DNA of 64,000 bases, taken from positions 186,001 to 250,000 of the IMG/VR virus record IMGVR_UViG_3300036715_004471. The stretch is one strand, 5' to 3'. Made by a program: the position numbers and the translations under genes. This document shows positions 1 through 64,000 of the stretch, one piece after another. The notes under the pieces were generated by a model. The model was not told where the DNA came from. It worked only from the letters and a program-made list of their open reading frames with translations, and did not search any database. The number at the start of each line of letters is the position of its first letter. The first letter of the stretch is position 1.

Positions 1-971
1 TATTGAATTTGAACGTTGAAAATATCAGTTAGAGAAAAATTTGGATCTTCCAAAATTTTATCGCTAATTCTAATTTGATTATCATCCAGCAAAGAATAAT
101 CAAAAGAAAATTCTTGATCATATCTGGAATTCTTAATCTGATATCCATACTTAGCAATGTCATAAGTATATGACGGGCTTGCGGTGAGTAAGGTAAATAC
201 AATACTATTAACTTTAGTAATAGGAGATGTTGATAGATTTAGCACCAAACTATTAATATTAAAGTGACCAGCTTGATCAGTTGAGCTTGGTTTCAATTGT
301 TCTACATTACTTTGTCTCTGTAAAGTAATTGGATAATCGGGGAAATTATCAATAGGAAATACTAAATTAGCATTAGATGTACTAACGCCTCTACCAACTC
401 TAGTAATTTCGTAAGCACACTCTTGATTAAGTCTATCAGTTGGACCACTGCCCCTAGTTTTTTGTTCATCAGTAACAGTAAAACTTAGATAATTTTCATT
501 TTTAACTTGATTAATATCATACAAAGCCCTAGACAAAGACACTGATAAAGAGTCAATATATTTAGAGATTAACCCATTACTATCACTTAAATCATAAATG
601 TTGTTTTGAAAATATGATTTGAAATATTCTCTTACAATATTATCTGAAGGTAATGGACCAGTGATTAGATATTTGTTTTGCACTCCATCTTCAACTACCT
701 TAGCATCACCATTAACTGAAGTGAATGGGTTAGTTGGTGTAGAAGAGAATTTAATGAAATATGCAGCAAGCGCAGTTAATGGTTGACAAGTAATACTCAA
801 AATACTTCCAGTAATTTTAAGAATCAGTGGCTCTGAATCTGGAACGCCTGTAGTTTCTGATATGATAGCAACGTTAGATGTAACAAGACCCATTGTCAAG
901 TTTTCTGTAAAAGTGACATCAATATTTGAGCTGTCATTTATCTGTACGTTAACTATTCTGAGATTTTGCAT
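1..971 (-). CDS. Partial virion protein, probable baseplate wedge subunit (runs off the window edge; not in ORF track)
   Basis: ATG at 971 directly after the stop of the baseplate J-like gene; frame open to position 1 (MQNLRIVNVQINDSSNIDVTFTENL...). Position after a J-like gene is typical of a P2 gpI/T4 gp7-like subunit (synteny only). Confidence 0.6.
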   Translation of the reverse strand, partial: MQNLRIVNVQINDSSNIDVTFTENLTMGLVTSNVAIISETTGVPDSEPLILKITGSILSITCQPLTALAAYFIKFSSTPTNPFTSVNGDAKVVEDGVQNKYLITGPLPSDNIVREYFKSYFQNNIYDLSDSNGLISKYIDSLSVSLSRALYDINQVKNENYLSFTVTDEQKTRGSGPTDRLNQECAYEITRVGRGVSTSNANLVFPIDNFPDYPITLQRQSNVEQLKPSSTDQAGHFNINSLVLNLSTSPITKVNSIVFTLLTASPSYTYDIAKYGYQIKNSRYDQEFSFDYSLLDDNQIRISDKILEDPNFSLTDIFNVQIQ

Positions 972-972
972 A

Positions 973-3900
973 TTATCTAGTTTCTGTGTTGATAACTACA
1001 TTGTTAGGAATTAGATACTCATCTTGCTGTGCTTGAATACTTTGTACTTGACCTTGATTTCCAGTTTTATTAAAGTACAAAATTCTGGCTCTTGCAATAC
1101 CATTAACAGCTTGAGCTACATTAATCAATGTAGGTGCATCAACAATTTGCCCAAGTTTGGTAGGGGTCATGGCTGAGATTAACTGATCTCTCAAATTCTG
1201 TAACACAGTTGTTGTTGAAGAAAGAAAACTGTCAGCAATTACAACGTTGATAGTTAAATCTGTTAGCACTCTTTTTGATTGACGTACTAAAACATCAGCA
1301 TTAATAGGTCTTGTATTTTCTATACTGAAAGTTACATCAGTGATAATTTTATTGTAGTTGTACTTAACCACAATTCTTTCATTAGGTTTTGGTCCCAAAT
1401 AATTATAGAACACCTTATATCTAGAGCCCAAACTTGGTTGTGTGAAAGAAGCTCCGGTAAATTTCGTAGACTGAGAAGCCTTAAATCCGCTAGAAATATA
1501 GACCTTATTAATATGAGAGAATTTCTTGTTAGTATATAACGTACCGTTTTTGGTATAAGAAAGATTTTCAGAATCACCATCAACTGTATAATAAAAGGTG
1601 ATTCTAATTTTATCTCCTAGAGCTGGTAAATTATGAACACTGGTATTCAATGTATTATTACTGGTATTTGGCAGCACTATATCTAAATTATGAAGTGTCG
1701 GGTCGGCTAGTACTTCATTAGTATACAACAGATTATTTTGAATAGTAGTATTTTTCAAATCATATGTCGTTAATATTTGTAAGACTTCATCATTGCTGGC
1801 GCTAACTGTAATTACTTTTTCTAATTTAGTTATTCTGGCTATTTTTATATTGCTAGGTATTGTTGCTGCGCTAGAAATACCCAAAGCTTTTCTCAAAGCC
1901 TCGGCTATGTTTAATTTCAATCCAGTGTTAGTAGATGTAAAAACAATATCTTGAGCTTTGAATAAAGTGGTTCCAGCAACAGTAATAACACCAGTATTTA
2001 CTACTTGATCAACTGTAACACCAGTTATTTTGGTTGGAGTTTTTCTTAGATTGTTAAAATTAAACAACATGACATAAACTTTATCATTTGCACTAGTGAA
2101 ATTATTGTTTGATAATAGTAGCTTATTATTTTCTATATTAATGACGCCGCCATAATTCCAAACTTCTTTTCCATCTGCTATTCTAATAATACATATTTGA
2201 TCTGAAGTAATTTTATCAACGATATTTGTTATAGTGAGAGTATTTGATGTCAAATCATATCCAGTAATATCATATAGCCCATTATTAAATACACTAGAAG
2301 ATCCGGTAATACGAACTTTTTTATTTGTCAAATCTAATAGGGTAGAAAAAGATGTGGCACTTGTTAAAAACGCTGAAGTACCATTATCTGTTAATTGACC
2401 ATCAGATATAGTAAACAAAGCAATATCTGTATTTGGCTCTATTATGGTAAAATTAACCAACGATTGAGTGGTAAAACTATTTATTGGTACATAAAGTTTA
2501 TTGGTGCTAGAATCTACTTTTAGAGTATTAATTCTGCCATTAATCAAACTATTGTAATAACTAAATGGTTGAAATTTTCTCAAATCATAAGTGTAGTAGA
2601 TAACCAATACTTTGTCACCTACGGCTGGAGCATTAACACCATTCAAAATTAATTGATAATTACCCGAGTTACTAACTATAACACTACCAAGATTATCAGA
2701 ATTCCACAATTCTAGATTATCGGAAAGCCTAATAACTGAAATGATTTGTGAGGGCGCTAACGAAAAATCAACAATCAAAGCCGTTAAATCTATATAAAAT
2801 TGATTGCTGGTGTTTTTTTGAACAGATTGATTTTCTCTCCTGGACAAATTAACTGGACTAAAATTATTGAATCCAACATTAGAATTCAATATGAATCCAT
2901 TTCCAATTCTACTTACCGGCAAAGCAGTGGTTGCTAGAGAAAATAAATCAGAAATATTGGCAATGTAAGTTACTTTTAAGATGAGCGTGTTAGCAACTGT
3001 AGTAATCAAAACACTTGGAATAGTAATTTGTATACCACTGGAACTACCATTAATATCAGTGCTGTGAAACACATCAGTACTATTTAAGATAACAGTTACA
3101 TTATCTCCATCTTTTGCCACCGTATCATTTGGCAAAATGATACTTGTACTATACACAATATTGATACCCAATACCACCGCAACATTACTAAAACTTCCAT
3201 TATTTTGAGCAGTAGAATACAATTCTGAATTGTTATTCTTGAAAGTAATGCTATCAACGGATTGTGTTGGGCTGCTCAAATTATTGATTGTAACAGACAA
3301 TCTATTAACGAAAATTCCTGAAGTAATTTTAGATACTACACCATTTACTTCCAAAAATGTTTTAGCACTTAATACGGCGCTAACCGGATGACTAGCAGTA
3401 CCAATAAAAAACCCATTGGAAGGATCTTTGATGAAAGAAATTTTTTCATCATTCACCATTGATGCAAAACCCCAATCAATGCTATCAGTAACTGGTCTGG
3501 CATTTTGAGTATTATACAAACCGTCATAATCGGAATATTGATCGTAATTAACAATCCAACTGTAATCTACTTGTAATTGATCGCTGGGGGAAGGCAAGGT
3601 GTTACCAGAAATTTGAATCCTACCGCTTGTATTAAAAGTTCCCGTGTTGTCTATATTTTGATTTGTTACAATGTATCTTTCACCAGTGTGAACGTTGAAT
3701 ACTCTAGTAACATTTGTAGATGGCGTATGTAACAATTGAATAATAGATCTGTCAGAAGTAACAATACTATTTTCATTAGTAATGGAAATATTTTGTTGTA
3801 CCAGTGGTATTGTTAAAACATCTGTGAAAGTAACTGCATCTTGTCCATTTAGCTGACCCTTAATAATATCTTCACTAAATGAAATTTGGTTATTGATCCA

Positions 3901-5061
3901 AACAAATGTATCAAATCCCCATGGACTTCCACCATAAATACCAGTATCTTTAACTAAATCGTAGTTACCAGATACTCTTCCTAATAAATCAACAGATTTT
4001 GGCAAAAAATTGGATCCACTAATGGAGCCCGTGACTTCAAGAATGGCGTCAATAGGTTGTGCTGGTACTACGCCATTAGCAATATTATCAATTCTTTTTC
4101 TGTTGATAGTTTTATTAGCATCAGCCGCAATTTGTCCAAGAACAACATTGTTCTTAATACTAGTTGGATCATTACTGTTACTTTTATCTATGTAAATAAA
4201 GCTGTCTTTATTTTCTATTAGATTACTTCCCAAAACTACTACGTCTACTTTTCCTCCCGAACCCTCTGAAATAATAGTTCTAGAGCCATCACTATTTACT
4301 TTAACAATTGTGCCATCTCTAGTCATTAAAGGGTCGCCCGGCTCAACAATGTAAGCATCAGATACGCCAGTTGCACTCAAAGCTACATTTAAGTAACCTA
4401 AAGATGTTCCTACGCTAGAGCCGCTGAATGAAGCTAAAACACGATTTCTAAAAGATGAATCACTTTCTTGATCAGTACCGCCAGAAAATGGGTTAACGTT
4501 TGTAACGTTAGATACTCCTGGAGTTGTAGATCTAGAAAGAGAATAAGTTCCAATGTTACCAGCAGATCCAGCAGAGGTTGCTCTTAAAGTGACTTGAATT
4601 GCATATTGATCAGAAATACCAGCAGTAGTTAATTGATCGGCAAACTTACTTGCCACTGATTTATAAAAATTTGAATTAGCTGGAACTATAGCAACACCGG
4701 CAGTAATGGAATAAGAAATACCATTATTAGCGATAACCGTATCACCTTGATTGATATTGATCGGAGCATTAATGGATGCAAAAGTTAATAATGCTGTGCC
4801 AGTAGAGGGGGTTGATTGTTTTCTGATAATACCGAAGTTCTTAGCTAATTTATCTAAATCGGATCCTACTACTAATCGCATAGATTGCTTACTAGATATG
4901 TCACCCACTTGATCATAAAGAAGCGAAATTTGGCTGGCAGGAGCCTCAATGAACAAATCTCTGGCAACTGTACCTTGTTTGGTATCCAAGTCAGGTTGTG
5001 CCAGTCTGAAAAAGTCCACTAGACTTTGTATGATTTCATTTGCAGAGCGTATCGTGACCAT
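973..5061 (-). CDS. Baseplate J-like (P2 gpJ/T4 gp6-like) wedge protein with a very large internal insertion
   Basis: N-terminus has J-family features (DLDKLAKNFGIIRKQSTPSTG; SAGSAGNIG; VTNVNPFSGGTDQESDSSFRNRV); C-terminus is J-like; follows a gp25-like gene. Confidence 0.8.
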   Translation of the reverse strand: MVTIRSANEIIQSLVDFFRLAQPDLDTKQGTVARDLFIEAPASQISLLYDQVGDISSKQSMRLVVGSDLDKLAKNFGIIRKQSTPSTGTALLTFASINAPININQGDTVIANNGISYSITAGVAIVPANSNFYKSVASKFADQLTTAGISDQYAIQVTLRATSAGSAGNIGTYSLSRSTTPGVSNVTNVNPFSGGTDQESDSSFRNRVLASFSGSSVGTSLGYLNVALSATGVSDAYIVEPGDPLMTRDGTIVKVNSDGSRTIISEGSGGKVDVVVLGSNLIENKDSFIYIDKSNSNDPTSIKNNVVLGQIAADANKTINRKRIDNIANGVVPAQPIDAILEVTGSISGSNFLPKSVDLLGRVSGNYDLVKDTGIYGGSPWGFDTFVWINNQISFSEDIIKGQLNGQDAVTFTDVLTIPLVQQNISITNENSIVTSDRSIIQLLHTPSTNVTRVFNVHTGERYIVTNQNIDNTGTFNTSGRIQISGNTLPSPSDQLQVDYSWIVNYDQYSDYDGLYNTQNARPVTDSIDWGFASMVNDEKISFIKDPSNGFFIGTASHPVSAVLSAKTFLEVNGVVSKITSGIFVNRLSVTINNLSSPTQSVDSITFKNNNSELYSTAQNNGSFSNVAVVLGINIVYSTSIILPNDTVAKDGDNVTVILNSTDVFHSTDINGSSSGIQITIPSVLITTVANTLILKVTYIANISDLFSLATTALPVSRIGNGFILNSNVGFNNFSPVNLSRRENQSVQKNTSNQFYIDLTALIVDFSLAPSQIISVIRLSDNLELWNSDNLGSVIVSNSGNYQLILNGVNAPAVGDKVLVIYYTYDLRKFQPFSYYNSLINGRINTLKVDSSTNKLYVPINSFTTQSLVNFTIIEPNTDIALFTISDGQLTDNGTSAFLTSATSFSTLLDLTNKKVRITGSSSVFNNGLYDITGYDLTSNTLTITNIVDKITSDQICIIRIADGKEVWNYGGVINIENNKLLLSNNNFTSANDKVYVMLFNFNNLRKTPTKITGVTVDQVVNTGVITVAGTTLFKAQDIVFTSTNTGLKLNIAEALRKALGISSAATIPSNIKIARITKLEKVITVSASNDEVLQILTTYDLKNTTIQNNLLYTNEVLADPTLHNLDIVLPNTSNNTLNTSVHNLPALGDKIRITFYYTVDGDSENLSYTKNGTLYTNKKFSHINKVYISSGFKASQSTKFTGASFTQPSLGSRYKVFYNYLGPKPNERIVVKYNYNKIITDVTFSIENTRPINADVLVRQSKRVLTDLTINVVIADSFLSSTTTVLQNLRDQLISAMTPTKLGQIVDAPTLINVAQAVNGIARARILYFNKTGNQGQVQSIQAQQDEYLIPNNVVINTETR

Positions 5062-5074
5062 ATTTCCTCAGATC

Positions 5075-5506
5075 TTATATAGTAGAAACTTTAAAAGCTG
5101 TAGTAATTGGTTTTAATTTTTTAGTTATCGCTTTAATAACTACGTCAAACAGTCTAGGATCAATTTGATTTCTTACTATAGATATATCTGAAATAAAATT
5201 AATTTGTTCATCTGCACTAACTCTCTGAAATGATTGTGTTTGTGCATTTTGTAGATTCTTCAAATTATCTAATGCTGTGTTCAATTGTGATTTAGATACC
5301 TGTACCAAAACAGAAGTATAAGTGGGGTTGCCTATAATAGTTCTAGATAAAAAAGAACCATACCACGGTTGATAAGGGTTCGCCCCAGCCGTTGTTAAAC
5401 AAATTTTGAGTATATCTTGAATTAACTTTTCGCTATCTACAACGGTTTGTATTGCGCCGTTGCTAATAGCTAAATTACCATTTTTTATTTTAAGATCGAA
5501 TGACAT
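5075..5506 (-). CDS. gp25-like baseplate wedge / sheath initiator
   Basis: 143 aa; KLIQDILKICLTTAGANPYQPWYGSFL resembles the gp25/GPW motif (L.T..G..p..P.yGs.l); precedes the J-like gene. Confidence 0.7.
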   Translation of the reverse strand: MSFDLKIKNGNLAISNGAIQTVVDSEKLIQDILKICLTTAGANPYQPWYGSFLSRTIIGNPTYTSVLVQVSKSQLNTALDNLKNLQNAQTQSFQRVSADEQINFISDISIVRNQIDPRLFDVVIKAITKKLKPITTAFKVSTI

Positions 5507-5560
5507 CTATAATTCCTTTTAGATATGCGCAATTATAGACAAATAGCAAAATATCAAGTT

Positions 5561-7228
5561 TTATTGCAAACCATTATTTTGAGATTGATCCTGATAGATT
5601 TTGTCCATTAAGTTGTAATAACCTTTCACAGAGGAAATAAAGGATTTCATGGCAGTTTGAATTCCTGGACTAGATTGATTCAGTTGTAAAGATGTATTCA
5701 TTCTTTTAATGGCGTCATCATCTAAAAATCCCAATAAATCATTCTTAGGCATAATATAAAGAGCGCCCATAACTGCTATTATGTCACACAATCCAAGACC
5801 GCTAAATTCTCCCATGATTATTTCTATCGTTTTCAATGCATTACTGGATTTTTGCAAATCTACGTTTCTTTTGTTAGTTAAGTCCTGTAATGTCTGAACG
5901 CTGGTGTCACCCAAAGCAGCACTTGAATCTGGTCCAAAAGTTGTCTTGAAGTTATCAAAAGAAAATCCACCCACATCTGGAATACCCTGTACATTAGCAG
6001 TCTGAGCATTGATTTGATTAATTGTGGATCTAATTTTTGCTTCAATAATAGCCTGATCACGAGTTGTAATAAAATCGCTAGGAACGCTAGTAGAAAGAAA
6101 TACACCTTGTACCGAACACCCACCTTCAGGACCAAAAATAGATGGTACTGGAACCCAATAATATTTGGATTGTGCTGTAAAGACAGTAATCTGAGATTCT
6201 ACCAATTTAGTAATCATCGCCCTAATAATATTGATAAATTTTACGAACTGTGTTTGTTCTGCTAATTTATATACATCTCCGCTACTAATACTATTAATGA
6301 TTGCTTCATCTTGAATAGCGGGGATACTTTTAATATAATCAATAACTGATTTATCTGCTGTTCCTGTGGAATCAGTTTGGTTGGCAACAGTAAACCTATC
6401 TCTAATTACTTGTTCAATAATTGGTCTATTAACAAATACGCCATCTTTGACCATTAAATGATTCTTTGTGGGCGCAAATGGTACGGCTATAAGTTTAGAA
6501 GCATCATTAACAGTGAAATCAATAACAGGGTCTACTATAAATGGTTTTATGATATGAGTTCTCTGTGACCGTAATTGAGTTGGCGTATTTCCTGAAACGT
6601 CTACATACTCAGTTAATTTTTTGTCGTTAATTCCTACTAAACTACTAAAATCAATTTTATATTGTTGGCTTTTAGAATCCATATCAAAAGCGTCAGCACT
6701 ACTGATTATGGGTACAGCAAATTGTCTAATCTTAAATCCAGAAGACAATGCTAGGGTTGCCGCATCAATAGAACCAGGTGTGCTAAAAATACTAGCCATG
6801 CTAGTTACATAACTTTCTCTTTGTAAAGATAAGTTTCTAAATTTTGTTATTGGGCTAGCCGCAATATTTAATTTGGCTGCACTAATCGCTGCGCCTATAG
6901 ATCTAGACGAATCATAAACTATATCATGTCCAGGATTATAGATCTTATTGGCACTAGAAACAACTGGAAAGCCAATAATTCTAAAAAAAGCATGACATCT
7001 GCTTTCTTGAGGAGTTGTGCTAATAGTTGTTTGTTGTTTCAATTTTGATAACGTCAAATCTCCAGCCTGAAAAGCAGTGATGGCTGCTTGATCAGAGATC
7101 GCCGCACAATTAGTGTAGCTTCTAATTTTATCTATGGCAGAAATAAAGTCACTGTATACTTTGTCGATATCAATGTCAAAATTCTGTGCATCTTGATAAT
7201 TAGCTTGATTAGGAATTTGATCAGCCAT
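5561..7228 (-). CDS. Hypothetical baseplate-region protein (555 aa)
   Basis: Long ORF coupled to the upstream gene by a TAATG overlap; no recognisable family. Confidence 0.55.
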   Translation of the reverse strand: MADQIPNQANYQDAQNFDIDIDKVYSDFISAIDKIRSYTNCAAISDQAAITAFQAGDLTLSKLKQQTTISTTPQESRCHAFFRIIGFPVVSSANKIYNPGHDIVYDSSRSIGAAISAAKLNIAASPITKFRNLSLQRESYVTSMASIFSTPGSIDAATLALSSGFKIRQFAVPIISSADAFDMDSKSQQYKIDFSSLVGINDKKLTEYVDVSGNTPTQLRSQRTHIIKPFIVDPVIDFTVNDASKLIAVPFAPTKNHLMVKDGVFVNRPIIEQVIRDRFTVANQTDSTGTADKSVIDYIKSIPAIQDEAIINSISSGDVYKLAEQTQFVKFINIIRAMITKLVESQITVFTAQSKYYWVPVPSIFGPEGGCSVQGVFLSTSVPSDFITTRDQAIIEAKIRSTINQINAQTANVQGIPDVGGFSFDNFKTTFGPDSSAALGDTSVQTLQDLTNKRNVDLQKSSNALKTIEIIMGEFSGLGLCDIIAVMGALYIMPKNDLLGFLDDDAIKRMNTSLQLNQSSPGIQTAMKSFISSVKGYYNLMDKIYQDQSQNNGLQ

Positions 7229-9402
7229 TATGATCCATCCTTGCCACCAACATCACCCATAGTTGATAAGTCACCCTCATCTCTTCTTGGTTGGGTACCA
7301 TCAGAATTATCTCCAACAGGAGTAGAAATTTGACCGGGTGTATAAACAAATTGGTAGTCTAATGTTTGTAATGTATGTGATGGCGGATTAGTAGTATTAG
7401 TACAAAAGATATTATTATCAAAAGAAATCATAATTTGACCATTACCAGTAGTAGTACTTGTTAAATCAGCTGTAAAAAATTGATAACCATCATATGAAAA
7501 ATTAGATATTTCTCCAAAAGTTGGATATCCTTTAATTTTCTTCGCCATACTAAATGCAACATCTTCAGGGATACCGCTAATCAAAGATATGCCATTATTT
7601 TCATTTAAACTTACCTTTACAGCAATAGGTTTGCTTGTAAATTGTGATTTGGGTGTAATAGTAAAAGATGATTTACATGGATCAAATCCTAGTCCTATTA
7701 ATGAATCTAATGAAGATGTAGTGTCATCTTTTAATTTTTGCAAACATAAATTTGCAACAGTTTGAAATTCTGCCACACCTTGAGGTGTCAAATTTACTCT
7801 CAAAGCTGATAAAGCAGTAGATAAACATTGTTGAGTATCATTTGGATTAGGAAATCCAGCACCATTAACCAAATCTTTTAACAATTTTGTTTTTAATGCG
7901 ACGTCTCCAATTAATGCATTATTTACAAAATTTTTGTTAAAAGCCACTTCTGGTATACATCCTAATGTAATTAAATTTTTACTCATTAAGATGCCAGTAT
8001 TTGGTTTAAAAGTATATTCAATATCTGTAAATGTTTGACCATCTGTTATTGAAAAAACTGGACTGGTAGTATTAATATCTGGAGTATGTATAAAATTACC
8101 CAAGGTTGCTTGGCTAATACTTGGAGTAATACCATCGGATTCAAATCCTAATAAAGCAGTAGTTCCATCATCTTCATATCCTTTACCACCAGCTAATGTT
8201 AATACTCCATTAGGAATAATTTCACCACTATTATCAAATAGTTTTAATTCAAATGATGGAGCATTTGTGACTATACAATCTTTAAATCTAATAAATCTAG
8301 TGATACCAGACCTGCCCCATACAGAAGGATTATATAGCATTCTCATATCTACTGTATATGCAGCTTGCTTAGCCGCAGTTTGCCCATTATACAACACATC
8401 TGTTGGGAAAAATATTGGTTTAAAAAACGGGGGAGCTTCATCTAAAGAAATTGGAACATCATAAGCATTAATTATATTAATGAACTTTTGAGTAACTTCT
8501 TGGCTGCTATCAAATAGTTGCCATGATTCTGATCTAATTGCATAATTAAAATTACCAAATGGCGGCGGCAATACTACATCAGTTTGTGCCCCCACACCGT
8601 TTAAATATTGAAATGTTCCAGTTTGTCTAGTATAAACATTTTTAACAATACTTGGACACACATCTGTTGTACAACAGCCATCTTGGTTATCATCATCACA
8701 TGGTGGAATAGCAAATACTAAAGCCAAAATATCTTTTATCACCTGTATAATAGTTGCAAAAATAGATAATAATACAAATAGATTCTGAAAAATACACATC
8801 AAAGAACCTAATTTTTTTGCAATTGCCAAAACAGAATTAGAATTAGCTTCTTGAAAAGCATCAATCAACATTAGCACATTCTTCAATACCGCATTGATGA
8901 ATTTAAGAATTTGTGCCACCAAATATTCTATAAGTGTTAACAACAATAATAACAATGATATTAACATTATTATCAATGCAAACATAGGAAACATATTCAA
9001 AAATTCAGGAATACAGTCTCTAAATAATTTGATAACTGCTTTAACTAATTTTACTGGATTCGGAATAGCACAAATCACTTCAATAATACAAATAATAATA
9101 TTCAATATTGGTAAGAAAAATTTATACATCATTAAGAATGGCATAAATTGATCTAACAATTTCATTATACCATCAAATACATCTTTTCCAAAATTCAAAT
9201 TTAGCGGCGCTTTCAGCGCGCCTGGAGGAATCAATAATTTTAACTTGTCTAATAAATCTAATAAATCTTCCGGAAAACCTACTGGAAAAGGATTTGTGTT
9301 TGGTAAATTGATAGCAAATGGAACGCCAAACCCAGGAATGGAAGGACCACTAGGACTATCAGGAACATCTATCGAAACATCATTAGGAGAACAAGGACTC
9401 AT
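7228..9402 (-). CDS. Hypothetical spike-adjacent protein with several very hydrophobic helices and a Cys cluster (724 aa)
   Basis: Hydrophobic stretches at about aa 85-230 (FLPILNIIICIIEVICAI; FALIIMLISLLLLLLTLIEYLV; LFVLLSIFATIIQVIKDILALVFAI), then PPCDDDNQDGCCTTDVCP. Confidence 0.6.
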   Translation of the reverse strand: MSPCSPNDVSIDVPDSPSGPSIPGFGVPFAINLPNTNPFPVGFPEDLLDLLDKLKLLIPPGALKAPLNLNFGKDVFDGIMKLLDQFMPFLMMYKFFLPILNIIICIIEVICAIPNPVKLVKAVIKLFRDCIPEFLNMFPMFALIIMLISLLLLLLTLIEYLVAQILKFINAVLKNVLMLIDAFQEANSNSVLAIAKKLGSLMCIFQNLFVLLSIFATIIQVIKDILALVFAIPPCDDDNQDGCCTTDVCPSIVKNVYTRQTGTFQYLNGVGAQTDVVLPPPFGNFNYAIRSESWQLFDSSQEVTQKFINIINAYDVPISLDEAPPFFKPIFFPTDVLYNGQTAAKQAAYTVDMRMLYNPSVWGRSGITRFIRFKDCIVTNAPSFELKLFDNSGEIIPNGVLTLAGGKGYEDDGTTALLGFESDGITPSISQATLGNFIHTPDINTTSPVFSITDGQTFTDIEYTFKPNTGILMSKNLITLGCIPEVAFNKNFVNNALIGDVALKTKLLKDLVNGAGFPNPNDTQQCLSTALSALRVNLTPQGVAEFQTVANLCLQKLKDDTTSSLDSLIGLGFDPCKSSFTITPKSQFTSKPIAVKVSLNENNGISLISGIPEDVAFSMAKKIKGYPTFGEISNFSYDGYQFFTADLTSTTTGNGQIMISFDNNIFCTNTTNPPSHTLQTLDYQFVYTPGQISTPVGDNSDGTQPRRDEGDLSTMGDVGGKDGS

Positions 9403-9422
9403 TTGTTTTGGTATATATCAGC

Positions 9423-9797
9423 TTATTTTTCTCCGGGTAATTTAGGCTCAAATGGTCCTTTAATAGTATCTGTAATTTGTAATGTCTTTTCTAAATCATC
9501 AACCAATTTTTCAGCCCATGAAACTAAAGTTTTATCAATTTTCGATATATCCACGTTTTCTACATCATAATAAGCAACTAAAGTAGCAGCAATTTTCCAT
9601 AAATCTTTATGAACATTTTCACTCATCTCTTGAAATGAATATTGTGCTTGTTCTTTCTTATTTGTAAAAGGCGTTAAATTGCGTTTTTCATCTATAGCTG
9701 ATTCTACAGCTTTTGCTAATTTATTCATACCTTGTTCTTTAGCTTCATCAGCTTGTAATTTTATTTTATTATATACGGAGTTTTTTAATATAATCAT
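9423..9797 (-). CDS. Small helical hypothetical protein (124 aa)
   Basis: ATGA overlap with the spike gene stop; charged and helical. Confidence 0.6.
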   Translation of the reverse strand: MIILKNSVYNKIKLQADEAKEQGMNKLAKAVESAIDEKRNLTPFTNKKEQAQYSFQEMSENVHKDLWKIAATLVAYYDVENVDISKIDKTLVSWAEKLVDDLEKTLQITDTIKGPFEPKLPGEK

Positions 9798-11806
9798 ATA
9801 GAGCCTCCAAATTCTTTCAAAACCATTCTACCTTGCACCGTTAATGTTTCACACTCAACAGTAATATCAGAATCCGCAGATAATCTCATATTTTGACCGG
9901 CATGAATGGATAGATTTCCGGGCGTTAATATTTTTACACCCTCATCATCAATTCTAATCATAGTAACTCTAAGACCAGAATTAAAAACTCTTATATCTAA
10001 TGCCGCACCGATATGACCATTATTTTGCTTAACAAATCTACTATCTGTAGATACGCCCATGCCACCCACTTGAATAAATACATCACCATTCATAGATAAG
10101 GCGCCGCTCATATTATTCATATCTCTGCCCACATTTAATACCATACCTCCGGCTAAATCTGCCCATAAAGATTGTCTATCAGAAGTATTCGCCCCAATAT
10201 TCAAATCCAAAGATCCATCCAAACTAATAGATCCGCTGCGTCCGCCAGCATTAGCTTTATCTCCACTAATTGTAATAGTATCAAGAGCCACTTTGGTTAT
10301 CAAAGGAATTTTAGCTACTGCACTCTTACTAAATACAGGGTTTTGATCATCAGATACATATTGCAAAAAGTCTGATTTTTGATGAGCATAACATGTAGCT
10401 AAAACATCATGATAAGCTGTGCCATGTTTAATATGGGATTTTGTAATTCTATCTAGTGGGGCGCCATCAGCGCCGTCATCATTCAATTTAATAGATCCTT
10501 TATCGTCAGAAAATGAACCATTACTAATATTGAAAGCACTTGCTGCGAAACTATCTTGAAAAATATCTAGATTATCATCTCTAAAAATTAACTTATTCGG
10601 ATTGTTATTATCTTCTGAGCCAAATGAAGAATAGTTTTCATATCTAGTTAATAATGGTATATTTCCCGTTTCACTAGAAGCTGGAACATTCCATTTGAAA
10701 ACCCCCTCTTTATCAACATCTAAAAAGAAACGGCTTCTATTTCTTGCATAATCATCATTAGAAGTAATATCAGGTAATGTTATTTGTCCATTTTGACCAG
10801 TTAAATCTTTTCTAGCATTAATCTCAAAATGATAAGCTAAACTCTTTCTTTCTAAGGCTTTAATCAATTGAAAAGATTTAACTTTATCAGTACTAGTTGC
10901 GGCACGAAGAGTGTTTTGATCTTTTCCAATAGGAAGAGGAGCTCTATTCAAATCTAAAATGTTACCGAAAATATCAACAACTGTACCCTTAATAGTCTCC
11001 ATCAAATAATTAGGAGAAGCTAAGGTTAAACTCAAAGTATCTGATCTGCTTTTTCTACGATTTGGAAAAGTAAAAATGGTAGATGGTGGTTTAGTATTAC
11101 CATATAAAGTTGATTCAAACAAATCATCATTTATTTCTGATGAATATTGAAATTCATAAACCATCTCTCTTTTTTCTACAAAAGGAGGGTTCTTTCCCGA
11201 ACCCGTAATAATAGGATTTGGACTGACTGTTGGGTCCAATCCAATCAAATAAAACTTAGAATCATAACTATCATTTTCTAGTTTTGAATTTTGATCAAAA
11301 TTTGTATTTGGTTTCAAATCTCTTTTGATTAATCCATCTACTCTTCTTGATGCTTGTGTAAAATGATTTTCGTTGTAGAAATTAGTTGTAATTAAGTTAG
11401 ATTTTGCATTGATATGTATCTTGTTATTTGATCCGCCAATGTTAATATCTGTACTGGTATTTAGAGAAATTTTAGATTCGTCAGCAGCTCTGATTAACAA
11501 CTCTCCGTCTGTTAAAATAGGAACTACTGGTAGATTTTCTGCTAAAAATGAAACGAAATAATACTGTCCACCACTACCTTGTCCAACTACAACTGGTGTG
11601 CCGGTGGCGGGCTTAGTTCCAATAAACAAACCATTATTATAGAACATAGTATGTGGCGCCGGCACATCAATTGACTGTGCTTGTCCTCTGATAGACGAAA
11701 CTGTATTGAGTCTTACTTTAAGTAAACCTTTGCTAGAATCATATCCAATGATTGCTCCAGTTCTTAAAAGACCAACTTCTTCATCAAAAACATGATTATT
11801 TACCAT
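9794..11806 (-). CDS. Baseplate central spike (gpV/gp5-like); start revised to ATG 11806
   Basis: N-terminal OB-fold-like segment (GAIIGYDSSKGLLKVRL...KPATGTPVVVG); C-terminal beta-helix-like repeats (IRIDDEGVKILTPGNLSIHAGQNMRLSADSDITVE); follows the hub gene. Confidence 0.7.
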   Translation of the reverse strand: MVNNHVFDEEVGLLRTGAIIGYDSSKGLLKVRLNTVSSIRGQAQSIDVPAPHTMFYNNGLFIGTKPATGTPVVVGQGSGGQYYFVSFLAENLPVVPILTDGELLIRAADESKISLNTSTDINIGGSNNKIHINAKSNLITTNFYNENHFTQASRRVDGLIKRDLKPNTNFDQNSKLENDSYDSKFYLIGLDPTVSPNPIITGSGKNPPFVEKREMVYEFQYSSEINDDLFESTLYGNTKPPSTIFTFPNRRKSRSDTLSLTLASPNYLMETIKGTVVDIFGNILDLNRAPLPIGKDQNTLRAATSTDKVKSFQLIKALERKSLAYHFEINARKDLTGQNGQITLPDITSNDDYARNRSRFFLDVDKEGVFKWNVPASSETGNIPLLTRYENYSSFGSEDNNNPNKLIFRDDNLDIFQDSFAASAFNISNGSFSDDKGSIKLNDDGADGAPLDRITKSHIKHGTAYHDVLATCYAHQKSDFLQYVSDDQNPVFSKSAVAKIPLITKVALDTITISGDKANAGGRSGSISLDGSLDLNIGANTSDRQSLWADLAGGMVLNVGRDMNNMSGALSMNGDVFIQVGGMGVSTDSRFVKQNNGHIGAALDIRVFNSGLRVTMIRIDDEGVKILTPGNLSIHAGQNMRLSADSDITVECETLTVQGRMVLKEFGGSI

Positions 11807-11810
11807 AGTA

Positions 11811-14800
11811 TTAAGATTCGCTATTCTGTGTAAATACAAGCCAGCAATCCACTATATAACTAAATAAAGCCTTCCTTATTTTATCAGAACTTGCCGACGG
11901 GGTAGTAGAATCTGTAGAAACTGGCGTAATAGTACTAGTTGAAACTTGATTGCGGGCGGAATCTATAGCCTTTTGACTTGGGGATCTTCTATCATTTAAA
12001 TCATTCAAATTAACAGCTACAATGTTAACATTATCTGGAGAAAATGATTGGTTTTTGATTGGACTATTAGGGTCACCAGATTTTCCAGTTAAAATATCTT
12101 TTACGTCACTTGCAAAAGAACTCAATCCGCCGTCCGCACCACCACCATCATGATAAATTCTTAGTTCTACATTAGCCGTAATGTTATTTCCTTTAGTATT
12201 ATTTGCATTTACCGTATAGGCTGCTGTAAACATCATGTTGTTTAATGTTTGACTATTAAATGCACTGAAAGAATTAGGTGGAGCACTTTGTGAAGAAAGA
12301 GAAGCTAAACCACCAGAACTAGAAGGGTCCTTGATAACTACACCTAGATTATTTTCATTTCCAGAATTAGTTTGTCTTTGAATAGTATACCCGGCAACAT
12401 CTCTATTGTTGTAAATCATTTTGCCAATAATATCCAGTGTGGTTGGAATATATTCGCCAGGAGAATGACCATAAGATAAATCTAATGTAGTTGTAAATCC
12501 ACTTCCAAAAGTAAAATTATGTCTAACAGCAGTAACATAAAATAACATTTGTCTATCTTGCAAATAAACAATTTCGCCGGGCTGCATATACTCATTTCCT
12601 GAAATGGTAACATTTCCTCTAAGAATATTTTTTCTGTTACGACTTAAAATCATACTGGCATATGGAGCGCATTGTGAATTAGGATCACTTAAAAATGGCA
12701 CTCTAATAGTAGCGGCGTTTTTGAATCCATAATTTCTCCATGAATCATAGTCAACCGCCACTGCTGTTACTAACCCATTTCCATTATCTGGAAATGAATT
12801 TAATCCTTCAGGCAAAGCATTAGGCGCAAATGTATTTAATACTCCTTGTACTTCAACCATAGTAAAGTCGGGAGGATTAACTGAAATTTGCATATTTTTT
12901 ATTTGAGCTCTTTTTATGATGTATCTAGATCCTGAACCGGGACCATAATCATCATAAGTTTCATCTTCAATCATATGCTCATACACTTCTGGAACATGGG
13001 AGTTTCCAAAAATTCCTGGAGCTAATAATGAACTTCCAGTTACATTACTTTGATCATCCAATGATTTGAATTCTGTGGTATTTTTAATAGCTGAATAGAA
13101 AAGTTTGATAGCCTTTTGTCTATCTTGTATTTTTTCTTGCAATTCTTTAGTGACTTTGAATACATCAATAGTCTGACCTAACGGCAAAACAACATCTTTT
13201 TGACCGTCACTATTATTGGAAATGTAATCTTTTTTATCTATTCTTTGACCAGATTTAGTTTGTATTCTACTAATCAAAGTTTGAACATAACTGTTATTGT
13301 TAGTAGTAAATATATTTTGAACTGAATATCCTTGTAATCCTAAACCTTGTGCCATCAATTGTTTAACTATAGCTGAATATCTTTGCGAGTTAGAAAAAAC
13401 AATCTTAGTAGATTTAGCTTGACCCAATAATACAGAAGTTAAATCTTGCACTGAAGTATCTGAAGGATCCGTATTAGAAGATTTTATTAATTGATTGATG
13501 TCAGTAATTGCGCCAGTGTTATCTGAAATAAAACTAAACGAATCTCCGGTACCACTAGTTGCCCCACTAGATATAATAAATTGAGTTGCCGAATCATCAT
13601 TTCCATAGTTCAAAATGGCGCAGTCTAATCTAATCATATCTTCTACAATTTCAATTCTTTTTCTCAGAGTATCTATTTGGTCTCCGAAGATATCAGATAA
13701 GAATTGGGGGAATATTTGAATTCCATAAGCTTGTTTCAAATACATCATTTTATAGAATACTGAGCTTGGCATTCTATTATATTGTGGAGGACGAACTCTA
13801 ATATGACCCTGTGTATCAGCAAATACTTCTAAGTTCAATAAATCAGATGCTAAAGTAATTTTATCTCTAACAGAATTGAAATCGTTGTTGTATAATTTAA
13901 TACCATCTGTTAAAGATTGTTCATAAGCTAAAATATCGTAATCTTTATCGTAATAATCATCTACGATAAATAGATTTTTATCTTCATTTGCTCTGACATT
14001 ATAAGACATGCGGCGGGTCAGATAATTCAATTGTCTTCTTAATTCTCTTCTAGAATTTGCATTTGAAGAATTTGAAGGTCCATTAGCACTAAGATTTGAA
14101 TCACCACCACTATCAAATGTAGCATCTGGTCCAGAAGCTGCGGCTAATTGATTATAATCGCTATCTGCTTTTTGAATGTTGTCAATATCATTTTGAATAG
14201 ATTCTTGCAAACTATTTAGTTGTGCTTTAACTTCTAAAAACTGTGGATTAAAACTACTACCAACATCTGAAAAAGCGGAGGCTGCGCCAAATAAAGAAGC
14301 GTCTCTATTCAAATCTGCTAACTTTTGTAATTTAGCATCCAAGTCTTTATTTTTTTGTACAACTCTAAATTGAGATTGCATTGCCAAAGCAAAGCTTTGT
14401 TCATCTACAGATAAACTTTTGAATGGAATAAAGTTTCCCCATAAAGTATTGCTTTTAACTAATTCATTTCGTAATGATGAAATATATGAATGCGCAGCAT
14501 CTTGTTGGCTTTGAGGGTCTCTACCAAATCCATCTATATTTGATGCGGCTCTCCAATAATTAGCATAGTTATATGGTTTTCCAGTAATTAATAATGAAAT
14601 AACATTCATTACATCTTGTCCGGCAAAAGGCTCTTTAGCAATATTAGGATTTCCAACCTTATTTGGATCATTAAGATCGAGTGAGTTTCCAAATTGTACG
14701 AAAACTCCAATTCCCTCTTTCCATTTATAAACTAACCCGTCTGGTGCAAAAACTTCTTTACTTACATTTCCCGTATTTGGATCTACCAAAGTACCTTGAA

Positions 14801-16730
14801 AAAAAGTATCGCTTGTTACTTTTTGACCAGCAATTGGTCCGGCTTTAGCTTTTAATAAACCCTTTTTGTCTTGTGAGGTTCCAAGAATGGCTATATTTTC
14901 ATCCAATAGCTGTGGCGTATCATTTTTGGAATTACTAGTAATAGTATCAAAATTAGATTTGAATGGAGTTAATGTATCATAAATTGCACCATTAAAAGAA
15001 TCTACACCCGGTTTGAAGTTTACTTTGCCTTGATCAAAATAAGCAGTATTGTCTCTACCATTAACATTAACAATAAATTTGCCGTCTGACCATGAATCAG
15101 TAGCGTCACTTACCACGCCCGCAAAAACATGAGTTCCTTCTTTTTCATTAATGAACTGCCCTCTTAAAGCTGTCCATAAATAGTTAGGAAAATCTGCTCC
15201 AACATAAGCTGATTTTTCAGCCTGTAAACTAACATTTCCAGATGGATTGAATAATCCAGTAATAGAGTTAGTTAAGTTAGTAACTGTTTTATCTAAATTC
15301 TGAAGTAAACCAACACCAGTAAACATATTTTGTAAACCAGACAATAACTTATTATCATATCTACTTTTACTACTCATATAGATATGAACTACATCCATTG
15401 GTTGGATGATTAGCTGTCCGGAAAAATTGAATCTCAATTTCTTGCGGGCATAGTTAGTGGCTTTATTTGTTAATTGAAAAGCATTTCTAGAATTTCCTAG
15501 CAACTGCATTTTGTTAAATACAGAGTTTATTAAGTTAGAAAAAACGTTTAATTCTGTATCTGGAACTAACTGTTTAATATTTCCATTGCTACCAATTCCT
15601 ACGCCCTGCTTATCGCTTAAACCATCAAATCCAGCAATTGCTCCGCCTTGCAAATATTCGGGTGATACGTTTACACCACCACCAATACCACCAAATCCAC
15701 CATCATAAGTAAATATTAACTCTATTCCCAATCTATCAAGAACAGCAGTTACTCTTTTTCCAAGTAAAGTATCTGGGTCTATTTTTAATGAAATAGGGCT
15801 GGCGCCTCGAGCAGCTCTTAATTGGCTTAATCTATTTTGAGCATCATGAATGGCTTGATCCGCAGATTGAGTGGTAAATTGAAAAATACCATGATTGCTG
15901 AACATATTAGTAGCATCACTAATAGCTTTTTCAATATCCCAATCTGTAATCAACATCGATTCATATGGATCAACAATGGTTAAATTAAATGAACCTGGAT
16001 TCTTAATACCATCTACTGAAACATTAGTACTTAAATTAGTAAAGTTAGTAATTTCAATAACTCCGGTTCCTTGACCGAATTGTGATTGAAATAGATTGGT
16101 AGCATCTGTAACCCAAGTAGTAGATTTATTAGTGGTATTAAAACCATAAATTCTTCTAACCTTGTCCATAGTCTGTGATAATGTAGTGGCATCAGTAATA
16201 CCACCTGATCCGCCACCACTAATGGAATTAAATAAACTGCCACCAGAATTCGTGTTAATGATATCTGAAAAAGTAGAAATGATAGGCACTAATTGATCAC
16301 TGATATTACCAGCGGCAGAAGTAACCTGTTGAATTTTAGACAATCTTTCAAGGGCAGCAATAACATTGCATTTGTTCTGAAATAAAAATTTCATGGCTCG
16401 ATAATATAATTTTTCATCTTGATCCATGAAATCAGGTCTAAAGTTCTCTGCAATAGAAGAGAACATTCTTTTCTTTACAAACACAGTAGCATTAGGTTCT
16501 TGAAATAAAACTTCAAATTGTTTTGGATCAGCATTGTATGGATCAGTTCTTAAATAACCCTCTTCAATGTACCTGCGTTCTGATGATTGATCGAATTTAG
16601 ACGCAAAATCGCCTAAAGAACCATATTTGGTATTCTGTCCAAAAACTACAGTATCCAAAGTATGATTATTGTTTTCACCAGCAAAAAATTGGCTATTAAT
16701 TGCTCCTGCTAAATCGCCTAAAAAACCCAT
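11811..16730 (-). CDS. Baseplate hub protein (gp27/gpD-like), enlarged; start revised to ATG 16730
   Basis: Hub-like motifs (HVFAGVVSDATDSWSDGKFIVNVNGRD; EVFADTQGHIRVRPP; GNVTISGNEYMQPGEIVYL...FYVTAVRHNF...FTTTLDL); lies between tube initiator and spike. Confidence 0.7.
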   Translation of the reverse strand: MGFLGDLAGAINSQFFAGENNNHTLDTVVFGQNTKYGSLGDFASKFDQSSERRYIEEGYLRTDPYNADPKQFEVLFQEPNATVFVKKRMFSSIAENFRPDFMDQDEKLYYRAMKFLFQNKCNVIAALERLSKIQQVTSAAGNISDQLVPIISTFSDIINTNSGGSLFNSISGGGSGGITDATTLSQTMDKVRRIYGFNTTNKSTTWVTDATNLFQSQFGQGTGVIEITNFTNLSTNVSVDGIKNPGSFNLTIVDPYESMLITDWDIEKAISDATNMFSNHGIFQFTTQSADQAIHDAQNRLSQLRAARGASPISLKIDPDTLLGKRVTAVLDRLGIELIFTYDGGFGGIGGGVNVSPEYLQGGAIAGFDGLSDKQGVGIGSNGNIKQLVPDTELNVFSNLINSVFNKMQLLGNSRNAFQLTNKATNYARKKLRFNFSGQLIIQPMDVVHIYMSSKSRYDNKLLSGLQNMFTGVGLLQNLDKTVTNLTNSITGLFNPSGNVSLQAEKSAYVGADFPNYLWTALRGQFINEKEGTHVFAGVVSDATDSWSDGKFIVNVNGRDNTAYFDQGKVNFKPGVDSFNGAIYDTLTPFKSNFDTITSNSKNDTPQLLDENIAILGTSQDKKGLLKAKAGPIAGQKVTSDTFFQGTLVDPNTGNVSKEVFAPDGLVYKWKEGIGVFVQFGNSLDLNDPNKVGNPNIAKEPFAGQDVMNVISLLITGKPYNYANYWRAASNIDGFGRDPQSQQDAAHSYISSLRNELVKSNTLWGNFIPFKSLSVDEQSFALAMQSQFRVVQKNKDLDAKLQKLADLNRDASLFGAASAFSDVGSSFNPQFLEVKAQLNSLQESIQNDIDNIQKADSDYNQLAAASGPDATFDSGGDSNLSANGPSNSSNANSRRELRRQLNYLTRRMSYNVRANEDKNLFIVDDYYDKDYDILAYEQSLTDGIKLYNNDFNSVRDKITLASDLLNLEVFADTQGHIRVRPPQYNRMPSSVFYKMMYLKQAYGIQIFPQFLSDIFGDQIDTLRKRIEIVEDMIRLDCAILNYGNDDSATQFIISSGATSGTGDSFSFISDNTGAITDINQLIKSSNTDPSDTSVQDLTSVLLGQAKSTKIVFSNSQRYSAIVKQLMAQGLGLQGYSVQNIFTTNNNSYVQTLISRIQTKSGQRIDKKDYISNNSDGQKDVVLPLGQTIDVFKVTKELQEKIQDRQKAIKLFYSAIKNTTEFKSLDDQSNVTGSSLLAPGIFGNSHVPEVYEHMIEDETYDDYGPGSGSRYIIKRAQIKNMQISVNPPDFTMVEVQGVLNTFAPNALPEGLNSFPDNGNGLVTAVAVDYDSWRNYGFKNAATIRVPFLSDPNSQCAPYASMILSRNRKNILRGNVTISGNEYMQPGEIVYLQDRQMLFYVTAVRHNFTFGSGFTTTLDLSYGHSPGEYIPTTLDIIGKMIYNNRDVAGYTIQRQTNSGNENNLGVVIKDPSSSGGLASLSSQSAPPNSFSAFNSQTLNNMMFTAAYTVNANNTKGNNITANVELRIYHDGGGADGGLSSFASDVKDILTGKSGDPNSPIKNQSFSPDNVNIVAVNLNDLNDRRSPSQKAIDSARNQVSTSTITPVSTDSTTPSASSDKIRKALFSYIVDCWLVFTQNSES

Positions 16731-16732
16731 TG

Positions 16733-17584
16733 TTAAAACCCTGAATTGACACTTCCAGAAAATGATGGAGGTGTAGTATATTGGCTTGGACCATTTGTTG
16801 CACTCTTTGCCCAAGGAAAGTAATTAACTCTATATCCTCTTCTTTGAGTTGCAATAAATGTCATTTGATATTCCATTAAGAAATTTTCTGACTTCTCATT
16901 AACAGTCATGTTTTCAAAATATCCTCTGTATGCCCAACCATTATAATACATTTCTACAGTAAATGCTTGTTGTGCCAAAGAGGGAATATTTTGTGCAGCC
17001 AAATTACCGTTAGGAGAACTTGTGCCCAAAAGACCGCCAATGGCTCCACCGATAGCTCCACCAACCGAACCACCGATAGCCTCACCTACATTAGAAAATA
17101 CATTAGATAAAGCATTTGCAGAATTGTTTGCGGCTAAAGTTAAACCAGTAGCGTCAAAAGCATATTGTTCAGCTCTATATATTTCATACAAAACATTAAT
17201 ACCTTCAATGCCTGAACTACCTGTGGTACCAGAAATATTGATTATGTCTAAGTCTTCTCCCCAATACTGAAGAGTATAGCCGCCTTTAGTTCGATCTTTG
17301 TTAATTAATTTTCTATGAGTATAACTGATAGAAGATGGATTAACAAACATTCTTACTATTCCAAATTGAGGAACAAACCAAGTAATAATGTTTCTCTTAA
17401 GTTGAGAGTTTCTATATGTTTCAACTTTGCTGGAAGGCAAACCAGTACCATCTGGCGAGTATGTGGCTGGCAAAAGAAAACCATCAGATTTGAATTGACT
17501 TGCTTGATCAGCATTTAATGGCAAAGCGCCATTCAATGCACCTTGAACAGAATTAATACCATTGATTACATCAGCTAATGCCAT
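16733..17584 (-). CDS. Tail tube initiator-like protein (gp48/gp54-like)
   Basis: MFVNPSSISYTHRKLINKDRTKGGYTLQYWGEDLDIINISG and YRGYFENMTVNE resemble contractile-system tube initiators; directly follows the tape measure gene. Confidence 0.6.
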   Translation of the reverse strand: MALADVINGINSVQGALNGALPLNADQASQFKSDGFLLPATYSPDGTGLPSSKVETYRNSQLKRNIITWFVPQFGIVRMFVNPSSISYTHRKLINKDRTKGGYTLQYWGEDLDIINISGTTGSSGIEGINVLYEIYRAEQYAFDATGLTLAANNSANALSNVFSNVGEAIGGSVGGAIGGAIGGLLGTSSPNGNLAAQNIPSLAQQAFTVEMYYNGWAYRGYFENMTVNEKSENFLMEYQMTFIATQRRGYRVNYFPWAKSATNGPSQYTTPPSFSGSVNSGF

Positions 17585-17586
17585 AT

Positions 17587-19746
17587 TTAAGTCCTCATAC
17601 CTACAGGGTTAACTGAGGCTGCTTGAGATCCACCGTCAATTTCTTTCTTGCACTTGATACAATATCCATTTACATGTACTGTTAATTCGCCCAGCTTGGC
17701 AGGTGCAGATGGCGCCATATCCATTCTTGCTCCTGGACTTCCTGATGAGCCAGGTACATTGATTCTTTGTCTACCAGCACCTAAAACACCAGTTGCCTTA
17801 CCAGCAGCGTTACCAACTACACCAGAAGAAGAATAGTTATTATTTAAAATCTTGTCCCTTTCAATATCTTCTTTTAATTTTAATTCTTGAGATTTATTGC
17901 TTTTATTATTAACACCAATAGCTTTCTTCAAAGCATCAATGGGTGCCTGCAAACTTTGCGGAATATCTCCAAATAACTTATAAAATTCCATAACAGAAGA
18001 TGCTGCTCTCTTACCTGCATCAGCCATTGGAGCCCTAGTTTTGATGTCTCTGGCGTAATCCTGAGCTATGTTACCACCTTCTACTCCAGAGGTAGTCATG
18101 AATTGAGTTAAGTTGCCTTTAGATTTTCTCTGAGCCTCAGATAATTGACCTTGTTGTCCCATGCTGGCTGTCATACCTTGTTGCATGAATCCCAAATTAG
18201 ATACATCTGCTATACTTCTGCCACCTTCCAAGATGCCACGAATTCTACTTAATTCAGTATAAGATTTTTCTTGTATTGCAGTGCCTTTATCAACTGATTC
18301 TTGTACTACACCACCTGACAAATCTGTGGTTGTAACTCTTCCTTCTTGCTTTGCTTTGAATCCTTCTAAAATTCTCATAGCCTCTTGATCAGTTCTGGCA
18401 AATTGACCCATGGGTCCCTGTCTAAGAGACATCATTTGTTTAGTCATTTGTGCCGCAGCTTGTGGACTTTTAGCAGCTTCATCCAAGGAAACAATTTGTC
18501 CAAATTGTTTCTGCATTTGAGTTCTAACCTTCTCAAATACTTGATCCATTTTACCTTCACGAAGCATTTTTTCTATTTGAAATCCACCCATAAGACCACC
18601 GGGACCACCAGTTTGAGCAGACAAAAATGACTTTTGAGCTATGTTCAAATTAGCCACCGCATGAGTCATATTAGTTACTACATCTACAGCTGCATCACCA
18701 CTTAATCCAGTAGACTTCAAAGCACCAACATAGTTATTTAAGATTCTAGCTGATGCCTCAGCTTCATTACCAAACATCTTAAAAACATTAGCCGTACCTC
18801 TCAATGAATCTCTGATAACATCTAAATTAGTACCAAATTTATTGCTGACCTCGCCCATACGAGCAGTGAATTTTAAAGCATCTTCACCTGTTAAATTGTA
18901 ATCTTTGAAAGCAACTTTCAAATCATCAATTACATCAGCATAAGAACGACCAGTACCAGTCGCTAATTTAATAGTAGCAGTCAACATACTAATAGACTCA
19001 GAGGCACTTCCACTGCTTTTCACATTTGATTCTAAAGCCTTAGGAATTGTTCCAAGTTGAGCATAATAACTTTCTATTACTTCTGGTGCTAAACCAGTAG
19101 TTTTAACAGCGTTAGCTACTAATGCAGTCTGCTTTTCTAGCAATATATTTAAATTTTCTAAATTTGGTCCAGCAGCTTGAAATACTTGTGATAGATTGCC
19201 AGTTCTAGCAGATAATTGAATGTATGCATTTTGTACTCTCAATGCATTATCAGCACTTTGAGCCAAATTAAGTACAAAGTTTTTAACAGCAGAGATGCCT
19301 TGTTTAATTACTGCTTCTGGAACCATTTTTCCAAATGATTGTTGTGCAAAATTAACTAGCTGTCCAATTCCACTTTTAGCATCAGTAAAAGTAGATGTTA
19401 AATACTCTATTTGACTAGTAAGTGTACTGAGATTATTGGTATCTATATTATGAAGGTTTTGAAAAGATTCTCTGGTTCCTAATACAGCCGCACTTAATAA
19501 ACCAAACTGAGTAGTTTGTTTTTCAGTAAGAGCCATAGATTTGTTAAGAGAAATTCCATAGTCAGTTAAAGTATTATTAAAAGCACCTAAAGCATCTTTA
19601 GCACCTAAAGCGAAATTGCCTAAATTATTCAGTTTATCACCTGAATTTTTAGATGCCACCGATAAAGCATCAAGAGCTTGTGCAGTTTTATTAGCAGCAT
19701 CCGTTGTGTTATTTAGATCTGTAGATGTTGGGTTATCATTAACCAT
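17587..19746 (-). CDS. Tape measure protein
   Basis: 719 aa, helical, rich in Ala/Gln/Ser/Gly; follows the frameshifting chaperone pair. Confidence 0.75.
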   Translation of the reverse strand: MVNDNPTSTDLNNTTDAANKTAQALDALSVASKNSGDKLNNLGNFALGAKDALGAFNNTLTDYGISLNKSMALTEKQTTQFGLLSAAVLGTRESFQNLHNIDTNNLSTLTSQIEYLTSTFTDAKSGIGQLVNFAQQSFGKMVPEAVIKQGISAVKNFVLNLAQSADNALRVQNAYIQLSARTGNLSQVFQAAGPNLENLNILLEKQTALVANAVKTTGLAPEVIESYYAQLGTIPKALESNVKSSGSASESISMLTATIKLATGTGRSYADVIDDLKVAFKDYNLTGEDALKFTARMGEVSNKFGTNLDVIRDSLRGTANVFKMFGNEAEASARILNNYVGALKSTGLSGDAAVDVVTNMTHAVANLNIAQKSFLSAQTGGPGGLMGGFQIEKMLREGKMDQVFEKVRTQMQKQFGQIVSLDEAAKSPQAAAQMTKQMMSLRQGPMGQFARTDQEAMRILEGFKAKQEGRVTTTDLSGGVVQESVDKGTAIQEKSYTELSRIRGILEGGRSIADVSNLGFMQQGMTASMGQQGQLSEAQRKSKGNLTQFMTTSGVEGGNIAQDYARDIKTRAPMADAGKRAASSVMEFYKLFGDIPQSLQAPIDALKKAIGVNNKSNKSQELKLKEDIERDKILNNNYSSSGVVGNAAGKATGVLGAGRQRINVPGSSGSPGARMDMAPSAPAKLGELTVHVNGYCIKCKKEIDGGSQAASVNPVGMRT

Positions 19747-19749
19747 TTA

Positions 19750-20112
19750 TTATCCTTGTTTCACTGGACGGCGCTTCTTTCTTTTTACCTGCTTAATGTC
19801 CTTTTGTTTTTCTAATTGTTCGTTGATTTCTTTAACCATTCTGGTAGATTCTTCAAACTCTTCATCAGTAGAAGTATGAACATTACCATCTCCCAATAAC
19901 TGCTTAACAGCTTCTGGATTCCAGAATGATGCTAATAGATATGCGTGATTTTTAGCTAGTTCAGCCTGTTCATTCTGATCTGCTAACCAGTTTTCATACA
20001 TCCACATTTTTTGAACCGGATCCATATCTACTATTCTAGGATCATCTGGGGTAGTCTTAAAAATCTCTTTACACAAATACCATGCAAAGCGATGATCCGA
20101 TTCATGTATTAT
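19750..20112 (-). CDS. Tail assembly chaperone, downstream -1 frame part (lambda gpT-like)
   Basis: The -1 frame is open from the A7 slippery site (IIHESDHRFAWYLCKEIF...); the track's TTG start at 20076 has no obvious RBS. Confidence 0.7.
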   Translation of the reverse strand: MIHESDHRFAWYLCKEIFKTTPDDPRIVDMDPVQKMWMYENWLADQNEQAELAKNHAYLLASFWNPEAVKQLLGDGNVHTSTDEEFEESTRMVKEINEQLEKQKDIKQVKRKKRRPVKQG

Positions 20113-20777
20113 TTTTTTAAGTCGTCAATTATCTCCCTTGCTTCCATTTCATTTCTTATGGAATACTTGTTTCTAGCTACTTCTGCCATCTTCAAATATT
20201 CATCATACAATCTATTAAGCAAAGGCTCATGTAATTCATCAATAAATGATAATTTCATTTCTAGATCATCTGAACCAACAAATTGAGAGAAATTAACACC
20301 CGCAATTTCCACTAAAGAACGAGCTAAAAATTGTCTTCTAACTTCAAAAGGAGACTGTACAGTTCCATCGAATTCAGAGGCTGCCATAATGGCTTCTCTC
20401 ATTGACTTGCCTGGCAAAGTTTGTAAAACAAAGACATTTCCATCAATATTTACATCATGCGTAGTGCGAGTCATATTAAGAAGCATTTCAAGTCTTCTTT
20501 TAGCACCCTCATTTAATTTTTCTTTTCCAGAAATTTTAGCTTTTCTAGCCTCTCTAAATTCTCTTTCAAGTTCAGCAGGATCTCTTTCTGATTCTTGCAT
20601 TCTATGTTGAAAATTTTGAATATCCGTATCATCCAAAGGCGGTAATGCCGCTCTTCTTCTAACTATCGGATTTACCACATTTTCAGGTGTTAATCCACTT
20701 TCATCTGGAATATCAATTTCTCTCATTCCAGAACCACCAAACTTCTTATTTCCTAAAGGGCTATCAAAACCAGGCAT
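20109..20777 (-). CDS. Tail assembly chaperone (lambda gpG-like); start revised to ATG 20777
   Basis: Lies between tube and tape measure genes; GGAG RBS; ends TTA AAA AAA TAA. Confidence 0.7.
   Translation of the reverse strand: MPGFDSPLGNKKFGGSGMREIDIPDESGLTPENVVNPIVRRRAALPPLDDTDIQNFQHRMQESERDPAELEREFREARKAKISGKEKLNEGAKRRLEMLLNMTRTTHDVNIDGNVFVLQTLPGKSMREAIMAASEFDGTVQSPFEVRRQFLARSLVEIAGVNFSQFVGSDDLEMKLSFIDELHEPLLNRLYDEYLKMAEVARNKYSIRNEMEAREIIDDLKK
20112..20118 (-). other. Programmed -1 ribosomal frameshift slippery site A AAA AAA
   Basis: X XXY YYZ heptamer in the last codons of the chaperone gene; SD-like AGGGAG (20133-20138) 14 nt upstream. Confidence 0.7.
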
Positions 20778-20789
20778 TATAAACTCCAC

Positions 20790-20836
20790 AAAAAAAACTA
20801 TCCTATAACTGAATATATCAATTACAGGATAGTTTT
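20790..20836 (-). terminator. Intrinsic terminator after the sheath and tube genes
   Basis: Arms AAAACTATCCT / AGGATAGTTTT (extendable with G-U pairs), ending in a run of 8 T on the minus strand. Confidence 0.75.
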
Positions 20837-20865
20837 AGCTAACTAGGGATTTATGATAGCTTATA

Positions 20866-21564
20866 TTAGAACAAGTTGCCTGATGAACCGATATCAATCA
20901 AACCAGAAGCGTCAAGAGATCCTCTTCTGCCGTTAGAACCAGTATCAGTAAGTTGTTCGATGTTAACAATACCATCGCCGCTGGTGATATTAAGAATTCC
21001 GTTTGGACCTGCGCCCATGTGTAGAATTCCTCTTTCTCCACCAACTGCGGCAGGAACGCCTCCTGGAATTGGAGAAGAGCCGCCATTAAGTATACTGAAG
21101 ATATTTTCAGCTTCCCACTGCATAGAATCAGTAATGATCCAATCATTAGCCTGATAAGTGTAATCTAAACCAGAAATCCAAACATTCTTAATAACAGTGG
21201 ATATTTGACTGCCTTGATCTCTTTTTTGTTTATCTAGAATGACAATATCAAACGGATAAACTTGTGAGGCGGCATGTAAAAATCCCCTGCTAAATGCTTC
21301 GGTTATCCTTAATCTATCAAATCTAATTCTTTGGCAAGTTCCAGTAATGTTAGTGGAACTTATTGGTGCAGAATCAATATGACCGTCAGTTCCAACTTCA
21401 TCAACCATTTTGATTTGTCTCTTTTCAGAGATAGCCATAGATTGAATTGCCCCAACAGCAGTATTGTTGACCAAAATGATTATATTTGTTGATAAGGCTG
21501 TACTGGTCTTATTAACACCATTCGGTAGTGTTAACGTAGAACTAGTATTTGGTGCTGTAGCCAT
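20866..21564 (-). CDS. Tail tube protein
   Basis: Directly follows the sheath; tube-like pattern (VGAIQSMAISEKRQIKMVDEVG...ITGTCQRIRF...PFDIVILD...TVIKNVWISGLDYTY). Confidence 0.8.
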   Translation of the reverse strand: MATAPNTSSTLTLPNGVNKTSTALSTNIIILVNNTAVGAIQSMAISEKRQIKMVDEVGTDGHIDSAPISSTNITGTCQRIRFDRLRITEAFSRGFLHAASQVYPFDIVILDKQKRDQGSQISTVIKNVWISGLDYTYQANDWIITDSMQWEAENIFSILNGGSSPIPGGVPAAVGGERGILHMGAGPNGILNITSGDGIVNIEQLTDTGSNGRRGSLDASGLIDIGSSGNLF

Positions 21565-21578
21565 TTATATCTCCCTAA

Positions 21579-24341
21579 TTATATTTGTCCGACACTTACT
21601 TTGATGTAAATGAAGTTGACTGGATAGCTTGGTTGTACTCTTACAGAAATATTCCATTGTGTTGGATCTACATCATCTTGTACTACGCTTAGATCGGCGT
21701 AGTTAGTGATTAATCCTTGAGAAACCAAAGAGTTTAACAAGATAACTGCGCGAGTATTCAATACTGCTCCAGTGTTTTTATCTTGTGGTAAACCAATGTA
21801 ACCAGCAAAACCAGCTCTTAATGTCTTGGCAACTCTGTCTCTAATGAATACAATAGAGATTTCTTGTTCTTCAACAAAACCACTTTGAGAAGTGGTCAAT
21901 CCCCAGATTACTCTACCTCCACCAGCGACTGGTTGTAAGGTACAAACTCCAGCTGCTGCCAATTGTTCAAGTGTTGCTGTAGAAAGTGTCTTGTTTCTTA
22001 GAATTGTGAATCCAGATAACACTTTATTGGTTAAAGGATTTTGGATTTGCACATCTGCTGATTCATATCCGGCGGCGGCGGCTGCAAGATAGAATCCGTC
22101 AATTAAGACATTATCTGCACCGGCTTGTACCACAATTTGATCAGGATAGAAATACACACATCTATATGTATTGCCGAAAGCATTTGATACTGAATAGTTG
22201 GCAAGATCTTCTACGTTTCCAGCTAACACATCAGTAATAGTTTCTCCTTGAATTCCTTCTAGAGTACCTATGTCTTCAACTGCGGCAGGTTTAGTTCCAA
22301 TTAAGTTTTCAGGCAATAATCCATTGATTGCCCCAATAAACAATACTCTTTCTTTCTTGTTACGAATATTGCTCATGGATTTGCAATGTGATAATGCATT
22401 CTGAAAAATAACAGAGATAGTTTGTTTTGGTAGTGGCACCAAAATGTCACATTCTACTACTTCTAGAGAGGCTAGAGCATTAATCCATCCAGCATCATAG
22501 AAAGATGCTTCTTTTTCATCAACTATAGTAACTCTTAATCCATATCCCATTGGGACTACGTTATGATTAATGACTATATAGTTACTAACACTTGATGAAT
22601 CCAATACTTCATATCTTACACCAATTTCATTAACAAGTGTTTTGCTAATTGTAATAGTATTTGTTAAGCTATCATATCCGGTAATATCATACAAACCGTT
22701 GTTATCTGCTGATCCATTAATTTGTAATCTACGAGTAAGTATACTGGTAATTGTACTAAAATCTACCGCTGAAGAATTCAAAGTTGCCGTGGCTGTACCT
22801 ATTAAATTAACCAAAGTTCCATCAACACCAGAGCCACCGCTAATTGGAAGTCCAGTAGAAATATCAATTACTTCAAAAGTAACTGAAGACTCCGTGACGA
22901 AATCAGGGAATGTTTCATGAGTTACATACAATTGCCCATTACTTACGGCGTCAATAGTATAAGTACCAATATTGGCAACATTTACAGCATCAATAACTTT
23001 TAAGGTTTTTCCAACATGATAAGAATCAAATATAATAGATGCTCCGAACACACCTTTATCAAGGAAGGCGGGATTTCTACCAACATATCCATCTTCTCCG
23101 GTTGCCATAATTGCCAAACTTTCTTTGACAGTATAGAAATATGAGAAACCTGCTGGGGCTGAAGTATCATCAAAAATGAATTGATCAGTGGTTGGATTAC
23201 CAGATGTATCCAAAGTATAAAAATCCAATTTATTAGGAAGAATCTGATTTTCTACATTGGTAGAATTATTCTTAACAAAGAAATGGATATTAGAATCAAA
23301 ATCTGGAGTTACACCTAATGGTAGCGGGAAAATAAAATCATCCCCATTCAACGAAGCAGCATTTACTGCTTCTTCCAAAATGTAAGAACGTCTTGTTGGC
23401 ATTGGAGGAGCAGCTTGAACTGTAATCAAAGTTGGAGCATTATTAGCATAAGCTAATTGGGCGCCCAAAGCCAAATTATTAGTCAAACTTGGGAAACCAT
23501 GTCTGGTAACTACATCTCCCATACCTTGAGTTAAAACAGGATCATTCAAGAAAGTAGATGGAATGTAATTTGCAGTTAAAGAATCACTTCTAACTAATAC
23601 TCCGCTACTAATTTTAACAGTGAATGCGTCGCCCTCTCTAAATGGAGAGGTAACTACAGACATAACTTGAGTTTCTGAAATAGAGAATCTTAATATGCCG
23701 TTACTAACAAGTTGGTCATTAGCAACCCAAATAATTGGATTACCATTTGCATCAAGTTTAGATCCAGAAATAGAACCAATAGCTAAGAACTTAGCAGTTC
23801 CAGCAATTGGTTGATTCAAAACGTTTCTTTGAACAGATACGCATCTAATAGTCCAAATCTCTGGTGGAGCATTTGAGTCAACCAAAGATAAGTTATTGAC
23901 TGTTCCCAAACCAACGTTAGTAGATAGTGGAATATAAAAAGCGCCTCCCTGATCTACAAGGTGTGCTTTTTGTAATTCAACTTTTCCAGAAGAAATATCA
24001 ATTCTATAATCATAGTTATTGCTAAATGGGTTAGAATCAATAAGAGATTCTAAACCAACTAGTGGAATACCATTTTTGAAAATTCTTGTTCTGTTAGAAA
24101 TTAATGGGAAGTTTGATAGTTGAAAATGTCTACCGTCAGCGCCAGATGTAGATGAGTAGGAAGAATTCAAACCATCGCTACCACCACCATTTGCTTGTGA
24201 TACGAGCGTTTCATCAGTTGAACCTTCACCTATCATAGCGGCAACACGTGATCCTCCAGGAATTGACGTTCCACGTGATTGAGTAATTACGTCAGTTGTT
24301 ACTCCTGGTATTAAACCAGCTCCCCCAGGTTGATTTGCCAT
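21579..24341 (-). CDS. Contractile tail sheath protein with inserted domains
   Basis: Sheath C-terminus (EQLAAAGVCTLQPVAGGGRVIWGLTT...EISIVFIRDRVAKTLR...DPTQWNISVRVQPSYPVNFIYIKV); RBS AGAGGAG. Confidence 0.9.
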   Translation of the reverse strand: MANQPGGAGLIPGVTTDVITQSRGTSIPGGSRVAAMIGEGSTDETLVSQANGGGSDGLNSSYSSTSGADGRHFQLSNFPLISNRTRIFKNGIPLVGLESLIDSNPFSNNYDYRIDISSGKVELQKAHLVDQGGAFYIPLSTNVGLGTVNNLSLVDSNAPPEIWTIRCVSVQRNVLNQPIAGTAKFLAIGSISGSKLDANGNPIIWVANDQLVSNGILRFSISETQVMSVVTSPFREGDAFTVKISSGVLVRSDSLTANYIPSTFLNDPVLTQGMGDVVTRHGFPSLTNNLALGAQLAYANNAPTLITVQAAPPMPTRRSYILEEAVNAASLNGDDFIFPLPLGVTPDFDSNIHFFVKNNSTNVENQILPNKLDFYTLDTSGNPTTDQFIFDDTSAPAGFSYFYTVKESLAIMATGEDGYVGRNPAFLDKGVFGASIIFDSYHVGKTLKVIDAVNVANIGTYTIDAVSNGQLYVTHETFPDFVTESSVTFEVIDISTGLPISGGSGVDGTLVNLIGTATATLNSSAVDFSTITSILTRRLQINGSADNNGLYDITGYDSLTNTITISKTLVNEIGVRYEVLDSSSVSNYIVINHNVVPMGYGLRVTIVDEKEASFYDAGWINALASLEVVECDILVPLPKQTISVIFQNALSHCKSMSNIRNKKERVLFIGAINGLLPENLIGTKPAAVEDIGTLEGIQGETITDVLAGNVEDLANYSVSNAFGNTYRCVYFYPDQIVVQAGADNVLIDGFYLAAAAAGYESADVQIQNPLTNKVLSGFTILRNKTLSTATLEQLAAAGVCTLQPVAGGGRVIWGLTTSQSGFVEEQEISIVFIRDRVAKTLRAGFAGYIGLPQDKNTGAVLNTRAVILLNSLVSQGLITNYADLSVVQDDVDPTQWNISVRVQPSYPVNFIYIKVSVGQI

Positions 24342-24532
24342 TATTTTTCTCCTCTAAAGATTTCTTCTATTGCTTTCGTAGAGCGATTCAACATAATCGA
24401 AGTCCTATACATTTTTGTAGATTGTATCATTAAAATGTATTAATATTCCTATCAAAGCGGATATATTAGTGAGTTTTGTCTATTTATCAAGGCAACAAAA
24501 TTTATAGATTTGTACCACATAAATCATTTGAT

Positions 24533-25360
24533 TTATAATTCTAGCAATAAATCTGTGATGCTGACTGAGGTATTGATAGTCAAATTAGCAGCAGGAGGAC
24601 TATTGGGATTTGATAAATTAGCAAAATTTATGGTAAATAAAATGGTATCAACCACACTGTCAACTGGTATTTCTCTACGCCATTCCGTTCTTATATCTAA
24701 TGTTAAAGTTTGCCTAAATAACTTATCATTTCTATCATCTGTTTCAGAAGGGGCGCTAATATTTATTGGTTTAACTATAACTCCAACATCAACTAAAGTA
24801 TCAAAATTGATTTCAGTAAAACACATAGCTATTAATTCAGATAGATCATCTCTTGATCTTAAACTTCTAGTCATAACATCAATTATTATCGATCCTTCCC
24901 ATGCTCCTGCTGTAATGAAATATTTTGGTTTATGAATTACTTTTTGATTCCCATAGCCATCTTCAAATATCATGCTTTCATATTGAATACCGCTTTGATC
25001 TCTATTAATAGAAATAGGTACATATCTACTGCCACCACTTTTAACCAAAATAGCAGGATAATAAATACCATCATATCTATAGTTTTCTCCAATAAACACA
25101 CGAGTACTAAGATTTAGAGTATTATTTAGAGAAGGTTGCGCACCAAATCCAGAAGGCAAATTTGCCCCAGGTGGAAGATCAGTATGATCAGTTGTATTAG
25201 CAAACCCCCACTGATCTTTAGAATAATGGTAATAACTATCTTTAGAAAAAAAATCTTTCAAAGTAGAGATTATTATTTCTTTTGGATAAACAAGCATTGA
25301 AGCCTGTATGATATTATGTAGTGGAAACAAATCACTTTTGAAAAAATTACCAGAACTCAT
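24533..25360 (-). CDS. Tail completion/terminator-like protein
   Basis: Precedes the sheath; YPAILVKSGG...WEGSIIIDVMTRSLRSRDDLSELI fits the tail-terminator pattern. Confidence 0.55.
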   Translation of the reverse strand: MSSGNFFKSDLFPLHNIIQASMLVYPKEIIISTLKDFFSKDSYYHYSKDQWGFANTTDHTDLPPGANLPSGFGAQPSLNNTLNLSTRVFIGENYRYDGIYYPAILVKSGGSRYVPISINRDQSGIQYESMIFEDGYGNQKVIHKPKYFITAGAWEGSIIIDVMTRSLRSRDDLSELIAMCFTEINFDTLVDVGVIVKPINISAPSETDDRNDKLFRQTLTLDIRTEWRREIPVDSVVDTILFTINFANLSNPNSPPAANLTINTSVSITDLLLEL

Positions 25361-25371
25361 AAATTACTGCC

Positions 25372-28300
25372 TTACCAACGATACTTAATAGTTATAGGAG
25401 ATAATGAAACTGTAATAGTAGAAACTGCATCTTCTTGTGATGTAATAATATATAAACCTACATCATGCGTACCAGTATTTATAAAATTGTTGAAAGGAGA
25501 AATAACATTTGGAGAAGTAGAGTCTGAAATTTCCAATGTATATGGTCCAACAGAAGTTGTAAAATCACCAGATGGAGATTGGTTTAAAATTAAATTAGTT
25601 GTTGAGTTTGATTTATATAATACAGATTGAACGAATCCTGTTGTCGCAAATACACGATCTGATGCTATTGTGAAAGTTACGTATGTAACAAAAGTATTAA
25701 TTGGAAGTATCGATGATAATGGCAAATTCCATTCATAATTTATTCTTCCAGAAACTGTTGGTCCTATGTATTTTGATTTCACACTATCAAGATCGCCCGG
25801 TCCTGTAGAATTAACAGAAATAGAAAATCCGGCGGGAGTATCTCCAGCAATGACTCTGGATGAGCCAGCTAAACTAAATCTTTGTGACCCTTGATTAGAA
25901 CACAAATATAAAGTATTAGTTTGATTTATGTTTCTTTCTACAATCCATCTTGTCGTATTAACTGATGTGTTTGTTAAGTTAACTAATAATTCATTATTGT
26001 CTACTTCATTAGTATATGGACTATCAAAAAAATTCTCAGTAACTATTCCGTTTGATCCCGCGCCATCCCACAATGTTGAATCATAATTTTCAAAAGCAAT
26101 GTACGCAAAAATACTCTTAGTGTTTCTATAAATTTTATTGTGTGTTACAATATTATCATTTCCACCCAATAAAATTAATTTTCCTTGATTAAAGGTTTCA
26201 GAAACACCCTTTAAAATATTATTATGTATATTACATGATGATTGAGAATAAATATATCCCAAACTATAATTGTAACTAATAGGAGATGAAGAGAAATACT
26301 TCCAATAACCTGTATTAGTTGTATTGTTACTAATTATACAAGAAGAATTATTTCCTTCTCCAGGATTTTGAGAGTTAGAAGCCGTATGTTTGTTAGATCC
26401 AATAAATATAGCATAGTTGGCAAAAATAGCCGACGTATCTATTCCAAAATTAGATAAATAGTTAATATCATATGAAGAAAGAGTATTGTTTATAATCTTC
26501 AAAGAACTGTTATCTTCATATGAAATGCCTGAAAAAATCCAATTGATAGTATTGTTGTTAATAGAAACATGACCAGTAGCATAACTTACACTATTAGTAC
26601 TAACACCAAGTACCAATTTATCAAGTAAGAAATGTTTTCCCTTACTATCTACATTAACAATAAGATGACAGTTATTACTGTTAATATTTAAACCGAATTC
26701 TCTTTCAGTTAATTGATTGACATTAGGATCCACATTTGTATACTTAGCTCCTGATGATACCCAATATCCAATACTTCCGCAAATATTTTTTTCAATATGA
26801 CAGTTTTGACATGATATACCTGGATATACCATATTACTATTTGAATCAAATTTTGAAGTTATAATGATTGATTGATTTCTATTACAAATGTTATTTGTAA
26901 TATTGGCATTTAATAATATTGGTTGTTGATTTTTTGTAGTATTAAACAGTGAAAAAGGAGTAGTGTTTATAATAGATATAGCTGCCCTATAATCATCTGT
27001 TGAAGGACCTACAATAGACAAATTGTTAAACTTACAATTTGTAATATTAACATTTTTCAATATAGCTGAATTATATGATAACTCAAAATTTATGAAACTA
27101 TATCTGTTATTTGTATTAGATGATGGATTATAGTTAAAAACTACATTATTTATATCAATATCACTTAGTAATCCGCTTATATTTGAATATATATATCCTT
27201 GACCACTATTAACCAAATTAGAAGAATCATATGCAATTCCATTATAAGAATCTGCACTTGGATTATATGTTGATGTTACATTAGAATTATACAATTTTAT
27301 ATTGCTAGATGTAGAGATATCTAAACATTTATTAAAATTACCAGAGAGGCTGGAATCTATTATTGTAATATAGTTGCTGTTAGTTAATGTAAATACATTT
27401 CCTGGTGTTATTGTGCCTGGCACAATAACATAATTTGTAACTATATTGGTATTGTCTAGTTTAAAATTACTAGAATTGTTTAACTTAAATACTGATCCTC
27501 TAAATACAAAACCACTTCCAAAAGCAGAAGTATATTGAGCAGTTATATTGCAATTTCTTATTGTAATATTTGTGCCCCCACTTATATTAAAAATGATGTT
27601 GCTAGCAGGAGATGAAGCTGGAACATTAATTGTGATGTCGCAATTTTCTATTAAAATATTTTGACAATTTGAATTGAAAAATACATAGTCATTAAAAATG
27701 ATATCACAGTTTTTTATATTTACATTTGAGCCAAACGTAACTATATTATTAAATGTTAATAATGCATCTTTTTCACCATCAATAATAACGGTATTAGCAA
27801 AATCTAATGTAGTTGGCGAACTAATAGTTCCACTAGTTCCATTAGCACCTTTTACAATTGCTAAGCTATTAAATTGATTGTTATATTTGATCCAATTAAA
27901 TATTGACTCTATATTTTTGAAATTTCCTTGTGCTTCTGCAGAAGTTAATTTCAATGGCAAATTACTATCTGCATCATTAACATATTTTCTAACATCTGTT
28001 AATGATAAAGAGATTGTTGCGGGCACTACAAGTGTTGAAACAGTAGATGATACAATGTAAAGAGGTGTTAAATCTTTTCTCTTATTAACAACATTTGAAA
28101 AAGTAGTAGCATCTAAATTATAGTTTAATCCATTAGCAGCATTAAATGCTTTAAATAATCTTGTAGAATCATCAGGCGTGCCTAATGAACTATCAAAATC
28201 TAATAATGGTATTGGTTGATATTCTCCCTTATCATTTGCACATAACAACCAATTCACATCATGCAAAAAACCAAAATTTTCTTTAATTATAGGAATATTA

Positions 28301-31257
28301 ACTGTTTCATTATTTAATGGAATTATTTTTCCATTAACTAATACAACTCCGCCATTCAAATAAATTTGATCATTATTAGGATTAGTTATTGTATCTTTAT
28401 CTTGGAGATCGAATCCTCTAATAACACCATTAGTATGTAATAATTTTTCTGGCAGAGATATGAAATTTAAAGCCGATGTACTTAAATCTTTTTCACTTAT
28501 ATTTCCAAATTGTCTCTCATCTTTTATGAAATTAACTGTGTTATTTGTATCATTAAGTTGACACGTGCCAATTAACATTATTTCTTCATCTAATGAAAGG
28601 GTAGGAAATAATTGAAAATCAATAAATTGATTACTAAAATCAGACACAACAGTGTTTATGTCAAAAATAACATCAATGAAATCTATATTTGTTTCATCAT
28701 AAAATCTGGTTACTTGACCTTTTTTACCAGTAGTTATTGGTCCATTATGAGATAAGGTAATGCCATCATATGAAGCTAAGTTTCCAACATATGTTCCTGT
28801 AGCATCATTGTAACTTATCATATTTAAGGTTATTTTATTTACTGATCCAAATTGATAACCTCTTAATTTAGAAGATATTTTTACTATGTTTAATTTGATT
28901 AGTTCTGAAAATGTTAATAATGGTATACCGTTTATAGTAGTAGAAGAGCCCGCTCCAATCCTACCTCTTTCATGTGTAAATGTATGTCCATTTTGGTCTA
29001 TATAAACTTCGAAAAATCTTTTGAATGGAGATACATTAGTGAAATCTGTGGCACTTTCTTTATTAAATGACACGGAGTCTGAATTAAAATAAAGTGCTAC
29101 TTTACCACCAATTGCTAATGTTGGAGATGGAGATATACCAGTTGCATGTACAGCATCGTATACAGTAATATCTGTATACGCATCTGCTGGAGTTGGACAT
29201 GGATTAAGGAACGTTATATTTTCTATTATAAATCTGCCGTAATCTACCAAGTTGCCTTCGCCCGCTGATTGAACAACTACTGTCTTTCCTGCTTTTAAAT
29301 TAGAAGTAGATAAATCTAATAATACGCGATAAGTAACTTGTACTCTTCCACTAGGTCCAGGAAATATATTTACATTATGAACTGTGGCGTCCCAATAACC
29401 ATCACCATAAGTATCTAATAATTGATTTACTTCTAAAGTTAATTTTTCTTTTTCAATACCATTAACATAATAATTATTTCTTTTTAGTGGTAAAAAGATT
29501 TTAGTTGGAAGTAATGCTGCTTCCGCTGATCCATAAGAACTTTGGTATGGAGGGCTAGCATAATTAGATCCATTAGTCCCAAAACCCAATGCGTCTATAG
29601 CAGAAGTGCCGGCATCAGGAAAAACATCAACAACATTTTTTTGAAAATTAACGCTAGTTTCTACTTCATCATATGTTCCATCAGAAGCAACAATGCCGCT
29701 TAAAATGGAAAATCCTGAATTTCCATAAGAATCAGCCAACATAATTCCAAATTCACCTTGATATGAGAAGGCGATAAATCTATAATTGTAACCAACTTTT
29801 CTAAATGAATTATTAGTTGCTTCTACTACTGATTCTAAAGTGTATTGTCCTGGAGTTGTTCCTCTATTTCCAGTTACATCAATTGCTGGTAAAATCGTAT
29901 AACCATCCGCAGGAGATCCAGTTGGATATAAAGCAAGATATAAGAAATAATGTGTTCCATTTAATTGATCTGGATTAAATCCTATTCCTAATGCTTGTGC
30001 ACCACGTGGATTTCCAACTATTAAACTAGGAACTTCGGAAAAAGTATTATTAGCAGGAGCTACTGCCAATACACCATATTTATTATTATTGAATAATGGT
30101 TTATCTATTCTAGCTACTGCATTAACAGAATAAAATAAATTTTTACCATTTATTCGAACAATATATTTTTTATTACCACCACTTTGTATATACTTTTTTT
30201 CTTTGATAATAAATTGTACTTCAACAGATCCATAATTAATTCTAAGTACATCTCCTATTTTGACTAATGCAAATTTTTCATCAAATGAATTAGAGCTTAT
30301 ATCACCTGCTGATGGTTTAAACTCTATAATGTCATCTCCAAAATTAATATCATCAAAAGGCGAGCTATTAATGCCAGTATTTAAAAGATATGCGATAACA
30401 GGTGTGTTTGGAATAACTGGAGCGCCATATCCATCATTAATTAGACTTGTAGATCTTGATGATCTGGAAATACCATTGGAATACAAATTTTGCATTCTTG
30501 TACCAAGTAAAAATATACTGGAACTATCAATAAAATCCGCAAACTTCTGTAAATCAACAGCTGTTTGAGGTATGACGGCGAATCTACTTGTATTTAACCA
30601 AATTCCACTAGAAGTATGTCCATAATTAGAAGGATAAGTAGATCCATCTATTGTAGTAATCAATTGTACATTATTTTCAACTGAACCATCTGCAAGCTGA
30701 TGGTGCAAAAATTCATTATTAATGTCATTGATTAAAGTATAAGAATCATGATTGTCTCTTAAAGCATTGAATTTGTTTTTTAAATATTGATTTGGATCAT
30801 TGCTTACATCTATTTGATTTAAAGTGTGTCTATAGATGGCTCCCAAAAGATGTGGCTCTAACTTTATTCCTGTTAGTGAAATCCATCCGAAACTGGTATT
30901 TATACTATTAGATAAATCTTGAATGTAATTGAATAGATCTTGAGTTCTGTGATCTAATTTCAATTTAGATTCTGGTATTTCGGCAGAATTAGAAATTTGA
31001 TCGTTAGTGATTGGTAAGGTAACTAATCCTAAACTAGCAATGGCAGAAGGTTTAACTGTGCCATCAGGCTCTAATGAGATACCTAATCTTTCAGAAATAG
31101 AACCTGTAGTACCAGCGCCACCTAAACCCAAGTACTGTTCTACATTGAACATTGCATCACGCAATGCATTAATAGCTTCAGCCCCCAAATCCTGAATATT
31201 ATCATTGATTGGAGGTAAAGTTGTATCATCATCAAAATCGTTTGGGAAATTACTCAT
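25372..31257 (-). CDS. Large tail fibre/appendage protein with a right-handed beta-helix region (1961 aa)
   Basis: Fibre-type N-terminus (MSNFPNDFDDDTTLP...AINALRDAMFNVEQYLG); Asn/Ile-rich parallel beta-helix repeats (NITIRNCNI, NVNITNCKF, SCIISNNTT). Confidence 0.65.
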   Translation of the reverse strand: MSNFPNDFDDDTTLPPINDNIQDLGAEAINALRDAMFNVEQYLGLGGAGTTGSISERLGISLEPDGTVKPSAIASLGLVTLPITNDQISNSAEIPESKLKLDHRTQDLFNYIQDLSNSINTSFGWISLTGIKLEPHLLGAIYRHTLNQIDVSNDPNQYLKNKFNALRDNHDSYTLINDINNEFLHHQLADGSVENNVQLITTIDGSTYPSNYGHTSSGIWLNTSRFAVIPQTAVDLQKFADFIDSSSIFLLGTRMQNLYSNGISRSSRSTSLINDGYGAPVIPNTPVIAYLLNTGINSSPFDDINFGDDIIEFKPSAGDISSNSFDEKFALVKIGDVLRINYGSVEVQFIIKEKKYIQSGGNKKYIVRINGKNLFYSVNAVARIDKPLFNNNKYGVLAVAPANNTFSEVPSLIVGNPRGAQALGIGFNPDQLNGTHYFLYLALYPTGSPADGYTILPAIDVTGNRGTTPGQYTLESVVEATNNSFRKVGYNYRFIAFSYQGEFGIMLADSYGNSGFSILSGIVASDGTYDEVETSVNFQKNVVDVFPDAGTSAIDALGFGTNGSNYASPPYQSSYGSAEAALLPTKIFLPLKRNNYYVNGIEKEKLTLEVNQLLDTYGDGYWDATVHNVNIFPGPSGRVQVTYRVLLDLSTSNLKAGKTVVVQSAGEGNLVDYGRFIIENITFLNPCPTPADAYTDITVYDAVHATGISPSPTLAIGGKVALYFNSDSVSFNKESATDFTNVSPFKRFFEVYIDQNGHTFTHERGRIGAGSSTTINGIPLLTFSELIKLNIVKISSKLRGYQFGSVNKITLNMISYNDATGTYVGNLASYDGITLSHNGPITTGKKGQVTRFYDETNIDFIDVIFDINTVVSDFSNQFIDFQLFPTLSLDEEIMLIGTCQLNDTNNTVNFIKDERQFGNISEKDLSTSALNFISLPEKLLHTNGVIRGFDLQDKDTITNPNNDQIYLNGGVVLVNGKIIPLNNETVNIPIIKENFGFLHDVNWLLCANDKGEYQPIPLLDFDSSLGTPDDSTRLFKAFNAANGLNYNLDATTFSNVVNKRKDLTPLYIVSSTVSTLVVPATISLSLTDVRKYVNDADSNLPLKLTSAEAQGNFKNIESIFNWIKYNNQFNSLAIVKGANGTSGTISSPTTLDFANTVIIDGEKDALLTFNNIVTFGSNVNIKNCDIIFNDYVFFNSNCQNILIENCDITINVPASSPASNIIFNISGGTNITIRNCNITAQYTSAFGSGFVFRGSVFKLNNSSNFKLDNTNIVTNYVIVPGTITPGNVFTLTNSNYITIIDSSLSGNFNKCLDISTSSNIKLYNSNVTSTYNPSADSYNGIAYDSSNLVNSGQGYIYSNISGLLSDIDINNVVFNYNPSSNTNNRYSFINFELSYNSAILKNVNITNCKFNNLSIVGPSTDDYRAAISIINTTPFSLFNTTKNQQPILLNANITNNICNRNQSIIITSKFDSNSNMVYPGISCQNCHIEKNICGSIGYWVSSGAKYTNVDPNVNQLTEREFGLNINSNNCHLIVNVDSKGKHFLLDKLVLGVSTNSVSYATGHVSINNNTINWIFSGISYEDNSSLKIINNTLSSYDINYLSNFGIDTSAIFANYAIFIGSNKHTASNSQNPGEGNNSSCIISNNTTNTGYWKYFSSSPISYNYSLGYIYSQSSCNIHNNILKGVSETFNQGKLILLGGNDNIVTHNKIYRNTKSIFAYIAFENYDSTLWDGAGSNGIVTENFFDSPYTNEVDNNELLVNLTNTSVNTTRWIVERNINQTNTLYLCSNQGSQRFSLAGSSRVIAGDTPAGFSISVNSTGPGDLDSVKSKYIGPTVSGRINYEWNLPLSSILPINTFVTYVTFTIASDRVFATTGFVQSVLYKSNSTTNLILNQSPSGDFTTSVGPYTLEISDSTSPNVISPFNNFINTGTHDVGLYIITSQEDAVSTITVSLSPITIKYRW

Positions 31258-31284
31258 TTTATCACCGTATAAATATAACTTAAC

Positions 31285-31704
31285 TTATTCTTTATTGATT
31301 GATTCGCCAACGCGTTTAATTAAAGCGTCTGCGGTTGGATCTTCAACAGGAATAGTTCCTGGAGGCAAAGAGGCAACTAATTTTTGATTGAAAAGAGCTT
31401 TTACTATTCTATACAATAAAGTTGATAATAAACCAGCTACCAAACCAAATACAAATCTACCACCGGTTGCAGAGATACCTTCTGGATAAGGATATCCTTT
31501 GATGAAAACTGTAGAAACAGAACCTAAAACTACTGGCATAATTGGTAATATCAAATCATTCCATAATTTAGATTCTTTAGCCATAACTTTGACATTAGTT
31601 AATATGTATTCAACAACAGTTCTTAATACAGACGTTATTGCCACAATACCCAAACTAAAAATTATAAACTGCCAGCTCATTAATACTTGTAATATATTAT
31701 CCAT
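31285..31704 (-). CDS. Holin-like membrane protein
   Basis: 139 aa with three hydrophobic segments and a charged C-terminus; AGGAG RBS. No endolysin is visible in the window. Confidence 0.5.
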   Translation of the reverse strand: MDNILQVLMSWQFIIFSLGIVAITSVLRTVVEYILTNVKVMAKESKLWNDLILPIMPVVLGSVSTVFIKGYPYPEGISATGGRFVFGLVAGLLSTLLYRIVKALFNQKLVASLPPGTIPVEDPTADALIKRVGESINKE

Positions 31705-31741
31705 GATAATCTCCTGTACTAGATACTAATTAAGTAATATA

Positions 31742-33064
31742 TTAAGCGGCAACTATAGTCAATTTTATTATCACTGTCCATTTGATATTAGAAGCAGCTG
31801 AAGACCCAGTATATATATTCAAATTATTTCCAGCAATTGTAATATCTGGTGCTACCCAAGAAGATGCTGCGGCAGTATTTCTAGGATCAGTGCTTGTTAA
31901 AACGCCACCAATTATTTTAGGAGCGCTAGCAGTATCTCTTAAATATCCTACACTGTAATTATATTGCGCCGCCGCATCAGTTCCAACAATTTTTCCGATA
32001 TATTCCACATCTACTTTAGTTGCAGTATTATCTACCAAAAGATAACTTAAAGCCAATGCCGGATTTGGCGCAATAGATGTTGTAACAACTCTTAAAGAAT
32101 AAACTTGTCCAGATGAATTCCCCCATATATTTGGGTTCAATGAAGATCCTATTACAAAGTTATCTCCATCAGATTGTTTAATCCAAAGCTGACCCTTTTG
32201 AGAATATAAAATCGTTCCATTAACAGGAATACCAGTTACAGGTGGAACTTCAGTATCTCTTATATACATTACCATATCACCAGTATCAGCTGGCATGTCA
32301 GATGAAGTTAATGATACCGGATTTAATATTGACAATACTTTTTGTCCAGATGGTAAATTAGCTAATTGCAACATTTCAGTCGTATCACCAATTTGTAATG
32401 ATATTCCACCTAATTTACCACTTCCATCTTTATCTCCTCCTCTCAAAATAAGATTACCACCATTACCATCAGTAAATGTAGATGACTGAGCGGCAACAGT
32501 AAAATTACCAGCATTTGATGTTGTATTTGAATCTTGTGTAATTATGGGAATTGCTGATTCTATAAAATTAATAGAATCACAAGATGCTCTTAACACGCCA
32601 GCAACACCAGTAATGCCTATTACATTTTGAGATACATTATTACCATTTAAATCTCCAGAAGGATTAAAAATATTAACTGGTGGAGAAGGAGTCCATACAG
32701 TACCGTCCCATGTTAATACATCACCAGTAACTGGAATCGAGGCGCTAATAGATTTGCCTTGTATTTTTTTAACACTGATATTGGTAGCAATACCATCAAT
32801 ATCACCAGATATTTGAATTAAACCTTTATTAGATGTTGTTGCATCAGGTATTTCAGGAGCGGCAGTAATGATATTTAATTGTTCAATTGCATTTTGCAAA
32901 TTTGATACTACTACATTATTGGATAATTCAATAGGATTAGTCAGATCTATTTGCTCTGCTTTATGTCTAAAATTATAACCATCAATATGATTTTGAAAAT
33001 GAAATCTGTCAGTTACTAATCTACCAACATCTGTTTTATAATTCGGGACTAATGGTGTGGTCAT
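31742..33064 (-). CDS. Fibre-like virion protein (440 aa)
   Basis: Fibre-type segments (KIQGKSISASIPVTGDVLTWDGTVWTP; Gly-rich GNGGNLILRGG) and a beta-rich C-terminal domain. Confidence 0.55.
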   Translation of the reverse strand: MTTPLVPNYKTDVGRLVTDRFHFQNHIDGYNFRHKAEQIDLTNPIELSNNVVVSNLQNAIEQLNIITAAPEIPDATTSNKGLIQISGDIDGIATNISVKKIQGKSISASIPVTGDVLTWDGTVWTPSPPVNIFNPSGDLNGNNVSQNVIGITGVAGVLRASCDSINFIESAIPIITQDSNTTSNAGNFTVAAQSSTFTDGNGGNLILRGGDKDGSGKLGGISLQIGDTTEMLQLANLPSGQKVLSILNPVSLTSSDMPADTGDMVMYIRDTEVPPVTGIPVNGTILYSQKGQLWIKQSDGDNFVIGSSLNPNIWGNSSGQVYSLRVVTTSIAPNPALALSYLLVDNTATKVDVEYIGKIVGTDAAAQYNYSVGYLRDTASAPKIIGGVLTSTDPRNTAAASSWVAPDITIAGNNLNIYTGSSAASNIKWTVIIKLTIVAA

Positions 33065-33099
33065 AGGTTTCCTTGTGTTTTATATATGTTTTTATTAAC

Positions 33100-34785
33100 T
33101 TAAGGAGGAAGAATTATTTGATGAGTATGACCTAATACTTCCATAACGTTTCCATTTATTATTGGATGGTTATGACCTTGATTTACAGCTGTTGTTTGAT
33201 TAATTTGTATAACAGAAGTTATCTTTTCATTTATAACAATTTCATGAACATGTGGCGGAATGCCCGGCACAAAACTAACAGTGGTTGACAATTTTGTTGG
33301 AAACATAGATGTATTTCTAAAAACTCTAATTTGATAAGCTGGATCAAATTTTCTAATTCTCATTACTCTGAATAATTGACCGCCCTGTTGACCCAAAATA
33401 GTATTATTTCTAGTCACAGAAATAACTTCATATCTAAACTCTTCATTATCATCAATATCAAATAGAATTATAACATCTCTAGTTTTGATAGTTGGTACGG
33501 TCAGCGTCCATAGATTTAATGGAAACTCTGATTCTAATCCTGCCTCATACATTTTTGTTTGCTCATCTGTAGGAGATGGACGAACCATAATTCTACCGTC
33601 TGATTGTCTTGGATTGAAATATTGTTCATAACCAAATACAAACTTGGTACCATAACATAGCGGACATCTATCATCAGGATATTCACTACTAGCCAAATAA
33701 CAAGAACATGTAATACCTGTTTGAACCCTTCTGATTAATACTGCCGGTCTACCAGTAACAGATAATTCAACTTCTTGTCTTTGATCGTTATGATCTTGTA
33801 AATTGAAACCTCTCAAAATATTGTAATTGCCATAACCGTCTATACATCCTATTTCTCCGCCAATATAACTTCCAACGCATGTTCCATTTAATAATTGTAC
33901 TGGATCTGTTCTATGGTATCCTGCAAAATCATACATAGGAAAACCTACGTTAGCAGCATCAGAAGCGCTAAGATCTGTAGATAATAAATCTTTAGTTACT
34001 TGATGATAACCATCAATCAAAGTATATGGATAATTAGGATATTCAAATCTAGATTGGCATACAAAAATTCTATCAAATTGAGAAGATTCATCAATAGTGA
34101 ATTCAATAACTGAAGGGTTCCAAACCGTAATACCATCAAACCCCGCCACGGTATGGGGTTTAGCCACAGAGTTGTTATAACCTCTTTGTGATAAATCTAT
34201 TAAAATCAAATTCATATTAGCAGGATCAATAGAAGAATATTGTATTAATTCTCCGCCGATTTTAATTATTCCAGTTTCTGAAAAACCAGTAACATCTAAT
34301 AATGGAATGATTAAGTCATCTGCAAGAATATCTTGTCTTAAAATACTAAAAGGATATATTCTAAGGTTATCATAAGCAATAGGAAGTTGATTTAGATCAA
34401 AAGCCAATGGATCGTATTCTACTGGTCTTACACTAAAAAAATATTCTTGACCCGGAACAAGATCAATGATATTTGCTTCTAAAGTTCCATCCATAGAAAC
34501 ATATTTAACACCTTCAATAAAGATATCTTCTTTAATGGTAGAATAATAAAGATGATATGCTATTTGATTAGTTTTAATTGTAGGATAAACCTGATACCAT
34601 TTTATGTTAATAGTGTAACCATCACCAAGGCTGTGAACATGGTCTAATCCGGCTCTGATTGGGTTTAAGTAATATGGCATATCATTATTCAGATTTATTA
34701 GCCTCAAAATTTCACAATATCTAAAGTCTCGACAAAAACTTGGGGCTATATTATAGGGGAAGTAGTTATTATCTGATTGTAGCAC
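33100..34785 (-). CDS. Neck/head-closure-like protein with extra domains; true start may be ATG 34680
   Basis: Core TGRPAVLIRRVQTGITCSCY...RCPLCYGT...TIKTRDVII...FRYEVISV resembles head-closure proteins; FN3-like N-terminal segment; C-terminal HxH repeats. Confidence 0.55.
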   Translation of the reverse strand: MLQSDNNYFPYNIAPSFCRDFRYCEILRLINLNNDMPYYLNPIRAGLDHVHSLGDGYTINIKWYQVYPTIKTNQIAYHLYYSTIKEDIFIEGVKYVSMDGTLEANIIDLVPGQEYFFSVRPVEYDPLAFDLNQLPIAYDNLRIYPFSILRQDILADDLIIPLLDVTGFSETGIIKIGGELIQYSSIDPANMNLILIDLSQRGYNNSVAKPHTVAGFDGITVWNPSVIEFTIDESSQFDRIFVCQSRFEYPNYPYTLIDGYHQVTKDLLSTDLSASDAANVGFPMYDFAGYHRTDPVQLLNGTCVGSYIGGEIGCIDGYGNYNILRGFNLQDHNDQRQEVELSVTGRPAVLIRRVQTGITCSCYLASSEYPDDRCPLCYGTKFVFGYEQYFNPRQSDGRIMVRPSPTDEQTKMYEAGLESEFPLNLWTLTVPTIKTRDVIILFDIDDNEEFRYEVISVTRNNTILGQQGGQLFRVMRIRKFDPAYQIRVFRNTSMFPTKLSTTVSFVPGIPPHVHEIVINEKITSVIQINQTTAVNQGHNHPIINGNVMEVLGHTHQIILPP

Positions 34786-34918
34786 CTCTTTTCATAAAAG
34801 ACTTTATCATACAACCAAACTGTGATAGATAATTAAGCATTTCAGAGATTATCACATGACTATAGAAGTAGTTTTAAGTTAAGAGCGAGGCTTGGTCTAT
34901 CCTTAGTAACCTAAGAAT

Positions 34919-35440
34919 TTATACCTTTGCCATTAAAGTTTCTTTTTTATCTTTCTTCTCTTTTTTGTCATCTATTTCGTGATGATCTAAAAGCTGATCA
35001 ACATATTCTTCGGCTTCTTGGTCTCCGAAATTATCAGCAATATATTGAACTTGATTTTGAAAACCTTCTTGCTCAAAAGGATTATCTAGATAACTTCCTT
35101 CATCTGAACTTTGTGTTGGTTTGGTGCCAGTTGTTTGTTGTAACCAATGAGTAATTTCATGTACACCGTAAGAGAAATCTTCAAAAAAGTCACCATCACA
35201 CAATAACTTATAATTGAAAACAATAACTCCATGATCAGTTTTGGCGGATACATCAAGATTTCCAAATCTCATAGGAATGAAATCTATTTCTTCTATTTCT
35301 ACACCATATTCTTTAAACATATCTTTAGTAGTATCATCTTGCTTTAAGAATTCTCTTAACTTTTTGATCATTCTATTTAGAGATTGATATGGTAATTTTT
35401 TAACTTGCGTTAATGATAGTTTTTTCTCTTTGGCAGGCAT
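34919..35440 (-). CDS. Zincin-like metallopeptidase (HExxH)
   Basis: VHEITHWLQQ followed by YLDNPFEQEG (candidate third ligand Glu). Confidence 0.65.
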   Translation of the reverse strand: MPAKEKKLSLTQVKKLPYQSLNRMIKKLREFLKQDDTTKDMFKEYGVEIEEIDFIPMRFGNLDVSAKTDHGVIVFNYKLLCDGDFFEDFSYGVHEITHWLQQTTGTKPTQSSDEGSYLDNPFEQEGFQNQVQYIADNFGDQEAEEYVDQLLDHHEIDDKKEKKDKKETLMAKV

Positions 35441-35505
35441 GTTTATATGACTAAATAGTCGTTGTGTGCCTATTAGATATGAAAATGTTTATACTGGAAG
35501 AATGC

Positions 35506-36405
35506 TTAAATTATTTGTCTTGCACGTAAATGTCTCAAACGTTTGAATGCTGGATTCATGCCACTTGTCATCCCAAATACGCCGAGACCGCGTGGAGCAG
35601 GGCGTAGACTCGCTTTAATCATTTTTAGTTTTTCCCAATAATGAGTTAAAAGAGTACTATATTGTGTATTCATCAATTCGCTAACAGTTGGTGGATTAAA
35701 ATTTAATCCATTATCAGTAAATTGAAATTCGCGTCCACGTTCAATCAATGCTTTGGAGGCTAAAGAATAAAGAGTAGCGCCTTCTACCAAGATTTCTCCA
35801 AATTGCTCCACAAAATAATCATCATCAAAAGTAAAGAAAGTAAAATAGGGTACTTGATTAAAATCCCACAAAGCAGTTGCTACGAAAGTTGTTAACATAT
35901 CTATAGAGAAAATATCACAGTCCACATAAACAACATTACCAAAAGAATCAGTTGCTTTTGCTTTTCCCGAACTATTTAATCTGTTTTTCAATGATTTAAT
36001 TAACTTATTGATATTTTTAGTGGCACATTGAGAATAATTAAAACCGGGGTCATCACCTAAATGAACATATCCATCAGTATTAATTCCTGGCATTTGAGTA
36101 TGTGCTACTACAAAAGAAAATGTAGTTTCTATTCTAAACCCATTAATGAAACCGGTCCACACATCATTAAAAACACCATAGGGTCCATTGATTGGAATAG
36201 TGTAAATGAAAGAGTATTTGCCAGGAGCTATTTTAGATACTCCCGCTGAAGTTGGTAATAAAGCAACTAGACCACTAGGCTGAATTATAGAAATTTGAGG
36301 AAAAGAATCTGTATCAACAGCATTTCCTGATGAGTCTTTGAATTGTACTGTTAAATTAACTTGGTCTGTAACATCAATTAATTCACCACGTGCCTTAATA
36401 GTCAT
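35506..36405 (-). CDS. Head-tail adaptor/neck protein with N-terminal Ig-like domain
   Basis: Ig-like start (VNLTVQFKDSSG...GKYSFIY); helical C-terminal half (ALIERGREFQFTDNGLNFNPP) resembles neck adaptors; synteny. Confidence 0.5.
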   Translation of the reverse strand: MTIKARGELIDVTDQVNLTVQFKDSSGNAVDTDSFPQISIIQPSGLVALLPTSAGVSKIAPGKYSFIYTIPINGPYGVFNDVWTGFINGFRIETTFSFVVAHTQMPGINTDGYVHLGDDPGFNYSQCATKNINKLIKSLKNRLNSSGKAKATDSFGNVVYVDCDIFSIDMLTTFVATALWDFNQVPYFTFFTFDDDYFVEQFGEILVEGATLYSLASKALIERGREFQFTDNGLNFNPPTVSELMNTQYSTLLTHYWEKLKMIKASLRPAPRGLGVFGMTSGMNPAFKRLRHLRARQII

Positions 36406-36407
36406 AA

Positions 36408-36740
36408 TTATCCTATTGTAGTGCTAAAGTTTCCAAACGGAGCACTTACTGTTATTTGATATCCACGAGTATTAAGAATATCCTGATAGTTAGTGAAAGA
36501 TACGTCGACTAAATAACTTCCTACGGAAATCGCTCCTGTAGGCAAATCAAACTGATAATAATACAAACCAGTATCTAATGGTATCATTGGTTGAGGATAC
36601 CCAGTAGCCAAGGTTAATCCTGGAAAAATAATTCTGTCTACAGTTGGTACAGTTGTACTATCTACACGAACACCATATCCGTCAGTTGTCTCTAGAAAAA
36701 TTGTTACTTTTTGCCCCGGAAAATAAGACAGTATTTGCAC
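36408..36740 (-). CDS. Small Ig-like virion protein (110 aa)
   Basis: GAGG RBS with GTG start; resembles the N-terminal domain of the next gene (TGLYYYQFDLP vs PGKYSFIYTIP). Confidence 0.55.
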   Translation of the reverse strand: MQILSYFPGQKVTIFLETTDGYGVRVDSTTVPTVDRIIFPGLTLATGYPQPMIPLDTGLYYYQFDLPTGAISVGSYLVDVSFTNYQDILNTRGYQITVSAPFGNFSTTIG

Positions 36741-36810
36741 ATAAACCTCACTCTTAATGTATATCCTAATATCAACTAAAAATTATGAATATACACACAT
36801 TACAATTAGA

Positions 36811-37200
36811 ATGAAAAATAAAGAAACTTTTTGGATAACCAATATTTCTAAAATGAATGTCAGTTTATCTGATCTTAATGTGACTATTAAAGCATTGAGT
36901 TCAGTCAATTTACTTGATGACAAACATTATTCATTGAATAAAGAGCAACTTTTGAAATCTGCAAAAGATGGCTCTTTGTTTAATAAGAGAAATAAGCTGT
37001 TTATTCGTAAGATGCCTCCAGAAAGCGAAAAACCTAAAACTTTATTTAATCGTGAAAGTGCAATACCATCAAGAGAAAGATCAATATACGCGATTAAAGA
37101 AGAACAATATGAAGAACTTCATATGAGTGATACTGAGTTTGCTTCCGAAAATGCTGATTTAGCAGAAATGGATGCGCAACCACTTTTGAAAAAGGTATAA
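36811..37200 (+). CDS. Hypothetical protein, paralogous to the N-terminus of 46105..46755
   Basis: First gene of the only plus-strand island; start taken as ATG 36811 (track uses 36757). Confidence 0.6.
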   Translation: MKNKETFWITNISKMNVSLSDLNVTIKALSSVNLLDDKHYSLNKEQLLKSAKDGSLFNKRNKLFIRKMPPESEKPKTLFNRESAIPSRERSIYAIKEEQYEELHMSDTEFASENADLAEMDAQPLLKKV

Positions 37201-37202
37201 TC

Positions 37203-37382
37203 ATGGAACATCGCAAACAAATAACAAATATTGTAAATAAAATCATAGCTAGTGAATGGATAAATGAAGAAACTGATTCTGTAGATGAATTAGTACAAAG
37301 CTATGAAGAATTGAATAAAAAAGTTGATTTGGTGATGTCTAAAATTAAAGATAGAAAAGAAAAAGAGAAAAAGAAAAAATAA
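37203..37382 (+). CDS. Small hypothetical protein with a Lys-rich tail (59 aa; below track cutoff)
   Basis: ATG 2 nt after the previous stop; MEHRKQITNIVNKIIASEW...KEKEKKKK. Confidence 0.55.
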   Translation: MEHRKQITNIVNKIIASEWINEETDSVDELVQSYEELNKKVDLVMSKIKDRKEKEKKKK

Positions 37383-37403
37383 ACTTAACAAGGAGTGTAT
37401 ACC

Positions 37404-37694
37404 GTGCCAGAAAATACTTTGAATGAGCAACTTAACAAGAGGGATTTAGAAGTATTTTTGGAAGTCAATAGAAAGTCTGTTGAAATAGAAACAGAAGTTG
37501 CTGAACAAAATGAAGAAATCATCTCACTACTTAATGATAACAAAAAGAAGCAAGATGATTTGGATGTCAAAGTTGACAAACTTATCAAACAAACTGAAGA
37601 GATCAATAAGGACATCTTTAAGATTCAGGTTCTTTTCATCACAGGAATTTTGTCCTTAGTAATTCAAATTATTCAGATGTTCATTAAGAAATAA
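37404..37694 (+). CDS. Coiled-coil protein with a C-terminal membrane anchor
   Basis: AAGGAG RBS before GTG 37404; heptad-like region then IQVLFITGILSLVIQIIQMF. Confidence 0.6.
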   Translation: MPENTLNEQLNKRDLEVFLEVNRKSVEIETEVAEQNEEIISLLNDNKKKQDDLDVKVDKLIKQTEEINKDIFKIQVLFITGILSLVIQIIQMFIKK

Positions 37695-37925
37695 TCAGTG
37701 TTTTAACACAGTTACATCAGTGGCTTTAGGATCTCCGCGCTTGTTAGTACCGAGACCGAAAGTCACTTTTTGACTTTTATAGAGAGTCTTAAAACCTTCA
37801 CAAGATACATCTGAGAAGTGAACAAACAAATCTTTTTGTTGTACTCCTTCTTTTTCCCAACCAACAAATCCATATCCACGCTTTGGATCAAACCATAATA
37901 CTTCGCCAAAAAACTTATCACTCAT
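37695..37925 (-). CDS. csp: Cold-shock domain protein
   Basis: GEVLWFDPKRGYGFV (RNP1) and DLFVHFSDV (RNP2), GFKTL...KVTF...KATDV. Confidence 0.9.
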   Translation of the reverse strand: MSDKFFGEVLWFDPKRGYGFVGWEKEGVQQKDLFVHFSDVSCEGFKTLYKSQKVTFGLGTNKRGDPKATDVTVLKH

Positions 37926-37926
37926 T

Positions 37927-38205
37927 TTAATCATCCTTTGCTACTAACTGTCCGTTAATAAACAATTCTCCACCGCCACCTAATAATTTGTAAACATCTA
38001 CTGCGCCCAACTGAGAAATATCTAATCTCTCTTTTTCATTAGTACAGTTTTTCATTAGTTTATCATACTTAGCAAAAATCAACAACATATCTTTCTCACA
38101 ACCAACCATGCGGGCATGAGTCAATAAACGACGACGAGTTTCGCGTTCGGTCAATACTTTGTCACTCAGATTATTAGGATCTAAGGCGTCAATCTTATAG
38201 CTCAT
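37927..38205 (-). CDS. Hypothetical protein (92 aa)
   Basis: Tightly packed with neighbours; AAGGTG RBS. Confidence 0.6.
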   Translation of the reverse strand: MSYKIDALDPNNLSDKVLTERETRRRLLTHARMVGCEKDMLLIFAKYDKLMKNCTNEKERLDISQLGAVDVYKLLGGGGELFINGQLVAKDD

Positions 38206-38220
38206 TTATACTTTCACCTT

Positions 38221-38535
38221 TCATATCTTAAATGATTTGTTTTTGAAATTAATGTATGGAATCTCAATATCTAGATTTCTCTTTCCATCTAGCTCATATA
38301 CCAATGTCCTATTATTAGGTAGTTTAGTAGATGGAAAAATTCCAATAATTTTAAGTCTTCCAGAATGTACCATGGCGTGATGATTTGCACAAATAACAGC
38401 TAAGTTAAATATATGATTGGTTGTATTAATTTCGGTTCTTTCTATAATGTGATGTAAATGCAACGCTTCCGGAACATTTACATCACACCCTTCAATTTCA
38501 CATTGGTTTTTGATTATTTTTTTTACTTTCTTCAT
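38221..38535 (-). CDS. Small HNH endonuclease; start revised to ATG 38535
   Basis: CEIEGC...LHLHHIIE...NHIFNLAVICANHHAMVH. Confidence 0.8.
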   Translation of the reverse strand: MKKVKKIIKNQCEIEGCDVNVPEALHLHHIIERTEINTTNHIFNLAVICANHHAMVHSGRLKIIGIFPSTKLPNNRTLVYELDGKRNLDIEIPYINFKNKSFKI

Positions 38536-38548
38536 GAAAATCGTTATA

Positions 38549-38881
38549 TCACCTTGTTGCCCAAGCTTCAATTCTCACTACACCAGAACCCCTAAACCAT
38601 ATTTTAGAAATTACTCTATTCTCAAAGACAAGACTGGCGCTTGCTTTTCCAACAACCATATCACCATGAACTGTGGTTCCATTGAAACTGTATTCTACAG
38701 GACCGCCACTCTCTAGTTGAAAAGTAACTGTTTGAGTAGGGAATGTAATAATCATATCAGGTTGTTCACCGCTAATAGATTGATCGCCAAATTCAGTTGC
38801 AACAACAGTAAACTTGTTGTAAAAATTGAAATCCTTTCCATTGGTAGTAAATCCTATATTTGGAAAATTATTAGTTGGCAT
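38549..38881 (-). CDS. Small beta-rich hypothetical (probably virion) protein
   Basis: GGGGAG RBS; beta-strand pattern. Confidence 0.6.
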   Translation of the reverse strand: MPTNNFPNIGFTTNGKDFNFYNKFTVVATEFGDQSISGEQPDMIITFPTQTVTFQLESGGPVEYSFNGTTVHGDMVVGKASASLVFENRVISKIWFRGSGVVRIEAWATR

Positions 38882-38914
38882 TTGTGTCTCCCCTATAATG
38901 TATTATTATGTAGC

Positions 38915-40138
38915 TCATAATGAATTAACAAAAATTAACAATAACTGCTTGGCTTGTTCTGGAGTTAATCCTGATTTAGAAATTGCTTCACCAATACTTC
39001 CAGATATTAAATGATTTGAATTTGGTTCATCTAAAATTGCATTAGTAATAGATAATGGGTTTAACAAAAATGAATCATTAACAACCGCTGATCCAGTACT
39101 ATTATTTATTAGTTCTCCAACGCCTCTTATAATAATATTTCCATTGGTTACAGTGCTATCTAATGTAACTTGTCCGGCATCAAGATCTATTGTTATTGGT
39201 TCAGATTGATTTTTATTAATTATAGATAACCTACCATCATATCCTCTTACAGCAAGAGCGGACGCGCTATTATTGAAATCAATAACGGGGTGATGTGTTG
39301 GAATATCGCTCCAACAATCCAAAAATATAGCATCTCCAGCAAGCATTATCGTATCACTTAAAATTGATGACTCTATTATACCATTTACATAATTTAAATC
39401 TAATATCTTGCAATCTTTAATGGTAGATCCTCCATCAAGAGTGCCTTGAATAGTAGCATCATGAAATTCACATCCTTGAACCTGTGCTAACGAATCAATA
39501 GTTAATATGGATTTTGTAATACTTTCGCCATAAAATACTTTTCCAGCATAATTTAATCCACTATCAATTAATGCACTACCCAAAATAAATAGTTTAGAAA
39601 AACCTCTTGTATTAGCAATAGATAGCGCATCATTAAAATTATTTACTGGCTGTCTTGGCGTTCCAATAGGATAAGCCGTTCCAGTATATAATGAAAGTAA
39701 ATCTACAGTTACGCCATTACTAAAGCTACTATATTGAATATCTTTTAGTTCTTGTAATGTGGAGCTAGATGAAGATGTTCTAACTACCTGGGTATATGCT
39801 GTAGTTAAAATTGGATCTATATTGTTATTATTAGTATCTATCGCTACTAAATTTCCTCCTTGTACATTACATTGTACGAAGGTTGGTCCGGGACGAGCCT
39901 CAAAAGCTAATAAAGCATTTTGTAATGTGGCAGTAATACCAACGAATACTCCGCCGCCCAAACTATCTTTACCATTAGCGTTAATTATTTTTGAATATGA
40001 TAAATTGTATATTTGTTCTTCTTCTACGCGACAAGTATCAACCAAATCCTGTATTGTAATATCTACTGATGGAGACAACACAGTTATAATACGCGGAGAG
40101 CTAATCCAATCAAATTGTAAATCATTTCTTATTGCCAT
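38915..40138 (-). CDS. Fibre/appendage-like protein with beta-helix segment; start revised to ATG 40138
   Basis: Beta-helix-like repeats (QGCEFHDATIQGTLDGGSTIKDCKIL); N-terminus resembles that of 40499..42925. Confidence 0.55.
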   Translation of the reverse strand: MAIRNDLQFDWISSPRIITVLSPSVDITIQDLVDTCRVEEEQIYNLSYSKIINANGKDSLGGGVFVGITATLQNALLAFEARPGPTFVQCNVQGGNLVAIDTNNNNIDPILTTAYTQVVRTSSSSSTLQELKDIQYSSFSNGVTVDLLSLYTGTAYPIGTPRQPVNNFNDALSIANTRGFSKLFILGSALIDSGLNYAGKVFYGESITKSILTIDSLAQVQGCEFHDATIQGTLDGGSTIKDCKILDLNYVNGIIESSILSDTIMLAGDAIFLDCWSDIPTHHPVIDFNNSASALAVRGYDGRLSIINKNQSEPITIDLDAGQVTLDSTVTNGNIIIRGVGELINNSTGSAVVNDSFLLNPLSITNAILDEPNSNHLISGSIGEAISKSGLTPEQAKQLLLIFVNSL

Positions 40139-40490
40139 TTTTTTCCAAGTATTCAATCATGCAGGCTTCGCGTTTTATTGAGGCTTGCTCTTCAATTATA
40201 GCTTGTCTTAACAACAAGATTGTTGACATTCTTTTTTGTATAGTAGATTTGATTTTTGGCAAATCACTTAGTATCCAATTATATTCAGTATCATCAAGTT
40301 TAGATATGCCAAAATTATGTAATCTGATTTTAGTTTCTAAACTTGATGATGCAACTTCTTCTTGAAAAGAAGCTTCTTTTTCGGAGTCAATTGATTTTTC
40401 AAAAAGAAGTATATTATTTTTTCTTTTTTCTTGCAAATTTATTAAAGAATCAAGATCATATTTAATAGCTTCTTTTTCAATATCATTCAT
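40122..40490 (-). CDS. Coiled-coil hypothetical protein (possible fibre chaperone)
   Basis: 122 aa, helical, charged; AAGGA RBS; chaperone role is inference from position. Confidence 0.55.
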   Translation of the reverse strand: MNDIEKEAIKYDLDSLINLQEKRKNNILLFEKSIDSEKEASFQEEVASSSLETKIRLHNFGISKLDDTEYNWILSDLPKIKSTIQKRMSTILLLRQAIIEEQASIKREACMIEYLEKNGNKK

Positions 40491-40498
40491 ATAAATCC

Positions 40499-42925
40499 TT
40501 ATGCAAAGATTGTATCTGGAGTTCTAATAACGCTAACATCCATTCCAGTTGATGTTACTGTTGATTCAGTTTCAAATGGTAAGATTTGTCCAGCTTGACG
40601 GGCTCTAACCAAAACTGGAATGTTAGATACATAAGTTGCATTAGAATTTTCATTTCCAGGAGTTCCACTTGAACCAGTTGTTTCATAACTATCTACTAAT
40701 GGTACATAAACTGTATCAGATGTAGTAGTGGCGACTGGCAAAGTATTAATTTCATATGAATCGCCAGTCCAATCTGTAACCGCATTAGTTACCAAATGAG
40801 TTTCATCAGTAATAGCTGTAACATAAGCTGAAACACCTTCTGTAAGATTATTAACAAGATCCCCAACTTTAATTCCCCATGTTACTAAGGTCGCCGCAGC
40901 ATCAAATAATATTGTGCTTGTTGAGCCCGCATCCGCTGTTAATCCGGCGCGACTTGCTAATGTAAATGTAGAACCTGCATAAGAATTATATCTTAATCTA
41001 TATTCAACAGAAGCACTAACGTCAACTAATCTAACAATACCACCTAAAGATTTGCCGGGAGTGTCACTTGATATTGCAGATCCTACAATTAATGTGGTGG
41101 CGCTTGCAGATTGTGCGGTTCCTAAATATTCTGATTTATTTATAATACCACCAGCAGCAGTTAATCTAAATACAGCCACACGATCTCCAGCTCTAGTATT
41201 GCTAACTTGAATAGTTACTTTAGTTGGAGCTAATACTGTATTTCCAGCATCATCAGTTAATTGAAATCTATTAGTATCACCTACAAGATAATTTGTTAAT
41301 ACTACACCTGGTGCCGTAAACCAAGTGCCTCCTGCAAACAATCCGAATGGAGCTGCGCTTACTGGCGTAATTTGTGTAGGAACAATTGCTGATACTTCAT
41401 TGCTAGCAGCTCTGCGTAAAATTTCTCCACTAGAAAAAGTGCCTCTGCTATTTCTTAATACAATTATTTTTGCAGAAGTATTATGAGATACAACAGTTCC
41501 AGTAGCTCCGCTAGTAACTCCAGTAACAACCGTTCCTTCTGCTATACTTCCAGTTAAAGTCGTATATGTCATTCTATAATCAGATCCTATGTATTGCTCG
41601 CCCTCAATACCATCTGTATTTGTTGTTGCGGTAGAACCACGTCTAGTTAAAAACTGAGTCCATTTATAACCTTCCAATACAGTATATGTATTATTAAGAT
41701 CTACAGTAATAGAGTAGTTTTCATTAGCACCATTCTCATCTATATCGGCAGTTGTATGTGCATGCACAATAGATGATGTATATGAAACTATTGCTGTATT
41801 AGATGGCGCAGCGGCGGTACATGTTGCAGTTGATGTATTACCTTTAATTGTATCAGTATTTACAAAATCAGTCAAATCACCAATTACATAATAAGTTAAT
41901 GTTGGCGTTGTTCCTGGTGAGCCTGAAACAGCGGTTACGACAGCTTTTGCAGTTGCTGCGGCTAAAGCGCCAGCAGCAGGCGTATAAATAATTTCACCAA
42001 CTACAAATGTTCCAGATCCAGAACTTCCAGTAAAAGTCCTATATCCAATATTTGAATTATTTAGATCCGAGGATGTCTGCAAAGGAATAGGATTTCTTCC
42101 TCCGGAGCTTAATCCTGTTATAAAGTGACCATATGTAGTATCTGGTTGTCTTGCAAAAACTGTAATGTACCCACTATCTATTAGTGTACCAACATCTTTA
42201 ACTAAAATTAAAACATCGAATGTTCCTGCTGGCCACCAAGAGAATGTTCCTTTATAAGAACTTAATTTAGCACCATTTTGATGAACATATAATGTAGTAT
42301 TTGCCACTAAAGTAGCGATACCAGTATTGTAAATATTAGCCCACAACATTTCACCGCTAACAGCAGCAGTTGCTTGTGTTACTGATGCTGCGGATCCGCC
42401 AGTAACTGTAATAGTTCCAGTGGTTGAATCCCAATCATTTGCAGCAGCGGATGTTGTTGGTCTTATCCAAGCATATTTGGTTGCTCCAACAGTAGCAAAA
42501 TCCAATAAAGTACCAGTATCGCCGCCAGTTGCATTAGTAACAGTCTTCCCAATATCACCAGTAATAAAATTTGTACCAGTAGTGTATGTTATTCTAACTA
42601 TACCAGTATTTGTACCAGTAACTCTAGCCCAGCCATTTGTTTTTAATGCACCACCAGTTAAGTGCTCCACAGTTGTTCTATCTATAAACCATGGATCTTT
42701 ATCTGACGGATCGATAATACCAATTGTATATTCAGTAGGAGTTTGCGCGCTAATAACGCTACCATCATCCATTTGATTTAATTCATCTAATAGATCGGCT
42801 AATGCAGAATATAATTCATTTACAGTCCTAGTACCTGCTGCGCTACCAGTCCATGTAACAGTTTTTTGCCTATTTTCTGCTAAATAAGAAACAGTAAAAT
42901 CGCCACCAAGAATTGTATTAGACAT
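40499..42925 (-). CDS. Thr/Gly/Ala-rich virion appendage protein (808 aa)
   Basis: Repeated small beta modules (GTFVVGEIIY; GSIAEGTVVTGVTSGATGTVV; GTFSSGEILR). Confidence 0.55.
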   Translation of the reverse strand: MSNTILGGDFTVSYLAENRQKTVTWTGSAAGTRTVNELYSALADLLDELNQMDDGSVISAQTPTEYTIGIIDPSDKDPWFIDRTTVEHLTGGALKTNGWARVTGTNTGIVRITYTTGTNFITGDIGKTVTNATGGDTGTLLDFATVGATKYAWIRPTTSAAANDWDSTTGTITVTGGSAASVTQATAAVSGEMLWANIYNTGIATLVANTTLYVHQNGAKLSSYKGTFSWWPAGTFDVLILVKDVGTLIDSGYITVFARQPDTTYGHFITGLSSGGRNPIPLQTSSDLNNSNIGYRTFTGSSGSGTFVVGEIIYTPAAGALAAATAKAVVTAVSGSPGTTPTLTYYVIGDLTDFVNTDTIKGNTSTATCTAAAPSNTAIVSYTSSIVHAHTTADIDENGANENYSITVDLNNTYTVLEGYKWTQFLTRRGSTATTNTDGIEGEQYIGSDYRMTYTTLTGSIAEGTVVTGVTSGATGTVVSHNTSAKIIVLRNSRGTFSSGEILRRAASNEVSAIVPTQITPVSAAPFGLFAGGTWFTAPGVVLTNYLVGDTNRFQLTDDAGNTVLAPTKVTIQVSNTRAGDRVAVFRLTAAGGIINKSEYLGTAQSASATTLIVGSAISSDTPGKSLGGIVRLVDVSASVEYRLRYNSYAGSTFTLASRAGLTADAGSTSTILFDAAATLVTWGIKVGDLVNNLTEGVSAYVTAITDETHLVTNAVTDWTGDSYEINTLPVATTTSDTVYVPLVDSYETTGSSGTPGNENSNATYVSNIPVLVRARQAGQILPFETESTVTSTGMDVSVIRTPDTIFA

Positions 42926-42937
42926 TCAAACCCCATA

Positions 42938-45739
42938 TTATGTTGCAACACTATCAGTAATCATAGTTATTGTAGATGTTAGTCCTGAGCTAGTTATAGT
43001 TCCAGCAGAATCGTTATTAAGATATCTTGTGCCAGTAGATGATTTTCTCACTCTTATATATACTGTAGTATTAGATAAATATTCTACACTTTTTGTTGCG
43101 ATACCGCTGGCATTAGTTAAAACATTCATAATTTCTGTATTATCACTGGTTTTATATATTGCAACTCTAGCATTTTGAATAGGCGCACTAAGATTATCTT
43201 GAACAGTAATAGTTATAGTTGCATAATCTAAAGGATATTGAGTTGTTTGACTAACAGCATCTGTAGTTCCAGTACAATAAATACCAGTAATAGTATTTGA
43301 TGTGCTTCCAGTTGTACATTTTGCTCTTATTTTTAATTTAAATCCAAGAGTTGCGCTAATGCTTGTTTCTCCATTTAAAGCACTAACTATAAAAGTTAAT
43401 GATCCGGCAGTAGCTGTTGAGTTTGCTGACATAGTTACTTGAGTGGCGCTATCTACAGTTAATACTCTAGTACCAGCGGGAATATTTGCATGATAAATAC
43501 GATCGCCAGCAGCTATGCCAGTAGTAGATGTCATTGTTACAGTTGCAGACCCATTAGTTGTTACTCCACCAGTACGCTCATAATAGAAGTTTTTATATGA
43601 TCCATTGAATTCATTTGAATCATTTTTATCTATTTGATATTCATACCAATGATTAGCGGCAGCATTGATTCCAGTAACTGTAGAAGCAATTGCTGTAAAG
43701 CCAGTGTATCCTAATACATAGTGTGGCCACTCCCATATGATATAATCATTTGTAGTCGCCATAACAACCGATCCAGTAGATGTAAATCCAGAACCTGTAG
43801 CCATACTTGTCGTAACATATGCAGATGTAGCGCTGGTTGCTTCATTTAAAAATAATCCAATATTTCCAGATGTTGATGAAACAAATGTATCATAAAAATG
43901 TGTTCCATAAACACTTGTAAATGATGTTGGGATTGCTCCGCCAGCATACATACTTTTATAAATTGTATCTTGGCTTCCAACTGGAATAGTATCAGCAGCA
44001 GCACCCCAGCAACTTTCAAGAGTTACTCCATCATCAATAGATTGTGAATTTACAAATTTACCACCTCTTAAATTGCTTACATATATTCTTTGCAATTTAA
44101 TATTTGTGCTATCACCATTTTGTCCGCTTACTACTCCAAGTAAAACATAGTTACAAGCATTTGCCGATCCTAAACTCAAAGGAGATGCTGATGTTCCTAT
44201 ATTTCTCATAGTTATACCTGTTGATTCGGCTATTCCAAATAAAGCTTCATAAGGATGTGCATTAGTTTGACTTCCAAAAGTTATTCCATTTACTAAAGCT
44301 GTAGTACATTTATCAAAACCTAAAGCAGTTAAACCATTTGATGATGTTGTTGCTCCTGTAATTAGATCACAATAAACTAAATTTGTAACAGTAGTATTTA
44401 CACAAGAAAGAAAAATTACGCTTCCACCTATAAATGTACAATTTGTTAATACTACATTTGTTCCAATTGACTGCTGATATGATTGACCAACAGTTGATGC
44501 CCTATTTAACATTGCATAAAATTTACAATTTGAATAAGTTAAATTAAAAATACCAGCAGCCGGCATACTTAACACTCCGGGAGAATATTGGTATCTTATA
44601 AATGAACTATTTGAAATTGTTCCACCATTAAATGTATAGTTGAAGTTAAAAGCAGCACTCACATTTACGTTTGTCCCAATTCCAACACCAAGATTATCTA
44701 TACTTACTGGCGAAAGATGAGATCCTAAATAAAAAGAATCTACAAATCCGCAATTAGAGAATGTAATTGAGTAAGCGCCAGTAAATTTTGCAAACCAAAT
44801 TAAAATACCTTTCGAAACATTAGCCAAACCACCACCAGAAAAATCAAATGTAAATCTTGAAGCTGGAGCAACGTTATATGAATTTGTTGACTGTGCAGCA
44901 GATGTACATGTAACGCAAATAACATTTGGCACTCTAACTTTTAAACCTGTTACAGGAAGATATCCTCCAAATGATGTTTTGGATATTACACAAGATCCTT
45001 GAGCAGAAATCCAAACAACTTTGCCACGTATAGCGTCTGTTGCAAATACTGTAGTAGCAGAACCAGCATTACCATAAAATTCATATGTTCCAGAACCAAC
45101 AGCGGTTTCTATCCAAACTCCAGGATAATATGTGTTTGTTAAACTAGCTGGTAATTGAATAGTTTGATTTGCAGAGCCGCTAGTGGTTCCGGCTTCAAAC
45201 CATTCACCAGCAATTTGTGTAGTTCCTAATCTAGGGCATGTTATTCTGCCACCGTCTACACCAACTACTTCAATCCATCCAACTACATCTGCGCCTGTTG
45301 AGGTTGCGCCTATACCGCTCAACGCTCCCGAGGTAAAGGCACCTGTAGTATTTTTAACTTTGATATACCCTGATGCAGGCATTGCTGCTCCAGCAGCCGT
45401 AGGGGCAACATTTAAAGCCGAATAAACACCTAATAAATATCCTGTATAGCCGCCAGAGCTATTAGTAATAGTGGTTCCAATAGCTGGTACGTTTCCAGAG
45501 CCAGTATTATAAGGTATTAATTTAACTTTTGATCCATCAAGTAATATTTTACCACCTAACGTTGCAGAAATAGTAACTGTTCCTAAATTTCCTTTAGCAG
45601 CAGTGGAGTTTGCGCAATATCTTGTGTCAGTATCTATTGTTAATGTAGCTCCGTTTAAATTGTATGTGTCATTTCCTGCACGAGTAGAAAATGAAGCATC
45701 ATCAAAATTAACACTACTATTTACGGTAAATGTTGCCAT
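42938..45739 (-). CDS. Virion appendage protein with beta-helix core and C-terminal Ig-like domain (933 aa)
   Basis: Parallel beta-helix repeats; C-terminal ITITVQDNLSAPIQNARVAIY domain. Confidence 0.55.
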   Translation of the reverse strand: MATFTVNSSVNFDDASFSTRAGNDTYNLNGATLTIDTDTRYCANSTAAKGNLGTVTISATLGGKILLDGSKVKLIPYNTGSGNVPAIGTTITNSSGGYTGYLLGVYSALNVAPTAAGAAMPASGYIKVKNTTGAFTSGALSGIGATSTGADVVGWIEVVGVDGGRITCPRLGTTQIAGEWFEAGTTSGSANQTIQLPASLTNTYYPGVWIETAVGSGTYEFYGNAGSATTVFATDAIRGKVVWISAQGSCVISKTSFGGYLPVTGLKVRVPNVICVTCTSAAQSTNSYNVAPASRFTFDFSGGGLANVSKGILIWFAKFTGAYSITFSNCGFVDSFYLGSHLSPVSIDNLGVGIGTNVNVSAAFNFNYTFNGGTISNSSFIRYQYSPGVLSMPAAGIFNLTYSNCKFYAMLNRASTVGQSYQQSIGTNVVLTNCTFIGGSVIFLSCVNTTVTNLVYCDLITGATTSSNGLTALGFDKCTTALVNGITFGSQTNAHPYEALFGIAESTGITMRNIGTSASPLSLGSANACNYVLLGVVSGQNGDSTNIKLQRIYVSNLRGGKFVNSQSIDDGVTLESCWGAAADTIPVGSQDTIYKSMYAGGAIPTSFTSVYGTHFYDTFVSSTSGNIGLFLNEATSATSAYVTTSMATGSGFTSTGSVVMATTNDYIIWEWPHYVLGYTGFTAIASTVTGINAAANHWYEYQIDKNDSNEFNGSYKNFYYERTGGVTTNGSATVTMTSTTGIAAGDRIYHANIPAGTRVLTVDSATQVTMSANSTATAGSLTFIVSALNGETSISATLGFKLKIRAKCTTGSTSNTITGIYCTGTTDAVSQTTQYPLDYATITITVQDNLSAPIQNARVAIYKTSDNTEIMNVLTNASGIATKSVEYLSNTTVYIRVRKSSTGTRYLNNDSAGTITSSGLTSTITMITDSVAT

Positions 45740-45748
45740 ATAATCTCA

Positions 45749-46105
45749 TTAACTATACGTTTCTAGTGCCCTATTATCCCAGATTGCTGATGTAGTAGAC
45801 CATTGTGTAGAAACAGGATTACCACCAGATAAGGTTACTTTTTTTATTAGCCATGCTGCCGATGAAGATAAAGTACCCATAGAGGCTGTACCTATATATA
45901 TTATCGGATCTCCAATATCATATAATACCTTTTTTTGTATCAAAGAAGATTGAGATATTATTGGATTTGTTAATGTTCCTAATGTTGCATAACCATCCGT
46001 TAATTTTGCATCTACCTGTAAACGATAAATAGATCCATCAAGTATTACGCCAACTGGATGACCTAATGCATCATAAATAATTGCTGCTGGAGATTCATTT
46101 GACAT
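45749..46105 (-). CDS. Small virion-associated protein (118 aa)
   Basis: Motif YIGTASMG...AAWLIKKV...WDNRALETY, which I recall from phage structural accessory proteins; TAATG coupling. Confidence 0.55.
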   Translation of the reverse strand: MSNESPAAIIYDALGHPVGVILDGSIYRLQVDAKLTDGYATLGTLTNPIISQSSLIQKKVLYDIGDPIIYIGTASMGTLSSSAAWLIKKVTLSGGNPVSTQWSTTSAIWDNRALETYS

Positions 46106-46755
46106 TAAGTTATAATCCTATTTCTAGAAACTTCAAAAGGTCCACTATAAATAATAGAGTCAGTAACAATAGCTAATAATGTAATTCCGTCTATATCATA
46201 CATTTTCCATGAAATAACTATTGGGTTATTAGATGCGTCCCATACCATATTTTTCTCCACAATTTTTTTCGATTTAGAGGGAGAAGTCCACCAAATAATT
46301 GATGTTGGAAATGGAGAACTCGGGGGTAATGTTTCACGATAAGCTCCTGATGTAAAACCCTCCATGGGTCCACCAACGCCATCAGCTAAATGTATAAGTT
46401 GTCTGAGTGTTTTATGTTGATCTTCAGTTAATCCGCCACTAAAAGCAGTTACATCTAATCCAATAGTTACACCAGCATTTTGTAAAAATACTTTTTGAGC
46501 ATTATTAAATTGTAATAAATCAATATCACTACATTCAATAATAATATCTCCAGCTCTTATTTTGTGATTTAATTCACCTTTCAAAAGAGAGGCTCTAATA
46601 TCTGACTCAGAAACTCCAGGTATTTGTAATAGGTCTCTTGTGGTATTAAAATTGATTGGATAATTGAATATTTTGATTGTCTTATTTCTATCAGGCGTAA
46701 TATTTCGAACCACAAAACAACCATTTAATTTTGTGTAGGGTGCAAATTCATTCAT
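46105..46755 (-). CDS. Hypothetical virion-associated protein; start revised to ATG 46755
   Basis: GGAG RBS; two-domain protein. Confidence 0.6.
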   Translation of the reverse strand: MNEFAPYTKLNGCFVVRNITPDRNKTIKIFNYPINFNTTRDLLQIPGVSESDIRASLLKGELNHKIRAGDIIIECSDIDLLQFNNAQKVFLQNAGVTIGLDVTAFSGGLTEDQHKTLRQLIHLADGVGGPMEGFTSGAYRETLPPSSPFPTSIIWWTSPSKSKKIVEKNMVWDASNNPIVISWKMYDIDGITLLAIVTDSIIYSGPFEVSRNRIIT

Positions 46756-46759
46756 ACTT

Positions 46760-47458
46760 TCACTCCACAAATTTGTCTTTAATTGTAATAGTAATGGTTC
46801 TTTCTACTTCTGGATGATCTTTGGAGGCTTTGACTCCTCCAAATAATTTATCTAACAAAGTATCATATGTCTGTGTTGCGACATCATTTTTACTAATATG
46901 CAAAGCATCATGAACATCTTTATGAATTAACTCTTCATCTTTGGCAAGAATAATTTTTTTCAACTCTGAGGATCCTAATTTATTCAAATCTTCAAAACCT
47001 AATCTATATCTAACTTGTAACAATTCTTCTATATAATCAATGCTTGCCATAGATGGTTGAGAATCAGAAAAATCACCATCATCGATGCCAGTTCTTAATC
47101 CCTTATTCAAAGTAGATAATAAAACGCGGGCGTTACTATCTTGCCATTCGTGCTCTTTACCGTATTGATCTTTTAAATCTGTTAACACATCTTTAAGTTT
47201 AGCAAAACTTTTTATCTTTTGCCCCAGAGCCTCTGAAACAAATTGTTCGCTACGATTATAATTTTGAAGACCTCTTCTAGGATTAAAATCACTCTCTTGA
47301 TCTATACGACGAGTATCAAAAGCATTTTTAATGAGGGATTTAGAAATGGCATTATTGAGCGCTTTTTTTCTTACAGAAAAAGCTCTTTTTCTCAATGGGA
47401 TCTCAGAAATTCCATTGGAAACTAAATCGTATATTTCTAAAACAGTTTCAATTTTCAT
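46760..47458 (-). CDS. Hypothetical protein (232 aa)
   Basis: Helical, charged; carries LRKRAF and LIKNAF motifs. Confidence 0.6.
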   Translation of the reverse strand: MKIETVLEIYDLVSNGISEIPLRKRAFSVRKKALNNAISKSLIKNAFDTRRIDQESDFNPRRGLQNYNRSEQFVSEALGQKIKSFAKLKDVLTDLKDQYGKEHEWQDSNARVLLSTLNKGLRTGIDDGDFSDSQPSMASIDYIEELLQVRYRLGFEDLNKLGSSELKKIILAKDEELIHKDVHDALHISKNDVATQTYDTLLDKLFGGVKASKDHPEVERTITITIKDKFVE

Positions 47459-47490
47459 AAGTCACATCCTATATGTCTTATTATAGACGC

Positions 47491-48099
47491 TCATTTTGTG
47501 ATATTTGCTTTGAATTTGATGATATCAGCTTTGTTAATAGGTAAATTTCCTTTAACCATGACGTGATTAACGTAAGCAAATATCAAAGGATGCTCTTCAT
47601 CTTCTTTACTTTTGGCAAAATACTTAACTGTGGCGGTTGGTATAAATTGTGTTTCTTTGTAAGTTTTAGGATTCAATTTTTTGTAGGCATCGGCTTTGCG
47701 CGGAGACTTATTATCATCGTATAAACACATTTCAAAATCTTCTAGATCATTAATATCAAATCTGAATATTTCTACATCTTCGCTTTGTTTATATCCCGGA
47801 ATTCCTAACAACTCTTCTAATTGAAATATCTTAATAGGATTTAAGGTAGAAAGATTTACGCAATCTTTCCATTGAGCATCAAGCATATTAATCTTGATAT
47901 TAGGGTGAGTGTTTCTATCTTTGTATTTTTTTATTTCTTGCCTATAAATATCAGGATAGATATCTTGTAATTCAGATAATGGATAAATGTATTTGCCTTT
48001 GAATTTGTGACTTTTAATATGATATACATATTGATGATCTGATTTGAGTTTTTCTTCAAATTTTTTAGCTATCGTCAAAAGTTGGTTGTGAGCGTACAT
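47491..48099 (-). CDS. Hypothetical protein; start revised to ATG 48099
   Basis: The track's longer start falls inside the terminator hairpin. Confidence 0.6.
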   Translation of the reverse strand: MYAHNQLLTIAKKFEEKLKSDHQYVYHIKSHKFKGKYIYPLSELQDIYPDIYRQEIKKYKDRNTHPNIKINMLDAQWKDCVNLSTLNPIKIFQLEELLGIPGYKQSEDVEIFRFDINDLEDFEMCLYDDNKSPRKADAYKKLNPKTYKETQFIPTATVKYFAKSKEDEEHPLIFAYVNHVMVKGNLPINKADIIKFKANITK

Positions 48100-48129
48100 A
48101 TCATGATGATGTTTTATGCTTATTGAAAC

Positions 48130-48164
48130 GCAAAAAGCCACAGTCAAAGACTGTGGCTTTTTGC
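48130..48164 (-). terminator. Intrinsic terminator after the major capsid gene (potentially bidirectional)
   Basis: Perfect 16-bp inverted repeat GCAAAAAGCCACAGTC-AAA-GACTGTGGCTTTTTGC. Confidence 0.85.
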
Positions 48165-48203
48165 TTATCCTACATTAAAGAGGACAATTAGTTTATTGTG
48201 ATA

Positions 48204-49217
48204 TTAGGCACCGATTACGACAGACTTACGACCAGCAGCAACACCGCGAGGGTTGACGATGGCGATACCAATTTCTTCGCTTACTACCCAACCAAGCTTC
48301 AATTGCTTTGGCTCGTCGGCTGGAAGAACTTCGATATCTTGTCTAATTGGCATAACACCAACGAACTCAGGATCGGCAGCTCCGTAGATGGTTCCTGGTG
48401 GAACAATCTTGCTTACCATGATGTCAGTACCCCAGATGTGAGCATAAAGACCGGTTTGTAGAACTTCTCTCATTGTGACAGGATCGAAATCACCACCACC
48501 AACGCCTTGTCCACCACCGCTACCCCACTTTAGAATATCAGTGAATTCATTGATATTCATGAAGTACTTAGTTATAACCAAGTCCCAACGATCGATTTGT
48601 TGCTTGATTTCAACAAGGTCTCTCTTCAAAAGACCGGCATCAGCGATGTCAGTTAGGGTGTTTTCAACAGAAGCTGCGGCATCAAGTGCTGCGAAAATGT
48701 TGGCATCTTCTTGAGCCATGATTTCTTGACGAGCCTTCTGTACAGATCTGTCAATTACATTGAATCTACGACGTCTAACTTCGTTAATTCTGACAGTTGG
48801 GTTTGCGTAGATTTCGAAGGTAGGTACTACTACTCTATCACCGAATACTCTGGATTCTGGACCAGTACCGTTAGAGGAAATAACAACGGCTGAAACATCG
48901 ATATCTCTATCATATGTTGGTTGAGCACCTTGAGGTAGAGGATCTACAACTAAGGCTCTACGTGCGATACCATGGTAATCCAAGTTTCTACGAATTGGGT
49001 TTGCCATAGCTTGAGCTAGAGCAATTTTACCGTCTTGAGTCATAATAGCACGAGAGATCAACTCGTCGCGTCTGTCATCACTCAAGGCTACTTGACCGGC
49101 TAATCCCATATTAGCTGGTTGATTCTCTTCCAAAATTGCTGCATACTTAACTAATTGCTGCAACATATCCTTCAAAGAGGATGCGTTCATTGCGCCTTGG
49201 TTGTTGAACATATTCAT
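48204..49217 (-). CDS. Major capsid protein (HK97-like fold)
   Basis: IALAQAMANPIRRNLDY...VVVPTFEIYANPTV...QKARQEIMAQEDANIFAAL...GWVVSEEIGIAIVNP; strong RBS AGGAG; follows a cement gene and is followed by a terminator. Confidence 0.85.
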   Translation of the reverse strand: MNMFNNQGAMNASSLKDMLQQLVKYAAILEENQPANMGLAGQVALSDDRRDELISRAIMTQDGKIALAQAMANPIRRNLDYHGIARRALVVDPLPQGAQPTYDRDIDVSAVVISSNGTGPESRVFGDRVVVPTFEIYANPTVRINEVRRRRFNVIDRSVQKARQEIMAQEDANIFAALDAAASVENTLTDIADAGLLKRDLVEIKQQIDRWDLVITKYFMNINEFTDILKWGSGGGQGVGGGDFDPVTMREVLQTGLYAHIWGTDIMVSKIVPPGTIYGAADPEFVGVMPIRQDIEVLPADEPKQLKLGWVVSEEIGIAIVNPRGVAAGRKSVVIGA

Positions 49218-49244
49218 ATAAAGTTTCTCCTAAATGGAATTTTT

Positions 49245-49328
49245 GCCAGTTTTACCAGCGAAACATATTCTAAAAGATGAGGGGTCTCCCCGAAGAGAGT
49301 TAAAAATCCCAGCCCCTCGACTGGGATT
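49245..49328 (-). promoter_or_regulatory. Structured RNA leader of the capsid gene (three hairpins, possible pseudoknot)
   Basis: AATCCCAG/CTGGGATT stem with GAGGGG in its loop, CTCTC-TTCG-GGGAG hairpin, downstream CCCCTC, and GCTGGT-AAA-ACTGGC. Confidence 0.5.
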
Positions 49329-49335
49329 AAATCAA

Positions 49336-50007
49336 TTAAGCTGATGGTGGATTGAAGTAGAAAGTTGCGAAAGCAAAAGTGTTATTCAATGCAGTAACTA
49401 GAGAGTTTGGAGTAGTGACAAGAGAACCATTGGTCTCAAAGTCAATGAAACGTCCAACAACTACGCTGTTACCTGCGGCAGCAGTGCTTCCAACTGGAGT
49501 CAATTGACCACCAGAAGCGCTAGCTGGTACCCAAGTCAATGCAGCGCCAGTATCTAGAGTGGTATTAGTTGGTTGTAGACCGTCCACAGAAGCAGTGTCA
49601 CATGCATCCAAAGATACGGCGTAAATACCTGGCTTCTCCCACAAAGTAACTTTACCAGAACCCAAAGCAGTGTGAGGTCCTAGAACCACACCACCAGTAA
49701 TTTGTTGACCAACAGTACCACCAACAACTGAACCAAACAAGGTTCCATATCCAGAAATACCATCATCACACAACATAAGTGGTCTCTTGGTAGTAGCAAC
49801 GTTTCTGGTTACAGCAACCCTCTTGACAACTGAAGAAGGATCTACATATCCATCAAATACATCATGAGATGCTTTGTCGGTTGCAGAAGTTGCAACAACT
49901 GAAGTGAAGGTAACGATTTCTCCACCCTTCAAAGTCAAAAATTCTGTATCAAGACCATCGTATTGACCCAAAGGTTGTACGCCTGGTTGTAATAGTTTTA
50001 ATGCCAT
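49336..50007 (-). CDS. Capsid decoration/cement protein
   Basis: Directly precedes the MCP; about 220 aa, beta-rich, with GSGKVTLW and VVGRF motifs typical of cement proteins. Confidence 0.65.
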   Translation of the reverse strand: MALKLLQPGVQPLGQYDGLDTEFLTLKGGEIVTFTSVVATSATDKASHDVFDGYVDPSSVVKRVAVTRNVATTKRPLMLCDDGISGYGTLFGSVVGGTVGQQITGGVVLGPHTALGSGKVTLWEKPGIYAVSLDACDTASVDGLQPTNTTLDTGAALTWVPASASGGQLTPVGSTAAAGNSVVVGRFIDFETNGSLVTTPNSLVTALNNTFAFATFYFNPPSA

Positions 50008-50084
50008 TTGTTTTTCCTATAATCTTTAATGCCGTATAAATACAATCGGCACGATAACTTACACCTAAACTTACTAAATCACTA

Positions 50085-50147
50085 ACATATTTTCTTATTG
50101 ATATAATCAAAGCAAAATATGCGAAAGTTAACTACATATTTTCTTAT
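50085..50147. repeat. 14-bp direct repeat ACATATTTTCTTAT x2 with an inverted core between them
   Basis: Copies at 50085-50098 and 50134-50147; AAAATATG at 50114-50121. Confidence 0.7.
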
Positions 50148-50155
50148 GCCTAGAA

Positions 50156-51409
50156 TTATAATCCGTCTGATAAATCTTTTTCTAGATCAGCAACTTCATC
50201 ATCAATGCTTTTTGGTTTACCTGGTGCTTTACCTTTTCCATTTGTTGGAGCAGATGGTGCTTCAGTAGCTTTTTCTCCAGTTAATTCCGCAGTATCAGCA
50301 GCCGCGTCCTGTATTTTTTGTTGAGCAGATTTCTCAATAGATTCTGCGTTTTTTAATAGAGATACCATTTCAGCAACAGATTTTTTGTAAGGAGCGATAG
50401 CTCTAACTACATCATCAAAATCATCTGCTACTAGTCCTTTTCCACCATGAAAAATTTGAGTTTTATCAACCAAAGATGACATAAAACCCTTATCTTCTAT
50501 TTGTCTAGCTTTATAGCTTTCAGAAGAAAAATTCTTTTCTACAGCCACAATGTATGGCAACATGTTGCTAGCTGCTGATTTTAATGTTCCATAAGCTTTA
50601 ACTACTGAATTAGTTGCCGGAGCTTTAGACAATGCTATTAAATCCTTAGCAGTTCTTGGTCTTTCCAGATCAGTAATAAGTGGCTCTACTTTATCGTATA
50701 AATCATGAAAACTAACTAACTTACTTTTAAAATCTTGTACCATATCTTTGAATTCTGATTTGTAGTCATACCCAACTCCCCATGAAGCACTGGCAGTTAA
50801 CAAATCATCAATTTCTGCAATCAACTTATTATGATTTTTATCAAAACCTTCATTGATAAAAGACATGTGTTGTTGTACGTATAATGATCCTAAAAGAATT
50901 GGAATGGCAATTAATACGGCAGTTTGAACGAAAGCTTTCTTTTGTAATTGTGGTTGCGCAACTTGCATCAAACAAGTATCGGCTAAAGCTCTAAGCTTAT
51001 CTTCACTTCTATTATCTAGATCGTTACCCAATCTAACTAATGATAATATCAAATCTTTTTCAGCATATTTATGTTGTGTTAAATGACCATCTGGAATTTT
51101 ATTTACAATGTTAATAATAATGTTTTGTCTTTCTATATTATTCTCTACCAAACCATTTAGTTTATCATGAGATGGTGCGGCAATATAAGATGTAGGATGA
51201 GCATCTTCCATAATGTTCTTTTTATACTCATTTCCTTTTGCCATTTCAACTTTAATACCATAAAGCTTAGCAATATCCTCTTCACTCAAAGAATCTGCCC
51301 TATGAGTTCTTTCAAGTATTTTCTTTGCTTTTTCAGGAGCATCTTCAGAAATCAATCCCTTTTCTTGGGCTATTTTGAAAAAGTTTTCTAAAACGTTATT
51401 GTTGCTCAT
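50156..51409 (-). CDS. Putative internal head/ejection protein (417 aa)
   Basis: Lies between protease and MCP; hydrophobic helix after LQKKA; N-terminus paralogous to 55269..56381. Confidence 0.5.
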   Translation of the reverse strand: MSNNNVLENFFKIAQEKGLISEDAPEKAKKILERTHRADSLSEEDIAKLYGIKVEMAKGNEYKKNIMEDAHPTSYIAAPSHDKLNGLVENNIERQNIIINIVNKIPDGHLTQHKYAEKDLILSLVRLGNDLDNRSEDKLRALADTCLMQVAQPQLQKKAFVQTAVLIAIPILLGSLYVQQHMSFINEGFDKNHNKLIAEIDDLLTASASWGVGYDYKSEFKDMVQDFKSKLVSFHDLYDKVEPLITDLERPRTAKDLIALSKAPATNSVVKAYGTLKSAASNMLPYIVAVEKNFSSESYKARQIEDKGFMSSLVDKTQIFHGGKGLVADDFDDVVRAIAPYKKSVAEMVSLLKNAESIEKSAQQKIQDAAADTAELTGEKATEAPSAPTNGKGKAPGKPKSIDDEVADLEKDLSDGL

Positions 51410-51449
51410 TCAATTCTCTCTATGGCTGAAATTATACGATAATACCAAC

Positions 51450-52526
51450 TTATGTAGTCCTATCAGCTACATCATCAATGAAGTAGTCGACAATTTGCTT
51501 TTTAGATCCAAAATATCTTGGCAGCCAAATCATGGGTGATTCGGGACTGGAATGATTATATTGAACAATTCTATCTTTGACAACTTGAAATGCTGGAGAA
51601 CTTTTAATAAGACTCTCTTTCCCGTCTAAACCATCATATACTGTTTTAGCAAAATTGACTAACATATATTCTATAGAGCCAGAATTATTAGTTACTCTTT
51701 CCATCCAAAGAGAATCTCCAACATTGTATTTCTCTGGAGCATAACCAGATTTAACTGGAAACTTCTTTTGTTTAGATACATTGACTGGAATAGCACTTTG
51801 AGATGATTGATCAATCGGCTCTCCCTTCTGCATTGTTCCGTCAAGTGCGTTAGGTCTATTTAAGAATTTGTTAACTACATCGCCGGCTACCACGAGCCCG
51901 GCAGACGCCAAAGCAACCTTAAAAATCCAACTTAAAACCCTGGTTAAAATAAATGCTGTTCTGGATTTTCTAGCACTAAACATTTCAAAAAATCCAGCCT
52001 CTTTTTTAAAGGCTCCACTTTGATAACTAATCATTGCAATCTTAACGAATTTAGCATCTCTTATCATTTTAGATGCAGATTTAGTTTTAGATGCTTGATC
52101 AGCCTCATCTTGAGTGGCAGGCGTGTAATTTTCTTGAACAGCTTCTTGCACAAAAGAATCTACTTGAGAAGAAGAAACTGGTTTATCACCAACAGTTACA
52201 GATTTAATCTTACTCCAAATAGAATTAATTATATTTTTAACATTGATATTGAAAACTCTCATTGATAATCCAATAAGCGCTCCTAACCAACCTAATCCCA
52301 TACTAGAAAAAGCAACAGAAATAACACCAGGTCCTAAAATATTGATTAAACTGCCTACTTTATCTTCTGGATTAACGTGACCGCTTACATAGTTCTTAAC
52401 TTTTTCTGTAAGTGTCGCCACCATACCACCAACTTGAGCTTGCTTAAATAGCTGCTCATCTTTTAAGATGGTTTCTACAATAATGCTATCAACGTAGAAA
52501 TTTATTTCGCTACTATTACTTCTCAT
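51450..52526 (-). CDS. Putative internal head/ejection protein with hydrophobic helices (358 aa)
   Basis: GVISVAFSSMGLGWLGALIGL and LSWIFKVALASAGLVVAG segments; ATGA overlap. Confidence 0.5.
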   Translation of the reverse strand: MRSNSSEINFYVDSIIVETILKDEQLFKQAQVGGMVATLTEKVKNYVSGHVNPEDKVGSLINILGPGVISVAFSSMGLGWLGALIGLSMRVFNINVKNIINSIWSKIKSVTVGDKPVSSSQVDSFVQEAVQENYTPATQDEADQASKTKSASKMIRDAKFVKIAMISYQSGAFKKEAGFFEMFSARKSRTAFILTRVLSWIFKVALASAGLVVAGDVVNKFLNRPNALDGTMQKGEPIDQSSQSAIPVNVSKQKKFPVKSGYAPEKYNVGDSLWMERVTNNSGSIEYMLVNFAKTVYDGLDGKESLIKSSPAFQVVKDRIVQYNHSSPESPMIWLPRYFGSKKQIVDYFIDDVADRTT

Positions 52527-54085
52527 TGTTTACCTAGGGCTGCTTGAAAATTAGCCATTAATGATTGAACATCTCTTAAGTTTTGAGAATAAATAGAATT
52601 TGGACCCAAATATTGAGCCTCAACTAATGATTTCTGTTCACCATTTAATGTAACTCTATCTTGAGAGTATTGAGTTCTTGCAAATTCATTATAGAAGGCT
52701 CCCAAAACTTTTCCAACCTCTACTATTACTTGTTGTAATGCATATATAAATTGCAAGCCATTATTACCAGCAGGTGGTCTAAGCCAGGCGGCAGCCTCTT
52801 GTACGTTTCTAGTTATTCTGAAATTTTGTTGACTTCCTGTTAAAGTCAAAGAAGATGCTGTAGTCATAGCTTGCAAAGCTGTACCCATAGCACCAATAGC
52901 AGATTGAGCATTATCATGAGAAGTTATACGTACATATAAGGTAAAGAAATTCTTAATTCTGTTGAAATCTATATCTTGAGGATCAAGTGGCAAAGTTTGA
53001 ACCATTTGCTCCATGATTTGACCAGTTACTGATCTATCAGGCGCTCCGCCTCCACCTTGAGGGCTCATAAAGTAATGTTTATTGCTGACGTTTGAGTCTA
53101 CAGATGAACCAATAGAACAAGCCTTGCCCCAAGGATCAGTAAATGCTGGTCCTAATTGAGAAATTTTGTTCAAATAGAAACTGTATTTTTTAGTGTCATC
53201 GGGAGAAGCTGCTGTCCTAGCAAGATTATAAGCCCTCTTATATAAAACATTGACAATGTTACAGTGGTTTGCTTCTGGATCCGTAAACTTATTGTGAGTT
53301 TGTCCAGAAACTATTGTGGCTTCAGGCGCCTGTCTCATCCAAGAATTCAATGATTCCTTACTTGATAAATCCTTAGCTGTCAAAACCAATGGACCTTTGT
53401 CAGTATAAGGATTATTGACATCGAAAACCTTAGTTCCAAAACTATCAACAACTGTATCAAATGGCATTTCATTTGGTTTATCTGGTCTAGATTTTGGTGC
53501 TCTAGATAAGCCGGAATCAGGCTTGATAGCATTAACTGAATCTATTAACTTACCAATCATTACTTCTAAAACTCTGCCTTGAACATCACCATTTCTTTTT
53601 AGTTCTTGAGCTTTGTCTTGTAAATGAGAAACGTATTTTATCAAAATTGGCAAATGAGTATAAAAATCAGCCGTAGTCCATTTCCTAGATGTTTCATCTC
53701 TTGAAACGTTCACGGAAACAGGTGCTAATTTATTTCTTTCCTCTTCATTTAAAGTATTTGATTCCGCTTCTGGGTAAACAACACGAATACCATCAATTTT
53801 GATTTTATTGGTAGCCATGAATTGTAATAACCTACCTAATGACTGAAGTTGGTTGACTCCTAAATCAATAGATCCTGCTGTGTCAGCAGAAATATTAATT
53901 GGCTCGACAGCCCCTGCAAATTCTCTAGATAATTTGCTAACTAGTTTTTTAGCAACATCATTTGGTGATAATGGTTGTTCACCGCGTGGGGATGCCGTTG
54001 GCGCCTCTTGAGCATTCTTCTTCAAAATCTTATTAAGAAGACCTTGATAAATAGCTTCATCATATATTTCGTGTAGAAAAGACAT
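52523..54085 (-). CDS. Putative internal head protein (520 aa)
   Basis: Short N-terminal helix ending LKKNA, then a Pro-rich linker. Confidence 0.5.
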   Translation of the reverse strand: MSFLHEIYDEAIYQGLLNKILKKNAQEAPTASPRGEQPLSPNDVAKKLVSKLSREFAGAVEPINISADTAGSIDLGVNQLQSLGRLLQFMATNKIKIDGIRVVYPEAESNTLNEEERNKLAPVSVNVSRDETSRKWTTADFYTHLPILIKYVSHLQDKAQELKRNGDVQGRVLEVMIGKLIDSVNAIKPDSGLSRAPKSRPDKPNEMPFDTVVDSFGTKVFDVNNPYTDKGPLVLTAKDLSSKESLNSWMRQAPEATIVSGQTHNKFTDPEANHCNIVNVLYKRAYNLARTAASPDDTKKYSFYLNKISQLGPAFTDPWGKACSIGSSVDSNVSNKHYFMSPQGGGGAPDRSVTGQIMEQMVQTLPLDPQDIDFNRIKNFFTLYVRITSHDNAQSAIGAMGTALQAMTTASSLTLTGSQQNFRITRNVQEAAAWLRPPAGNNGLQFIYALQQVIVEVGKVLGAFYNEFARTQYSQDRVTLNGEQKSLVEAQYLGPNSIYSQNLRDVQSLMANFQAALGKQ

Positions 54086-54092
54086 AACACCC

Positions 54093-55262
54093 TTAAATTG
54101 TTGCTATTTTAGGCTTGATGATCTTATTAAAGATATCTACAGCAGCTGACTCTGCATTACCAGCATAGTTAACCATCCACTTAATATATTCATCTTTGCT
54201 ACTTAAAGCTTTGAGTGGAATATAGTTTAATTTCTTATTTGGTAAACCAGGTGCAGGATACGTTACATCAATTGGTATCTTAACAGCATCTGATTTACTC
54301 ATTTGTATTTCTTGAGGAGTTAAAGTATCTTTATTACTGCCCTGCGCAGAGTATCTATCAAACGATCTTTTACCCTCTATAGTTGGTCTGAATTCTGGTC
54401 TAGCTAAAACTTGTTGTCTAAAATGACCATATAACTTAGTAATAGCTTTCAAATGCTTTGAAATAGCAGATGCCCTTACAGCTTTTTGTACAGTAGGTAG
54501 TTTAACTAATCCATTTTCTAGTTTATAACCCGTCAAAGCTTGATTAAACTTTTGCCAATTATCGAAAGTATATATGTTATTTTCTAATCCAAAGTCACCT
54601 TCTAATTGTAACAAAGCATAAGCAAAACCCATAATGTTTCTCAAAGCATTATCAGTTCTAAAATCCCATTTACCATCTACTACAAACTCTTTAGTACTTG
54701 CACCAATTCTACGAAGTGTGTCCATAACAACATCTAATTCGTAAATATCAGTTTGTGTTTTTTGTTTACCAGGAAGTGTTGTGACTTGTTTATTAGTTGT
54801 CCACTCAACACCTTTCTTATCTTCATCTAATCCGCCCAAATATTGTTCAGCAATGAAATCATTGAAGCTCTTTTTGGCGGTCTTCTGCTCTCCTGTAGCT
54901 CCTGGTTGTTGAGCATCTCTTGGTTTAGCTGCCATTGTTCCAGATTCTGCATCTGTAATAACAGCTTGAGCAAGAGTTTGCATAGCCGTTTGCATTTCTT
55001 TAACAGCAGCAATGGCGTTAGCAATTTGTTGTGGAGAATTACCAGGCTGTACTTTACCTTTATTCAAAGCAGGTACTCTTCTTCTTATTTCGGGTCCAAG
55101 CTTTCTAGCTAAAGGTACCCCAGAAGACGGGGTAGCAGGAGTAGGGGCGGCAGGCGCGCTAGGATCAGCAGGTTTGGTTTTTTTAGGACTTTTTCTTACT
55201 GGAACAGGAACATCACCTGGCTCATCGGCATATTTTTTAATCAAATCTAATTTCTCAGACAT
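54093..55262 (-). CDS. Putative internal head protein (389 aa)
   Basis: IKKYA then a Pro-rich linker; VDGKWDFRTDNAL resembles a peptidoglycan-binding motif. Confidence 0.5.
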   Translation of the reverse strand: MSEKLDLIKKYADEPGDVPVPVRKSPKKTKPADPSAPAAPTPATPSSGVPLARKLGPEIRRRVPALNKGKVQPGNSPQQIANAIAAVKEMQTAMQTLAQAVITDAESGTMAAKPRDAQQPGATGEQKTAKKSFNDFIAEQYLGGLDEDKKGVEWTTNKQVTTLPGKQKTQTDIYELDVVMDTLRRIGASTKEFVVDGKWDFRTDNALRNIMGFAYALLQLEGDFGLENNIYTFDNWQKFNQALTGYKLENGLVKLPTVQKAVRASAISKHLKAITKLYGHFRQQVLARPEFRPTIEGKRSFDRYSAQGSNKDTLTPQEIQMSKSDAVKIPIDVTYPAPGLPNKKLNYIPLKALSSKDEYIKWMVNYAGNAESAAVDIFNKIIKPKIATI

Positions 55263-55268
55263 ATTTCC

Positions 55269-56381
55269 TCAATCTATCCAGTTAGATTTGAATTCGCTGA
55301 AAGAAGGGGTAGTAATCTTCTTTAGATTTCCCAACAATATAGATGCATTTTGTTCTTTTTCTTCGTCTTCCATGCCCTCTAATTGTGCTTTAACACCTTG
55401 TACTTGATTCATTTTAGCAGAAATCCATTGATTAGCTTGTTTTTTTTCAGCATCTTCTAAATCCGGATCTGTAGCTATTTTAGCTTGAAATCCTTTCAAT
55501 ACAGAAAAAGCATTTCCTAACCACTTGTTAAGAATGTTTAATTGCGAAGCTACTTTAGGGGCGGCGGCAGCCGGTTCGGATAAAGCTTTCTGTATTGTAC
55601 CTAAAGCAGTATTGGCTTTAGCAAATAATGATGTCATTCCTGCCCAAGTTTCATTAGGCACCCCGCCAATAATTGTTCCTGGCTTAAAAGCACTATAGAA
55701 ACTATCTAATCCTAATTTGATCATTGGCAGAATTCGTTCTAATGAGGAAGGATTGCCAGCGTTACTAATGGCTTGATTAATATAATTAATTAAAGTGTCT
55801 TTACCAGAAGCGATTGGTCTAGTTAGGAAGCTTTGATCTTCGTGTAATACAAAAATAGTTTGAACAGAATTCAACACAATATTCAAATTTTGAACTATTG
55901 TTGGATTGGCGGCTTGTGCTAAAACAATTTTAACAGATCTTAAAATATCTTTATTTGAAGCTAATTTACCAGTAGGTTTCTTTTCAGTAAGTTTAATGCC
56001 AGCAAGGTGTTGATCAATAATCGTTTCGATAACGTTATCTCCATCCATATCAGTTAATTTATGAGAACCTTTTGGATGAGCCGCATCAACTAAATCTTCG
56101 TCCTTCTCTTTGGAAGTTTCATAAAGAGTTTGTGCACTCTTATAAGACATGAATTTAGACTCAACATCATCAGCATATTTATCTAAACCTGATGCTCTTA
56201 AACCTGAACATAGCTTCATAATATTTTCTGTTAGGTTAACAGAAATAGATAAATCAGTCTCATTAAGAGAGGCAATTTTAGACAAAGATTTTACTGGAGG
56301 AAGCCAGCCCTTATCTCTTGCTACTCTTTCTAAAGAGCGCATGGTAACAGAATCTTCGAATTTTACATGCTTAAAAGTCAT
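55269..56381 (-). CDS. Putative internal head protein (370 aa)
   Basis: GAGG RBS; N-terminus paralogous to the 417-aa protein. Confidence 0.5.
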   Translation of the reverse strand: MTFKHVKFEDSVTMRSLERVARDKGWLPPVKSLSKIASLNETDLSISVNLTENIMKLCSGLRASGLDKYADDVESKFMSYKSAQTLYETSKEKDEDLVDAAHPKGSHKLTDMDGDNVIETIIDQHLAGIKLTEKKPTGKLASNKDILRSVKIVLAQAANPTIVQNLNIVLNSVQTIFVLHEDQSFLTRPIASGKDTLINYINQAISNAGNPSSLERILPMIKLGLDSFYSAFKPGTIIGGVPNETWAGMTSLFAKANTALGTIQKALSEPAAAAPKVASQLNILNKWLGNAFSVLKGFQAKIATDPDLEDAEKKQANQWISAKMNQVQGVKAQLEGMEDEEKEQNASILLGNLKKITTPSFSEFKSNWID

Positions 56382-56455
56382 TGGTGAGCCTCAAAAAGTG
56401 CTATGATTTTATATATAGAATGGTTCTACTATATGAAAAGATATGCAGTTACGAC

Positions 56456-56623
56456 TCAATAGAATATAAGATAGGTTATGATTTTGTCAGCTGTCACATC
56501 AAATGGTAACAGTGAGTTTATCAAAGGATCACCATCTATATAGGTTTTATTTTCTCTAATTGAAATATTGATATGATGTGAGCCTACACGAAATTTTACA
56601 GTCTATATATCACGTGATCTCAA
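56456..56623 (-). pseudogene. Small ORF interrupted by one TAG (pseudogene, readthrough or sequence error)
   Basis: TAAGGA RBS, TTG at 56623, TAG at 56605-56603, then 48 open codons to TGA. Confidence 0.3.
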
Positions 56624-56631
56624 ATTGTTCC

Positions 56632-57318
56632 TTAATACCAAAGAACTTCAATCATTGGGTTCATAGTTGTAGGGGGAGCTGTGACCATACCTACAGCGGG
56701 ATGAATAATACTAGGTCTACGAGTAGTTAAAAATCCAACTTCACTAACATACAAATTAGCTTTAACAGGATATTGCTGATTGGTTTCATATTGATCAGTT
56801 TGAAAAAACATTCTATTAAACCAAACAGTTACTCTACCAGATCCCTGAGTGCTATCATCTCCGGGAATATTGGCAACTTGATAAGTATAATTCACAATTG
56901 TTTTAATACCATTTGGTTGCCCTGTACCCATGATATCTATATTTAAAGGCGTACCAGCCAAAAAAGTAATAACTCCGTTAACTGGATTCAAAGTAACTTT
57001 AACTGTAGATGAAAAACTGGTTGAAACAATATTTGGTCTTCTTAATTCGGCTTTAATATCAATTGGTGTAACTAATATACCACCAGATGCCACTCCAACC
57101 GCAGGCACAATTACTTCTTCATTCCACGAAACATTGGTAAAAGCCCTGGTTTTAATATCATCAATAATGCCAAGAGGCGCCGTGCCATTACTGACAGTTG
57201 CCATTACTTGGTTTCCTAATACTGTTAATTCTGCTATTTGTCCCGGCTGAAATTCAGCTGAAGGATCGCAAATAAAACTGGCAGGAAGAGTATTTCCAAC
57301 TTGAACTAATCTAAGCAT
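56632..57318 (-). CDS. Second cement/decoration-like protein (paralog of 49336..50007)
   Basis: Shared motifs MLRLVQVG/MALKLLQPG, PLGIIDD/PLMLCDD, GSGRVTVW/GSGKVTLW. Confidence 0.55.
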   Translation of the reverse strand: MLRLVQVGNTLPASFICDPSAEFQPGQIAELTVLGNQVMATVSNGTAPLGIIDDIKTRAFTNVSWNEEVIVPAVGVASGGILVTPIDIKAELRRPNIVSTSFSSTVKVTLNPVNGVITFLAGTPLNIDIMGTGQPNGIKTIVNYTYQVANIPGDDSTQGSGRVTVWFNRMFFQTDQYETNQQYPVKANLYVSEVGFLTTRRPSIIHPAVGMVTAPPTTMNPMIEVLWY

Positions 57319-57375
57319 GAGTATCCTTTGTGTACACCACTCTATACAACTCTCATACTTAATATAACAGTTGAA

Positions 57376-57780
57376 TTAATCTCTTTCCTCTTCAAAATCG
57401 TGTAATTCTATACCCATATCTCCATCAGATACTTCTAATGTATCCTCTACATCAACATCAAGTAAATTATTTGCTTCACCATCATCTGATAAATTCATTG
57501 GATGACCATGGTCCTTCAAATTATTAACCATTTTTTCAGGAGTTAATCCATTGGTATGACGATCACTTGGGACTTGGGTTTTGTTAGCAATCTTTTCCAA
57601 AATGTTAACAATTTTCTCGGCATTTCTACTCATACCAAGATTTTCAAAAATCTCGGCAGCTGAATTTAAATAATCCACAGCCTGCTCAAGATTATCACAA
57701 TCTTGTTGAGTAGCTTGCTTCACCAATTGGCGATGCATACCAGAGATCAATTCTTCTTCAAAAACACTTTTTTTGATCAT
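57376..57780 (-). CDS. Small head-associated protein, helical-module family (134 aa)
   Basis: Paralog of 57791..58021; acidic tail. Confidence 0.6.
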   Translation of the reverse strand: MIKKSVFEEELISGMHRQLVKQATQQDCDNLEQAVDYLNSAAEIFENLGMSRNAEKIVNILEKIANKTQVPSDRHTNGLTPEKMVNNLKDHGHPMNLSDDGEANNLLDVDVEDTLEVSDGDMGIELHDFEEERD

Positions 57781-57790
57781 GGTTTCTGCC

Positions 57791-58021
57791 TTATTTAACT
57801 GAAGTCTTACCTAATTGTTTTGATAAACCTTGCAAGACTTCCGTTACCTCAGCTGCCTCACTATACATACCTGCTTTGTCAAATAATGACGCAGCAGCGT
57901 TTAAGTAATCGGCAGCTTTGGAGATCTTATCAAAGCTGAATTTGTTTTCCAATTGGTTAGAAACCAATTTAGTTTCCATCGAACGATAAATTTCGTCTTC
58001 AAAGCTGCCGGTCTTAAACAT
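57791..58021 (-). CDS. Small head-associated protein, helical-module family (76 aa)
   Basis: FEDEIYRSMETKLV and AADYLNAAASLFDKAGM match the neighbour's FEEELISGMHRQLV and AVDYLNSAAEIFENLGM. Confidence 0.6.
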   Translation of the reverse strand: MFKTGSFEDEIYRSMETKLVSNQLENKFSFDKISKAADYLNAAASLFDKAGMYSEAAEVTEVLQGLSKQLGKTSVK

Positions 58022-58023
58022 GA

Positions 58024-58725
58024 TTATTTCTTCTTAGCAAAAGGGAATGGTTTCTTGGAACCTGAACCCGAAGATTTTGAACTGCTGCTGGAACTAGAAG
58101 AAGATGGCTTCTTTTTTGCTCTAGCATCATTAGAATCTGATTTCTTTCCAGAAGAACTGCTCTTCTTTTTATCATCTTCCTTCTTTTTCTTGGCTCTGGC
58201 ATCATTAGAATCTTTGCTGCTCTTCTTAGGATCGCTCTTCTTCTTAGAATCACTTTTCTTCTTTTCATCCTTCTTCTTGGCTTCAACAACCAAGGAAGCT
58301 AGTTTCAAGCTTAATGAGGATCCCTTTTCAAGACCTGCACGGTCAAGAGCTGCGGAAGCAGTCAAAAGACTGTCAATTGCAACATCTAAAGCAGAGGATT
58401 CTAGATCTTCTGAATCATCGGCACAAGACTTATCTTCTTCTTCCATGTCGGAAGCATTGTGCTCGTCAACAGCACCATCAAAGGCGCTGCTAGAATCTTC
58501 AGAATCGTCCTTCTTCTTTTTTCTAGCATCATTATCATCATATGCGCTATGTGAATCGCTAGAACAGCCATCCTTTACGCCGTGAGTTGGACATATAGTG
58601 TCATTCGCAAAACTTTCGTCAGATGCAAATTTGTATGTACCACCGAACAATGATTGGTGAGCTTGGCTCTTTAATACTGCATCCATTGTTGCAGCAACAA
58701 AATCTGATACGCTTTTATTTCTCAT
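58024..58725 (-). CDS. Low-complexity Lys/Ser/Asp-rich head protein; start revised to ATG 58725
   Basis: AGAGGA RBS; acidic middle, very basic C-terminus with NDAR(A/K)KKK repeats. Confidence 0.65.
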   Translation of the reverse strand: MRNKSVSDFVAATMDAVLKSQAHQSLFGGTYKFASDESFANDTICPTHGVKDGCSSDSHSAYDDNDARKKKKDDSEDSSSAFDGAVDEHNASDMEEEDKSCADDSEDLESSALDVAIDSLLTASAALDRAGLEKGSSLSLKLASLVVEAKKKDEKKKSDSKKKSDPKKSSKDSNDARAKKKKEDDKKKSSSSGKKSDSNDARAKKKPSSSSSSSSSKSSGSGSKKPFPFAKKK

Positions 58726-58750
58726 TTGTTTCCTCTTGGTGTCTAAAACT

Positions 58751-61700
58751 TTAGAACATTCTCTTGGAAGTCTTATTGAATGCTGCGGACAATAATGACC
58801 AGTCATCTTCCACTTGTGCTACGTTATTTTCACCAGAACCAAGTATTCCTACTTGAGGCATACGACCAGCTTCTTTACGCATTGTTGGGCTGTGTTTTGC
58901 AACTACTCTCTTCAAAGTATCGAAACTGTCGTCGTTAAACTTCATGATTTCATCAACTTGTGAGGCGATAGCGATCTTATCGCTGTGGCATAAACCACGG
59001 TCAACCATATCGTAAGCTACTTCGTAAGCTCTTGCAAGCTTGACTTTGTATTTGTTCAACTCATCTTCCATTTGAGCCTTGACATGTTCTTTGACTAATT
59101 CACTGGCGAATTCACCACCACCGTCAACTTGACTGAAGTATTTCTTGTAATAAGAAACAGCATCCTTATCTAGACCTTCTGATACTAGAGCATCAAGATC
59201 AGCTGGGTCAAGTTTACCTTCACTAATTAATCTGTGAATGGCTTCGGCTTCTTTACGAACCTTTGGTGGAGCTTTTGCAAGATCCATCATAGCCTTGTTA
59301 ACTTCTGAAAGGGTTTCTACATAACCCATGTTATCAGATGGCTTGGTATCAAGACCCTTGACTTGACCGTCGGCTAGATTATCGGCTGTATCCATAATGT
59401 CGAAGAATTTAGCTCTAGACATATCTTGAAGTTGTCCGTCATCTTGCTTACCAGTTGGATCAAAAGCGAACTTTCCTAAAGCTTCAGCAGCCAACTTAGC
59501 ACGCATTACGTTGCGCCTTGATCTGTTATCAAAACCAGCAGTTACTTGAACTGTTGTTCCTGGCTTGACATTCAAGTCTTTCAACTCTTCTTTGTTAGCC
59601 ATTAGATCATTGTCATCAGCAAGTGCTGAACCATCAAAAACTTGATCTTGACCGTCAGGACCTTCTTCACCCAAATCTGGGAAACTTTCATCTTCTCCTA
59701 AGCCTTCGCCCAAATCTTCGGAACCGACAGAACCTTCATCCAAATCTTCAAGAGTTGGATCCGCATCACCATCTGTCATGTGAGCGTTATCATCATCGTC
59801 CATCATTTCTTTGACGGAACCTAAATCCCTATTTGTATCTTCAATAAGAGCCATTAAGCTGTCATCGCCACTACCACTCATAGATTCTCCCTCAGCCTCA
59901 GCAAGTGCTTCAAGTTCTGCTTCGATTTCAGCACGTTTGACGATAGCTTTGGTGCCACGAGCATATTTAACGAAGGCAGTCATTAGTCTGAAACCATCTG
60001 CAACGGCAGTCTTGGCTTCGTTTGTTGCATCTTCTAAGATAGAATTAACTAGATCTTCATTGGAGCCAGTAACCGCTCCCTTGTCATATAATCCTACAAT
60101 AGTGCTCAATTCTTCTTCGTGATCGTTAAGCTCAGCAATTACTTCCTTCATGGCGCTAGTCATAGACTCATTCAATTCGCCTCTCAAGGAATTCATTTGC
60201 TCTGTGCTAAAGTCTGAGGCAGTAGCACCCATTTCGGCACCACTAGCACCAATGTCAGCGCCCATTTCAGCTTGTTCACCAGTCAAAGCTCTTACAGCCT
60301 CTACTAGATCAGAGGAAAGGTCTCTAACTTTTTCAGCCAACTCAACTGCGGATTCTTTTGGATCACCAGTTTTACCAGTATCTTCTCCAGTAGGAGCAGC
60401 ACCGGCACTAGGATCAACTGGAGGGGCAGCGGGAACTGCGGCGCCAGCAGAAGGATCAGCAGGAGGTGGGGTTTGAGCATTTTTTACCAAATCACGGACT
60501 CTATCAGCACCGTAAACTTTAACTTTTTCAAGTAATCTTTGACCGAATTCAGCGGTATTAATGGTATCGTACATCATTTCAGAACGACCACCGGAAAGTT
60601 CTCTAACAGAGGCAGACAATAATAGTTTGTCTCCTAAACGAATTTCCCATGCGCTGTTTTCTAGATCTCTGGTTCCATCATTTCTAGAAGCTCTAACGAA
60701 TCTACCATGTAGAGTATTAGCTCTACGTAGCATTTCTTTACGCTTTAATTCATCAGAAGTGTCTGCTGATTCTGGGCTTGGGTGTAAGCCGTCTACTTTG
60801 CCTACATCTGGGAATGGCTTTTGACCATGCATGTGCTTATCATCTTCGTAAGCCATGTGACCCTTATCAGCTGGATACTTTGGTTTACCCGGAGTTGGAG
60901 CGCCCGGATTCTTATCGTCTCCATTTAAGAAGTAAGCCTTTTTCTCTTCCAAAGCTTGCTTGGCAAGGTTTACAATTGCTTGACGACGCAAAGCCTTTTC
61001 TTCTGCATCGGCACGAGCAAGCATTCTCTTACGCTCTAGCTCGGAGACTCCGGAGCTTTCAACACCAGGGTGCATACCATCAACTGGTCCTATATCTGGG
61101 AATGGCTTTTGTCCATGAAGATGCTTGTCCTCTTCATAAGCCATGTGACCTGGATCCTTTGGATATTTAGGTTGACCAGGGGTAGGTTCTTCCGTTCCTT
61201 GGTAGTAACCTTGTTTATTCATTTCTCTTGAAGACATAGTTTCCTCGTGTATATTTGTAGACTTTGCTAACTTATCCAAACTTTGTTTCATATGATTCAA
61301 TTTTGCTTCGATTGCTGCTGTAACTTCACGCAGCTCTTCAATTGAAGTCGTTTCAATTTTAGATGAAGCAAATCTTGCATGTGGTGGAGCTAATCCAGAA
61401 TCAGTATTAGGAGTTTCTATCTCATCATTTATAGAGATAGAACCTGAAGATTGATTAAATGCAAGATCATTAGTATCTTTTTCAGAATTTTCTACAGAAC
61501 TATTTATATCCTGTAATTTTCTGAATGCTGTCTCGATATCTTTTTTGAATTCTTCGAAGGCACTTTGAGATGATAATTTGCCAAATTCCTTAGATTTATT
61601 CTCAAGATAAGTATTCAGAGTATGAGCAGAAGCAATAATGTGTTTAATATTTGCTTTAGGATCGGCGCCATTAACTACAATGGATAATTCAATTGGATTC

Positions 61701-62371
61701 AAATCCACATTGATTTCACCATAACCAGTCTTACGCCTCATGTGTTCACAAAAATCTGCCTCAGCTCTAGCTACAGTAGCACAATCACTACAAATGGCTC
61801 TACCTACAGCGGTACCCATAGATACGCAGTTAGAATAACCAGTAGAAACCTTTCTAGCTAAATCTGGATAATTATGTTTGTCTAAAGCACAAAGAGCAAT
61901 TACTCTTTTCAAATTACGATCATAATAAGTATCAACAATAAAACCTCTTACATGATCGACTGAGCTTGATTTATGATCTATGCAAAGAGGCTTGTGAACC
62001 CATTTTTTATAAGCTTTTACTAATTCTTCTTCCGGAAAAATATCTCCATTAGAATTCTTATATGGCTTGATGCTTGGATCATTAGATGTCCAGCGCCAAG
62101 TGCCACCTCTTTTATCCCAACCAACTTGTACTTGTTCTCCTCTAGCATTTAGCTTGAGAGTACCATCATCGTTGAGAGAAGATGCCTCAGCAGCATGCAT
62201 CATAACAGCTGAGAAATACAAAAAGTCTTCAGCCTTAGGAGCTATCTTCTTAAGATTAGCGGCTGTTTTTCTAAAATTTTCCAATACTTCAGCACTGACT
62301 GCCGGAATACAAGATTCTGTATTCTCAATTCTGCTGATTTCAATAAGTTCACCCAATTTGACAAATGGCAT
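58751..62371 (-). CDS. Prohead protease-scaffold fusion (HK97/assemblin-type protease domain)
   Basis: N-terminal domain with PLCIDH (His), CVSMG (Ser) and IELSIVVNGADP; remainder acidic and coiled-coil, scaffold-like. Confidence 0.75.
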   Translation of the reverse strand: MPFVKLGELIEISRIENTESCIPAVSAEVLENFRKTAANLKKIAPKAEDFLYFSAVMMHAAEASSLNDDGTLKLNARGEQVQVGWDKRGGTWRWTSNDPSIKPYKNSNGDIFPEEELVKAYKKWVHKPLCIDHKSSSVDHVRGFIVDTYYDRNLKRVIALCALDKHNYPDLARKVSTGYSNCVSMGTAVGRAICSDCATVARAEADFCEHMRRKTGYGEINVDLNPIELSIVVNGADPKANIKHIIASAHTLNTYLENKSKEFGKLSSQSAFEEFKKDIETAFRKLQDINSSVENSEKDTNDLAFNQSSGSISINDEIETPNTDSGLAPPHARFASSKIETTSIEELREVTAAIEAKLNHMKQSLDKLAKSTNIHEETMSSREMNKQGYYQGTEEPTPGQPKYPKDPGHMAYEEDKHLHGQKPFPDIGPVDGMHPGVESSGVSELERKRMLARADAEEKALRRQAIVNLAKQALEEKKAYFLNGDDKNPGAPTPGKPKYPADKGHMAYEDDKHMHGQKPFPDVGKVDGLHPSPESADTSDELKRKEMLRRANTLHGRFVRASRNDGTRDLENSAWEIRLGDKLLLSASVRELSGGRSEMMYDTINTAEFGQRLLEKVKVYGADRVRDLVKNAQTPPPADPSAGAAVPAAPPVDPSAGAAPTGEDTGKTGDPKESAVELAEKVRDLSSDLVEAVRALTGEQAEMGADIGASGAEMGATASDFSTEQMNSLRGELNESMTSAMKEVIAELNDHEEELSTIVGLYDKGAVTGSNEDLVNSILEDATNEAKTAVADGFRLMTAFVKYARGTKAIVKRAEIEAELEALAEAEGESMSGSGDDSLMALIEDTNRDLGSVKEMMDDDDNAHMTDGDADPTLEDLDEGSVGSEDLGEGLGEDESFPDLGEEGPDGQDQVFDGSALADDNDLMANKEELKDLNVKPGTTVQVTAGFDNRSRRNVMRAKLAAEALGKFAFDPTGKQDDGQLQDMSRAKFFDIMDTADNLADGQVKGLDTKPSDNMGYVETLSEVNKAMMDLAKAPPKVRKEAEAIHRLISEGKLDPADLDALVSEGLDKDAVSYYKKYFSQVDGGGEFASELVKEHVKAQMEDELNKYKVKLARAYEVAYDMVDRGLCHSDKIAIASQVDEIMKFNDDSFDTLKRVVAKHSPTMRKEAGRMPQVGILGSGENNVAQVEDDWSLLSAAFNKTSKRMF

Positions 62372-62374
62372 TAT

Positions 62375-62536
62375 TTATCTCCCTGATTTCTTCTCTATTG
62401 AAGTATCAGCACTGTCGTCCTCAGACTGCTTAGTTAATTTCTTTGACAAGTCATTAACAGATTGTTTTTGTTGTTCTGTTAATTCTTCTTCATCAAGAAC
62501 AGTCATTATTTTTCCATCACCATGTTTTATAAACAT
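62375..62536 (-). CDS. Small charged hypothetical protein (53 aa); start revised to ATG 62536
   Basis: GGAG RBS; stop 3 nt before the protease ATG. Confidence 0.5.
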   Translation of the reverse strand: MFIKHGDGKIMTVLDEEELTEQQKQSVNDLSKKLTKQSEDDSADTSIEKKSGR

Positions 62537-62640
62537 CTTAACTCTCCGTCTGAGAGAATCATAATAAGTACAATTACTATAAGGAATTATTGCTATAACG
62601 TGCAACTTACTCTCTCGTATACAACATTATTACCAAATTT

Positions 62641-63288
62641 TTAACCTACTTGTGTTCTCTCTTTTATTATTTCGTTTAGTTGATCTTGTCTTTTATTGAA
62701 AAGATCTAGTATCAAAGGCGTTTTCTTCTGCACTCGCATTTGTAAATCGTCACTAACAGTATCAACCCAGCTTTTAGCCAAAATGTTGGATTGAATGTGA
62801 GATTTGATTCTTTCATCAATGATCTCATCTATTTCTTCACACTGTTTTTGAATATTTTCAATTGAAGTTACTACAGTTTTGGCAAATTCTTTTGATTCCA
62901 AATCATTAAAAACATCTGCAAAACTATTAACTTTTACTTCTAAATCATCAATTGAAGATATGAAAGACTTCATTAATTTTAGTGTTTGAGTATCTGAAGA
63001 AAAAACTTGCATTACATTAATACATTTGAATGCCGCAACCTTAAATTCATTAAAATTCTCAATTGATTTGTCTCTAAATCTTCTAATAGCTGCACGTGCC
63101 TTTTGAACATCATCGGGAGACATTTCTGGATTATCTTTGAATGGAGTTTTCATAATATCCAAATGATTGGATGCCATGTCTAACATTTTCAATGAATGAT
63201 TAAAACATAATAAGGCTCGTTCTGCCTGCATCTTTTCAGAATCAGAAACATCATATGTCATTTGAACAGAATAGCCCTTTTTAATCAT
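62641..63288 (-). CDS. Helical hypothetical protein; start revised to ATG 63288
   Basis: ATG overlaps the phosphatase stop (TATGATTAA). Confidence 0.6.
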   Translation of the reverse strand: MIKKGYSVQMTYDVSDSEKMQAERALLCFNHSLKMLDMASNHLDIMKTPFKDNPEMSPDDVQKARAAIRRFRDKSIENFNEFKVAAFKCINVMQVFSSDTQTLKLMKSFISSIDDLEVKVNSFADVFNDLESKEFAKTVVTSIENIQKQCEEIDEIIDERIKSHIQSNILAKSWVDTVSDDLQMRVQKKTPLILDLFNKRQDQLNEIIKERTQVG

Positions 63289-64000
63289 AGAAAAACCCGC
63301 CATAATTCTCAGTTGGACCAAAACCTCTAGCACCAGCATCATTATCAAATGTTCCAACTTGAGGAATTGCGTCTTCTGAAGGATGTTCTTTTATTGGCTT
63401 ATTGGGATGGTAATTTTCTCTGGTAGGAGATTGGTCGTCAATATAATTATATACAGCGTCCATTGGATTTTGTCTAGTTTGACTTAAATATGGAGCAAAT
63501 GATCCTTGATGTCCTTCATCTAAAAAAGAGTCTCTATTATCACTCTTATATTCTCTCTCGTTCGAGACAATATCAGCTTGATTAACATCTTTAATAGGTT
63601 TGCAATTTCTAATAAGCTTTTTATAAGTATTTATTACATGTGGCGGTAACCCAACTCCAAATCCTAATGATTCTGCTTCTTGAATAGCCTTTTCAGAATC
63701 TTTACCCAAAAATTTACACTCTATAAGCGCACAAGCTAATCCCGTACGATCTTTACCATGTAAACAATGGATAAAAGTTGGACCACCTGTTAGAAATAAC
63801 TTATTAAAATCATGACTTAAAAAATCTAATAATGATTTACGAGTATAGTCTATTGGAACCATTACATGAATAATGCCGACCGCTTTACAAATACGATCTA
63901 TCTTGTCTCCCGATTCTTTATCTAGGGAAACAATCTTTTTGATACCAAATTTTTTTAGATTAGCTACATCTTGAGGAGAAGGGGCGCTGCCACGATATAA
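63281..64000 (-). CDS. Cys-based (CX5R) tyrosine/dual-specificity phosphatase, 5-prime partial
   Basis: FIHCLHGKDRTG signature; frame stays open to the window edge, adding LYRGSAPSPQDVANLKKFGIKKIVSL, typical of the DSP N-terminus. Confidence 0.85.
   Translation of the reverse strand, partial: LYRGSAPSPQDVANLKKFGIKKIVSLDKESGDKIDRICKAVGIIHVMVPIDYTRKSLLDFLSHDFNKLFLTGGPTFIHCLHGKDRTGLACALIECKFLGKDSEKAIQEAESLGFGVGLPPHVINTYKKLIRNCKPIKDVNQADIVSNEREYKSDNRDSFLDEGHQGSFAPYLSQTRQNPMDAVYNYIDDQSPTRENYHPNKPIKEHPSEDAIPQVGTFDNDAGARGFGPTENYGGFFYD

Follow-up and report, generated by a model that had tools for sequence, protein, structure and literature searches.

Short protein motifs, and enzymes that decorate proteins, have been described in several prokaryotic and phage systems. 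In mycobacteriophages, phage-encoded glycosyltransferases decorate structural proteins of the virion in the cytoplasm, and the glycans are reported at the C-termini of the capsid and tail-tube subunits (Freeman et al. 2023, cited in PMC12619734). In Gram-positive S-layer proteins, tyrosine itself is the acceptor (beta-Glc or beta-Gal to Tyr); the pathways include rhamnose-rich glycans and GT4-family enzymes, and transfer occurs en bloc by an oligosaccharyltransferase outside the membrane, at only a few sites per protein (PMC2943079). In Bacteroidota, the tripeptide D-(S/T)-(A/I/L/V/M/T) reportedly marks many unrelated surface proteins for periplasmic O-glycosylation without any wider context (Fletcher et al. 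2009). EarP, a cytoplasmic GT-B enzyme using a dTDP-6-deoxy sugar, rhamnosylates a single Arg at the tip of a beta-hairpin of EF-P. The Asp-box of bacterial neuraminidases (S-x-D-x-G-x-T-W) is reportedly a purely structural Asp/Gly/aromatic beta-hairpin motif, widespread across life and found in unrelated folds (Copley et al. 2001). Against this background, an Asp-Gly-Tyr (DGY) tripeptide was examined in a window of 64,000 nucleotides (positions 186,001 to 250,000 of the IMG/VR virus record IMGVR_UViG_3300036715_004471), in which the outer tail, neck and fibre proteins carry far more DGY than chance allows.

An earlier note on this window had counted 11 of 32 Asp-Gly dipeptides in the genes from the sheath to a 110-aa protein as being followed by Tyr, against 3 among about 80 elsewhere, and this observation is confirmed. 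Translation of the nine minus-strand ORFs at window positions 21579-36740 gives 32 DG and 11 DGY with exactly the per-gene counts listed in the note, the first and last DGY codons falling at 23085 and 36683. The rest of the window has 82 DG and 3 DGY, in ORFs of 724, 118 and 223 aa. As Tyr makes up 4.3% of these proteins, the binomial p is 4.7e-8, whereas the next most extreme tripeptide in the region has p = 5e-4. In a look-elsewhere scan over all 8000 tripeptides and all contiguous gene runs of the window, DGY in this exact run was the top signal, and none of 150 per-protein shuffles reached it (null minimum 9e-8). Further, the part of the two giant fibre ORFs that lies outside the window, just to its left, replicates the signal independently (9 DGY of 29 DG, p = 3e-6), while the rest of the 446.5-kb genome sits at composition (14 of 494).

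The motif is distributed over seven of the nine genes. The 920-aa tail sheath (21579..24341, minus strand) matches phrog_2839 (E = 4e-12) and, weakly, Pfam Phage_sheath_1C and Phage_sheath_1, and has 1 DGY of 5 DG at residue 417 (nt 23085-23093), inside the large insertion ahead of the conserved C-terminal sheath domains; relatives carry further DGY in the same insertion. A 275-aa virion protein without an identified family (24533..25360, minus) has DGY at residue 134 (nt 24953-24961), a site that is DGY in 13 of 15 relatives. The 1961-aa fibre protein (25372..31257, minus) has DGY at residues 275, 451 and 619 (nt 30427-30435, 29899-29907 and 29395-29403), all in the conserved N-terminal third. 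These sites are DGY in 15-16 of 18 relatives, and relatives have extra DGY where this phage has DTY (16 of 18) or VGN (11 of 18). The 440-aa fibre-like protein (31742..33064, minus), with a weak DUF5907 repeat hit, carries the least conserved site at residue 28 (nt 32975-32983).

The 561-aa neck or stopper-like protein (33100..34785, minus) has a predicted N-terminal FN3-like domain and its true start is probably near Met36. DGY occurs at residues 55, 258 and 316 (nt 34615-34623, 34006-34014 and 33832-33840); residue 258 is DGY in 19 of 19 relatives, and DGI at residue 217 is DGY in most relatives. There are 714 homologues, most of about 525 aa, and across 120 homologues 457 of 908 DG are followed by Y. 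A structural model, although poor around two of the three sites, places D55-G56 in a loop between two strands, and Foldseek matches FN3 domains and neck/stopper proteins at weak E-values. A 299-aa virion protein (35506..36405, minus) has DGY at residue 111 (nt 36067-36075), conserved in 14 of 16 relatives. Lastly, the 110-aa small beta-rich protein (36408..36740, minus) has DGY at residue 20 (nt 36675-36683), in the loop after the first strand. In relatives this loop holds one to four DGY at shifting positions, with four in 17 residues in L014, the DGY-richest relative. The labels 'tail completion', 'adaptor' and 'Ig-like' used in the earlier note remain provisional, while 'sheath' and 'neck' have weak support. 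Pfam and PHROGs profile searches gave nothing for most DGY proteins.

At the left edge, window 3..971 (minus) encodes the N-terminal 323 aa of a 2369-aa fibre protein that continues outside the window (genome 179862-186971); the whole protein has 5 DGY of 13 DG, all outside the window. The baseplate and tail-core block at 973..21564 (minus), comprising a gp6-like wedge (phrog_6, E = 2e-36), a gp25-like sheath initiator (weak Sheath_initiator match) and ORFs of 555, 724, 681, 1667 and 719 aa, serves as an internal negative control and has 1 DGY of 39 DG. The major head protein (48204..49217, minus; phrog_2522, E = 1e-77), also a negative control, has 1 DG and no DGY, and the whole stretch from 36757 to the window end has 2 DGY of 43 DG.

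The enrichment is specific to the complete tripeptide. In genome block 175859-222740, Y follows DG 21 times of 101, D precedes GY 21 times of 60, and G is the middle residue of D-x-Y 21 times of 51, with no extended consensus around the motif. In contrast, NGY is 2 of 103, DGF is 5 of 101 and DGW is 0, such that a general beta-turn effect, which the earlier note had named as a possible refutation, does not account for the signal. Nor is it seen in the fibres of three other phages: T4 fibres have 0 of 22, phage G 3 of 47 and the huge phage LR745208 3 of 67. The signal acts at the protein level, because the coding 9-mer occurs 21 times in frame and 0 times in the other sense frames, with ordinary codon choice.

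The motif holds across a whole clade of roughly 400-490 kb freshwater phages. Nucleotide and protein searches of the phage collection found no close relative, the only hits being sheath matches at 25-29% identity, and the 'moraphage' paper describes a different, smaller lineage. However, all 20 loci around the neck gene are enriched, as is every relative checked, down to 41-43% identity. Over 52 loci around a glycosyltransferase gene discussed below, the fibre side has 554 of 1363 and the other side 21 of 587, and a distant full genome shows the same protein classes. Conservation of D, G and Y at the sites is 0.89, 0.86 and 0.74, against 0.62, 0.74 and 0.63 for the same residues elsewhere in these proteins. 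New copies also arise convergently: the L014 neck orthologue has 10 DGY of 14 DG where the orthologue from locus L012 has other residues, tandem arrays occur, and the motif slides within a loop. The extra opposite-strand genes in L014 are homing endonucleases and a 2H phosphoesterase, not modifying enzymes. Substitution patterns indicate that the hydroxyl of the Tyr matters, as Tyr to Phe accounts for 6 of 177 substitutions at the motif (3.4%) against 806 of 2352 (34%) for other Tyr; counted per site, the figures are 4 of 19 against 181 of 325 (p = 0.004). Secondary structure from two models puts the motifs between strands or in low-confidence loops, although these models gave no measure of solvent exposure.

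The interpretation offered in the earlier note is partly supported. DGY as a selected linear motif in mostly unrelated proteins, and a Tyr suited to modification or docking, both hold, whereas the proposed writer/eraser link to a CX5R phosphatase is not supported. What the analysis establishes is a three-residue motif under protein-level selection in the outer tail-side proteins (fibres, neck protein, sheath insertion and small accessory proteins), in which all three residues are needed, sites are conserved and copies are gained convergently. That the motif is a recognition tag (sequon), that the Tyr is covalently modified by a phage-encoded enzyme in the infected cell before or during tail assembly, and which enzyme would do so, are inferences.

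The most likely writer, on this tentative reading, is a GT4 glycosyltransferase at genome 174408-175544, which the earlier note could not see because it lies outside the window. The gene lies 314 nt downstream of the DGY-rich 1331-aa fibre gene and matches phrog_2170 (E = 1.5e-23) and Glyco_transf_4 (29 bits). Next to it is a dTDP-glucose-4,6-dehydratase-like (RmlB-like) gene (TIGR01181, E = 5e-101); a 321-aa ORF between the two matched nothing that identified it. The glycosyltransferase sits immediately after the fibre genes in all 51 related loci and the dehydratase is present in 36, while the three control phages have no homologue of the glycosyltransferase. In this view, the enzyme would O-glycosylate the Tyr and so coat fibres, neck and sheath with sugar, and the phosphatase would play no part. 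However, there is no direct evidence that any Tyr is modified, no GT4 enzyme is known to act on Tyr, and the enzyme could instead serve DNA or host-glycan modification. The association between gene and motif is perfect but phylogenetically non-independent, since no clade member lacking either was found. Further, non-virion proteins show no depletion of DGY (14 observed, 16.8 expected), and several sites lie in very conserved segments, which would also suit a structural or docking role. GT2, GT8, Sulfotransfer_3, NTP_transferase (RmlA) and dTDP-sugar isomerase (RmlC) families were searched for and are absent from the genome. A complex prediction of the glycosyltransferase with the 110-aa protein gave no answer, which is neither support nor evidence against. 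The broadest form of this reading, an undescribed cytoplasmic tyrosine-directed modification system whose dose lineages tune by gaining or losing tripeptides, is not excluded but remains doubtful.

Almost equally possible is that DGY is an unmodified motif, an Asp-Gly turn presenting a Tyr hydroxyl as a non-covalent docking or adhesion patch, for example in contacts among fibres, neck and sheath when fibres are stowed, in contacts with an assembly factor, or in weak binding to host surface glycans. DG is a classic two-residue hairpin turn, in the models D-G lies between strands, and hydrophobic residues often follow. Many sites are highly conserved and lie in the conserved proximal parts of fibres, the proteins carrying DGY are those exposed along the tail, and rare replacement of Tyr by Phe also fits an H-bonding role. 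However, a generic turn or sticky loop would demand neither Asp over Asn nor this strict order, and the enrichment is absent from the beta-rich baseplate and capsid proteins of the same phage as well as from the control phages. Further, tandem copies one or two residues apart, and three copies in a loop modelled as disordered, cannot each form a hairpin.

Reversible phosphorylation, as proposed in the earlier note, is very unlikely. The phosphatase-like gene is real (window 63281..64000, minus, cut by the window end; the full ORF runs to 64033), with an HCxxGxxR(T) loop and a Y_phosphatase3 match of 31.9 bits, above its cut-off. It is single-copy, on the same strand as the late genes, and conserved in 5 of 5 near-complete relatives; the importance of the Tyr hydroxyl would also fit. 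However, it lies 27 kb from the DGY genes and nothing ties it to DGY. Its other Pfam matches are to phosphatase domains of polymorphic-toxin and polyvalent 'Swiss Army Knife' phage proteins, which suggests a host-directed role. No convincing kinase was found in a search that did not include BY-kinase families, the only Pkinase hit being a 17.6-bit fragment, below the 31.7-bit cut-off, that covers only the catalytic-loop region of a 220-aa ORF at the contig end. Extracellular virions also have no obvious use for reversible phosphorylation.

An artefact of chance, composition, a DNA-level motif or hidden common ancestry is largely refuted, even though the finding was post hoc, fibre proteins are mosaics and one distant fibre gains part of its 19 DGY from internal repeats, because the signal survives the scan statistic, is replicated outside the window and in more than 100 related loci, is strictly in frame, shows no relatedness among the 20 site contexts by BLAST or profile-profile comparison (best hhalign probability among 186 window pairs, 17%), and cannot stem from diversity-generating-retroelement mutagenesis, as Gly is GGA in 15 of 35 sites and the sites are conserved rather than hypervariable.

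If DGY is a sequon, it would be the first tyrosine-directed glycosylation motif, or other tyrosine tag, described on a phage, and the first case where modification sites on virions can be read straight from sequence. A glycan coat could then be mapped across hundreds of uncultured huge phages, its effect on host recognition, stability or grazing could be asked, and the tripeptide would be a portable tag with biotechnological use. If unmodified, it is still a rare example of a clade-specific, convergently evolving three-residue element on unrelated structural proteins, which any model of how these giant tails assemble or stow their fibres would have to explain. Literature searches for such a motif found nothing relevant, the only hit being the eukaryotic DGpYMP peptide from IRS-1.

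Set beside the described systems, the putative scheme shares with mycobacteriophage glycosylation a phage-encoded glycosyltransferase and structural virion proteins as targets, but the candidate sites are internal tripeptides on fibres, neck and sheath, the capsid proteins carry none, and modification here is inferred. The S-layer precedent shows that sugar-to-Tyr linkages exist in prokaryotes on self-assembling surface proteins, though its review gives no consensus motif and transfer there takes place outside the membrane. With EarP, the parallel is by analogy only and the acceptor there is a single Arg on one protein. The Bacteroidota motif likewise begins with Asp and marks many unrelated surface proteins, but its acceptor is Ser or Thr in the middle position, whereas in DGY the hydroxyl residue is Tyr in third position, Gly is obligatory and assembly is cytoplasmic. 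Compared with the longer Asp-box, DGY is clade-specific, restricted to outer virion proteins, forms tandem arrays in loops and depends on the Tyr hydroxyl.

The window, positions 186001-250000 of a single 446,541-bp virus contig, belongs to a huge tailed phage, and almost all of its genes lie on the minus strand. These include a gp6-like baseplate wedge, a gp25-like sheath initiator, a tail sheath, a major head protein and, at the right edge, a protein-tyrosine-phosphatase-like gene. No close relative was found among deposited phage genomes. Metagenomes, however, hold hundreds of relatives on contigs of 400-490 kb, many of them from freshwater samples. Outside the window, about 110 kb of the same contig (genome 20,000-130,000) has 44-61% G+C against 31-38% for the rest, the ORFs called there look compositionally odd, and IMG/VR classes the record as a provirus. 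This segment may be a chimeric assembly or foreign DNA.

The count reported in the earlier note, that Tyr follows Asp-Gly unusually often in this gene run, is exact. The nine ORFs from 21579 to 36740 contain 32 Asp-Gly (DG), of which 11 are followed by Tyr (DGY), distributed gene by gene as the note described, whereas the rest of the window has 82 DG and 3 DGY. With a Tyr content of 4.3%, the binomial probability of this count is 4.7e-8, while the next most extreme tripeptide in the region reaches only 5e-4. As the finding was post hoc, every tripeptide was scanned over every contiguous run of genes in the window. DGY in this very run is the global optimum, and none of 150 per-protein shuffles matched it. 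Further, a clean replication comes from the two giant ORFs (1331 and 2369 aa) just left of the window, of which only the first 323 residues of one had been visible when the note was written. The unseen part has 9 DGY of 29 DG (p = 3e-6). Across the genome, the block 175859-222740 has 21 of 101, while the remaining 121,000 residues have 14 of 494, which is simply composition.

The enrichment is specific to the tripeptide. Within the block, D precedes GY 21 times of 60 and G is the middle residue of D-x-Y 21 times of 51, whereas NGY (2 of 103), DGF (5 of 101) and DGW (0) are not enriched. It is therefore not the general preference for a two-residue turn followed by an aromatic residue, and the beta-turn explanation that the note had set as a possible refutation does not hold. 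Control tail modules confirm this, with 0 of 22 in the T4 long fibres, 5 of 45 in the T4 gp53-gp24 block, 3 of 47 in phage G and 3 of 67 in a 485-kb uncultured phage (LR745208). Inside the same phage, the baseplate and tail-core block has 1 of 39 and the head-side part of the window 2 of 43. The signal is at protein level, as the coding 9-mer occurs 21 times in frame, never in the other sense frames and once antisense, and codon choice follows genome usage.

The motif is a property of the clade. All 20 loci recovered with the neck protein are enriched (p from 1e-4 to 1e-23), as are more distant ones down to 43% identity. Around the glycosyltransferase discussed below, 52 non-identical loci pool to 554 DGY of 1363 DG on the fibre side and 21 of 587 on the other side. 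A distant, nearly complete 435-kb genome has 105 DGY of 649 DG in the same protein classes, namely fibres, neck (5 of 6), sheath and small accessory proteins, while its baseplate and non-structural proteins have none. This relative also has an extra 1208-aa fibre (contig 203762-207388) with 19 DGY of 25 DG, a number reached partly through internal repeats. These comprise threefold repeats in which a '...DAATRNYV' segment runs straight into DGY, and other short repeat units that each begin with DGY.

The sites are constrained and are also gained anew. The D, G and Y of the motif are conserved at 0.89, 0.86 and 0.74, compared with 0.62, 0.74 and 0.63 for the same residues elsewhere in these proteins, and individual sites reach 19 of 19 or 43 of 48. 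Relatives carry DGY where this phage has DGI, DTY, DSY or VGN. One related lineage (L014) has 33 DGY of 68 DG, and its neck orthologue has 10 of 14, with DGY at positions where a sister sequence has HGS, DMS, VHG or NGM. In the small 110-aa protein, the loop after the first strand carries one to four copies at shifting positions, with four copies within 17 residues in L014. BLAST and 186 profile-profile comparisons of 93-residue windows around the 20 sites showed no relatedness (best probability 17%), and the motif has therefore not spread by domain shuffling.

The hydroxyl of the Tyr matters. When the motif's Tyr is substituted in orthologues it becomes Phe in 6 of 177 cases, while other Tyr residues of the same proteins become Phe in 806 of 2352 cases. 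Per site, the figures are 4 of 19 against 181 of 325 (p = 0.004). When the motif is lost, G and Y usually go together (DVD, DPA, DVP, DNS) while D often stays.

AlphaFold models of the 561-aa neck protein (window 33100-34785; mean pLDDT 61) and of its L014 orthologue (mean pLDDT 71) place D-G in loops between strands, with Y at or just before the next strand. Three of the L014 copies are predicted to lie in a 24-residue low-confidence loop. The N-terminus of the 561-aa protein is FN3-like and its C-terminal part resembles phage neck or stopper proteins, although at weak scores. Its annotated GTG start is probably about 35 codons too far upstream, since homologues begin near Met36. The C-terminus carries three His-x-His motifs, and upstream is a CxC...CPxC four-cysteine cluster that is invariant or nearly so in homologues. 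Both suggest metal sites like those of T4 fibre and spike proteins. Some homologues of the protein (P0019 and P0032) are interrupted by inteins with Hint and LAGLIDADG domains, and in L014 free-standing LAGLIDADG endonuclease genes (L014:6157-6987 and L014:8590-9429) are inserted on the opposite strand among the structural genes. A 2H phosphoesterase (L014:7977-8549), LigT-like and with a sub-threshold match to the anti-CBASS protein Acb1, also sits among the structural genes of this relative. In the window itself, a 139-aa ORF between the two fibre genes (31285-31704) gives a weak holin match (phrog_1129, E = 0.0015) and is conserved in 17 relatives.

Among the candidate enzymes is the CX5R phosphatase, which the earlier note had speculatively proposed as part of a writer/eraser system. 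The gene is real (HCxxGxxRT loop; Y_phosphatase3 at 31.9 bits), single-copy and conserved in five of five near-complete relatives. However, nothing ties it to DGY. It lies 27 kb away, and its other matches are to phosphatase domains of polymorphic toxins and polyvalent phage proteins. The only kinase-like hit is a 17.6-bit partial match at the contig end (genome 445903-446028), where a 220-aa ORF running to the end of the contig matches only the catalytic-loop region of protein kinase, Kdo and APH families, all at sub-threshold scores.

A different candidate lies at genome 174408-175544, 314 nt downstream of the DGY-rich 1331-aa fibre gene and on the same strand. It encodes a GT4-family glycosyltransferase (phrog_2170, E = 1.5e-23; Glyco_transf_4 just above its cut-off), and is followed by a 321-aa ORF that could not be placed in a family and a dTDP-glucose-4,6-dehydratase-like gene (TIGR01181, E = 5e-101). 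The glycosyltransferase follows the fibre genes in all 51 related loci, down to 41% identity, and the dehydratase is within 10 kb in 36 of them. Further, T4, phage G and LR745208, which lack the enrichment, have no homologue of the enzyme. One concern is that this association, while suggestive, is not independent, since no clade member lacks either trait. A tubulin/TubZ-like gene (genome 169005-170414) lies close to the cassette and is conserved in 32 of the 51 related loci. A second, stronger GT4/GT1 glycosyltransferase (58 bits; genome 316213-317385) is encoded far from the structural genes. The genome also has, at 319805-320836, a quinolinate synthase NadA gene (E = 2e-119), an auxiliary metabolic gene.

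Collectively, the analysis establishes a clade-wide, convergently maintained tripeptide on the outward-facing tail-side proteins, which depends on Asp, Gly and the Tyr hydroxyl. What the motif does is inferred. It is possible, though only tentatively proposed, that DGY is a sequon for modification of the Tyr, most plausibly O-glycosylation by the adjacent enzyme, and about as likely that it is an unmodified docking or adhesion patch. The interpretation offered in the earlier note is thus partly supported: a selected motif serving as a site for Tyr modification or docking remains in keeping with the data, whereas the phosphorylation scheme is unlikely. Chance, composition, DNA-level motifs, retroelement mutagenesis and hidden paralogy are effectively excluded. 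As regards known systems, Tyr-linked glycans occur on bacterial S-layers (PMC2943079), and virion glycosylation is known in mycobacteriophages (cited in PMC12619734).

What the first reader, a model, noticed from the sequence alone, without database searches (positions are those of the whole stretch)
48204..62371. Recurrent hydrophobic-x-K-x-A motif: candidate new prohead-protease cleavage code
Head-region proteins carry [LIFM]-x-K-x-A, often at the junction of an N-terminal helix and a linker or new domain: MCP LVKYA (aa 22-26); 417-aa FFKIA, LQKKA; 358-aa LFKQA, FVKIA, FKKEA; 520-aa LKKNA; 389-aa IKKYA; 370-aa LSKIA; 134-aa LVKQA, LEKIA; 76-aa ISKAA; protease FRKTA, LKKIA, LDKLA, LVKNA, FVKYA, MRKEA; also 232-aa LRKRA, LIKNA. 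T4 and phiKZ-type proteases cut after Glu, whereas herpes assemblins of the same fold cut after Ala. A K-x-A rule would be a distinct specificity and a way to predict head cargo genome-wide.
Basis: partly seen in the sequence, partly recalled or inferred. Interest (0 to 1): 0.75.

Follow-up and report, generated by a model that had tools for sequence, protein, structure and literature searches.

The report
Head-protein cleavage motif in a megaphage
The head genes of this 446-kb phage G-like megaphage share a conserved short motif (bulky hydrophobic residue, any, Lys, any, Ala) that is most likely the undescribed cutting signal of the phage's capsid-maturation protease; this could be tested directly by mass spectrometry on cultured phage G.

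Summary
[LIFM]-x-K-x-A occurs 27 times in the 12 proteins of 48204-62371, against 6.4 expected from per-protein shuffles (z about 8). The tail part of the window and the rest of the 446-kb genome are at expectation. Reversed, shifted and Glu versions of the pattern are not enriched. An unbiased count of all three-residue gapped patterns puts L.K.A first.

The motif lies within the first 45 residues of 12 of 21 head-module proteins, against 40 of 620 elsewhere. It is retained in orthologues that are only 25-60% identical, as an island of invariant K and A (sometimes G) in variable flanks. It recurs in the head modules of Bacillus phage G, Tunturi_5 and Rctr197k, where Arg often replaces Lys.

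The "protease" is a 1206-aa polyprotein. Residues 46-248 have the T4 gp21 / herpes assemblin fold with invariant His133 and Ser184. The rest is helical and disordered, with motif copies at helix-to-linker junctions.

The best reading is a new prohead-protease recognition motif. Cleavage itself is not shown, and the cut position (after Ala, or after Lys) is unresolved. About a third of the listed instances are chance matches.

The parts
58751..62371 (-). 1206-aa protease-scaffold-like polyprotein. It carries 10 strict motif copies, and 15 if V, R and G are allowed.
   Evidence: ORF. PHROG head maturation protease phrog_18299, E 2.6e-14, aa 106-214. 34% identical to phage G gp19 over aa 35-248. 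1638 homologues, mostly 1100-1600 aa. Motif 1069 observed against 303 expected in 136 long homologues.
61628..62236 (-). Protease domain, aa 46-248, with invariant His133 and Ser184 and a Cys194/Cys197/Cys208 cluster.
   Evidence: AF2 model, pLDDT 82. VIA-align Z 10.5 to T4 gp21 (5jbl) and Z 8-10.2 to herpesvirus proteases, covering aa 46-248. Invariant columns in a 47-sequence alignment.
62261..62275 (-). FRKTA, aa 33-37 of the polyprotein, just upstream of the protease domain. Candidate self-processing site.
   Evidence: K35 and A37 are at least 90% conserved in 47 homologues. The motif is kept in 99 of 118 long homologues. The same place in phage G gp19 reads LVKTA.
60476..60490 (-). LVKNA, aa 628-632 of the polyprotein. 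Candidate site at the end of a helix, before a Pro/Ala-rich disordered linker.
   Evidence: Kept in 26 of 28 orthologues with variable flanks and A/G exchange, and in 79 of 118 homologues. Helix end followed by a stretch with pLDDT under 50.
58868..58882 (-). MRKEA, aa 1164-1168 of the polyprotein. Candidate site that would release the C-terminal tail.
   Evidence: Kept in 25 of 28 orthologues with A/G exchange. Lies at a helix-to-disorder junction.
60953..60967 (-). LAKQA, aa 469-473 of the polyprotein, at the end of the helix between two tandem repeats of about 95 aa.
   Evidence: Kept in 21 of 28 orthologues. Helix end before a disordered repeat. Repeats read directly.
61265..61279 (-). LDKLA, aa 365-369 of the polyprotein, at the end of a helix before the first repeat.
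   Evidence: Kept in 18 of 28 orthologues. Junction position.
48204..49217 (-). Major capsid protein, 337 aa.
   Evidence: phrog_2522 major head protein, E 1e-77. 54% identical to phage G gp27 from aa 45 onward.
49140..49154 (-). LVKYA, aa 22-26 of the MCP, inside a roughly 44-aa N-terminal extension that phage G gp27 lacks.
   Evidence: Kept in 55 of 56 relatives, but these MCPs are 88-95% identical, so that count says little. Tunturi_5 MCP has LLKSA at aa 17-21 and Rctr197k MCP has LTRFA at aa 83-87.
51368..51382 (-). FFKIA, aa 10-14 of the 417-aa protein.
   Evidence: Kept in 47 of 50 orthologues that average 43% identity.
50933..50947 (-). LQKKA, aa 155-159 of the 417-aa protein, in a hypervariable linker rich in indels.
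   Evidence: Kept in 39 of 50. K 94% and A 82% conserved, against flank identity of 4-22%.
52437..52451 (-). LFKQA, aa 26-30 of the 358-aa protein.
   Evidence: Kept in 36 of 43. K 95% and A 91% conserved, against flanks of 0-50%.
51996..52010 (-). FKKEA, aa 173-177 of the 358-aa protein.
   Evidence: Kept in 23 of 43. K 86% conserved in variable flanks.
54011..54025 (-). LKKNA, aa 21-25 of the 520-aa protein.
   Evidence: The alignment is poor here (2 of 29 kept in register). Counted without alignment, 83% of orthologues carry the motif in their first 60 aa.
55227..55241 (-). IKKYA, aa 8-12 of the 389-aa protein.
   Evidence: Kept in 25 of 33 orthologues that average 28% identity.
56271..56285 (-). 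LSKIA, aa 33-37 of the 370-aa protein.
   Evidence: Kept in 9 of 15. K and A 80% conserved in flanks of 0-20%.
56172..56186 (-). LDKYA, aa 66-70 of the 370-aa protein.
   Evidence: Kept in 14 of 15.
57586..57600 (-). LEKIA, aa 61-65 of the 134-aa protein. LVKQA at aa 19-23 (57712-57726) is less conserved.
   Evidence: Kept in 8 of 14, with A/G exchange, for LEKIA; 6 of 14 for LVKQA.
47321..47335 (-). LIKNA, aa 42-46 of the 232-aa protein downstream of the MCP.
   Evidence: Kept in 47 of 47. K and A are invariant, the upstream flank is variable, and the next four residues (FDTR) are invariant.
49336..50007 (-). 223-aa protein with no motif. Probably a capsid cement or decoration protein.
   Evidence: No motif. 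Only 18% of orthologues have one near the N-terminus. Its feature look-alikes are Phage_cement clusters, which is a lead only.
56632..57318 (-). 228-aa conserved protein with no motif.
   Evidence: No motif. None of 28 orthologues has one in the first 60 aa.

Best explanation
Proposed mechanism. Phi-x-K-x-A (Phi = L, F, I or M; K is sometimes R; A is sometimes G) is the recognition and cleavage motif of the phage's prohead (capsid-maturation) serine protease. The protease is made as the N-terminal domain (aa 46-248) of a 1206-aa protease-scaffold-like polyprotein. This layout is analogous in logic to herpesvirus UL26 and to the T4 gp21 plus gp22 core.

Inferred steps:
1. Head proteins enter the prohead carrying short N-terminal propeptides that end in the motif.
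2. After shell assembly the protease removes these propeptides. Substrates would be the MCP N-terminal extension, the portal N-terminus, and the 417-, 358-, 520-, 389-, 370-, 134-, 232- and 246-aa proteins, among others.
3. The protease also cuts its own polyprotein at helix-to-linker junctions, so that the scaffold fragments can leave or rearrange before DNA packaging.
4. The three determinants at i, i+2 and i+4 fit a substrate bound as an extended strand.
5. The cut most likely follows Ala (P5 hydrophobic, P3 Lys, P1 Ala, with Gln or Ser favoured at P1'). I put this register at about 60%, against about 35% for a cut after Lys.

Shown: the enrichment, position and conservation of the motif, and the protease fold with its conserved His and Ser.

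Inferred: that the motif is cut, by this protease, and at which bond.
For: Enrichment and specificity:
- Enrichment is specific to the head module: 27 against 6.4 expected, z 8; the genome-wide scan finds only the 228-270 kb block.
- L.K.A is the top pattern in an unbiased enumeration.
- Control patterns and the Glu-type motifs of T4 and phiKZ are flat. In the head module [LI].E has z 2.3, [SAG].E z 0.9 and herpes-type [VLI].AS z 2.0, against z 8.2 for the motif.

Position:
- The motif lies in the first 45 aa of 12 of 21 head-module proteins, against 40 of 620 elsewhere (Fisher p 4e-9).

Conservation:
- In orthologues 25-60% identical the motif is kept at a mean of 0.68, against 0.11-0.51 for 12 control patterns (p 2e-7). 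In variable flanks the figures are 0.58 against 0.17 (p 2.5e-5).
- Counted without alignment, 83-100% of orthologues of the motif-bearing families have it in their first 60 aa. The figure is 0-21% for the 223-, 228-, 260- and 325-aa families.
- The motif-bearing proteins are not paralogues, apart from the 134-aa and 76-aa pair.
- Across 24 conserved sites: Phi is L 43%, F 24%, I 21%, M 7%; K 95%; A 92% and G 5%.

Protease:
- Fold match Z 10.5 to T4 gp21 and Z 8-10 to herpes proteases. H133 and S184 are invariant.
- Motif copies flank the protease domain and sit at helix-to-disorder junctions of the polyprotein.
- The motif is 3.5-fold over expectation in 136 diverged polyprotein homologues.

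Other phages:
- Phage G has the same motif in gp9, gp13, the gp14 portal, the gp19 protease and gp20: 11 against 3.1 expected, 0 of 500 shuffles.
- Tunturi_5 and Rctr197k have it at the MCP N-terminus and in the protease fusion.

Register:
- Pro is depleted at both x positions and at +1. Gln is 3.9-fold and Ser 1.8-fold enriched at +1.

Precedent:
- T4, phiKZ, 201phi2-1 and SPN3US proteases cut head proteins at short motifs, mostly releasing N-terminal propeptides, with several sites in scaffold and inner-body proteins (PMC9026906, PMC10052503).
Against: - No proteomic or biochemical evidence of cleavage exists for this phage or, in the papers I could read, for phage G.
- The complex prediction of the protease domain with the MCP N-terminus gave no verdict.
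- Two well-conserved copies (FVKYA800, IVKRA810) lie inside a confidently predicted long helix, and LKKIA40 is followed by an invariant Pro. Not every conserved copy can therefore be a simple accessible site.
- Phage G's MCP has no propeptide, so MCP processing is not universal in the group.
- The block upstream of the terminase (genome 258-269 kb) is also enriched. It contains an HNH endonuclease whose three matches come from an internal repeat, so enrichment alone does not prove head location.
- P3 = Lys with P5 hydrophobic differs from the P3-hydrophobic rule of T4 and herpes enzymes. This keeps the cut-after-Lys register open.
Confidence: 0.7

Rival explanations
1. The motif is the protease's site, but the scissile bond follows Lys: Phi at P3, Lys/Arg at P1, Ala/Gly at P2'. 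This would be a charge-reversed copy of the T4 rule (L/I)-x-Glu. It is a sub-variant of the best explanation, and its probability is counted inside the 0.7.
For: T4 and herpes enzymes of this fold take a hydrophobic P3 (PMC9026906; herpes consensus from general knowledge). Arg replaces Lys in relatives: Phi-x-R-x-A is 2.6-fold over expectation, and it is common in Rctr197k. This resembles a basic P1 pocket. The LKKIA-Pro copy would be cleavable in this register.
Against: In every characterised member of the fold, P1 and P3 are the strict positions. Here that pairing fits K and A only if Ala is P1. The A-to-G exchange fits a small S1 pocket, as in herpes assemblins. Pro is depleted and Gln/Ser enriched right after Ala, as expected for P1'.
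Confidence: 0.25
2. The motif is a capsid-targeting or scaffold-docking signal that is bound but not cut. It could be a strand or helix end recognised by the scaffold part of the polyprotein or by the inner MCP surface.
For: It is biased to N-termini, like the T4 capsid targeting sequence (PMC9026906). It is conserved. Some copies lie within helices. The upstream residues often look like an amphipathic helix.
Against: In T4, targeting and processing sit in the same short propeptide, so the two roles do not exclude each other. Many copies are internal and lie in hypervariable linkers or at domain boundaries of a polyprotein (417-aa site 155; polyprotein sites 365, 469, 628 and 1164). That position suits cutting better than docking. 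Determinants at i, i+2 and i+4 do not share one face of a helix.
Confidence: 0.12
3. The sites are cut by a different protease, such as one of the two phage ClpP homologues or a host enzyme.
For: The genome encodes two ClpP genes at 310.3-311.5 kb. [quoted passage not shown]
Against: ClpP degrades processively and has no such sequence rule (general knowledge). Prohead proteases usually destroy themselves and leave the head, so the absence of gp19 from virions is expected. The motif brackets the gp21-like protease domain itself and co-occurs with that family in G, Tunturi_5 and Rctr197k.
Confidence: 0.04
4. Chance, amino-acid composition or shared ancestry of Lys/Ala-rich helices. No function.
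For: The head proteins are somewhat richer in Ala (9.3% against 6%). About a third of the individual matches are not conserved.
Against: Composition-preserving shuffles give z 8. Permuted patterns are flat. The motif is conserved far above the control patterns. The proteins are unrelated to one another. The motif recurs in distant phages.
Confidence: 0.01

Closest known systems
T4 gp21 prohead protease and its (L/I)-x-Glu sites; capsid targeting sequences of the T4 internal proteins
   Same: The protease fold matches (Z 10.5 to 5jbl). The motif is short, with determinants two residues apart. Propeptides are N-terminal on many head proteins. There are several sites in the scaffold and core. A motif copy lies near the protease's own N-terminus (T4: LIE-9, PMC9026906).
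   Different: The specificity residue is Lys (or Arg) plus Ala, not Glu. A third determinant is present (Phi, K, A). The protease is fused to about 950 aa of scaffold-like sequence. [LI].E is not notably enriched here (z 2.3 against 8.2).
phiKZ gp175, 201phi2-1 and SPN3US gp245 proteases (S/A/G-x-Glu, A-x-Glu)
   Same: These are giant phages in which many head and internal proteins are trimmed at a short motif. The motif can be used to predict substrates and is redundant within propeptides (PMC10052503, PMC9026906).
   Different: They cut after Glu. [SAG].E and A.E are at expectation in this head module. The MCP lineage is unrelated (phrog_2522, the phage G group).
Herpesvirus assemblin (UL26 and homologues), (V/L/I)-x-Ala|Ser
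   Same: The fold matches (Z 8-10.2). The protease is made as the N-terminal domain of a protease-scaffold fusion that cuts itself. Ala is the probable P1 and a small polar residue is favoured at P1' (Gln/Ser here). The human cytomegalovirus release site Y-V-K-A|S, recalled from general knowledge, even contains K-A.
   Different: Here Lys sits two residues before Ala (P3) and the hydrophobic residue at P5. Herpes sites have a hydrophobic P3 and an invariant Ser at P1'. [VLI].AS is only mildly raised (z 2.0). The protease here has a Cys-rich insert.
Bacillus phage G gp19 (head maturation protease), gp20, gp21
   Same: gp19 is a direct homologue (34% identity over the protease domain). Its N-terminal motif pair is at the same place (LVKTA, VVKIA-P). 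The motif is enriched in gp9-gp21.
   Different: In phage G the protease is a separate 300-aa protein followed by gp20 and gp21, and the MCP has no N-terminal extension. No cleavage rule has been published for phage G in the papers I could search. The 2020 structure paper (PMC7316594) was not available.

Membership tests
Prohead (capsid maturation) serine protease of the T4 gp21 / HK97 gp4 / herpes assemblin fold | Assemblin-like fold | tested here: met
   AF2 model aa 1-333, pLDDT 82 (above 90 over aa 50-240). Z 10.5 to T4 gp21 5jbl and Z 8-10.2 to six herpesvirus proteases, over aa 46-248. Foldseek probability 0.9-0.97.
Prohead (capsid maturation) serine protease of the T4 gp21 / HK97 gp4 / herpes assemblin fold | Conserved catalytic His followed by Ser | tested here: met
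   H133 (in D-H-K-S-S-S) and S184 (in V-S-M-G-T) are invariant in 47 homologues. Calling them catalytic is an inference from their order and spacing. No residue-level superposition was available.
Prohead (capsid maturation) serine protease of the T4 gp21 / HK97 gp4 / herpes assemblin fold | Sequence-family match and a position between the portal and MCP genes | tested here: met
   phrog_18299 head maturation protease, E 2.6e-14. Gene order is terminase, portal..., polyprotein..., MCP. No Pfam family was matched.
Prohead (capsid maturation) serine protease of the T4 gp21 / HK97 gp4 / herpes assemblin fold | Proteolytic activity and self-processing | not testable with these tools
   Needs expression of the domain with a Ser184Ala control.
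Prohead-protease cleavage motif (class exemplified by T4 L/I-x-E and phiKZ/SPN3US S/A/G-x-E) | Motif over-represented in head proteins and not in tail or non-virion proteins | tested here: met
   Caveat: the enriched block also covers 13 ORFs of unknown role upstream of the terminase.
Prohead-protease cleavage motif (class exemplified by T4 L/I-x-E and phiKZ/SPN3US S/A/G-x-E) | Sites mostly delimit short N-terminal propeptides; several sites in the scaffold and protease | tested here: met
   12 of 21 proteins against 40 of 620 have the motif in the first 45 aa. The polyprotein has 10-15 copies, at junctions.
Prohead-protease cleavage motif (class exemplified by T4 L/I-x-E and phiKZ/SPN3US S/A/G-x-E) | Motif retained in homologous proteins of related phages | tested here: met
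   Phage G, Tunturi_5 and Rctr197k.
Prohead-protease cleavage motif (class exemplified by T4 L/I-x-E and phiKZ/SPN3US S/A/G-x-E) | Cleavage C-terminal to Glu | tested here: not met
   [LIFM].E.A 4 against 4.9 expected. [SAG].E z 0.9, A.E z 0.5 and [LI].E z 2.3. The signal is Lys/Ala, so this is not a member of the Glu-specific group.
Prohead-protease cleavage motif (class exemplified by T4 L/I-x-E and phiKZ/SPN3US S/A/G-x-E) | Mature termini of virion proteins map to the motif | not testable with these tools
   No proteomic data are held. The supplements of the phage G multi-omics paper are not available, and that search used strict trypsin rules.
Herpes assemblin-type site (V/L/I)-x-A|S | Hydrophobic P3, Ala P1, Ser P1' | tested here: not met
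   Two residues before Ala, Lys is found in 95% of conserved sites. +1 is Gln 16%, Ala 13% and Ser 12%, not an invariant Ser. [VLI].AS has z 2.0.

The most novel reading that the evidence does not exclude
A large, globally abundant clade of phage G-like megaphages, with more than 1600 protease homologues in metagenomes, uses a capsid-maturation protease with a previously undescribed three-point specificity: Phi-x-Lys/Arg-x-Ala|Gln/Ser. In this reading the motif acts as a portable packaging-and-release tag. It would let one read off from sequence alone the whole set of proteins loaded into these very large heads, including the 13 unannotated ORFs upstream of the terminase. The 1206-aa protein would be a self-dismantling protease-scaffold polyprotein, convergent with herpesvirus UL26.
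Probability: 0.55. Interest if true: 0.75.

Novelty: new variant of a known kind. Interest (0 to 1): 0.62.

Why it matters
Prohead-protease specificity has been mapped for only a few phage lineages: Glu-specific in T4 and in phiKZ-like phages, plus a handful of others. Where it is known, the motif has been the main handle for finding head-internal and ejected proteins, and for building packaging vectors such as the T4 capsid targeting system.

A distinct Lys/Ala rule for the phage G group would have three uses:
- It would widen the known specificity range of the assemblin fold, with Ala as probable P1 as in herpesviruses.
- It would give a sequence-only predictor of head cargo for uncultured megaphages, whose virion proteins are almost all unannotated.
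- It is immediately testable, because phage G is cultured and carries the same motif in its portal, protease and neighbouring proteins.

Tried and rejected
- Complex prediction of the protease domain (aa 46-262) with MCP aa 1-48: no verdict (score 0.00). This counts neither for nor against binding.
- Sequence search of the N-terminal 333 aa against PDB chains: nothing. The fold had to be predicted.
- Pfam on all head ORFs and on the polyprotein's C-terminal 967 aa: no family. PHROGs names only the MCP and the protease.
- An NCBIfam call failed on a frame error and was not repeated.
- Foldseek of the C-terminal 967-aa model against viral models: no credible match. Phage G gp21 appears only at rank 46, probability 0.63.
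- ESM Atlas look-alikes for the 417-aa protein: nothing usable.
- Literature: five full-text searches found no description of a Lys/Ala prohead-protease motif or of phage G head processing. The 2020 phage G structure paper and the supplements of the 2025 multi-omics paper were not held.
- The MCP homologue search returned only relatives 85-95% identical, so it gave no information on how widespread the motif is.
- A DNA-level motif was rejected, because synonymous codons vary as in the background.
- Paralogy as the source of the recurrence was rejected, except for the 134-aa and 76-aa pair.
- Phage G gp19 could not be included in the alignment used for structure prediction, so it was left out.

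Full report
**Setting.** The window is bases 186001-250000 of a single 446,541-bp virus record. G+C is about 34% and nearly all genes are on the minus strand. The 337-aa ORF at 48204-49217 is the major capsid protein: phrog_2522, E 1e-77. It is 54% identical to Bacillus phage G gp27 from residue 45 onward. Just beyond the window end lie the portal (615 aa) and the large terminase (626 aa). IMG/VR holds hundreds of relatives, with contigs up to 480 kb. Their MCPs are 88-95% identical, but their other head proteins are only 25-60% identical. That difference is what makes a conservation test possible.

- [LIFM].K.A occurs 27 times in the 4518 aa of the interval, against 6.4-6.6 expected when each protein is shuffled (z about 8; 0 of 1000 shuffles reach 27).
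- The tail half of the window (11-13 against about 10) and the rest of the genome (113 against 107) are at expectation.
A.K.[LIFM], [LIFM].A.K, KA, AK, K..A and [LIFM].E.A are all flat in the same proteins.
- Counting every three-residue pattern at 14 spacings in the head block against the rest of the genome puts L.K.A first: 26 against 4.4, p 1.8e-12.
- A sliding scan of the whole genome lights up only one block, 228-270 kb.
- Codons in the motif vary as in the background, so this is a protein-level signal.

**Position.** Twelve of 21 head-module proteins carry the motif within their first 45 residues, against 40 of 620 other ORFs (odds ratio 19, p 4e-9). The carriers are not paralogues, apart from the 134-aa and 76-aa pair.

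**Conservation.** I aligned each head protein with its distinct orthologues from 140 fetched loci.
- The motif, scored as [LIFMV]xKx[AG], is kept on average in 68% of orthologues, against 11-51% for twelve control patterns of equal degeneracy (Mann-Whitney p 2e-7). Where the flanks are poorly conserved it is 58% against 17% (p 2.5e-5).
- Typical cases are islands of invariant K and A in variable sequence:
  - 232-aa site 42: kept in 47 of 47, followed by invariant FDTR.
  - 417-aa site 155: K 94% and A 82% conserved in flanks of 4-22% identity, with indels.
  - 358-aa site 26, 389-aa site 8 and 370-aa sites 33 and 66.
  - Polyprotein sites 33, 628 and 1164.
- Ala is sometimes replaced by Gly and Lys rarely by Arg. 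Across 24 conserved sites the first position is L 43%, F 24%, I 21%, M 7%; K is 95%; A is 92% and G 5%.
- Counted without alignment, 83-100% of orthologues of the motif families have the motif in their first 60 residues. The figure is 0-21% for the motif-free 223-, 228-, 260- and 325-aa families.
- Several instances are not conserved and are probably chance: 232-aa LRKRA22, 417-aa LLKNA351 and IEKSA358, 76-aa ISKAA33 and polyprotein LGKFA965.

**Outside the window.** The ORFs between the polyprotein and the portal show 7 copies against 2.9 expected. A block of 13 ORFs upstream of the terminase shows 17 against 4.7, and many of those sites are conserved in relatives: 227-aa site 42 in 18 of 18, 130-aa site 11 in 17 of 18, 608-aa site 272 in 16 of 16, 236-aa site 86 in 16 of 16 and 157-aa site 21 in 13 of 13. 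One member of that block is an HNH endonuclease whose three matches come from an internal repeat. Enrichment alone is therefore not proof of head location.

**The protease.** The 1206-aa ORF matches the PHROG head maturation protease only over residues 106-214, and phage G gp19 over residues 35-248.
- An AlphaFold model of residues 1-333 (pLDDT 82) aligns with T4 gp21 at Z 10.5 and with six herpesvirus proteases at Z 8-10.2, over residues 46-248.
- His133 and Ser184 are invariant in 47 homologues, as are Cys194, Cys197 and Cys208 of an inserted loop.
- The family is large: 1638 cluster representatives at E no greater than 1e-3, most of them 1100-1600 aa.
- In 136 long members the motif is 3.5-fold over shuffles and Phi-x-R-x-A is 2.6-fold over, while permuted controls are at 0.8-1.1.
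- A model of residues 240-1206 (pLDDT 63) shows long helices, one small beta domain, two tandem repeats of about 95 aa, and Pro/Ala-rich and acidic disordered stretches.
- The conserved copies with variable flanks (365, 469, 628, 1164) each sit at the C-terminal end of a helix, immediately before a disordered segment. Copies 800 and 810 lie inside a long helix.
- Copy 40 (LKKIA) is followed by an invariant Pro and leads into the first strand of the fold.

**Other phages.**
- Phage G, which is cultured, has the motif at the N-termini of gp9, gp13, portal gp14 and gp20, seven times in protease gp19 (including the same pair before the domain), and twice in gp21. Counts are 11 against 3.1 expected for gp9-21 (0 of 500 shuffles) and 1 against 2.0 for gp24-54.
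- Phage G's MCP lacks the N-terminal extension.
- Tunturi_5 (MCP 34% identical) has LLKSA at MCP residues 17-21.
- The high-G+C virus Rctr197k has a 999-aa protease fusion with ten Phi-x-K/R-x-A copies, and LTRFA in its longer MCP extension.

**Interpretation.** This combination is the pattern established experimentally for T4, phiKZ, 201phi2-1 and SPN3US (PMC9026906, PMC10052503):
- enrichment restricted to the head module;
- short N-terminal leaders;
- many copies in a protease-scaffold protein, at domain junctions;
- conservation of three residues only;
- co-occurrence with a gp21/assemblin-fold protease.

The motifs of those phages end in Glu. Such motifs are not enriched here: [SAG].E has z 0.9 and [LI].E z 2.3, against z 8.2 for the motif. 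I therefore take Phi-x-K-x-A to be the recognition motif of this protease (confidence 0.7).

Determinants at i, i+2 and i+4 suggest binding as an extended strand. The scissile bond is not determined.
- For a cut after Ala: P1 and P3 are the strict positions in all known enzymes of the fold; Ala exchanges with Gly; Pro is excluded from both x positions and from +1 once the structural IAP strand is set aside; and Gln (3.9-fold) and Ser (1.8-fold) are favoured at +1.
- For a cut after Lys: Phi-x-K resembles T4's L/I-x-E with the charge reversed, and Arg is tolerated in place of Lys.

A non-cleaved docking signal, another protease (two ClpP genes lie at 310 kb) and chance are the remaining rivals. 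Chance is excluded by the tests above.

**Comparison and novelty.** The system works like the T4 or phiKZ maturation system, and in gene layout like herpes UL26. The enzyme passes the fold, catalytic-residue and gene-context tests for the family. The motif fails the defining "after Glu" feature of the phage motifs, and the "hydrophobic P3, Ser P1'" feature of herpes sites. I found no paper describing it, although the key phage G paper of 2020 could not be read. I class it as a new variant of a known kind. Decisive tests are listed separately; the simplest is semi-specific or top-down MS of phage G virions.

Noticed in passing
homologues P0006, P0035 and P0011 of window 58751-62371; insertion point corresponds to about aa 104/105, window about 62057-62060: Some homologues of the polyprotein carry an intein in the protease domain, just before the invariant N106-x-N108-x-D110 block. 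It is about 370 aa where the Hint domain comes with a LAGLIDADG homing endonuclease (P0006, P0035) and shorter in P0011, where only Hint/splicing domains matched. The window's copy has none.
   Followed up: partly
window 61745-61792 (aa 194-209 of the 1206-aa ORF): An invariant Cys194-x-x-Cys197 ... Cys208 cluster (followed by His in many homologues) forms an insert in the protease domain. It looks like a small zinc-binding loop. As far as I recall, T4 gp21 and herpes proteases have no such insert.
   Followed up: no
window 60686-61222 (aa 384-562 of the 1206-aa ORF): Two tandem repeats of about 95 aa (...PTPG.PKYP...HMAYE.DKH.HGQKPFPD.G.VDG.HP...), predicted disordered. Each is preceded by a motif-like K-x-G/A-Y, and they are conserved across the family. 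Their function is unknown.
   Followed up: partly
window 62351-62365 (aa 3-7 of the 1206-aa ORF): The extreme N-terminus, F-x-K-x-G-E, is nearly invariant in the family (115 of 118; K5 invariant) and fits the Gly variant of the motif. It could be a very short leader or a pseudo-substrate.
   Followed up: no
L125:1167-2144 (-) = genome 251167-252144, just beyond the window end: A 325-aa protein with a glucosaminidase (PF01832) domain sits between the portal and the protease polyprotein, and has no motif. It may be a virion-associated cell-wall hydrolase. Phage G also has an endolysin (gp22/23) inside its head module.
   Followed up: no
L125:2146-3480 (-) = genome 252146-253480: In most relatives the 444-aa ORF starts at the Met of MQKTA, so the window's start is probably called 16 codons too early. 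The protein would then begin with the motif itself. A 252-aa ORF at genome 262919-263677 likewise starts MNKTA.
   Followed up: partly
genome 310327-311467 (L148, L149), outside the window: Two tandem ClpP homologues (E 1e-48 and 5e-47). One match contains an in-frame TGA. The neighbouring 12-kb window shows a weak motif excess (z 2.8).
   Followed up: no
L125:13830-14732 (-) = genome 263830-264732: An HNH endonuclease-like ORF whose three motif matches (FIKKA, FVKEA, MIKNA) arise partly from an internal repeat (F-[IV]-K-[KE]-A-N-x-I-H-N-x-K-Y). It has almost no orthologues in relatives, so it is probably a mobile insertion that inflates the motif count upstream of the terminase.
   Followed up: partly
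window 57376-58021: The 134-aa and 76-aa ORFs are paralogues (32% identity, E 5e-10). They are the only related pair among the motif-bearing head proteins.
   Followed up: yes
window 36757-37694 (+): Three small ORFs (147, 59 and 99 aa) lie on the plus strand and interrupt an otherwise uniformly minus-strand structural region. They were not examined.
   Followed up: no

What the first reader, a model, noticed from the sequence alone, without database searches (positions are those of the whole stretch)
49245..49328. Pseudoknot-capable, switch-like RNA between the cement and major capsid genes
On the mRNA: 8-bp stem AAUCCCAG/CUGGGAUU followed by a U-run (terminator-like) with GAGGGG in its loop; then a C(UUCG)G hairpin; then CCCCUC, fully complementary to the loop (6-bp pseudoknot). 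GGGG-AGA-CCCC is a mutually exclusive alternative. A terminator-like hairpin just before the most abundant protein is unexpected, and this GC-rich design stands out in AT-rich DNA. It may be an mRNA stabiliser, processing site or autoregulatory operator. It does not match the pistol ribozyme layout.
Basis: partly seen in the sequence, partly recalled or inferred. Interest (0 to 1): 0.6.

Follow-up and report, generated by a model that had tools for sequence, protein, structure and literature searches.

The report
Conserved pseudoknot before a giant-phage capsid gene
The GC-rich element between the cement and major capsid genes of this 446-kb phage is a real RNA pseudoknot, kept by compensating mutations in about 30 related phages, but it is not a conserved terminator or switch and its job, probably as a structural barrier on the capsid mRNA, is still inferred.

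Summary
As a pattern in one genome it is no more than chance (5 such GC-rich hairpin/complement patterns genome-wide against 4 in shuffles). Comparison settles it. In 30 distinct homologous leaders from related huge phages the loop/downstream pairing is kept in 99.4% of cases, and 5 of its 6 pairs show changes on both sides. P1 and the inner hairpins covary too, and frequent G-U pairs fix the strand.

The element is an H-type pseudoknot. The window and its nearest relative carry one embedded hairpin; the others carry two. It occurs once per genome, always between the cement-fold gene and the major capsid gene. No Rfam 15 family matches it.

- **Terminator reading:** fails. The U-run exists only in the window, and a metatranscriptome read crosses it.
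- **Switch reading:** the alternative GGGG-AGA-CCCC hairpin is possible only in the window and its nearest relative.
- **SD pairing:** no conserved pairing with the Shine-Dalgarno sequence.

Close relatives carry a different stable hairpin, or a terminator plus promoter, at the same site, in a patchy cassette-like way. Best guess (about 0.4): a self-folding barrier or insulator on the cement-capsid mRNA that affects processing or stability. A gene-32-like protein operator is the main rival.

The parts
49336..50007 (-). Upstream gene, 223 aa, with the fold of a capsid cement or stabilising protein. Its stop codon UAA is at 49338-49336.
   Evidence: ORF. It is syntenic upstream of the MCP in 76 of 80 related loci. 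The AF2 model has pLDDT 77. VIA-align gives Z 8.4-9.8 to cement or stabilising chains of phage capsids (Pam3 8hdt_G, TW1 5wk1_K, XM1, T1, BB1), with unrelated (non-phage) entries at Z 2.9 or below. Atlas neighbours carry PF22758 Phage_cement. There is no direct Pfam or PHROG hit.
49321..49328 (-). P1 5' arm, AAUCCCAG
   Evidence: Read. The P1 helix is 94.4% paired, and all 6 aligned pairs show changes on both sides.
49319..49320 (-). L1, UC (CC in most relatives), the 2-nt loop that crosses the pseudoknot helix
   Evidence: Alignments A2 and A3. The second position is C in at least 90% of sequences.
49313..49318 (-). Pseudoknot 5' strand, GAGGGG, in the P1 loop
   Evidence: It pairs with 49284-49279. 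Covariation: AU17/GC11/GU2, AU12/GC12/UA5/UG1 and GC24/AU5/GU1.
49305..49312 (-). P1 3' arm, CUGGGAUU
49300..49304 (-). U-rich linker UUUAA. In the window it replaces hairpin P2 of most relatives. The AA is conserved.
   Evidence: Alignments A2 and A3. The U-run is present only in the window. The AA before P3 is nearly invariant.
49286..49299 (-). P3 hairpin, CUCUC(UUCG)GGGAG, embedded in loop 3 of the pseudoknot
   Evidence: It aligns with P3 of the two-hairpin relatives. The three outer pairs are essentially always paired, with UA17/GC9 and CG18/UA11.
49279..49284 (-). Pseudoknot 3' strand, CCCCUC
   Evidence: It ends 62 nt before the A of the MCP AUG.
49270..49276 (-). Conserved CUUUUA(G/A) box 2-5 nt after the pseudoknot
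   Evidence: Two U columns are invariant in A2. The box is absent in L006, where class-B hairpins follow the pseudoknot. No conserved pairing partner was found.
49245..49259 (-). Second conserved hairpin, GCUGGU-AAA-ACUGGC, shared by the class A, B and C leaders and many unclassified ones (more distant class-D leaders carry a longer variant)
   Evidence: A5, 49 distinct leaders: 97.3% paired, 3 of 6 pairs with changes on both sides, slid controls 3-50%.
49227..49244 (-). Conserved A/U-rich stretch AAAAAUUCC, then the Shine-Dalgarno AGGAG (49231-49227)
48204..49217 (-). Major capsid protein gene, 337 aa
   Evidence: phrog_2522 major head protein, E 1.1e-77. About 70% nt identity to part of the Bacillus phage G major head gene.
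48132..48157 (-). Canonical intrinsic terminator 47 nt after the MCP stop: a 9-bp GC-rich stem, loop UUU, then U5
   Evidence: Read directly. It shows what a real terminator looks like in this genome.

Best explanation
**Shown.** The element is an autonomously folding H-type RNA pseudoknot on the sense strand of a late capsid mRNA. Stem P1 (6-8 bp) carries a G-rich loop. After a 2-nt crossing loop, that loop pairs over 6 bp with a C-rich strand 30-70 nt downstream. The connecting loop holds one hairpin (P3; window and L001) or two (P2 and P3; all others), preceded by conserved adenines. The element is single-copy and sits only between the cement-fold gene and the major capsid gene.

**Inferred.** It has no promoter of its own. 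It is transcribed through together with the cement gene, and the transcript ends at the canonical terminator after the capsid gene. The pseudoknot acts through its stability rather than through a specific ligand. It would be a compact barrier or insulator in the long untranslated spacer that does one or more of the following:
- blocks exonucleases after a cut in a neighbouring A/U-rich single strand;
- shields the spacer from endonucleases or Rho;
- keeps the capsid-gene ribosome-binding region folding independently of the upstream cistron.

On this reading it is neither a conserved intrinsic terminator nor a two-state switch.
For: **Structure**
- MAFFT alignment of 24 distinct elements: the pseudoknot helix is 99.3% paired. 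The whole structure is 90.3% paired against 77.4% in shuffles (0 of 500 reach it), and slid controls give 41-57%.
- 30 distinct elements: 99.4% paired, with 5 of 6 pseudoknot pairs and 19 of 21 pairs overall changed on both sides.
- G-U pairs are frequent (for example UG in 23 of 30 at one P1 pair), so only the mRNA strand can fold this way.

**Specificity**
- One hit in the 446-kb genome (57.8 bits, E 8e-17; the next best has E 0.2).
- In about 240 fetched loci every strong hit lies just upstream of this capsid gene.

**Co-transcription**
- A metatranscriptome record with 2 mismatches spans 49257-49404.
- That library covers only the capsid gene and the cement 3' part of the 4 kb laid.
- A canonical terminator follows the capsid gene.

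**Function through stability**
- Few conserved unpaired bases: the L1 C, the AA before P3, and the U-box.
- P2 varies from absent to about 14 bp.
- Relatives carry other stable structures at the same site: a long hairpin (class B), a GC hairpin with a UUUCG loop (class D), or a terminator plus promoter-like box (class C).
- These classes are exchanged among close relatives. Class A needs at least 9 changes on the tree of the cement protein.
- L006 carries the pseudoknot followed by the class-B hairpins.
Against: - No transcript ends have been mapped. The RNA evidence is a handful of 151-nt contigs from relatives in one metatranscriptome, and DNA carry-over is not excluded.
- Which side would be protected is unknown. 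A cement protein should be needed in amounts similar to the capsid protein, which weakens the case for differential stability.
- The host, and therefore its RNases, is unknown.
- The conserved CUUUUAA box after the pseudoknot is not explained by a pure barrier model.
- Patchy distribution could also mean the element is dispensable.
- The nested alternative fold is about as stable as the pseudoknot in the window.
Confidence: 0.4

Rival explanations
1. Protein-binding translational operator of the T4 gene 32 type. A phage protein would nucleate on the pseudoknot and spread over, or act on, the A/U-rich leader down to the ribosome-binding site, tuning capsid protein synthesis. The binder might be an unassembled capsid, cement or scaffold component, or a dedicated regulator.
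For: - The layout resembles the gene 32 operator, a pseudoknot about 67 nt upstream of the start codon followed by an A+U-rich stretch with UUAA(A) repeats (PMC3014915).
- Here the pseudoknot ends 62 nt before the AUG.
- It is followed by one or two YUUUUAA(G) boxes and an A/U-rich stretch.
- It is single-copy and gene-specific.
- Two G-C pairs of the pseudoknot and the L1 C hardly vary.
Against: - A conserved hairpin interrupts the 'unstructured' region.
- No candidate binding protein is known.
- Close relatives do without the pseudoknot, or swap it for unrelated hairpins or a promoter. That is odd for a dedicated operator.
- The universally conserved GCUGG hairpin is a better operator candidate.
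Confidence: 0.2
2. Pseudoknot-type terminator or attenuator at the end of the cement transcript. The last-formed GC-rich helix plus the CUUUU box would release RNA polymerase, and a short promoter in the next 30 nt would restart transcription for the capsid gene.
For: - The pseudoknot occupies the place that canonical terminators hold in class-C relatives, which are followed there by a GGTAATAAT promoter-like box.
- A U-rich box lies so that its last U is about 8 nt from the helix end.
- In the window, P1 alone is followed by U5.
Against: - The first 2-5 nt after the helix are mostly C-rich (ACCC, GCUC), which stabilises the hybrid.
- Real terminators in these phages have 5-8 U directly after the stem.
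- The U-run after P1 is not conserved, and the scan did not flag the site.
- An RNA-library record reads through to 49257.
- L006 lacks the U box.
- The candidate promoter word GTAAGT is not enriched upstream of genes in this genome: 12 observed against 7.9 expected.
Confidence: 0.12
3. A processing signal or catalytic RNA. Either it is a new self-cleaving ribozyme, or it is a tRNA-like pseudoknotted acceptor-stem mimic recognised by RNase P or RNase Z. In both cases it would cut the capsid mRNA free of the cement cistron.
For: - P3 abuts the pseudoknot 3' strand as a T arm abuts an acceptor strand.
- Many members continue with purine-CC(C) and then U-rich sequence.
- Small ribozymes are common in phage genomes (own knowledge).
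- It is compact, pseudoknotted and about 60-85 nt long.
Against: - No Rfam ribozyme or tRNA model matches, and ARAGORN finds nothing.
- The P3 loops have no T-loop consensus, and P2 is dispensable.
- Very few conserved unpaired nucleotides for a catalytic core.
- An RNA record spans the whole element uncut.
Confidence: 0.08
4. A riboswitch. The pseudoknot would be a small aptamer, like preQ1-II, SAM-II or fluoride, that senses a metabolite or ion and gates capsid expression.
For: - An H-type pseudoknot with an embedded hairpin is the preQ1-II topology (own knowledge).
- In the window the fold competes with an almost iso-energetic nested fold.
Against: - No Rfam hit.
- The SD lies about 50 nt away and is not part of the pseudoknot.
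- No conserved expression platform or alternative pairing.
- Hardly any conserved unpaired bases.
- The competing hairpin exists only in two sequences.
Confidence: 0.06
5. A largely dispensable passenger. It would be a stable fold that rides in a recombination hot spot between two conserved capsid genes, with little effect on expression.
For: - The leader classes are patchy on the tree.
- The same spacer holds 0.8-1.3 kb insertions in several relatives; the one insert with a family match (L059) encodes a GIY-YIG endonuclease, while the L017 insert ORF matched no family.
- Phage G has only 25 nt in this spacer.
Against: Purifying selection on pairing is evident. Four helices are kept through many independent double substitutions across lineages whose cement protein is only 52-84% identical. 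Neutral DNA in an AT-rich phage would not keep them.
Confidence: 0.08

Closest known systems
T4/T2 gene 32 mRNA leader pseudoknot (autoregulatory translational operator)
   Same: A phage mRNA leader with an H-type pseudoknot of two coaxial helices placed 60-70 nt upstream of the start codon. It is followed by A/U-rich sequence with UUAA-like repeats (PMC3014915; here).
   Different: The gene 32 knot is minimal, with no embedded hairpins, and it regulates an ssDNA-binding protein that binds it. Here the knot is intercistronic, carries one or two inserted hairpins, precedes a capsid gene, is followed by a conserved hairpin, and has no known binding protein.
preQ1-II riboswitch (H-type pseudoknot with a hairpin embedded in loop 3)
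   Same: The same topology: a hairpin loop pairs downstream, with an extra hairpin just before the 3' strand (own knowledge).
   Different: No Rfam match. The 3' strand is not the Shine-Dalgarno sequence. There is no conserved ligand-pocket sequence, and the setting is a phage capsid gene.
Intercistronic and 5'-terminal mRNA stabilisers (T7 RNase III hairpins and the gene 10 5' stem-loop, REP and puf hairpins, Bacillus 5' stabilisers, viral exonuclease-resistant RNAs)
   Same: Stable structures inside or at the ends of polycistronic mRNAs that act by blocking nucleases. They tolerate replacement by other stable folds, as seen here with classes B and D. This comparison rests on own knowledge of those systems.
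   Different: Those in bacteria and phages are simple hairpins. A covarying pseudoknot with embedded hairpins in this role has not, to my knowledge, been described in a DNA phage. Function is not shown here.
Rho-independent terminator
   Same: In the window, P1 is a GC-rich hairpin followed by U5.
   Different: The U-run is not conserved, and the hairpin loop is engaged in a conserved pseudoknot. The RNA reads through. True terminators of these phages look different.
Pistol self-cleaving ribozyme
   Same: A P1 hairpin whose 6-nt loop forms a pseudoknot, and frequent occurrence in phage contexts.
   Different: In pistol the pseudoknot 3' strand lies between the P2 5' strand and P3, inside an open P2 helix. 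Here two closed hairpins lie between P1 and the 3' strand. There is no conserved core and no Rfam hit.
Candidate structured RNAs of IMG/VR (PMC10690425, 2023)
   Same: That survey predicted 10,006 motifs from the same kind of data, including five upstream of a major capsid family.
   Different: Its supplementary tables are not held, so I cannot say whether this motif is among them. No function is assigned there either.

Membership tests
H-type RNA pseudoknot (structural class) | Hairpin-loop nucleotides pair with a single strand outside the hairpin, and the pairing is supported by covariation | tested here: met
   99.4% of cells are paired in 30 distinct sequences. 5 of 6 pairs have changes on both sides. 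Slid controls for the whole structure are 42-57% paired.
H-type RNA pseudoknot (structural class) | Sterically feasible loops: a short L1 across the deep groove, and a long L3 across the shallow groove | tested here: met
   L1 is 2 nt over a 6-bp helix. No nucleotide lies between the 5' strand of the knot and the P1 3' arm. L3 is 20-60 nt with its hairpins. This is a reading of the sequence, not a 3D model.
Rho-independent terminator | A GC-rich hairpin directly followed by a U-tract, conserved among homologues | tested here: not met
   Only the window has the U-run. L001, L004, L009, L010 and the others do not. The terminator scan did not list the site.
Rho-independent terminator | Transcripts end at the U-tract | tested here: inconclusive
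   One near-identical 151-nt record of an RNA library spans 49257-49404. These are contigs only, there are few of them, and DNA is not excluded.
Pistol ribozyme (Rfam) | Match to the covariance model, and the order P1, P2 5' strand, pseudoknot 3' strand, P3, G-U cleavage site, P2 3' strand | tested here: not met
   No hit at E up to 10 on the local stretch of the window, or up to 1 on nine relatives' loci. The order of helices differs.
preQ1-II and other pseudoknot riboswitches (Rfam) | Match to a covariance model, with the Shine-Dalgarno sequence inside the pseudoknot 3' strand | tested here: not met
   No Rfam match. The SD at 49231-49227 lies 48 nt downstream of the 3' strand.
Gene 32-type autoregulatory operator | A pseudoknot about 60-70 nt upstream of the start codon, followed by A/U-rich sequence that reaches the ribosome-binding site | tested here: inconclusive
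   The distance is 62 nt, and U/A-rich boxes are present. A conserved hairpin interrupts the region.
Gene 32-type autoregulatory operator | Specific binding by the regulated, or another, phage protein | not testable with these tools
   No RNA-protein tool is on hand, and there is no candidate protein.
Recoding signal (frameshift or readthrough pseudoknot) | A slippery site or leaky stop 5-9 nt upstream, and an extended reading frame | tested here: not met
   The spacer from the stop codon to P1 varies from about 7 to 26 nt. The next in-frame stop comes after 0-3 codons in most, and there is no slippery heptamer.
tRNA-like structure / tmRNA | Recognised tRNA or tmRNA geometry, with a T-loop consensus | tested here: not met
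   ARAGORN finds none in eight loci. The P3 loops vary (UUCG, GCAA, CCUUAAAA and others).
Phage capsid cement / stabilising protein (upstream gene) | Shared fold with solved cement proteins, and a position next to the major capsid gene | tested here: met
   Z 8.4-9.8 over 122-136 residues to Pam3, TW1, XM1, T1, BB1 and other capsid chains; three further phage entries at Z 6.8-7.0; the first non-phage entry at Z 2.9. Phage G has a 'capsid decoration' gene in the same place. Sequence models do not hit.

The most novel reading that the evidence does not exclude
The pseudoknot is the core of a new functional RNA class that punctuates the late capsid mRNA of huge phages. It would be either a self-cleaving RNA or an RNase P/Z-recognised, tRNA-like pseudoknot that releases the capsid mRNA, or a sensor for a phage protein or small molecule that times capsid synthesis. 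The class-B and class-D hairpins would be alternative solutions to the same task.
Probability: 0.12. Interest if true: 0.8.

Novelty: new variant of a known kind. Interest (0 to 1): 0.5.

Why it matters
Structured RNAs in DNA-phage late mRNAs are little studied. According to a 2010 review, the gene 32 pseudoknot was still the only viral pseudoknot known to autoregulate translation (PMC3014915).

This finding offers three things:
- a well-supported, gene-specific pseudoknot in front of the most abundant virion protein of uncultivated 350-480 kb phages;
- a natural set of swapped alternatives at the same site (hairpins, or terminator plus promoter), which amounts to a ready-made comparison for asking how these phages set capsid-gene expression;
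- a covariance model that marks the capsid locus of this clade in metagenomes.

If the function proves to be only structural, it is a tidy but modest addition to the catalogue of phage RNA motifs.

Tried and rejected
- **Rfam 15.** No family matched on the whole window at gathering thresholds, on the local stretch at E up to 10, or on nine relatives' loci at E up to 1. The only local row was an unrelated sRNA at 19.5 bits against a cut-off of 50.
- **ARAGORN.** No tRNA or tmRNA.
- **Terminator.** Rejected as a conserved feature.
- **Two-state switch through GGGG-AGA-CCCC.** This hairpin is possible only in the window and L001.
- **Anti-SD role for CUUUU, or for the pseudoknot 3' strand.** RNAalifold finds no such helix. 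Per-sequence folds of the region after the knot pair the SD inconsistently.
- **Pairing of the CUUUUAA box with sequence upstream of P1.** Seen in two or three members only (reading).
- **Frameshift or readthrough.** Rejected.
- **Repeated genomic element.** It is single-copy.
- **Promoter between the knot and the next hairpin.**
  - GTAAGT is not enriched upstream of genes.
  - The GGTAATAAT box of class-C relatives is absent from the class-A leaders.
  - Its genome-wide copies give no clear picture.
- **SD/anti-SD mimicry by the knot.** Holds in some members (GGGAGG/CCUCC) but not in others (GAGUGG, GGGGGA).
- **Sequence homology of the upstream protein to phage G gp26.** None by BLASTP. The fold comparison was needed.
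- **Earlier catalogue.** I could not check whether the motif is already listed in PMC10690425, because its supplements are not held.
- **Host.** Not identified. Related capsid genes lie on contigs binned with Bacteroidia, Chitinophagales and Candidatus Berkiella genomes, which I do not take as evidence of host.

Full report
**Setting**

The window is part of a 446,541-bp virus record with about 39% G+C. The genes around the finding lie on the minus strand. The ORF at 48204-49217 is the major capsid protein (MCP): phrog_2522, E 1.1e-77, with about 70% nt identity to part of the Bacillus phage G major head gene.

The ORF just upstream, 49336-50007, has no Pfam or PHROG hit. Its AlphaFold model (pLDDT 77) aligns to solved capsid cement or stabilising proteins (Pam3, TW1, XM1, T1, BB1, HFTV1 and others) at Z 8.4-9.8. 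Three further phage entries follow at Z 6.8-7.0, and the first non-phage entry has Z 2.9. Atlas neighbours carry Phage_cement. Phage G has a 'capsid decoration' gene in the same place.

A textbook intrinsic terminator follows the MCP gene at 48157-48132.

**The observation**

On the mRNA strand the 118-nt spacer reads as follows:
- UAA stop at 49338-49336;
- P1, AAUCCCAG/CUGGGAUU, at 49328-49321 and 49312-49305;
- a loop of UC plus GAGGGG (49318-49313);
- linker UUUAA;
- hairpin CUCUC(UUCG)GGGAG at 49299-49286, then A;
- CCCCUC at 49284-49279;
- AUCUUUUAG;
- a second hairpin, GCUGGU-AAA-ACUGGC, at 49259-49245;
- AAAAAUUCC, then AGGAG at 49231-49227, then AUG at 49217.

Taken alone it is not remarkable:
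- The spacer's MFE has z -1.87.
- The pattern '8-bp hairpin plus GC-rich 6-mer complement 10-70 nt downstream' occurs 5 times in this genome, against 4 in each of three shuffles.
- The nested fold (-21.9 kcal/mol) is about as good as the knotted one (-16.3 for its nested part, plus a -10.3 duplex, less a pseudoknot penalty).

**Comparative evidence**

The MCP has 320 relatives in IMG/VR and 388 in metagenome contigs. Many lie on contigs of 200-500 kb. I extracted the leaders. They fall into four main classes (10 of the 84 distinct spacers fit none of them).

- **Class A** (the window and about 30 distinct sequences) has the pseudoknot.
- **Class B** has a long hairpin with a conserved GAUUGA-like loop, then CUAUC and a short hairpin.
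- **Class C** has a canonical terminator, a GGTAATAAT promoter-like box and a short hairpin.
- **Class D** (MCP 78-83% identical) has a GC-rich hairpin with a UUUCG loop.

The GCUGG hairpin before the Shine-Dalgarno sequence is shared by classes A, B and C and by many unclassified leaders; class D carries a longer variant.

In a plain MAFFT alignment of 24 class-A elements, the loop/downstream helix is paired in 99.3% of cells and 4 of 6 pairs are changed on both sides. The whole four-helix structure is 90.3% paired, against 77.4% in shuffles (0 of 500 reach it) and 41-57% when partners are slid.

With 30 distinct elements aligned to a model that did not include the knot:
- The knot is 99.4% paired.
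- 5 of its 6 pairs covary, for example AU17/GC11/GU2 and AU12/GC12/UA5/UG1. Variants include GAGUGG/CCACUC, GGGAGG/CCUCCC, GGAAGG/CCUUCC and AGGGGA/UCCCCU.
- All six P1 pairs covary.

Abundant G-U pairs show that the fold belongs to the mRNA strand.

Most members have two hairpins in the connecting loop: P2, which is variable and 4 to about 14 bp long, and P3. The window and L001 have lost P2 and carry a U-rich linker instead.

**What it is not**

- *A conserved terminator.* The U-run is absent from every relative, including the closest. The scan did not flag the site. A 151-nt record of a freshwater-sediment metatranscriptome, with 2 mismatches, runs from the cement ORF across P1, the U-run and the knot to 49257. 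That library covers only the MCP and the 3' part of the cement gene within the 4 kb laid. The RNA evidence is thin (contigs only, DNA not excluded), but it points to read-through.
- *A switch, as far as comparison can tell.* GGGG-AGA-CCCC can form only in the window and L001. RNAalifold finds no conserved helix involving the SD. Per-sequence folds give no consistent SD sequestration by the CUUUU box.
- *A recoding signal.* The spacer from the stop codon to P1 varies from about 7 to 26 nt, further stops follow at once, and there is no slippery site.
- *A member of any Rfam 15 family*, or a tRNA or tmRNA.
- *A dispersed repeat.* The covariance model finds one copy in the 446-kb genome (57.8 bits; the next best has E 0.2). 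In all fetched loci the strong hits lie only upstream of this MCP.

**What it probably does**

Three observations guide the inference.

First, almost all conservation can be accounted for by folding. The conserved features are the helices, a 2-nt L1, and adenines before P3 that could dock in the P1 minor groove. P2 is dispensable. This fits an element that works through its shape and stability more than through a ligand pocket or a catalytic core.

Second, the site always carries some very stable, GC-rich structure in an AT-rich genome, but of different kinds (classes A, B, D) or a terminator plus promoter (class C). L006 has the knot followed by the class-B hairpins.

Third, the classes are scattered on the tree of the cement protein. 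Class A needs at least 9 changes, and sister pairs differ in class. The same spacer holds 0.8-1.3 kb insertions in several relatives; the L059 insert encodes a GIY-YIG endonuclease, while the L017 insert ORF matched no family. The modules therefore behave as interchangeable cassettes between two conserved genes.

From this I infer that the knot is a cis-acting structural module of a cement-MCP co-transcript. It would act as a barrier or insulator that shapes processing, decay or Rho/RNase access in the long untranslated spacer, and so sets or protects the MCP message. I put this at about 0.4.

The rivals are these:
- A gene 32-like protein operator, about 0.2. The layout is alike: the knot is 62 nt from the AUG here against 67 nt there, and is followed by U/A-rich boxes (PMC3014915).
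- A pseudoknot-type terminator followed by a short promoter, about 0.12. The knot sits where class-C terminators sit. Against it, the first bases after the helix are C-rich, RNA reads through, and GTAAGT is not enriched upstream of genes.
- A processing signal or ribozyme, about 0.08.
- A riboswitch, about 0.06.
- A near-neutral passenger, about 0.08. The sustained covariation argues against this one.

**Novelty**

The fold class and the general idea of a structured leader on a phage mRNA are known. This motif, its gene specificity and its cassette-like alternation with other leaders are not in Rfam. It may or may not be among the 10,006 unnamed candidates of PMC10690425, whose tables I could not read. 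I rate it a new variant of a known kind, of moderate interest.

Noticed in passing
window 49245-49259 (-), plus 49236-49244: The hairpin GCUGGU-AAA-ACUGGC, followed by AAAUAAUUC-like sequence about 15-35 nt before the SD, is shared by the class A, B and C leaders and many unclassified ones; more distant class-D leaders carry a longer variant. In 49 distinct leaders it is 97.3% paired, and 3 of 6 pairs changed on both sides (for example GCUGAC/GUUGGC and GCCGAUAU/AUAUCGGC). It is a better candidate than the pseudoknot for a universal operator or 5' stabiliser of the capsid mRNA.
   Followed up: partly
window 49331-49345 (-); the same place in relatives: A small hairpin encloses the stop codon of the cement gene (AUCA-GCUUAAU-UGAU in the window). 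A hairpin around the stop is the MFE in 67 of 84 distinct leaders, formed by different sequences, with mean z about -1.1. It is often followed by (C)UGAAUAA.
   Followed up: partly
L007, L008, L016, L022, L026, L032, L034, L038 and others: the spacer upstream of the MCP: Class-B leaders form a second conserved motif at the same site. It is a 10-13-bp hairpin with a conserved apical GAUUGA/GAUUAA loop, then CUAUC, then a short GC hairpin. L006 (and L094) carry the pseudoknot followed by this motif.
   Followed up: no
L150, L151, L155, L159, L160, L165: the spacer upstream of the MCP: More distant relatives (MCP 78-83% identical) have a GC-rich hairpin capped by a UUUCG loop, and a longer version of the GCUG...CAGC hairpin. 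I call these class D.
   Followed up: no
L011, L017, L023, L029, L059-L061, L075: between the cement and MCP genes: 0.8-1.3 kb insertions sit in the same spacer. In L059 the insert encodes a GIY-YIG endonuclease on the opposite strand (E 1.7e-11). The spacer looks like a homing or recombination hot spot, which may explain the patchy leader classes.
   Followed up: partly
Class-C loci (for example L035, L047, L065, L067, L163), about 40-50 nt before the GCUGG hairpin: A conserved box (T)GGTAATAAT, followed by GTTATTYAATTA, lies after a canonical terminator. It is probably a dedicated capsid-gene promoter in those phages. In the window's genome some copies lie in intergenic regions, but no clear picture emerged.
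   Followed up: partly
window 49252-49266 (-): A tiny ORF, AUG UUU CGC UGG UAA, overlaps the conserved hairpin. It is present only in the window and L001, so it is probably fortuitous.
   Followed up: no
window 48132-48157 (-): A canonical intrinsic terminator (9-bp stem, loop UUU, then U5) lies 47 nt after the MCP stop and marks the end of the capsid transcript.
   Followed up: no
window 50029-50052 (-), within the 148-nt spacer upstream of the cement gene: A hairpin GUGCCG...CGGCAU lies just before the cement-gene ribosome-binding site. It is preceded by two GTAAGTT words. This may be the start region of the cement-MCP transcript.
   Followed up: no
class-A leaders, between the pseudoknot and the GCUGG hairpin: Two direct copies of a YUUUUAAG-like box occur, one right after the knot and one abutting the hairpin, often with GUAAGU between them. 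They recall the UUAA(A) repeats of the T4 gene 32 operator. They are unexplained.
   Followed up: no
whole genome G000 (for example C1:95890-96483, 272823-273434, 415127-415528, upstream regions): The words GATATAT (23 upstream regions against 3.9 expected) and TCCCATC (22 against 3.9) are the most enriched 7-mers upstream of ORFs. They may be promoter or regulatory motifs of this phage. Neither occurs at the capsid leader.
   Followed up: no
L087, L088, L089 (genome contigs): Related capsid genes lie on contigs of 27-383 kb binned into MAGs named Bacteroidia, Chitinophagales and Candidatus Berkiella. These are probably phage contigs swept into bins. The host stays unknown. About 30% of crude ORF starts in this genome have an SD-like word, against 8% at random.
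   Followed up: partly
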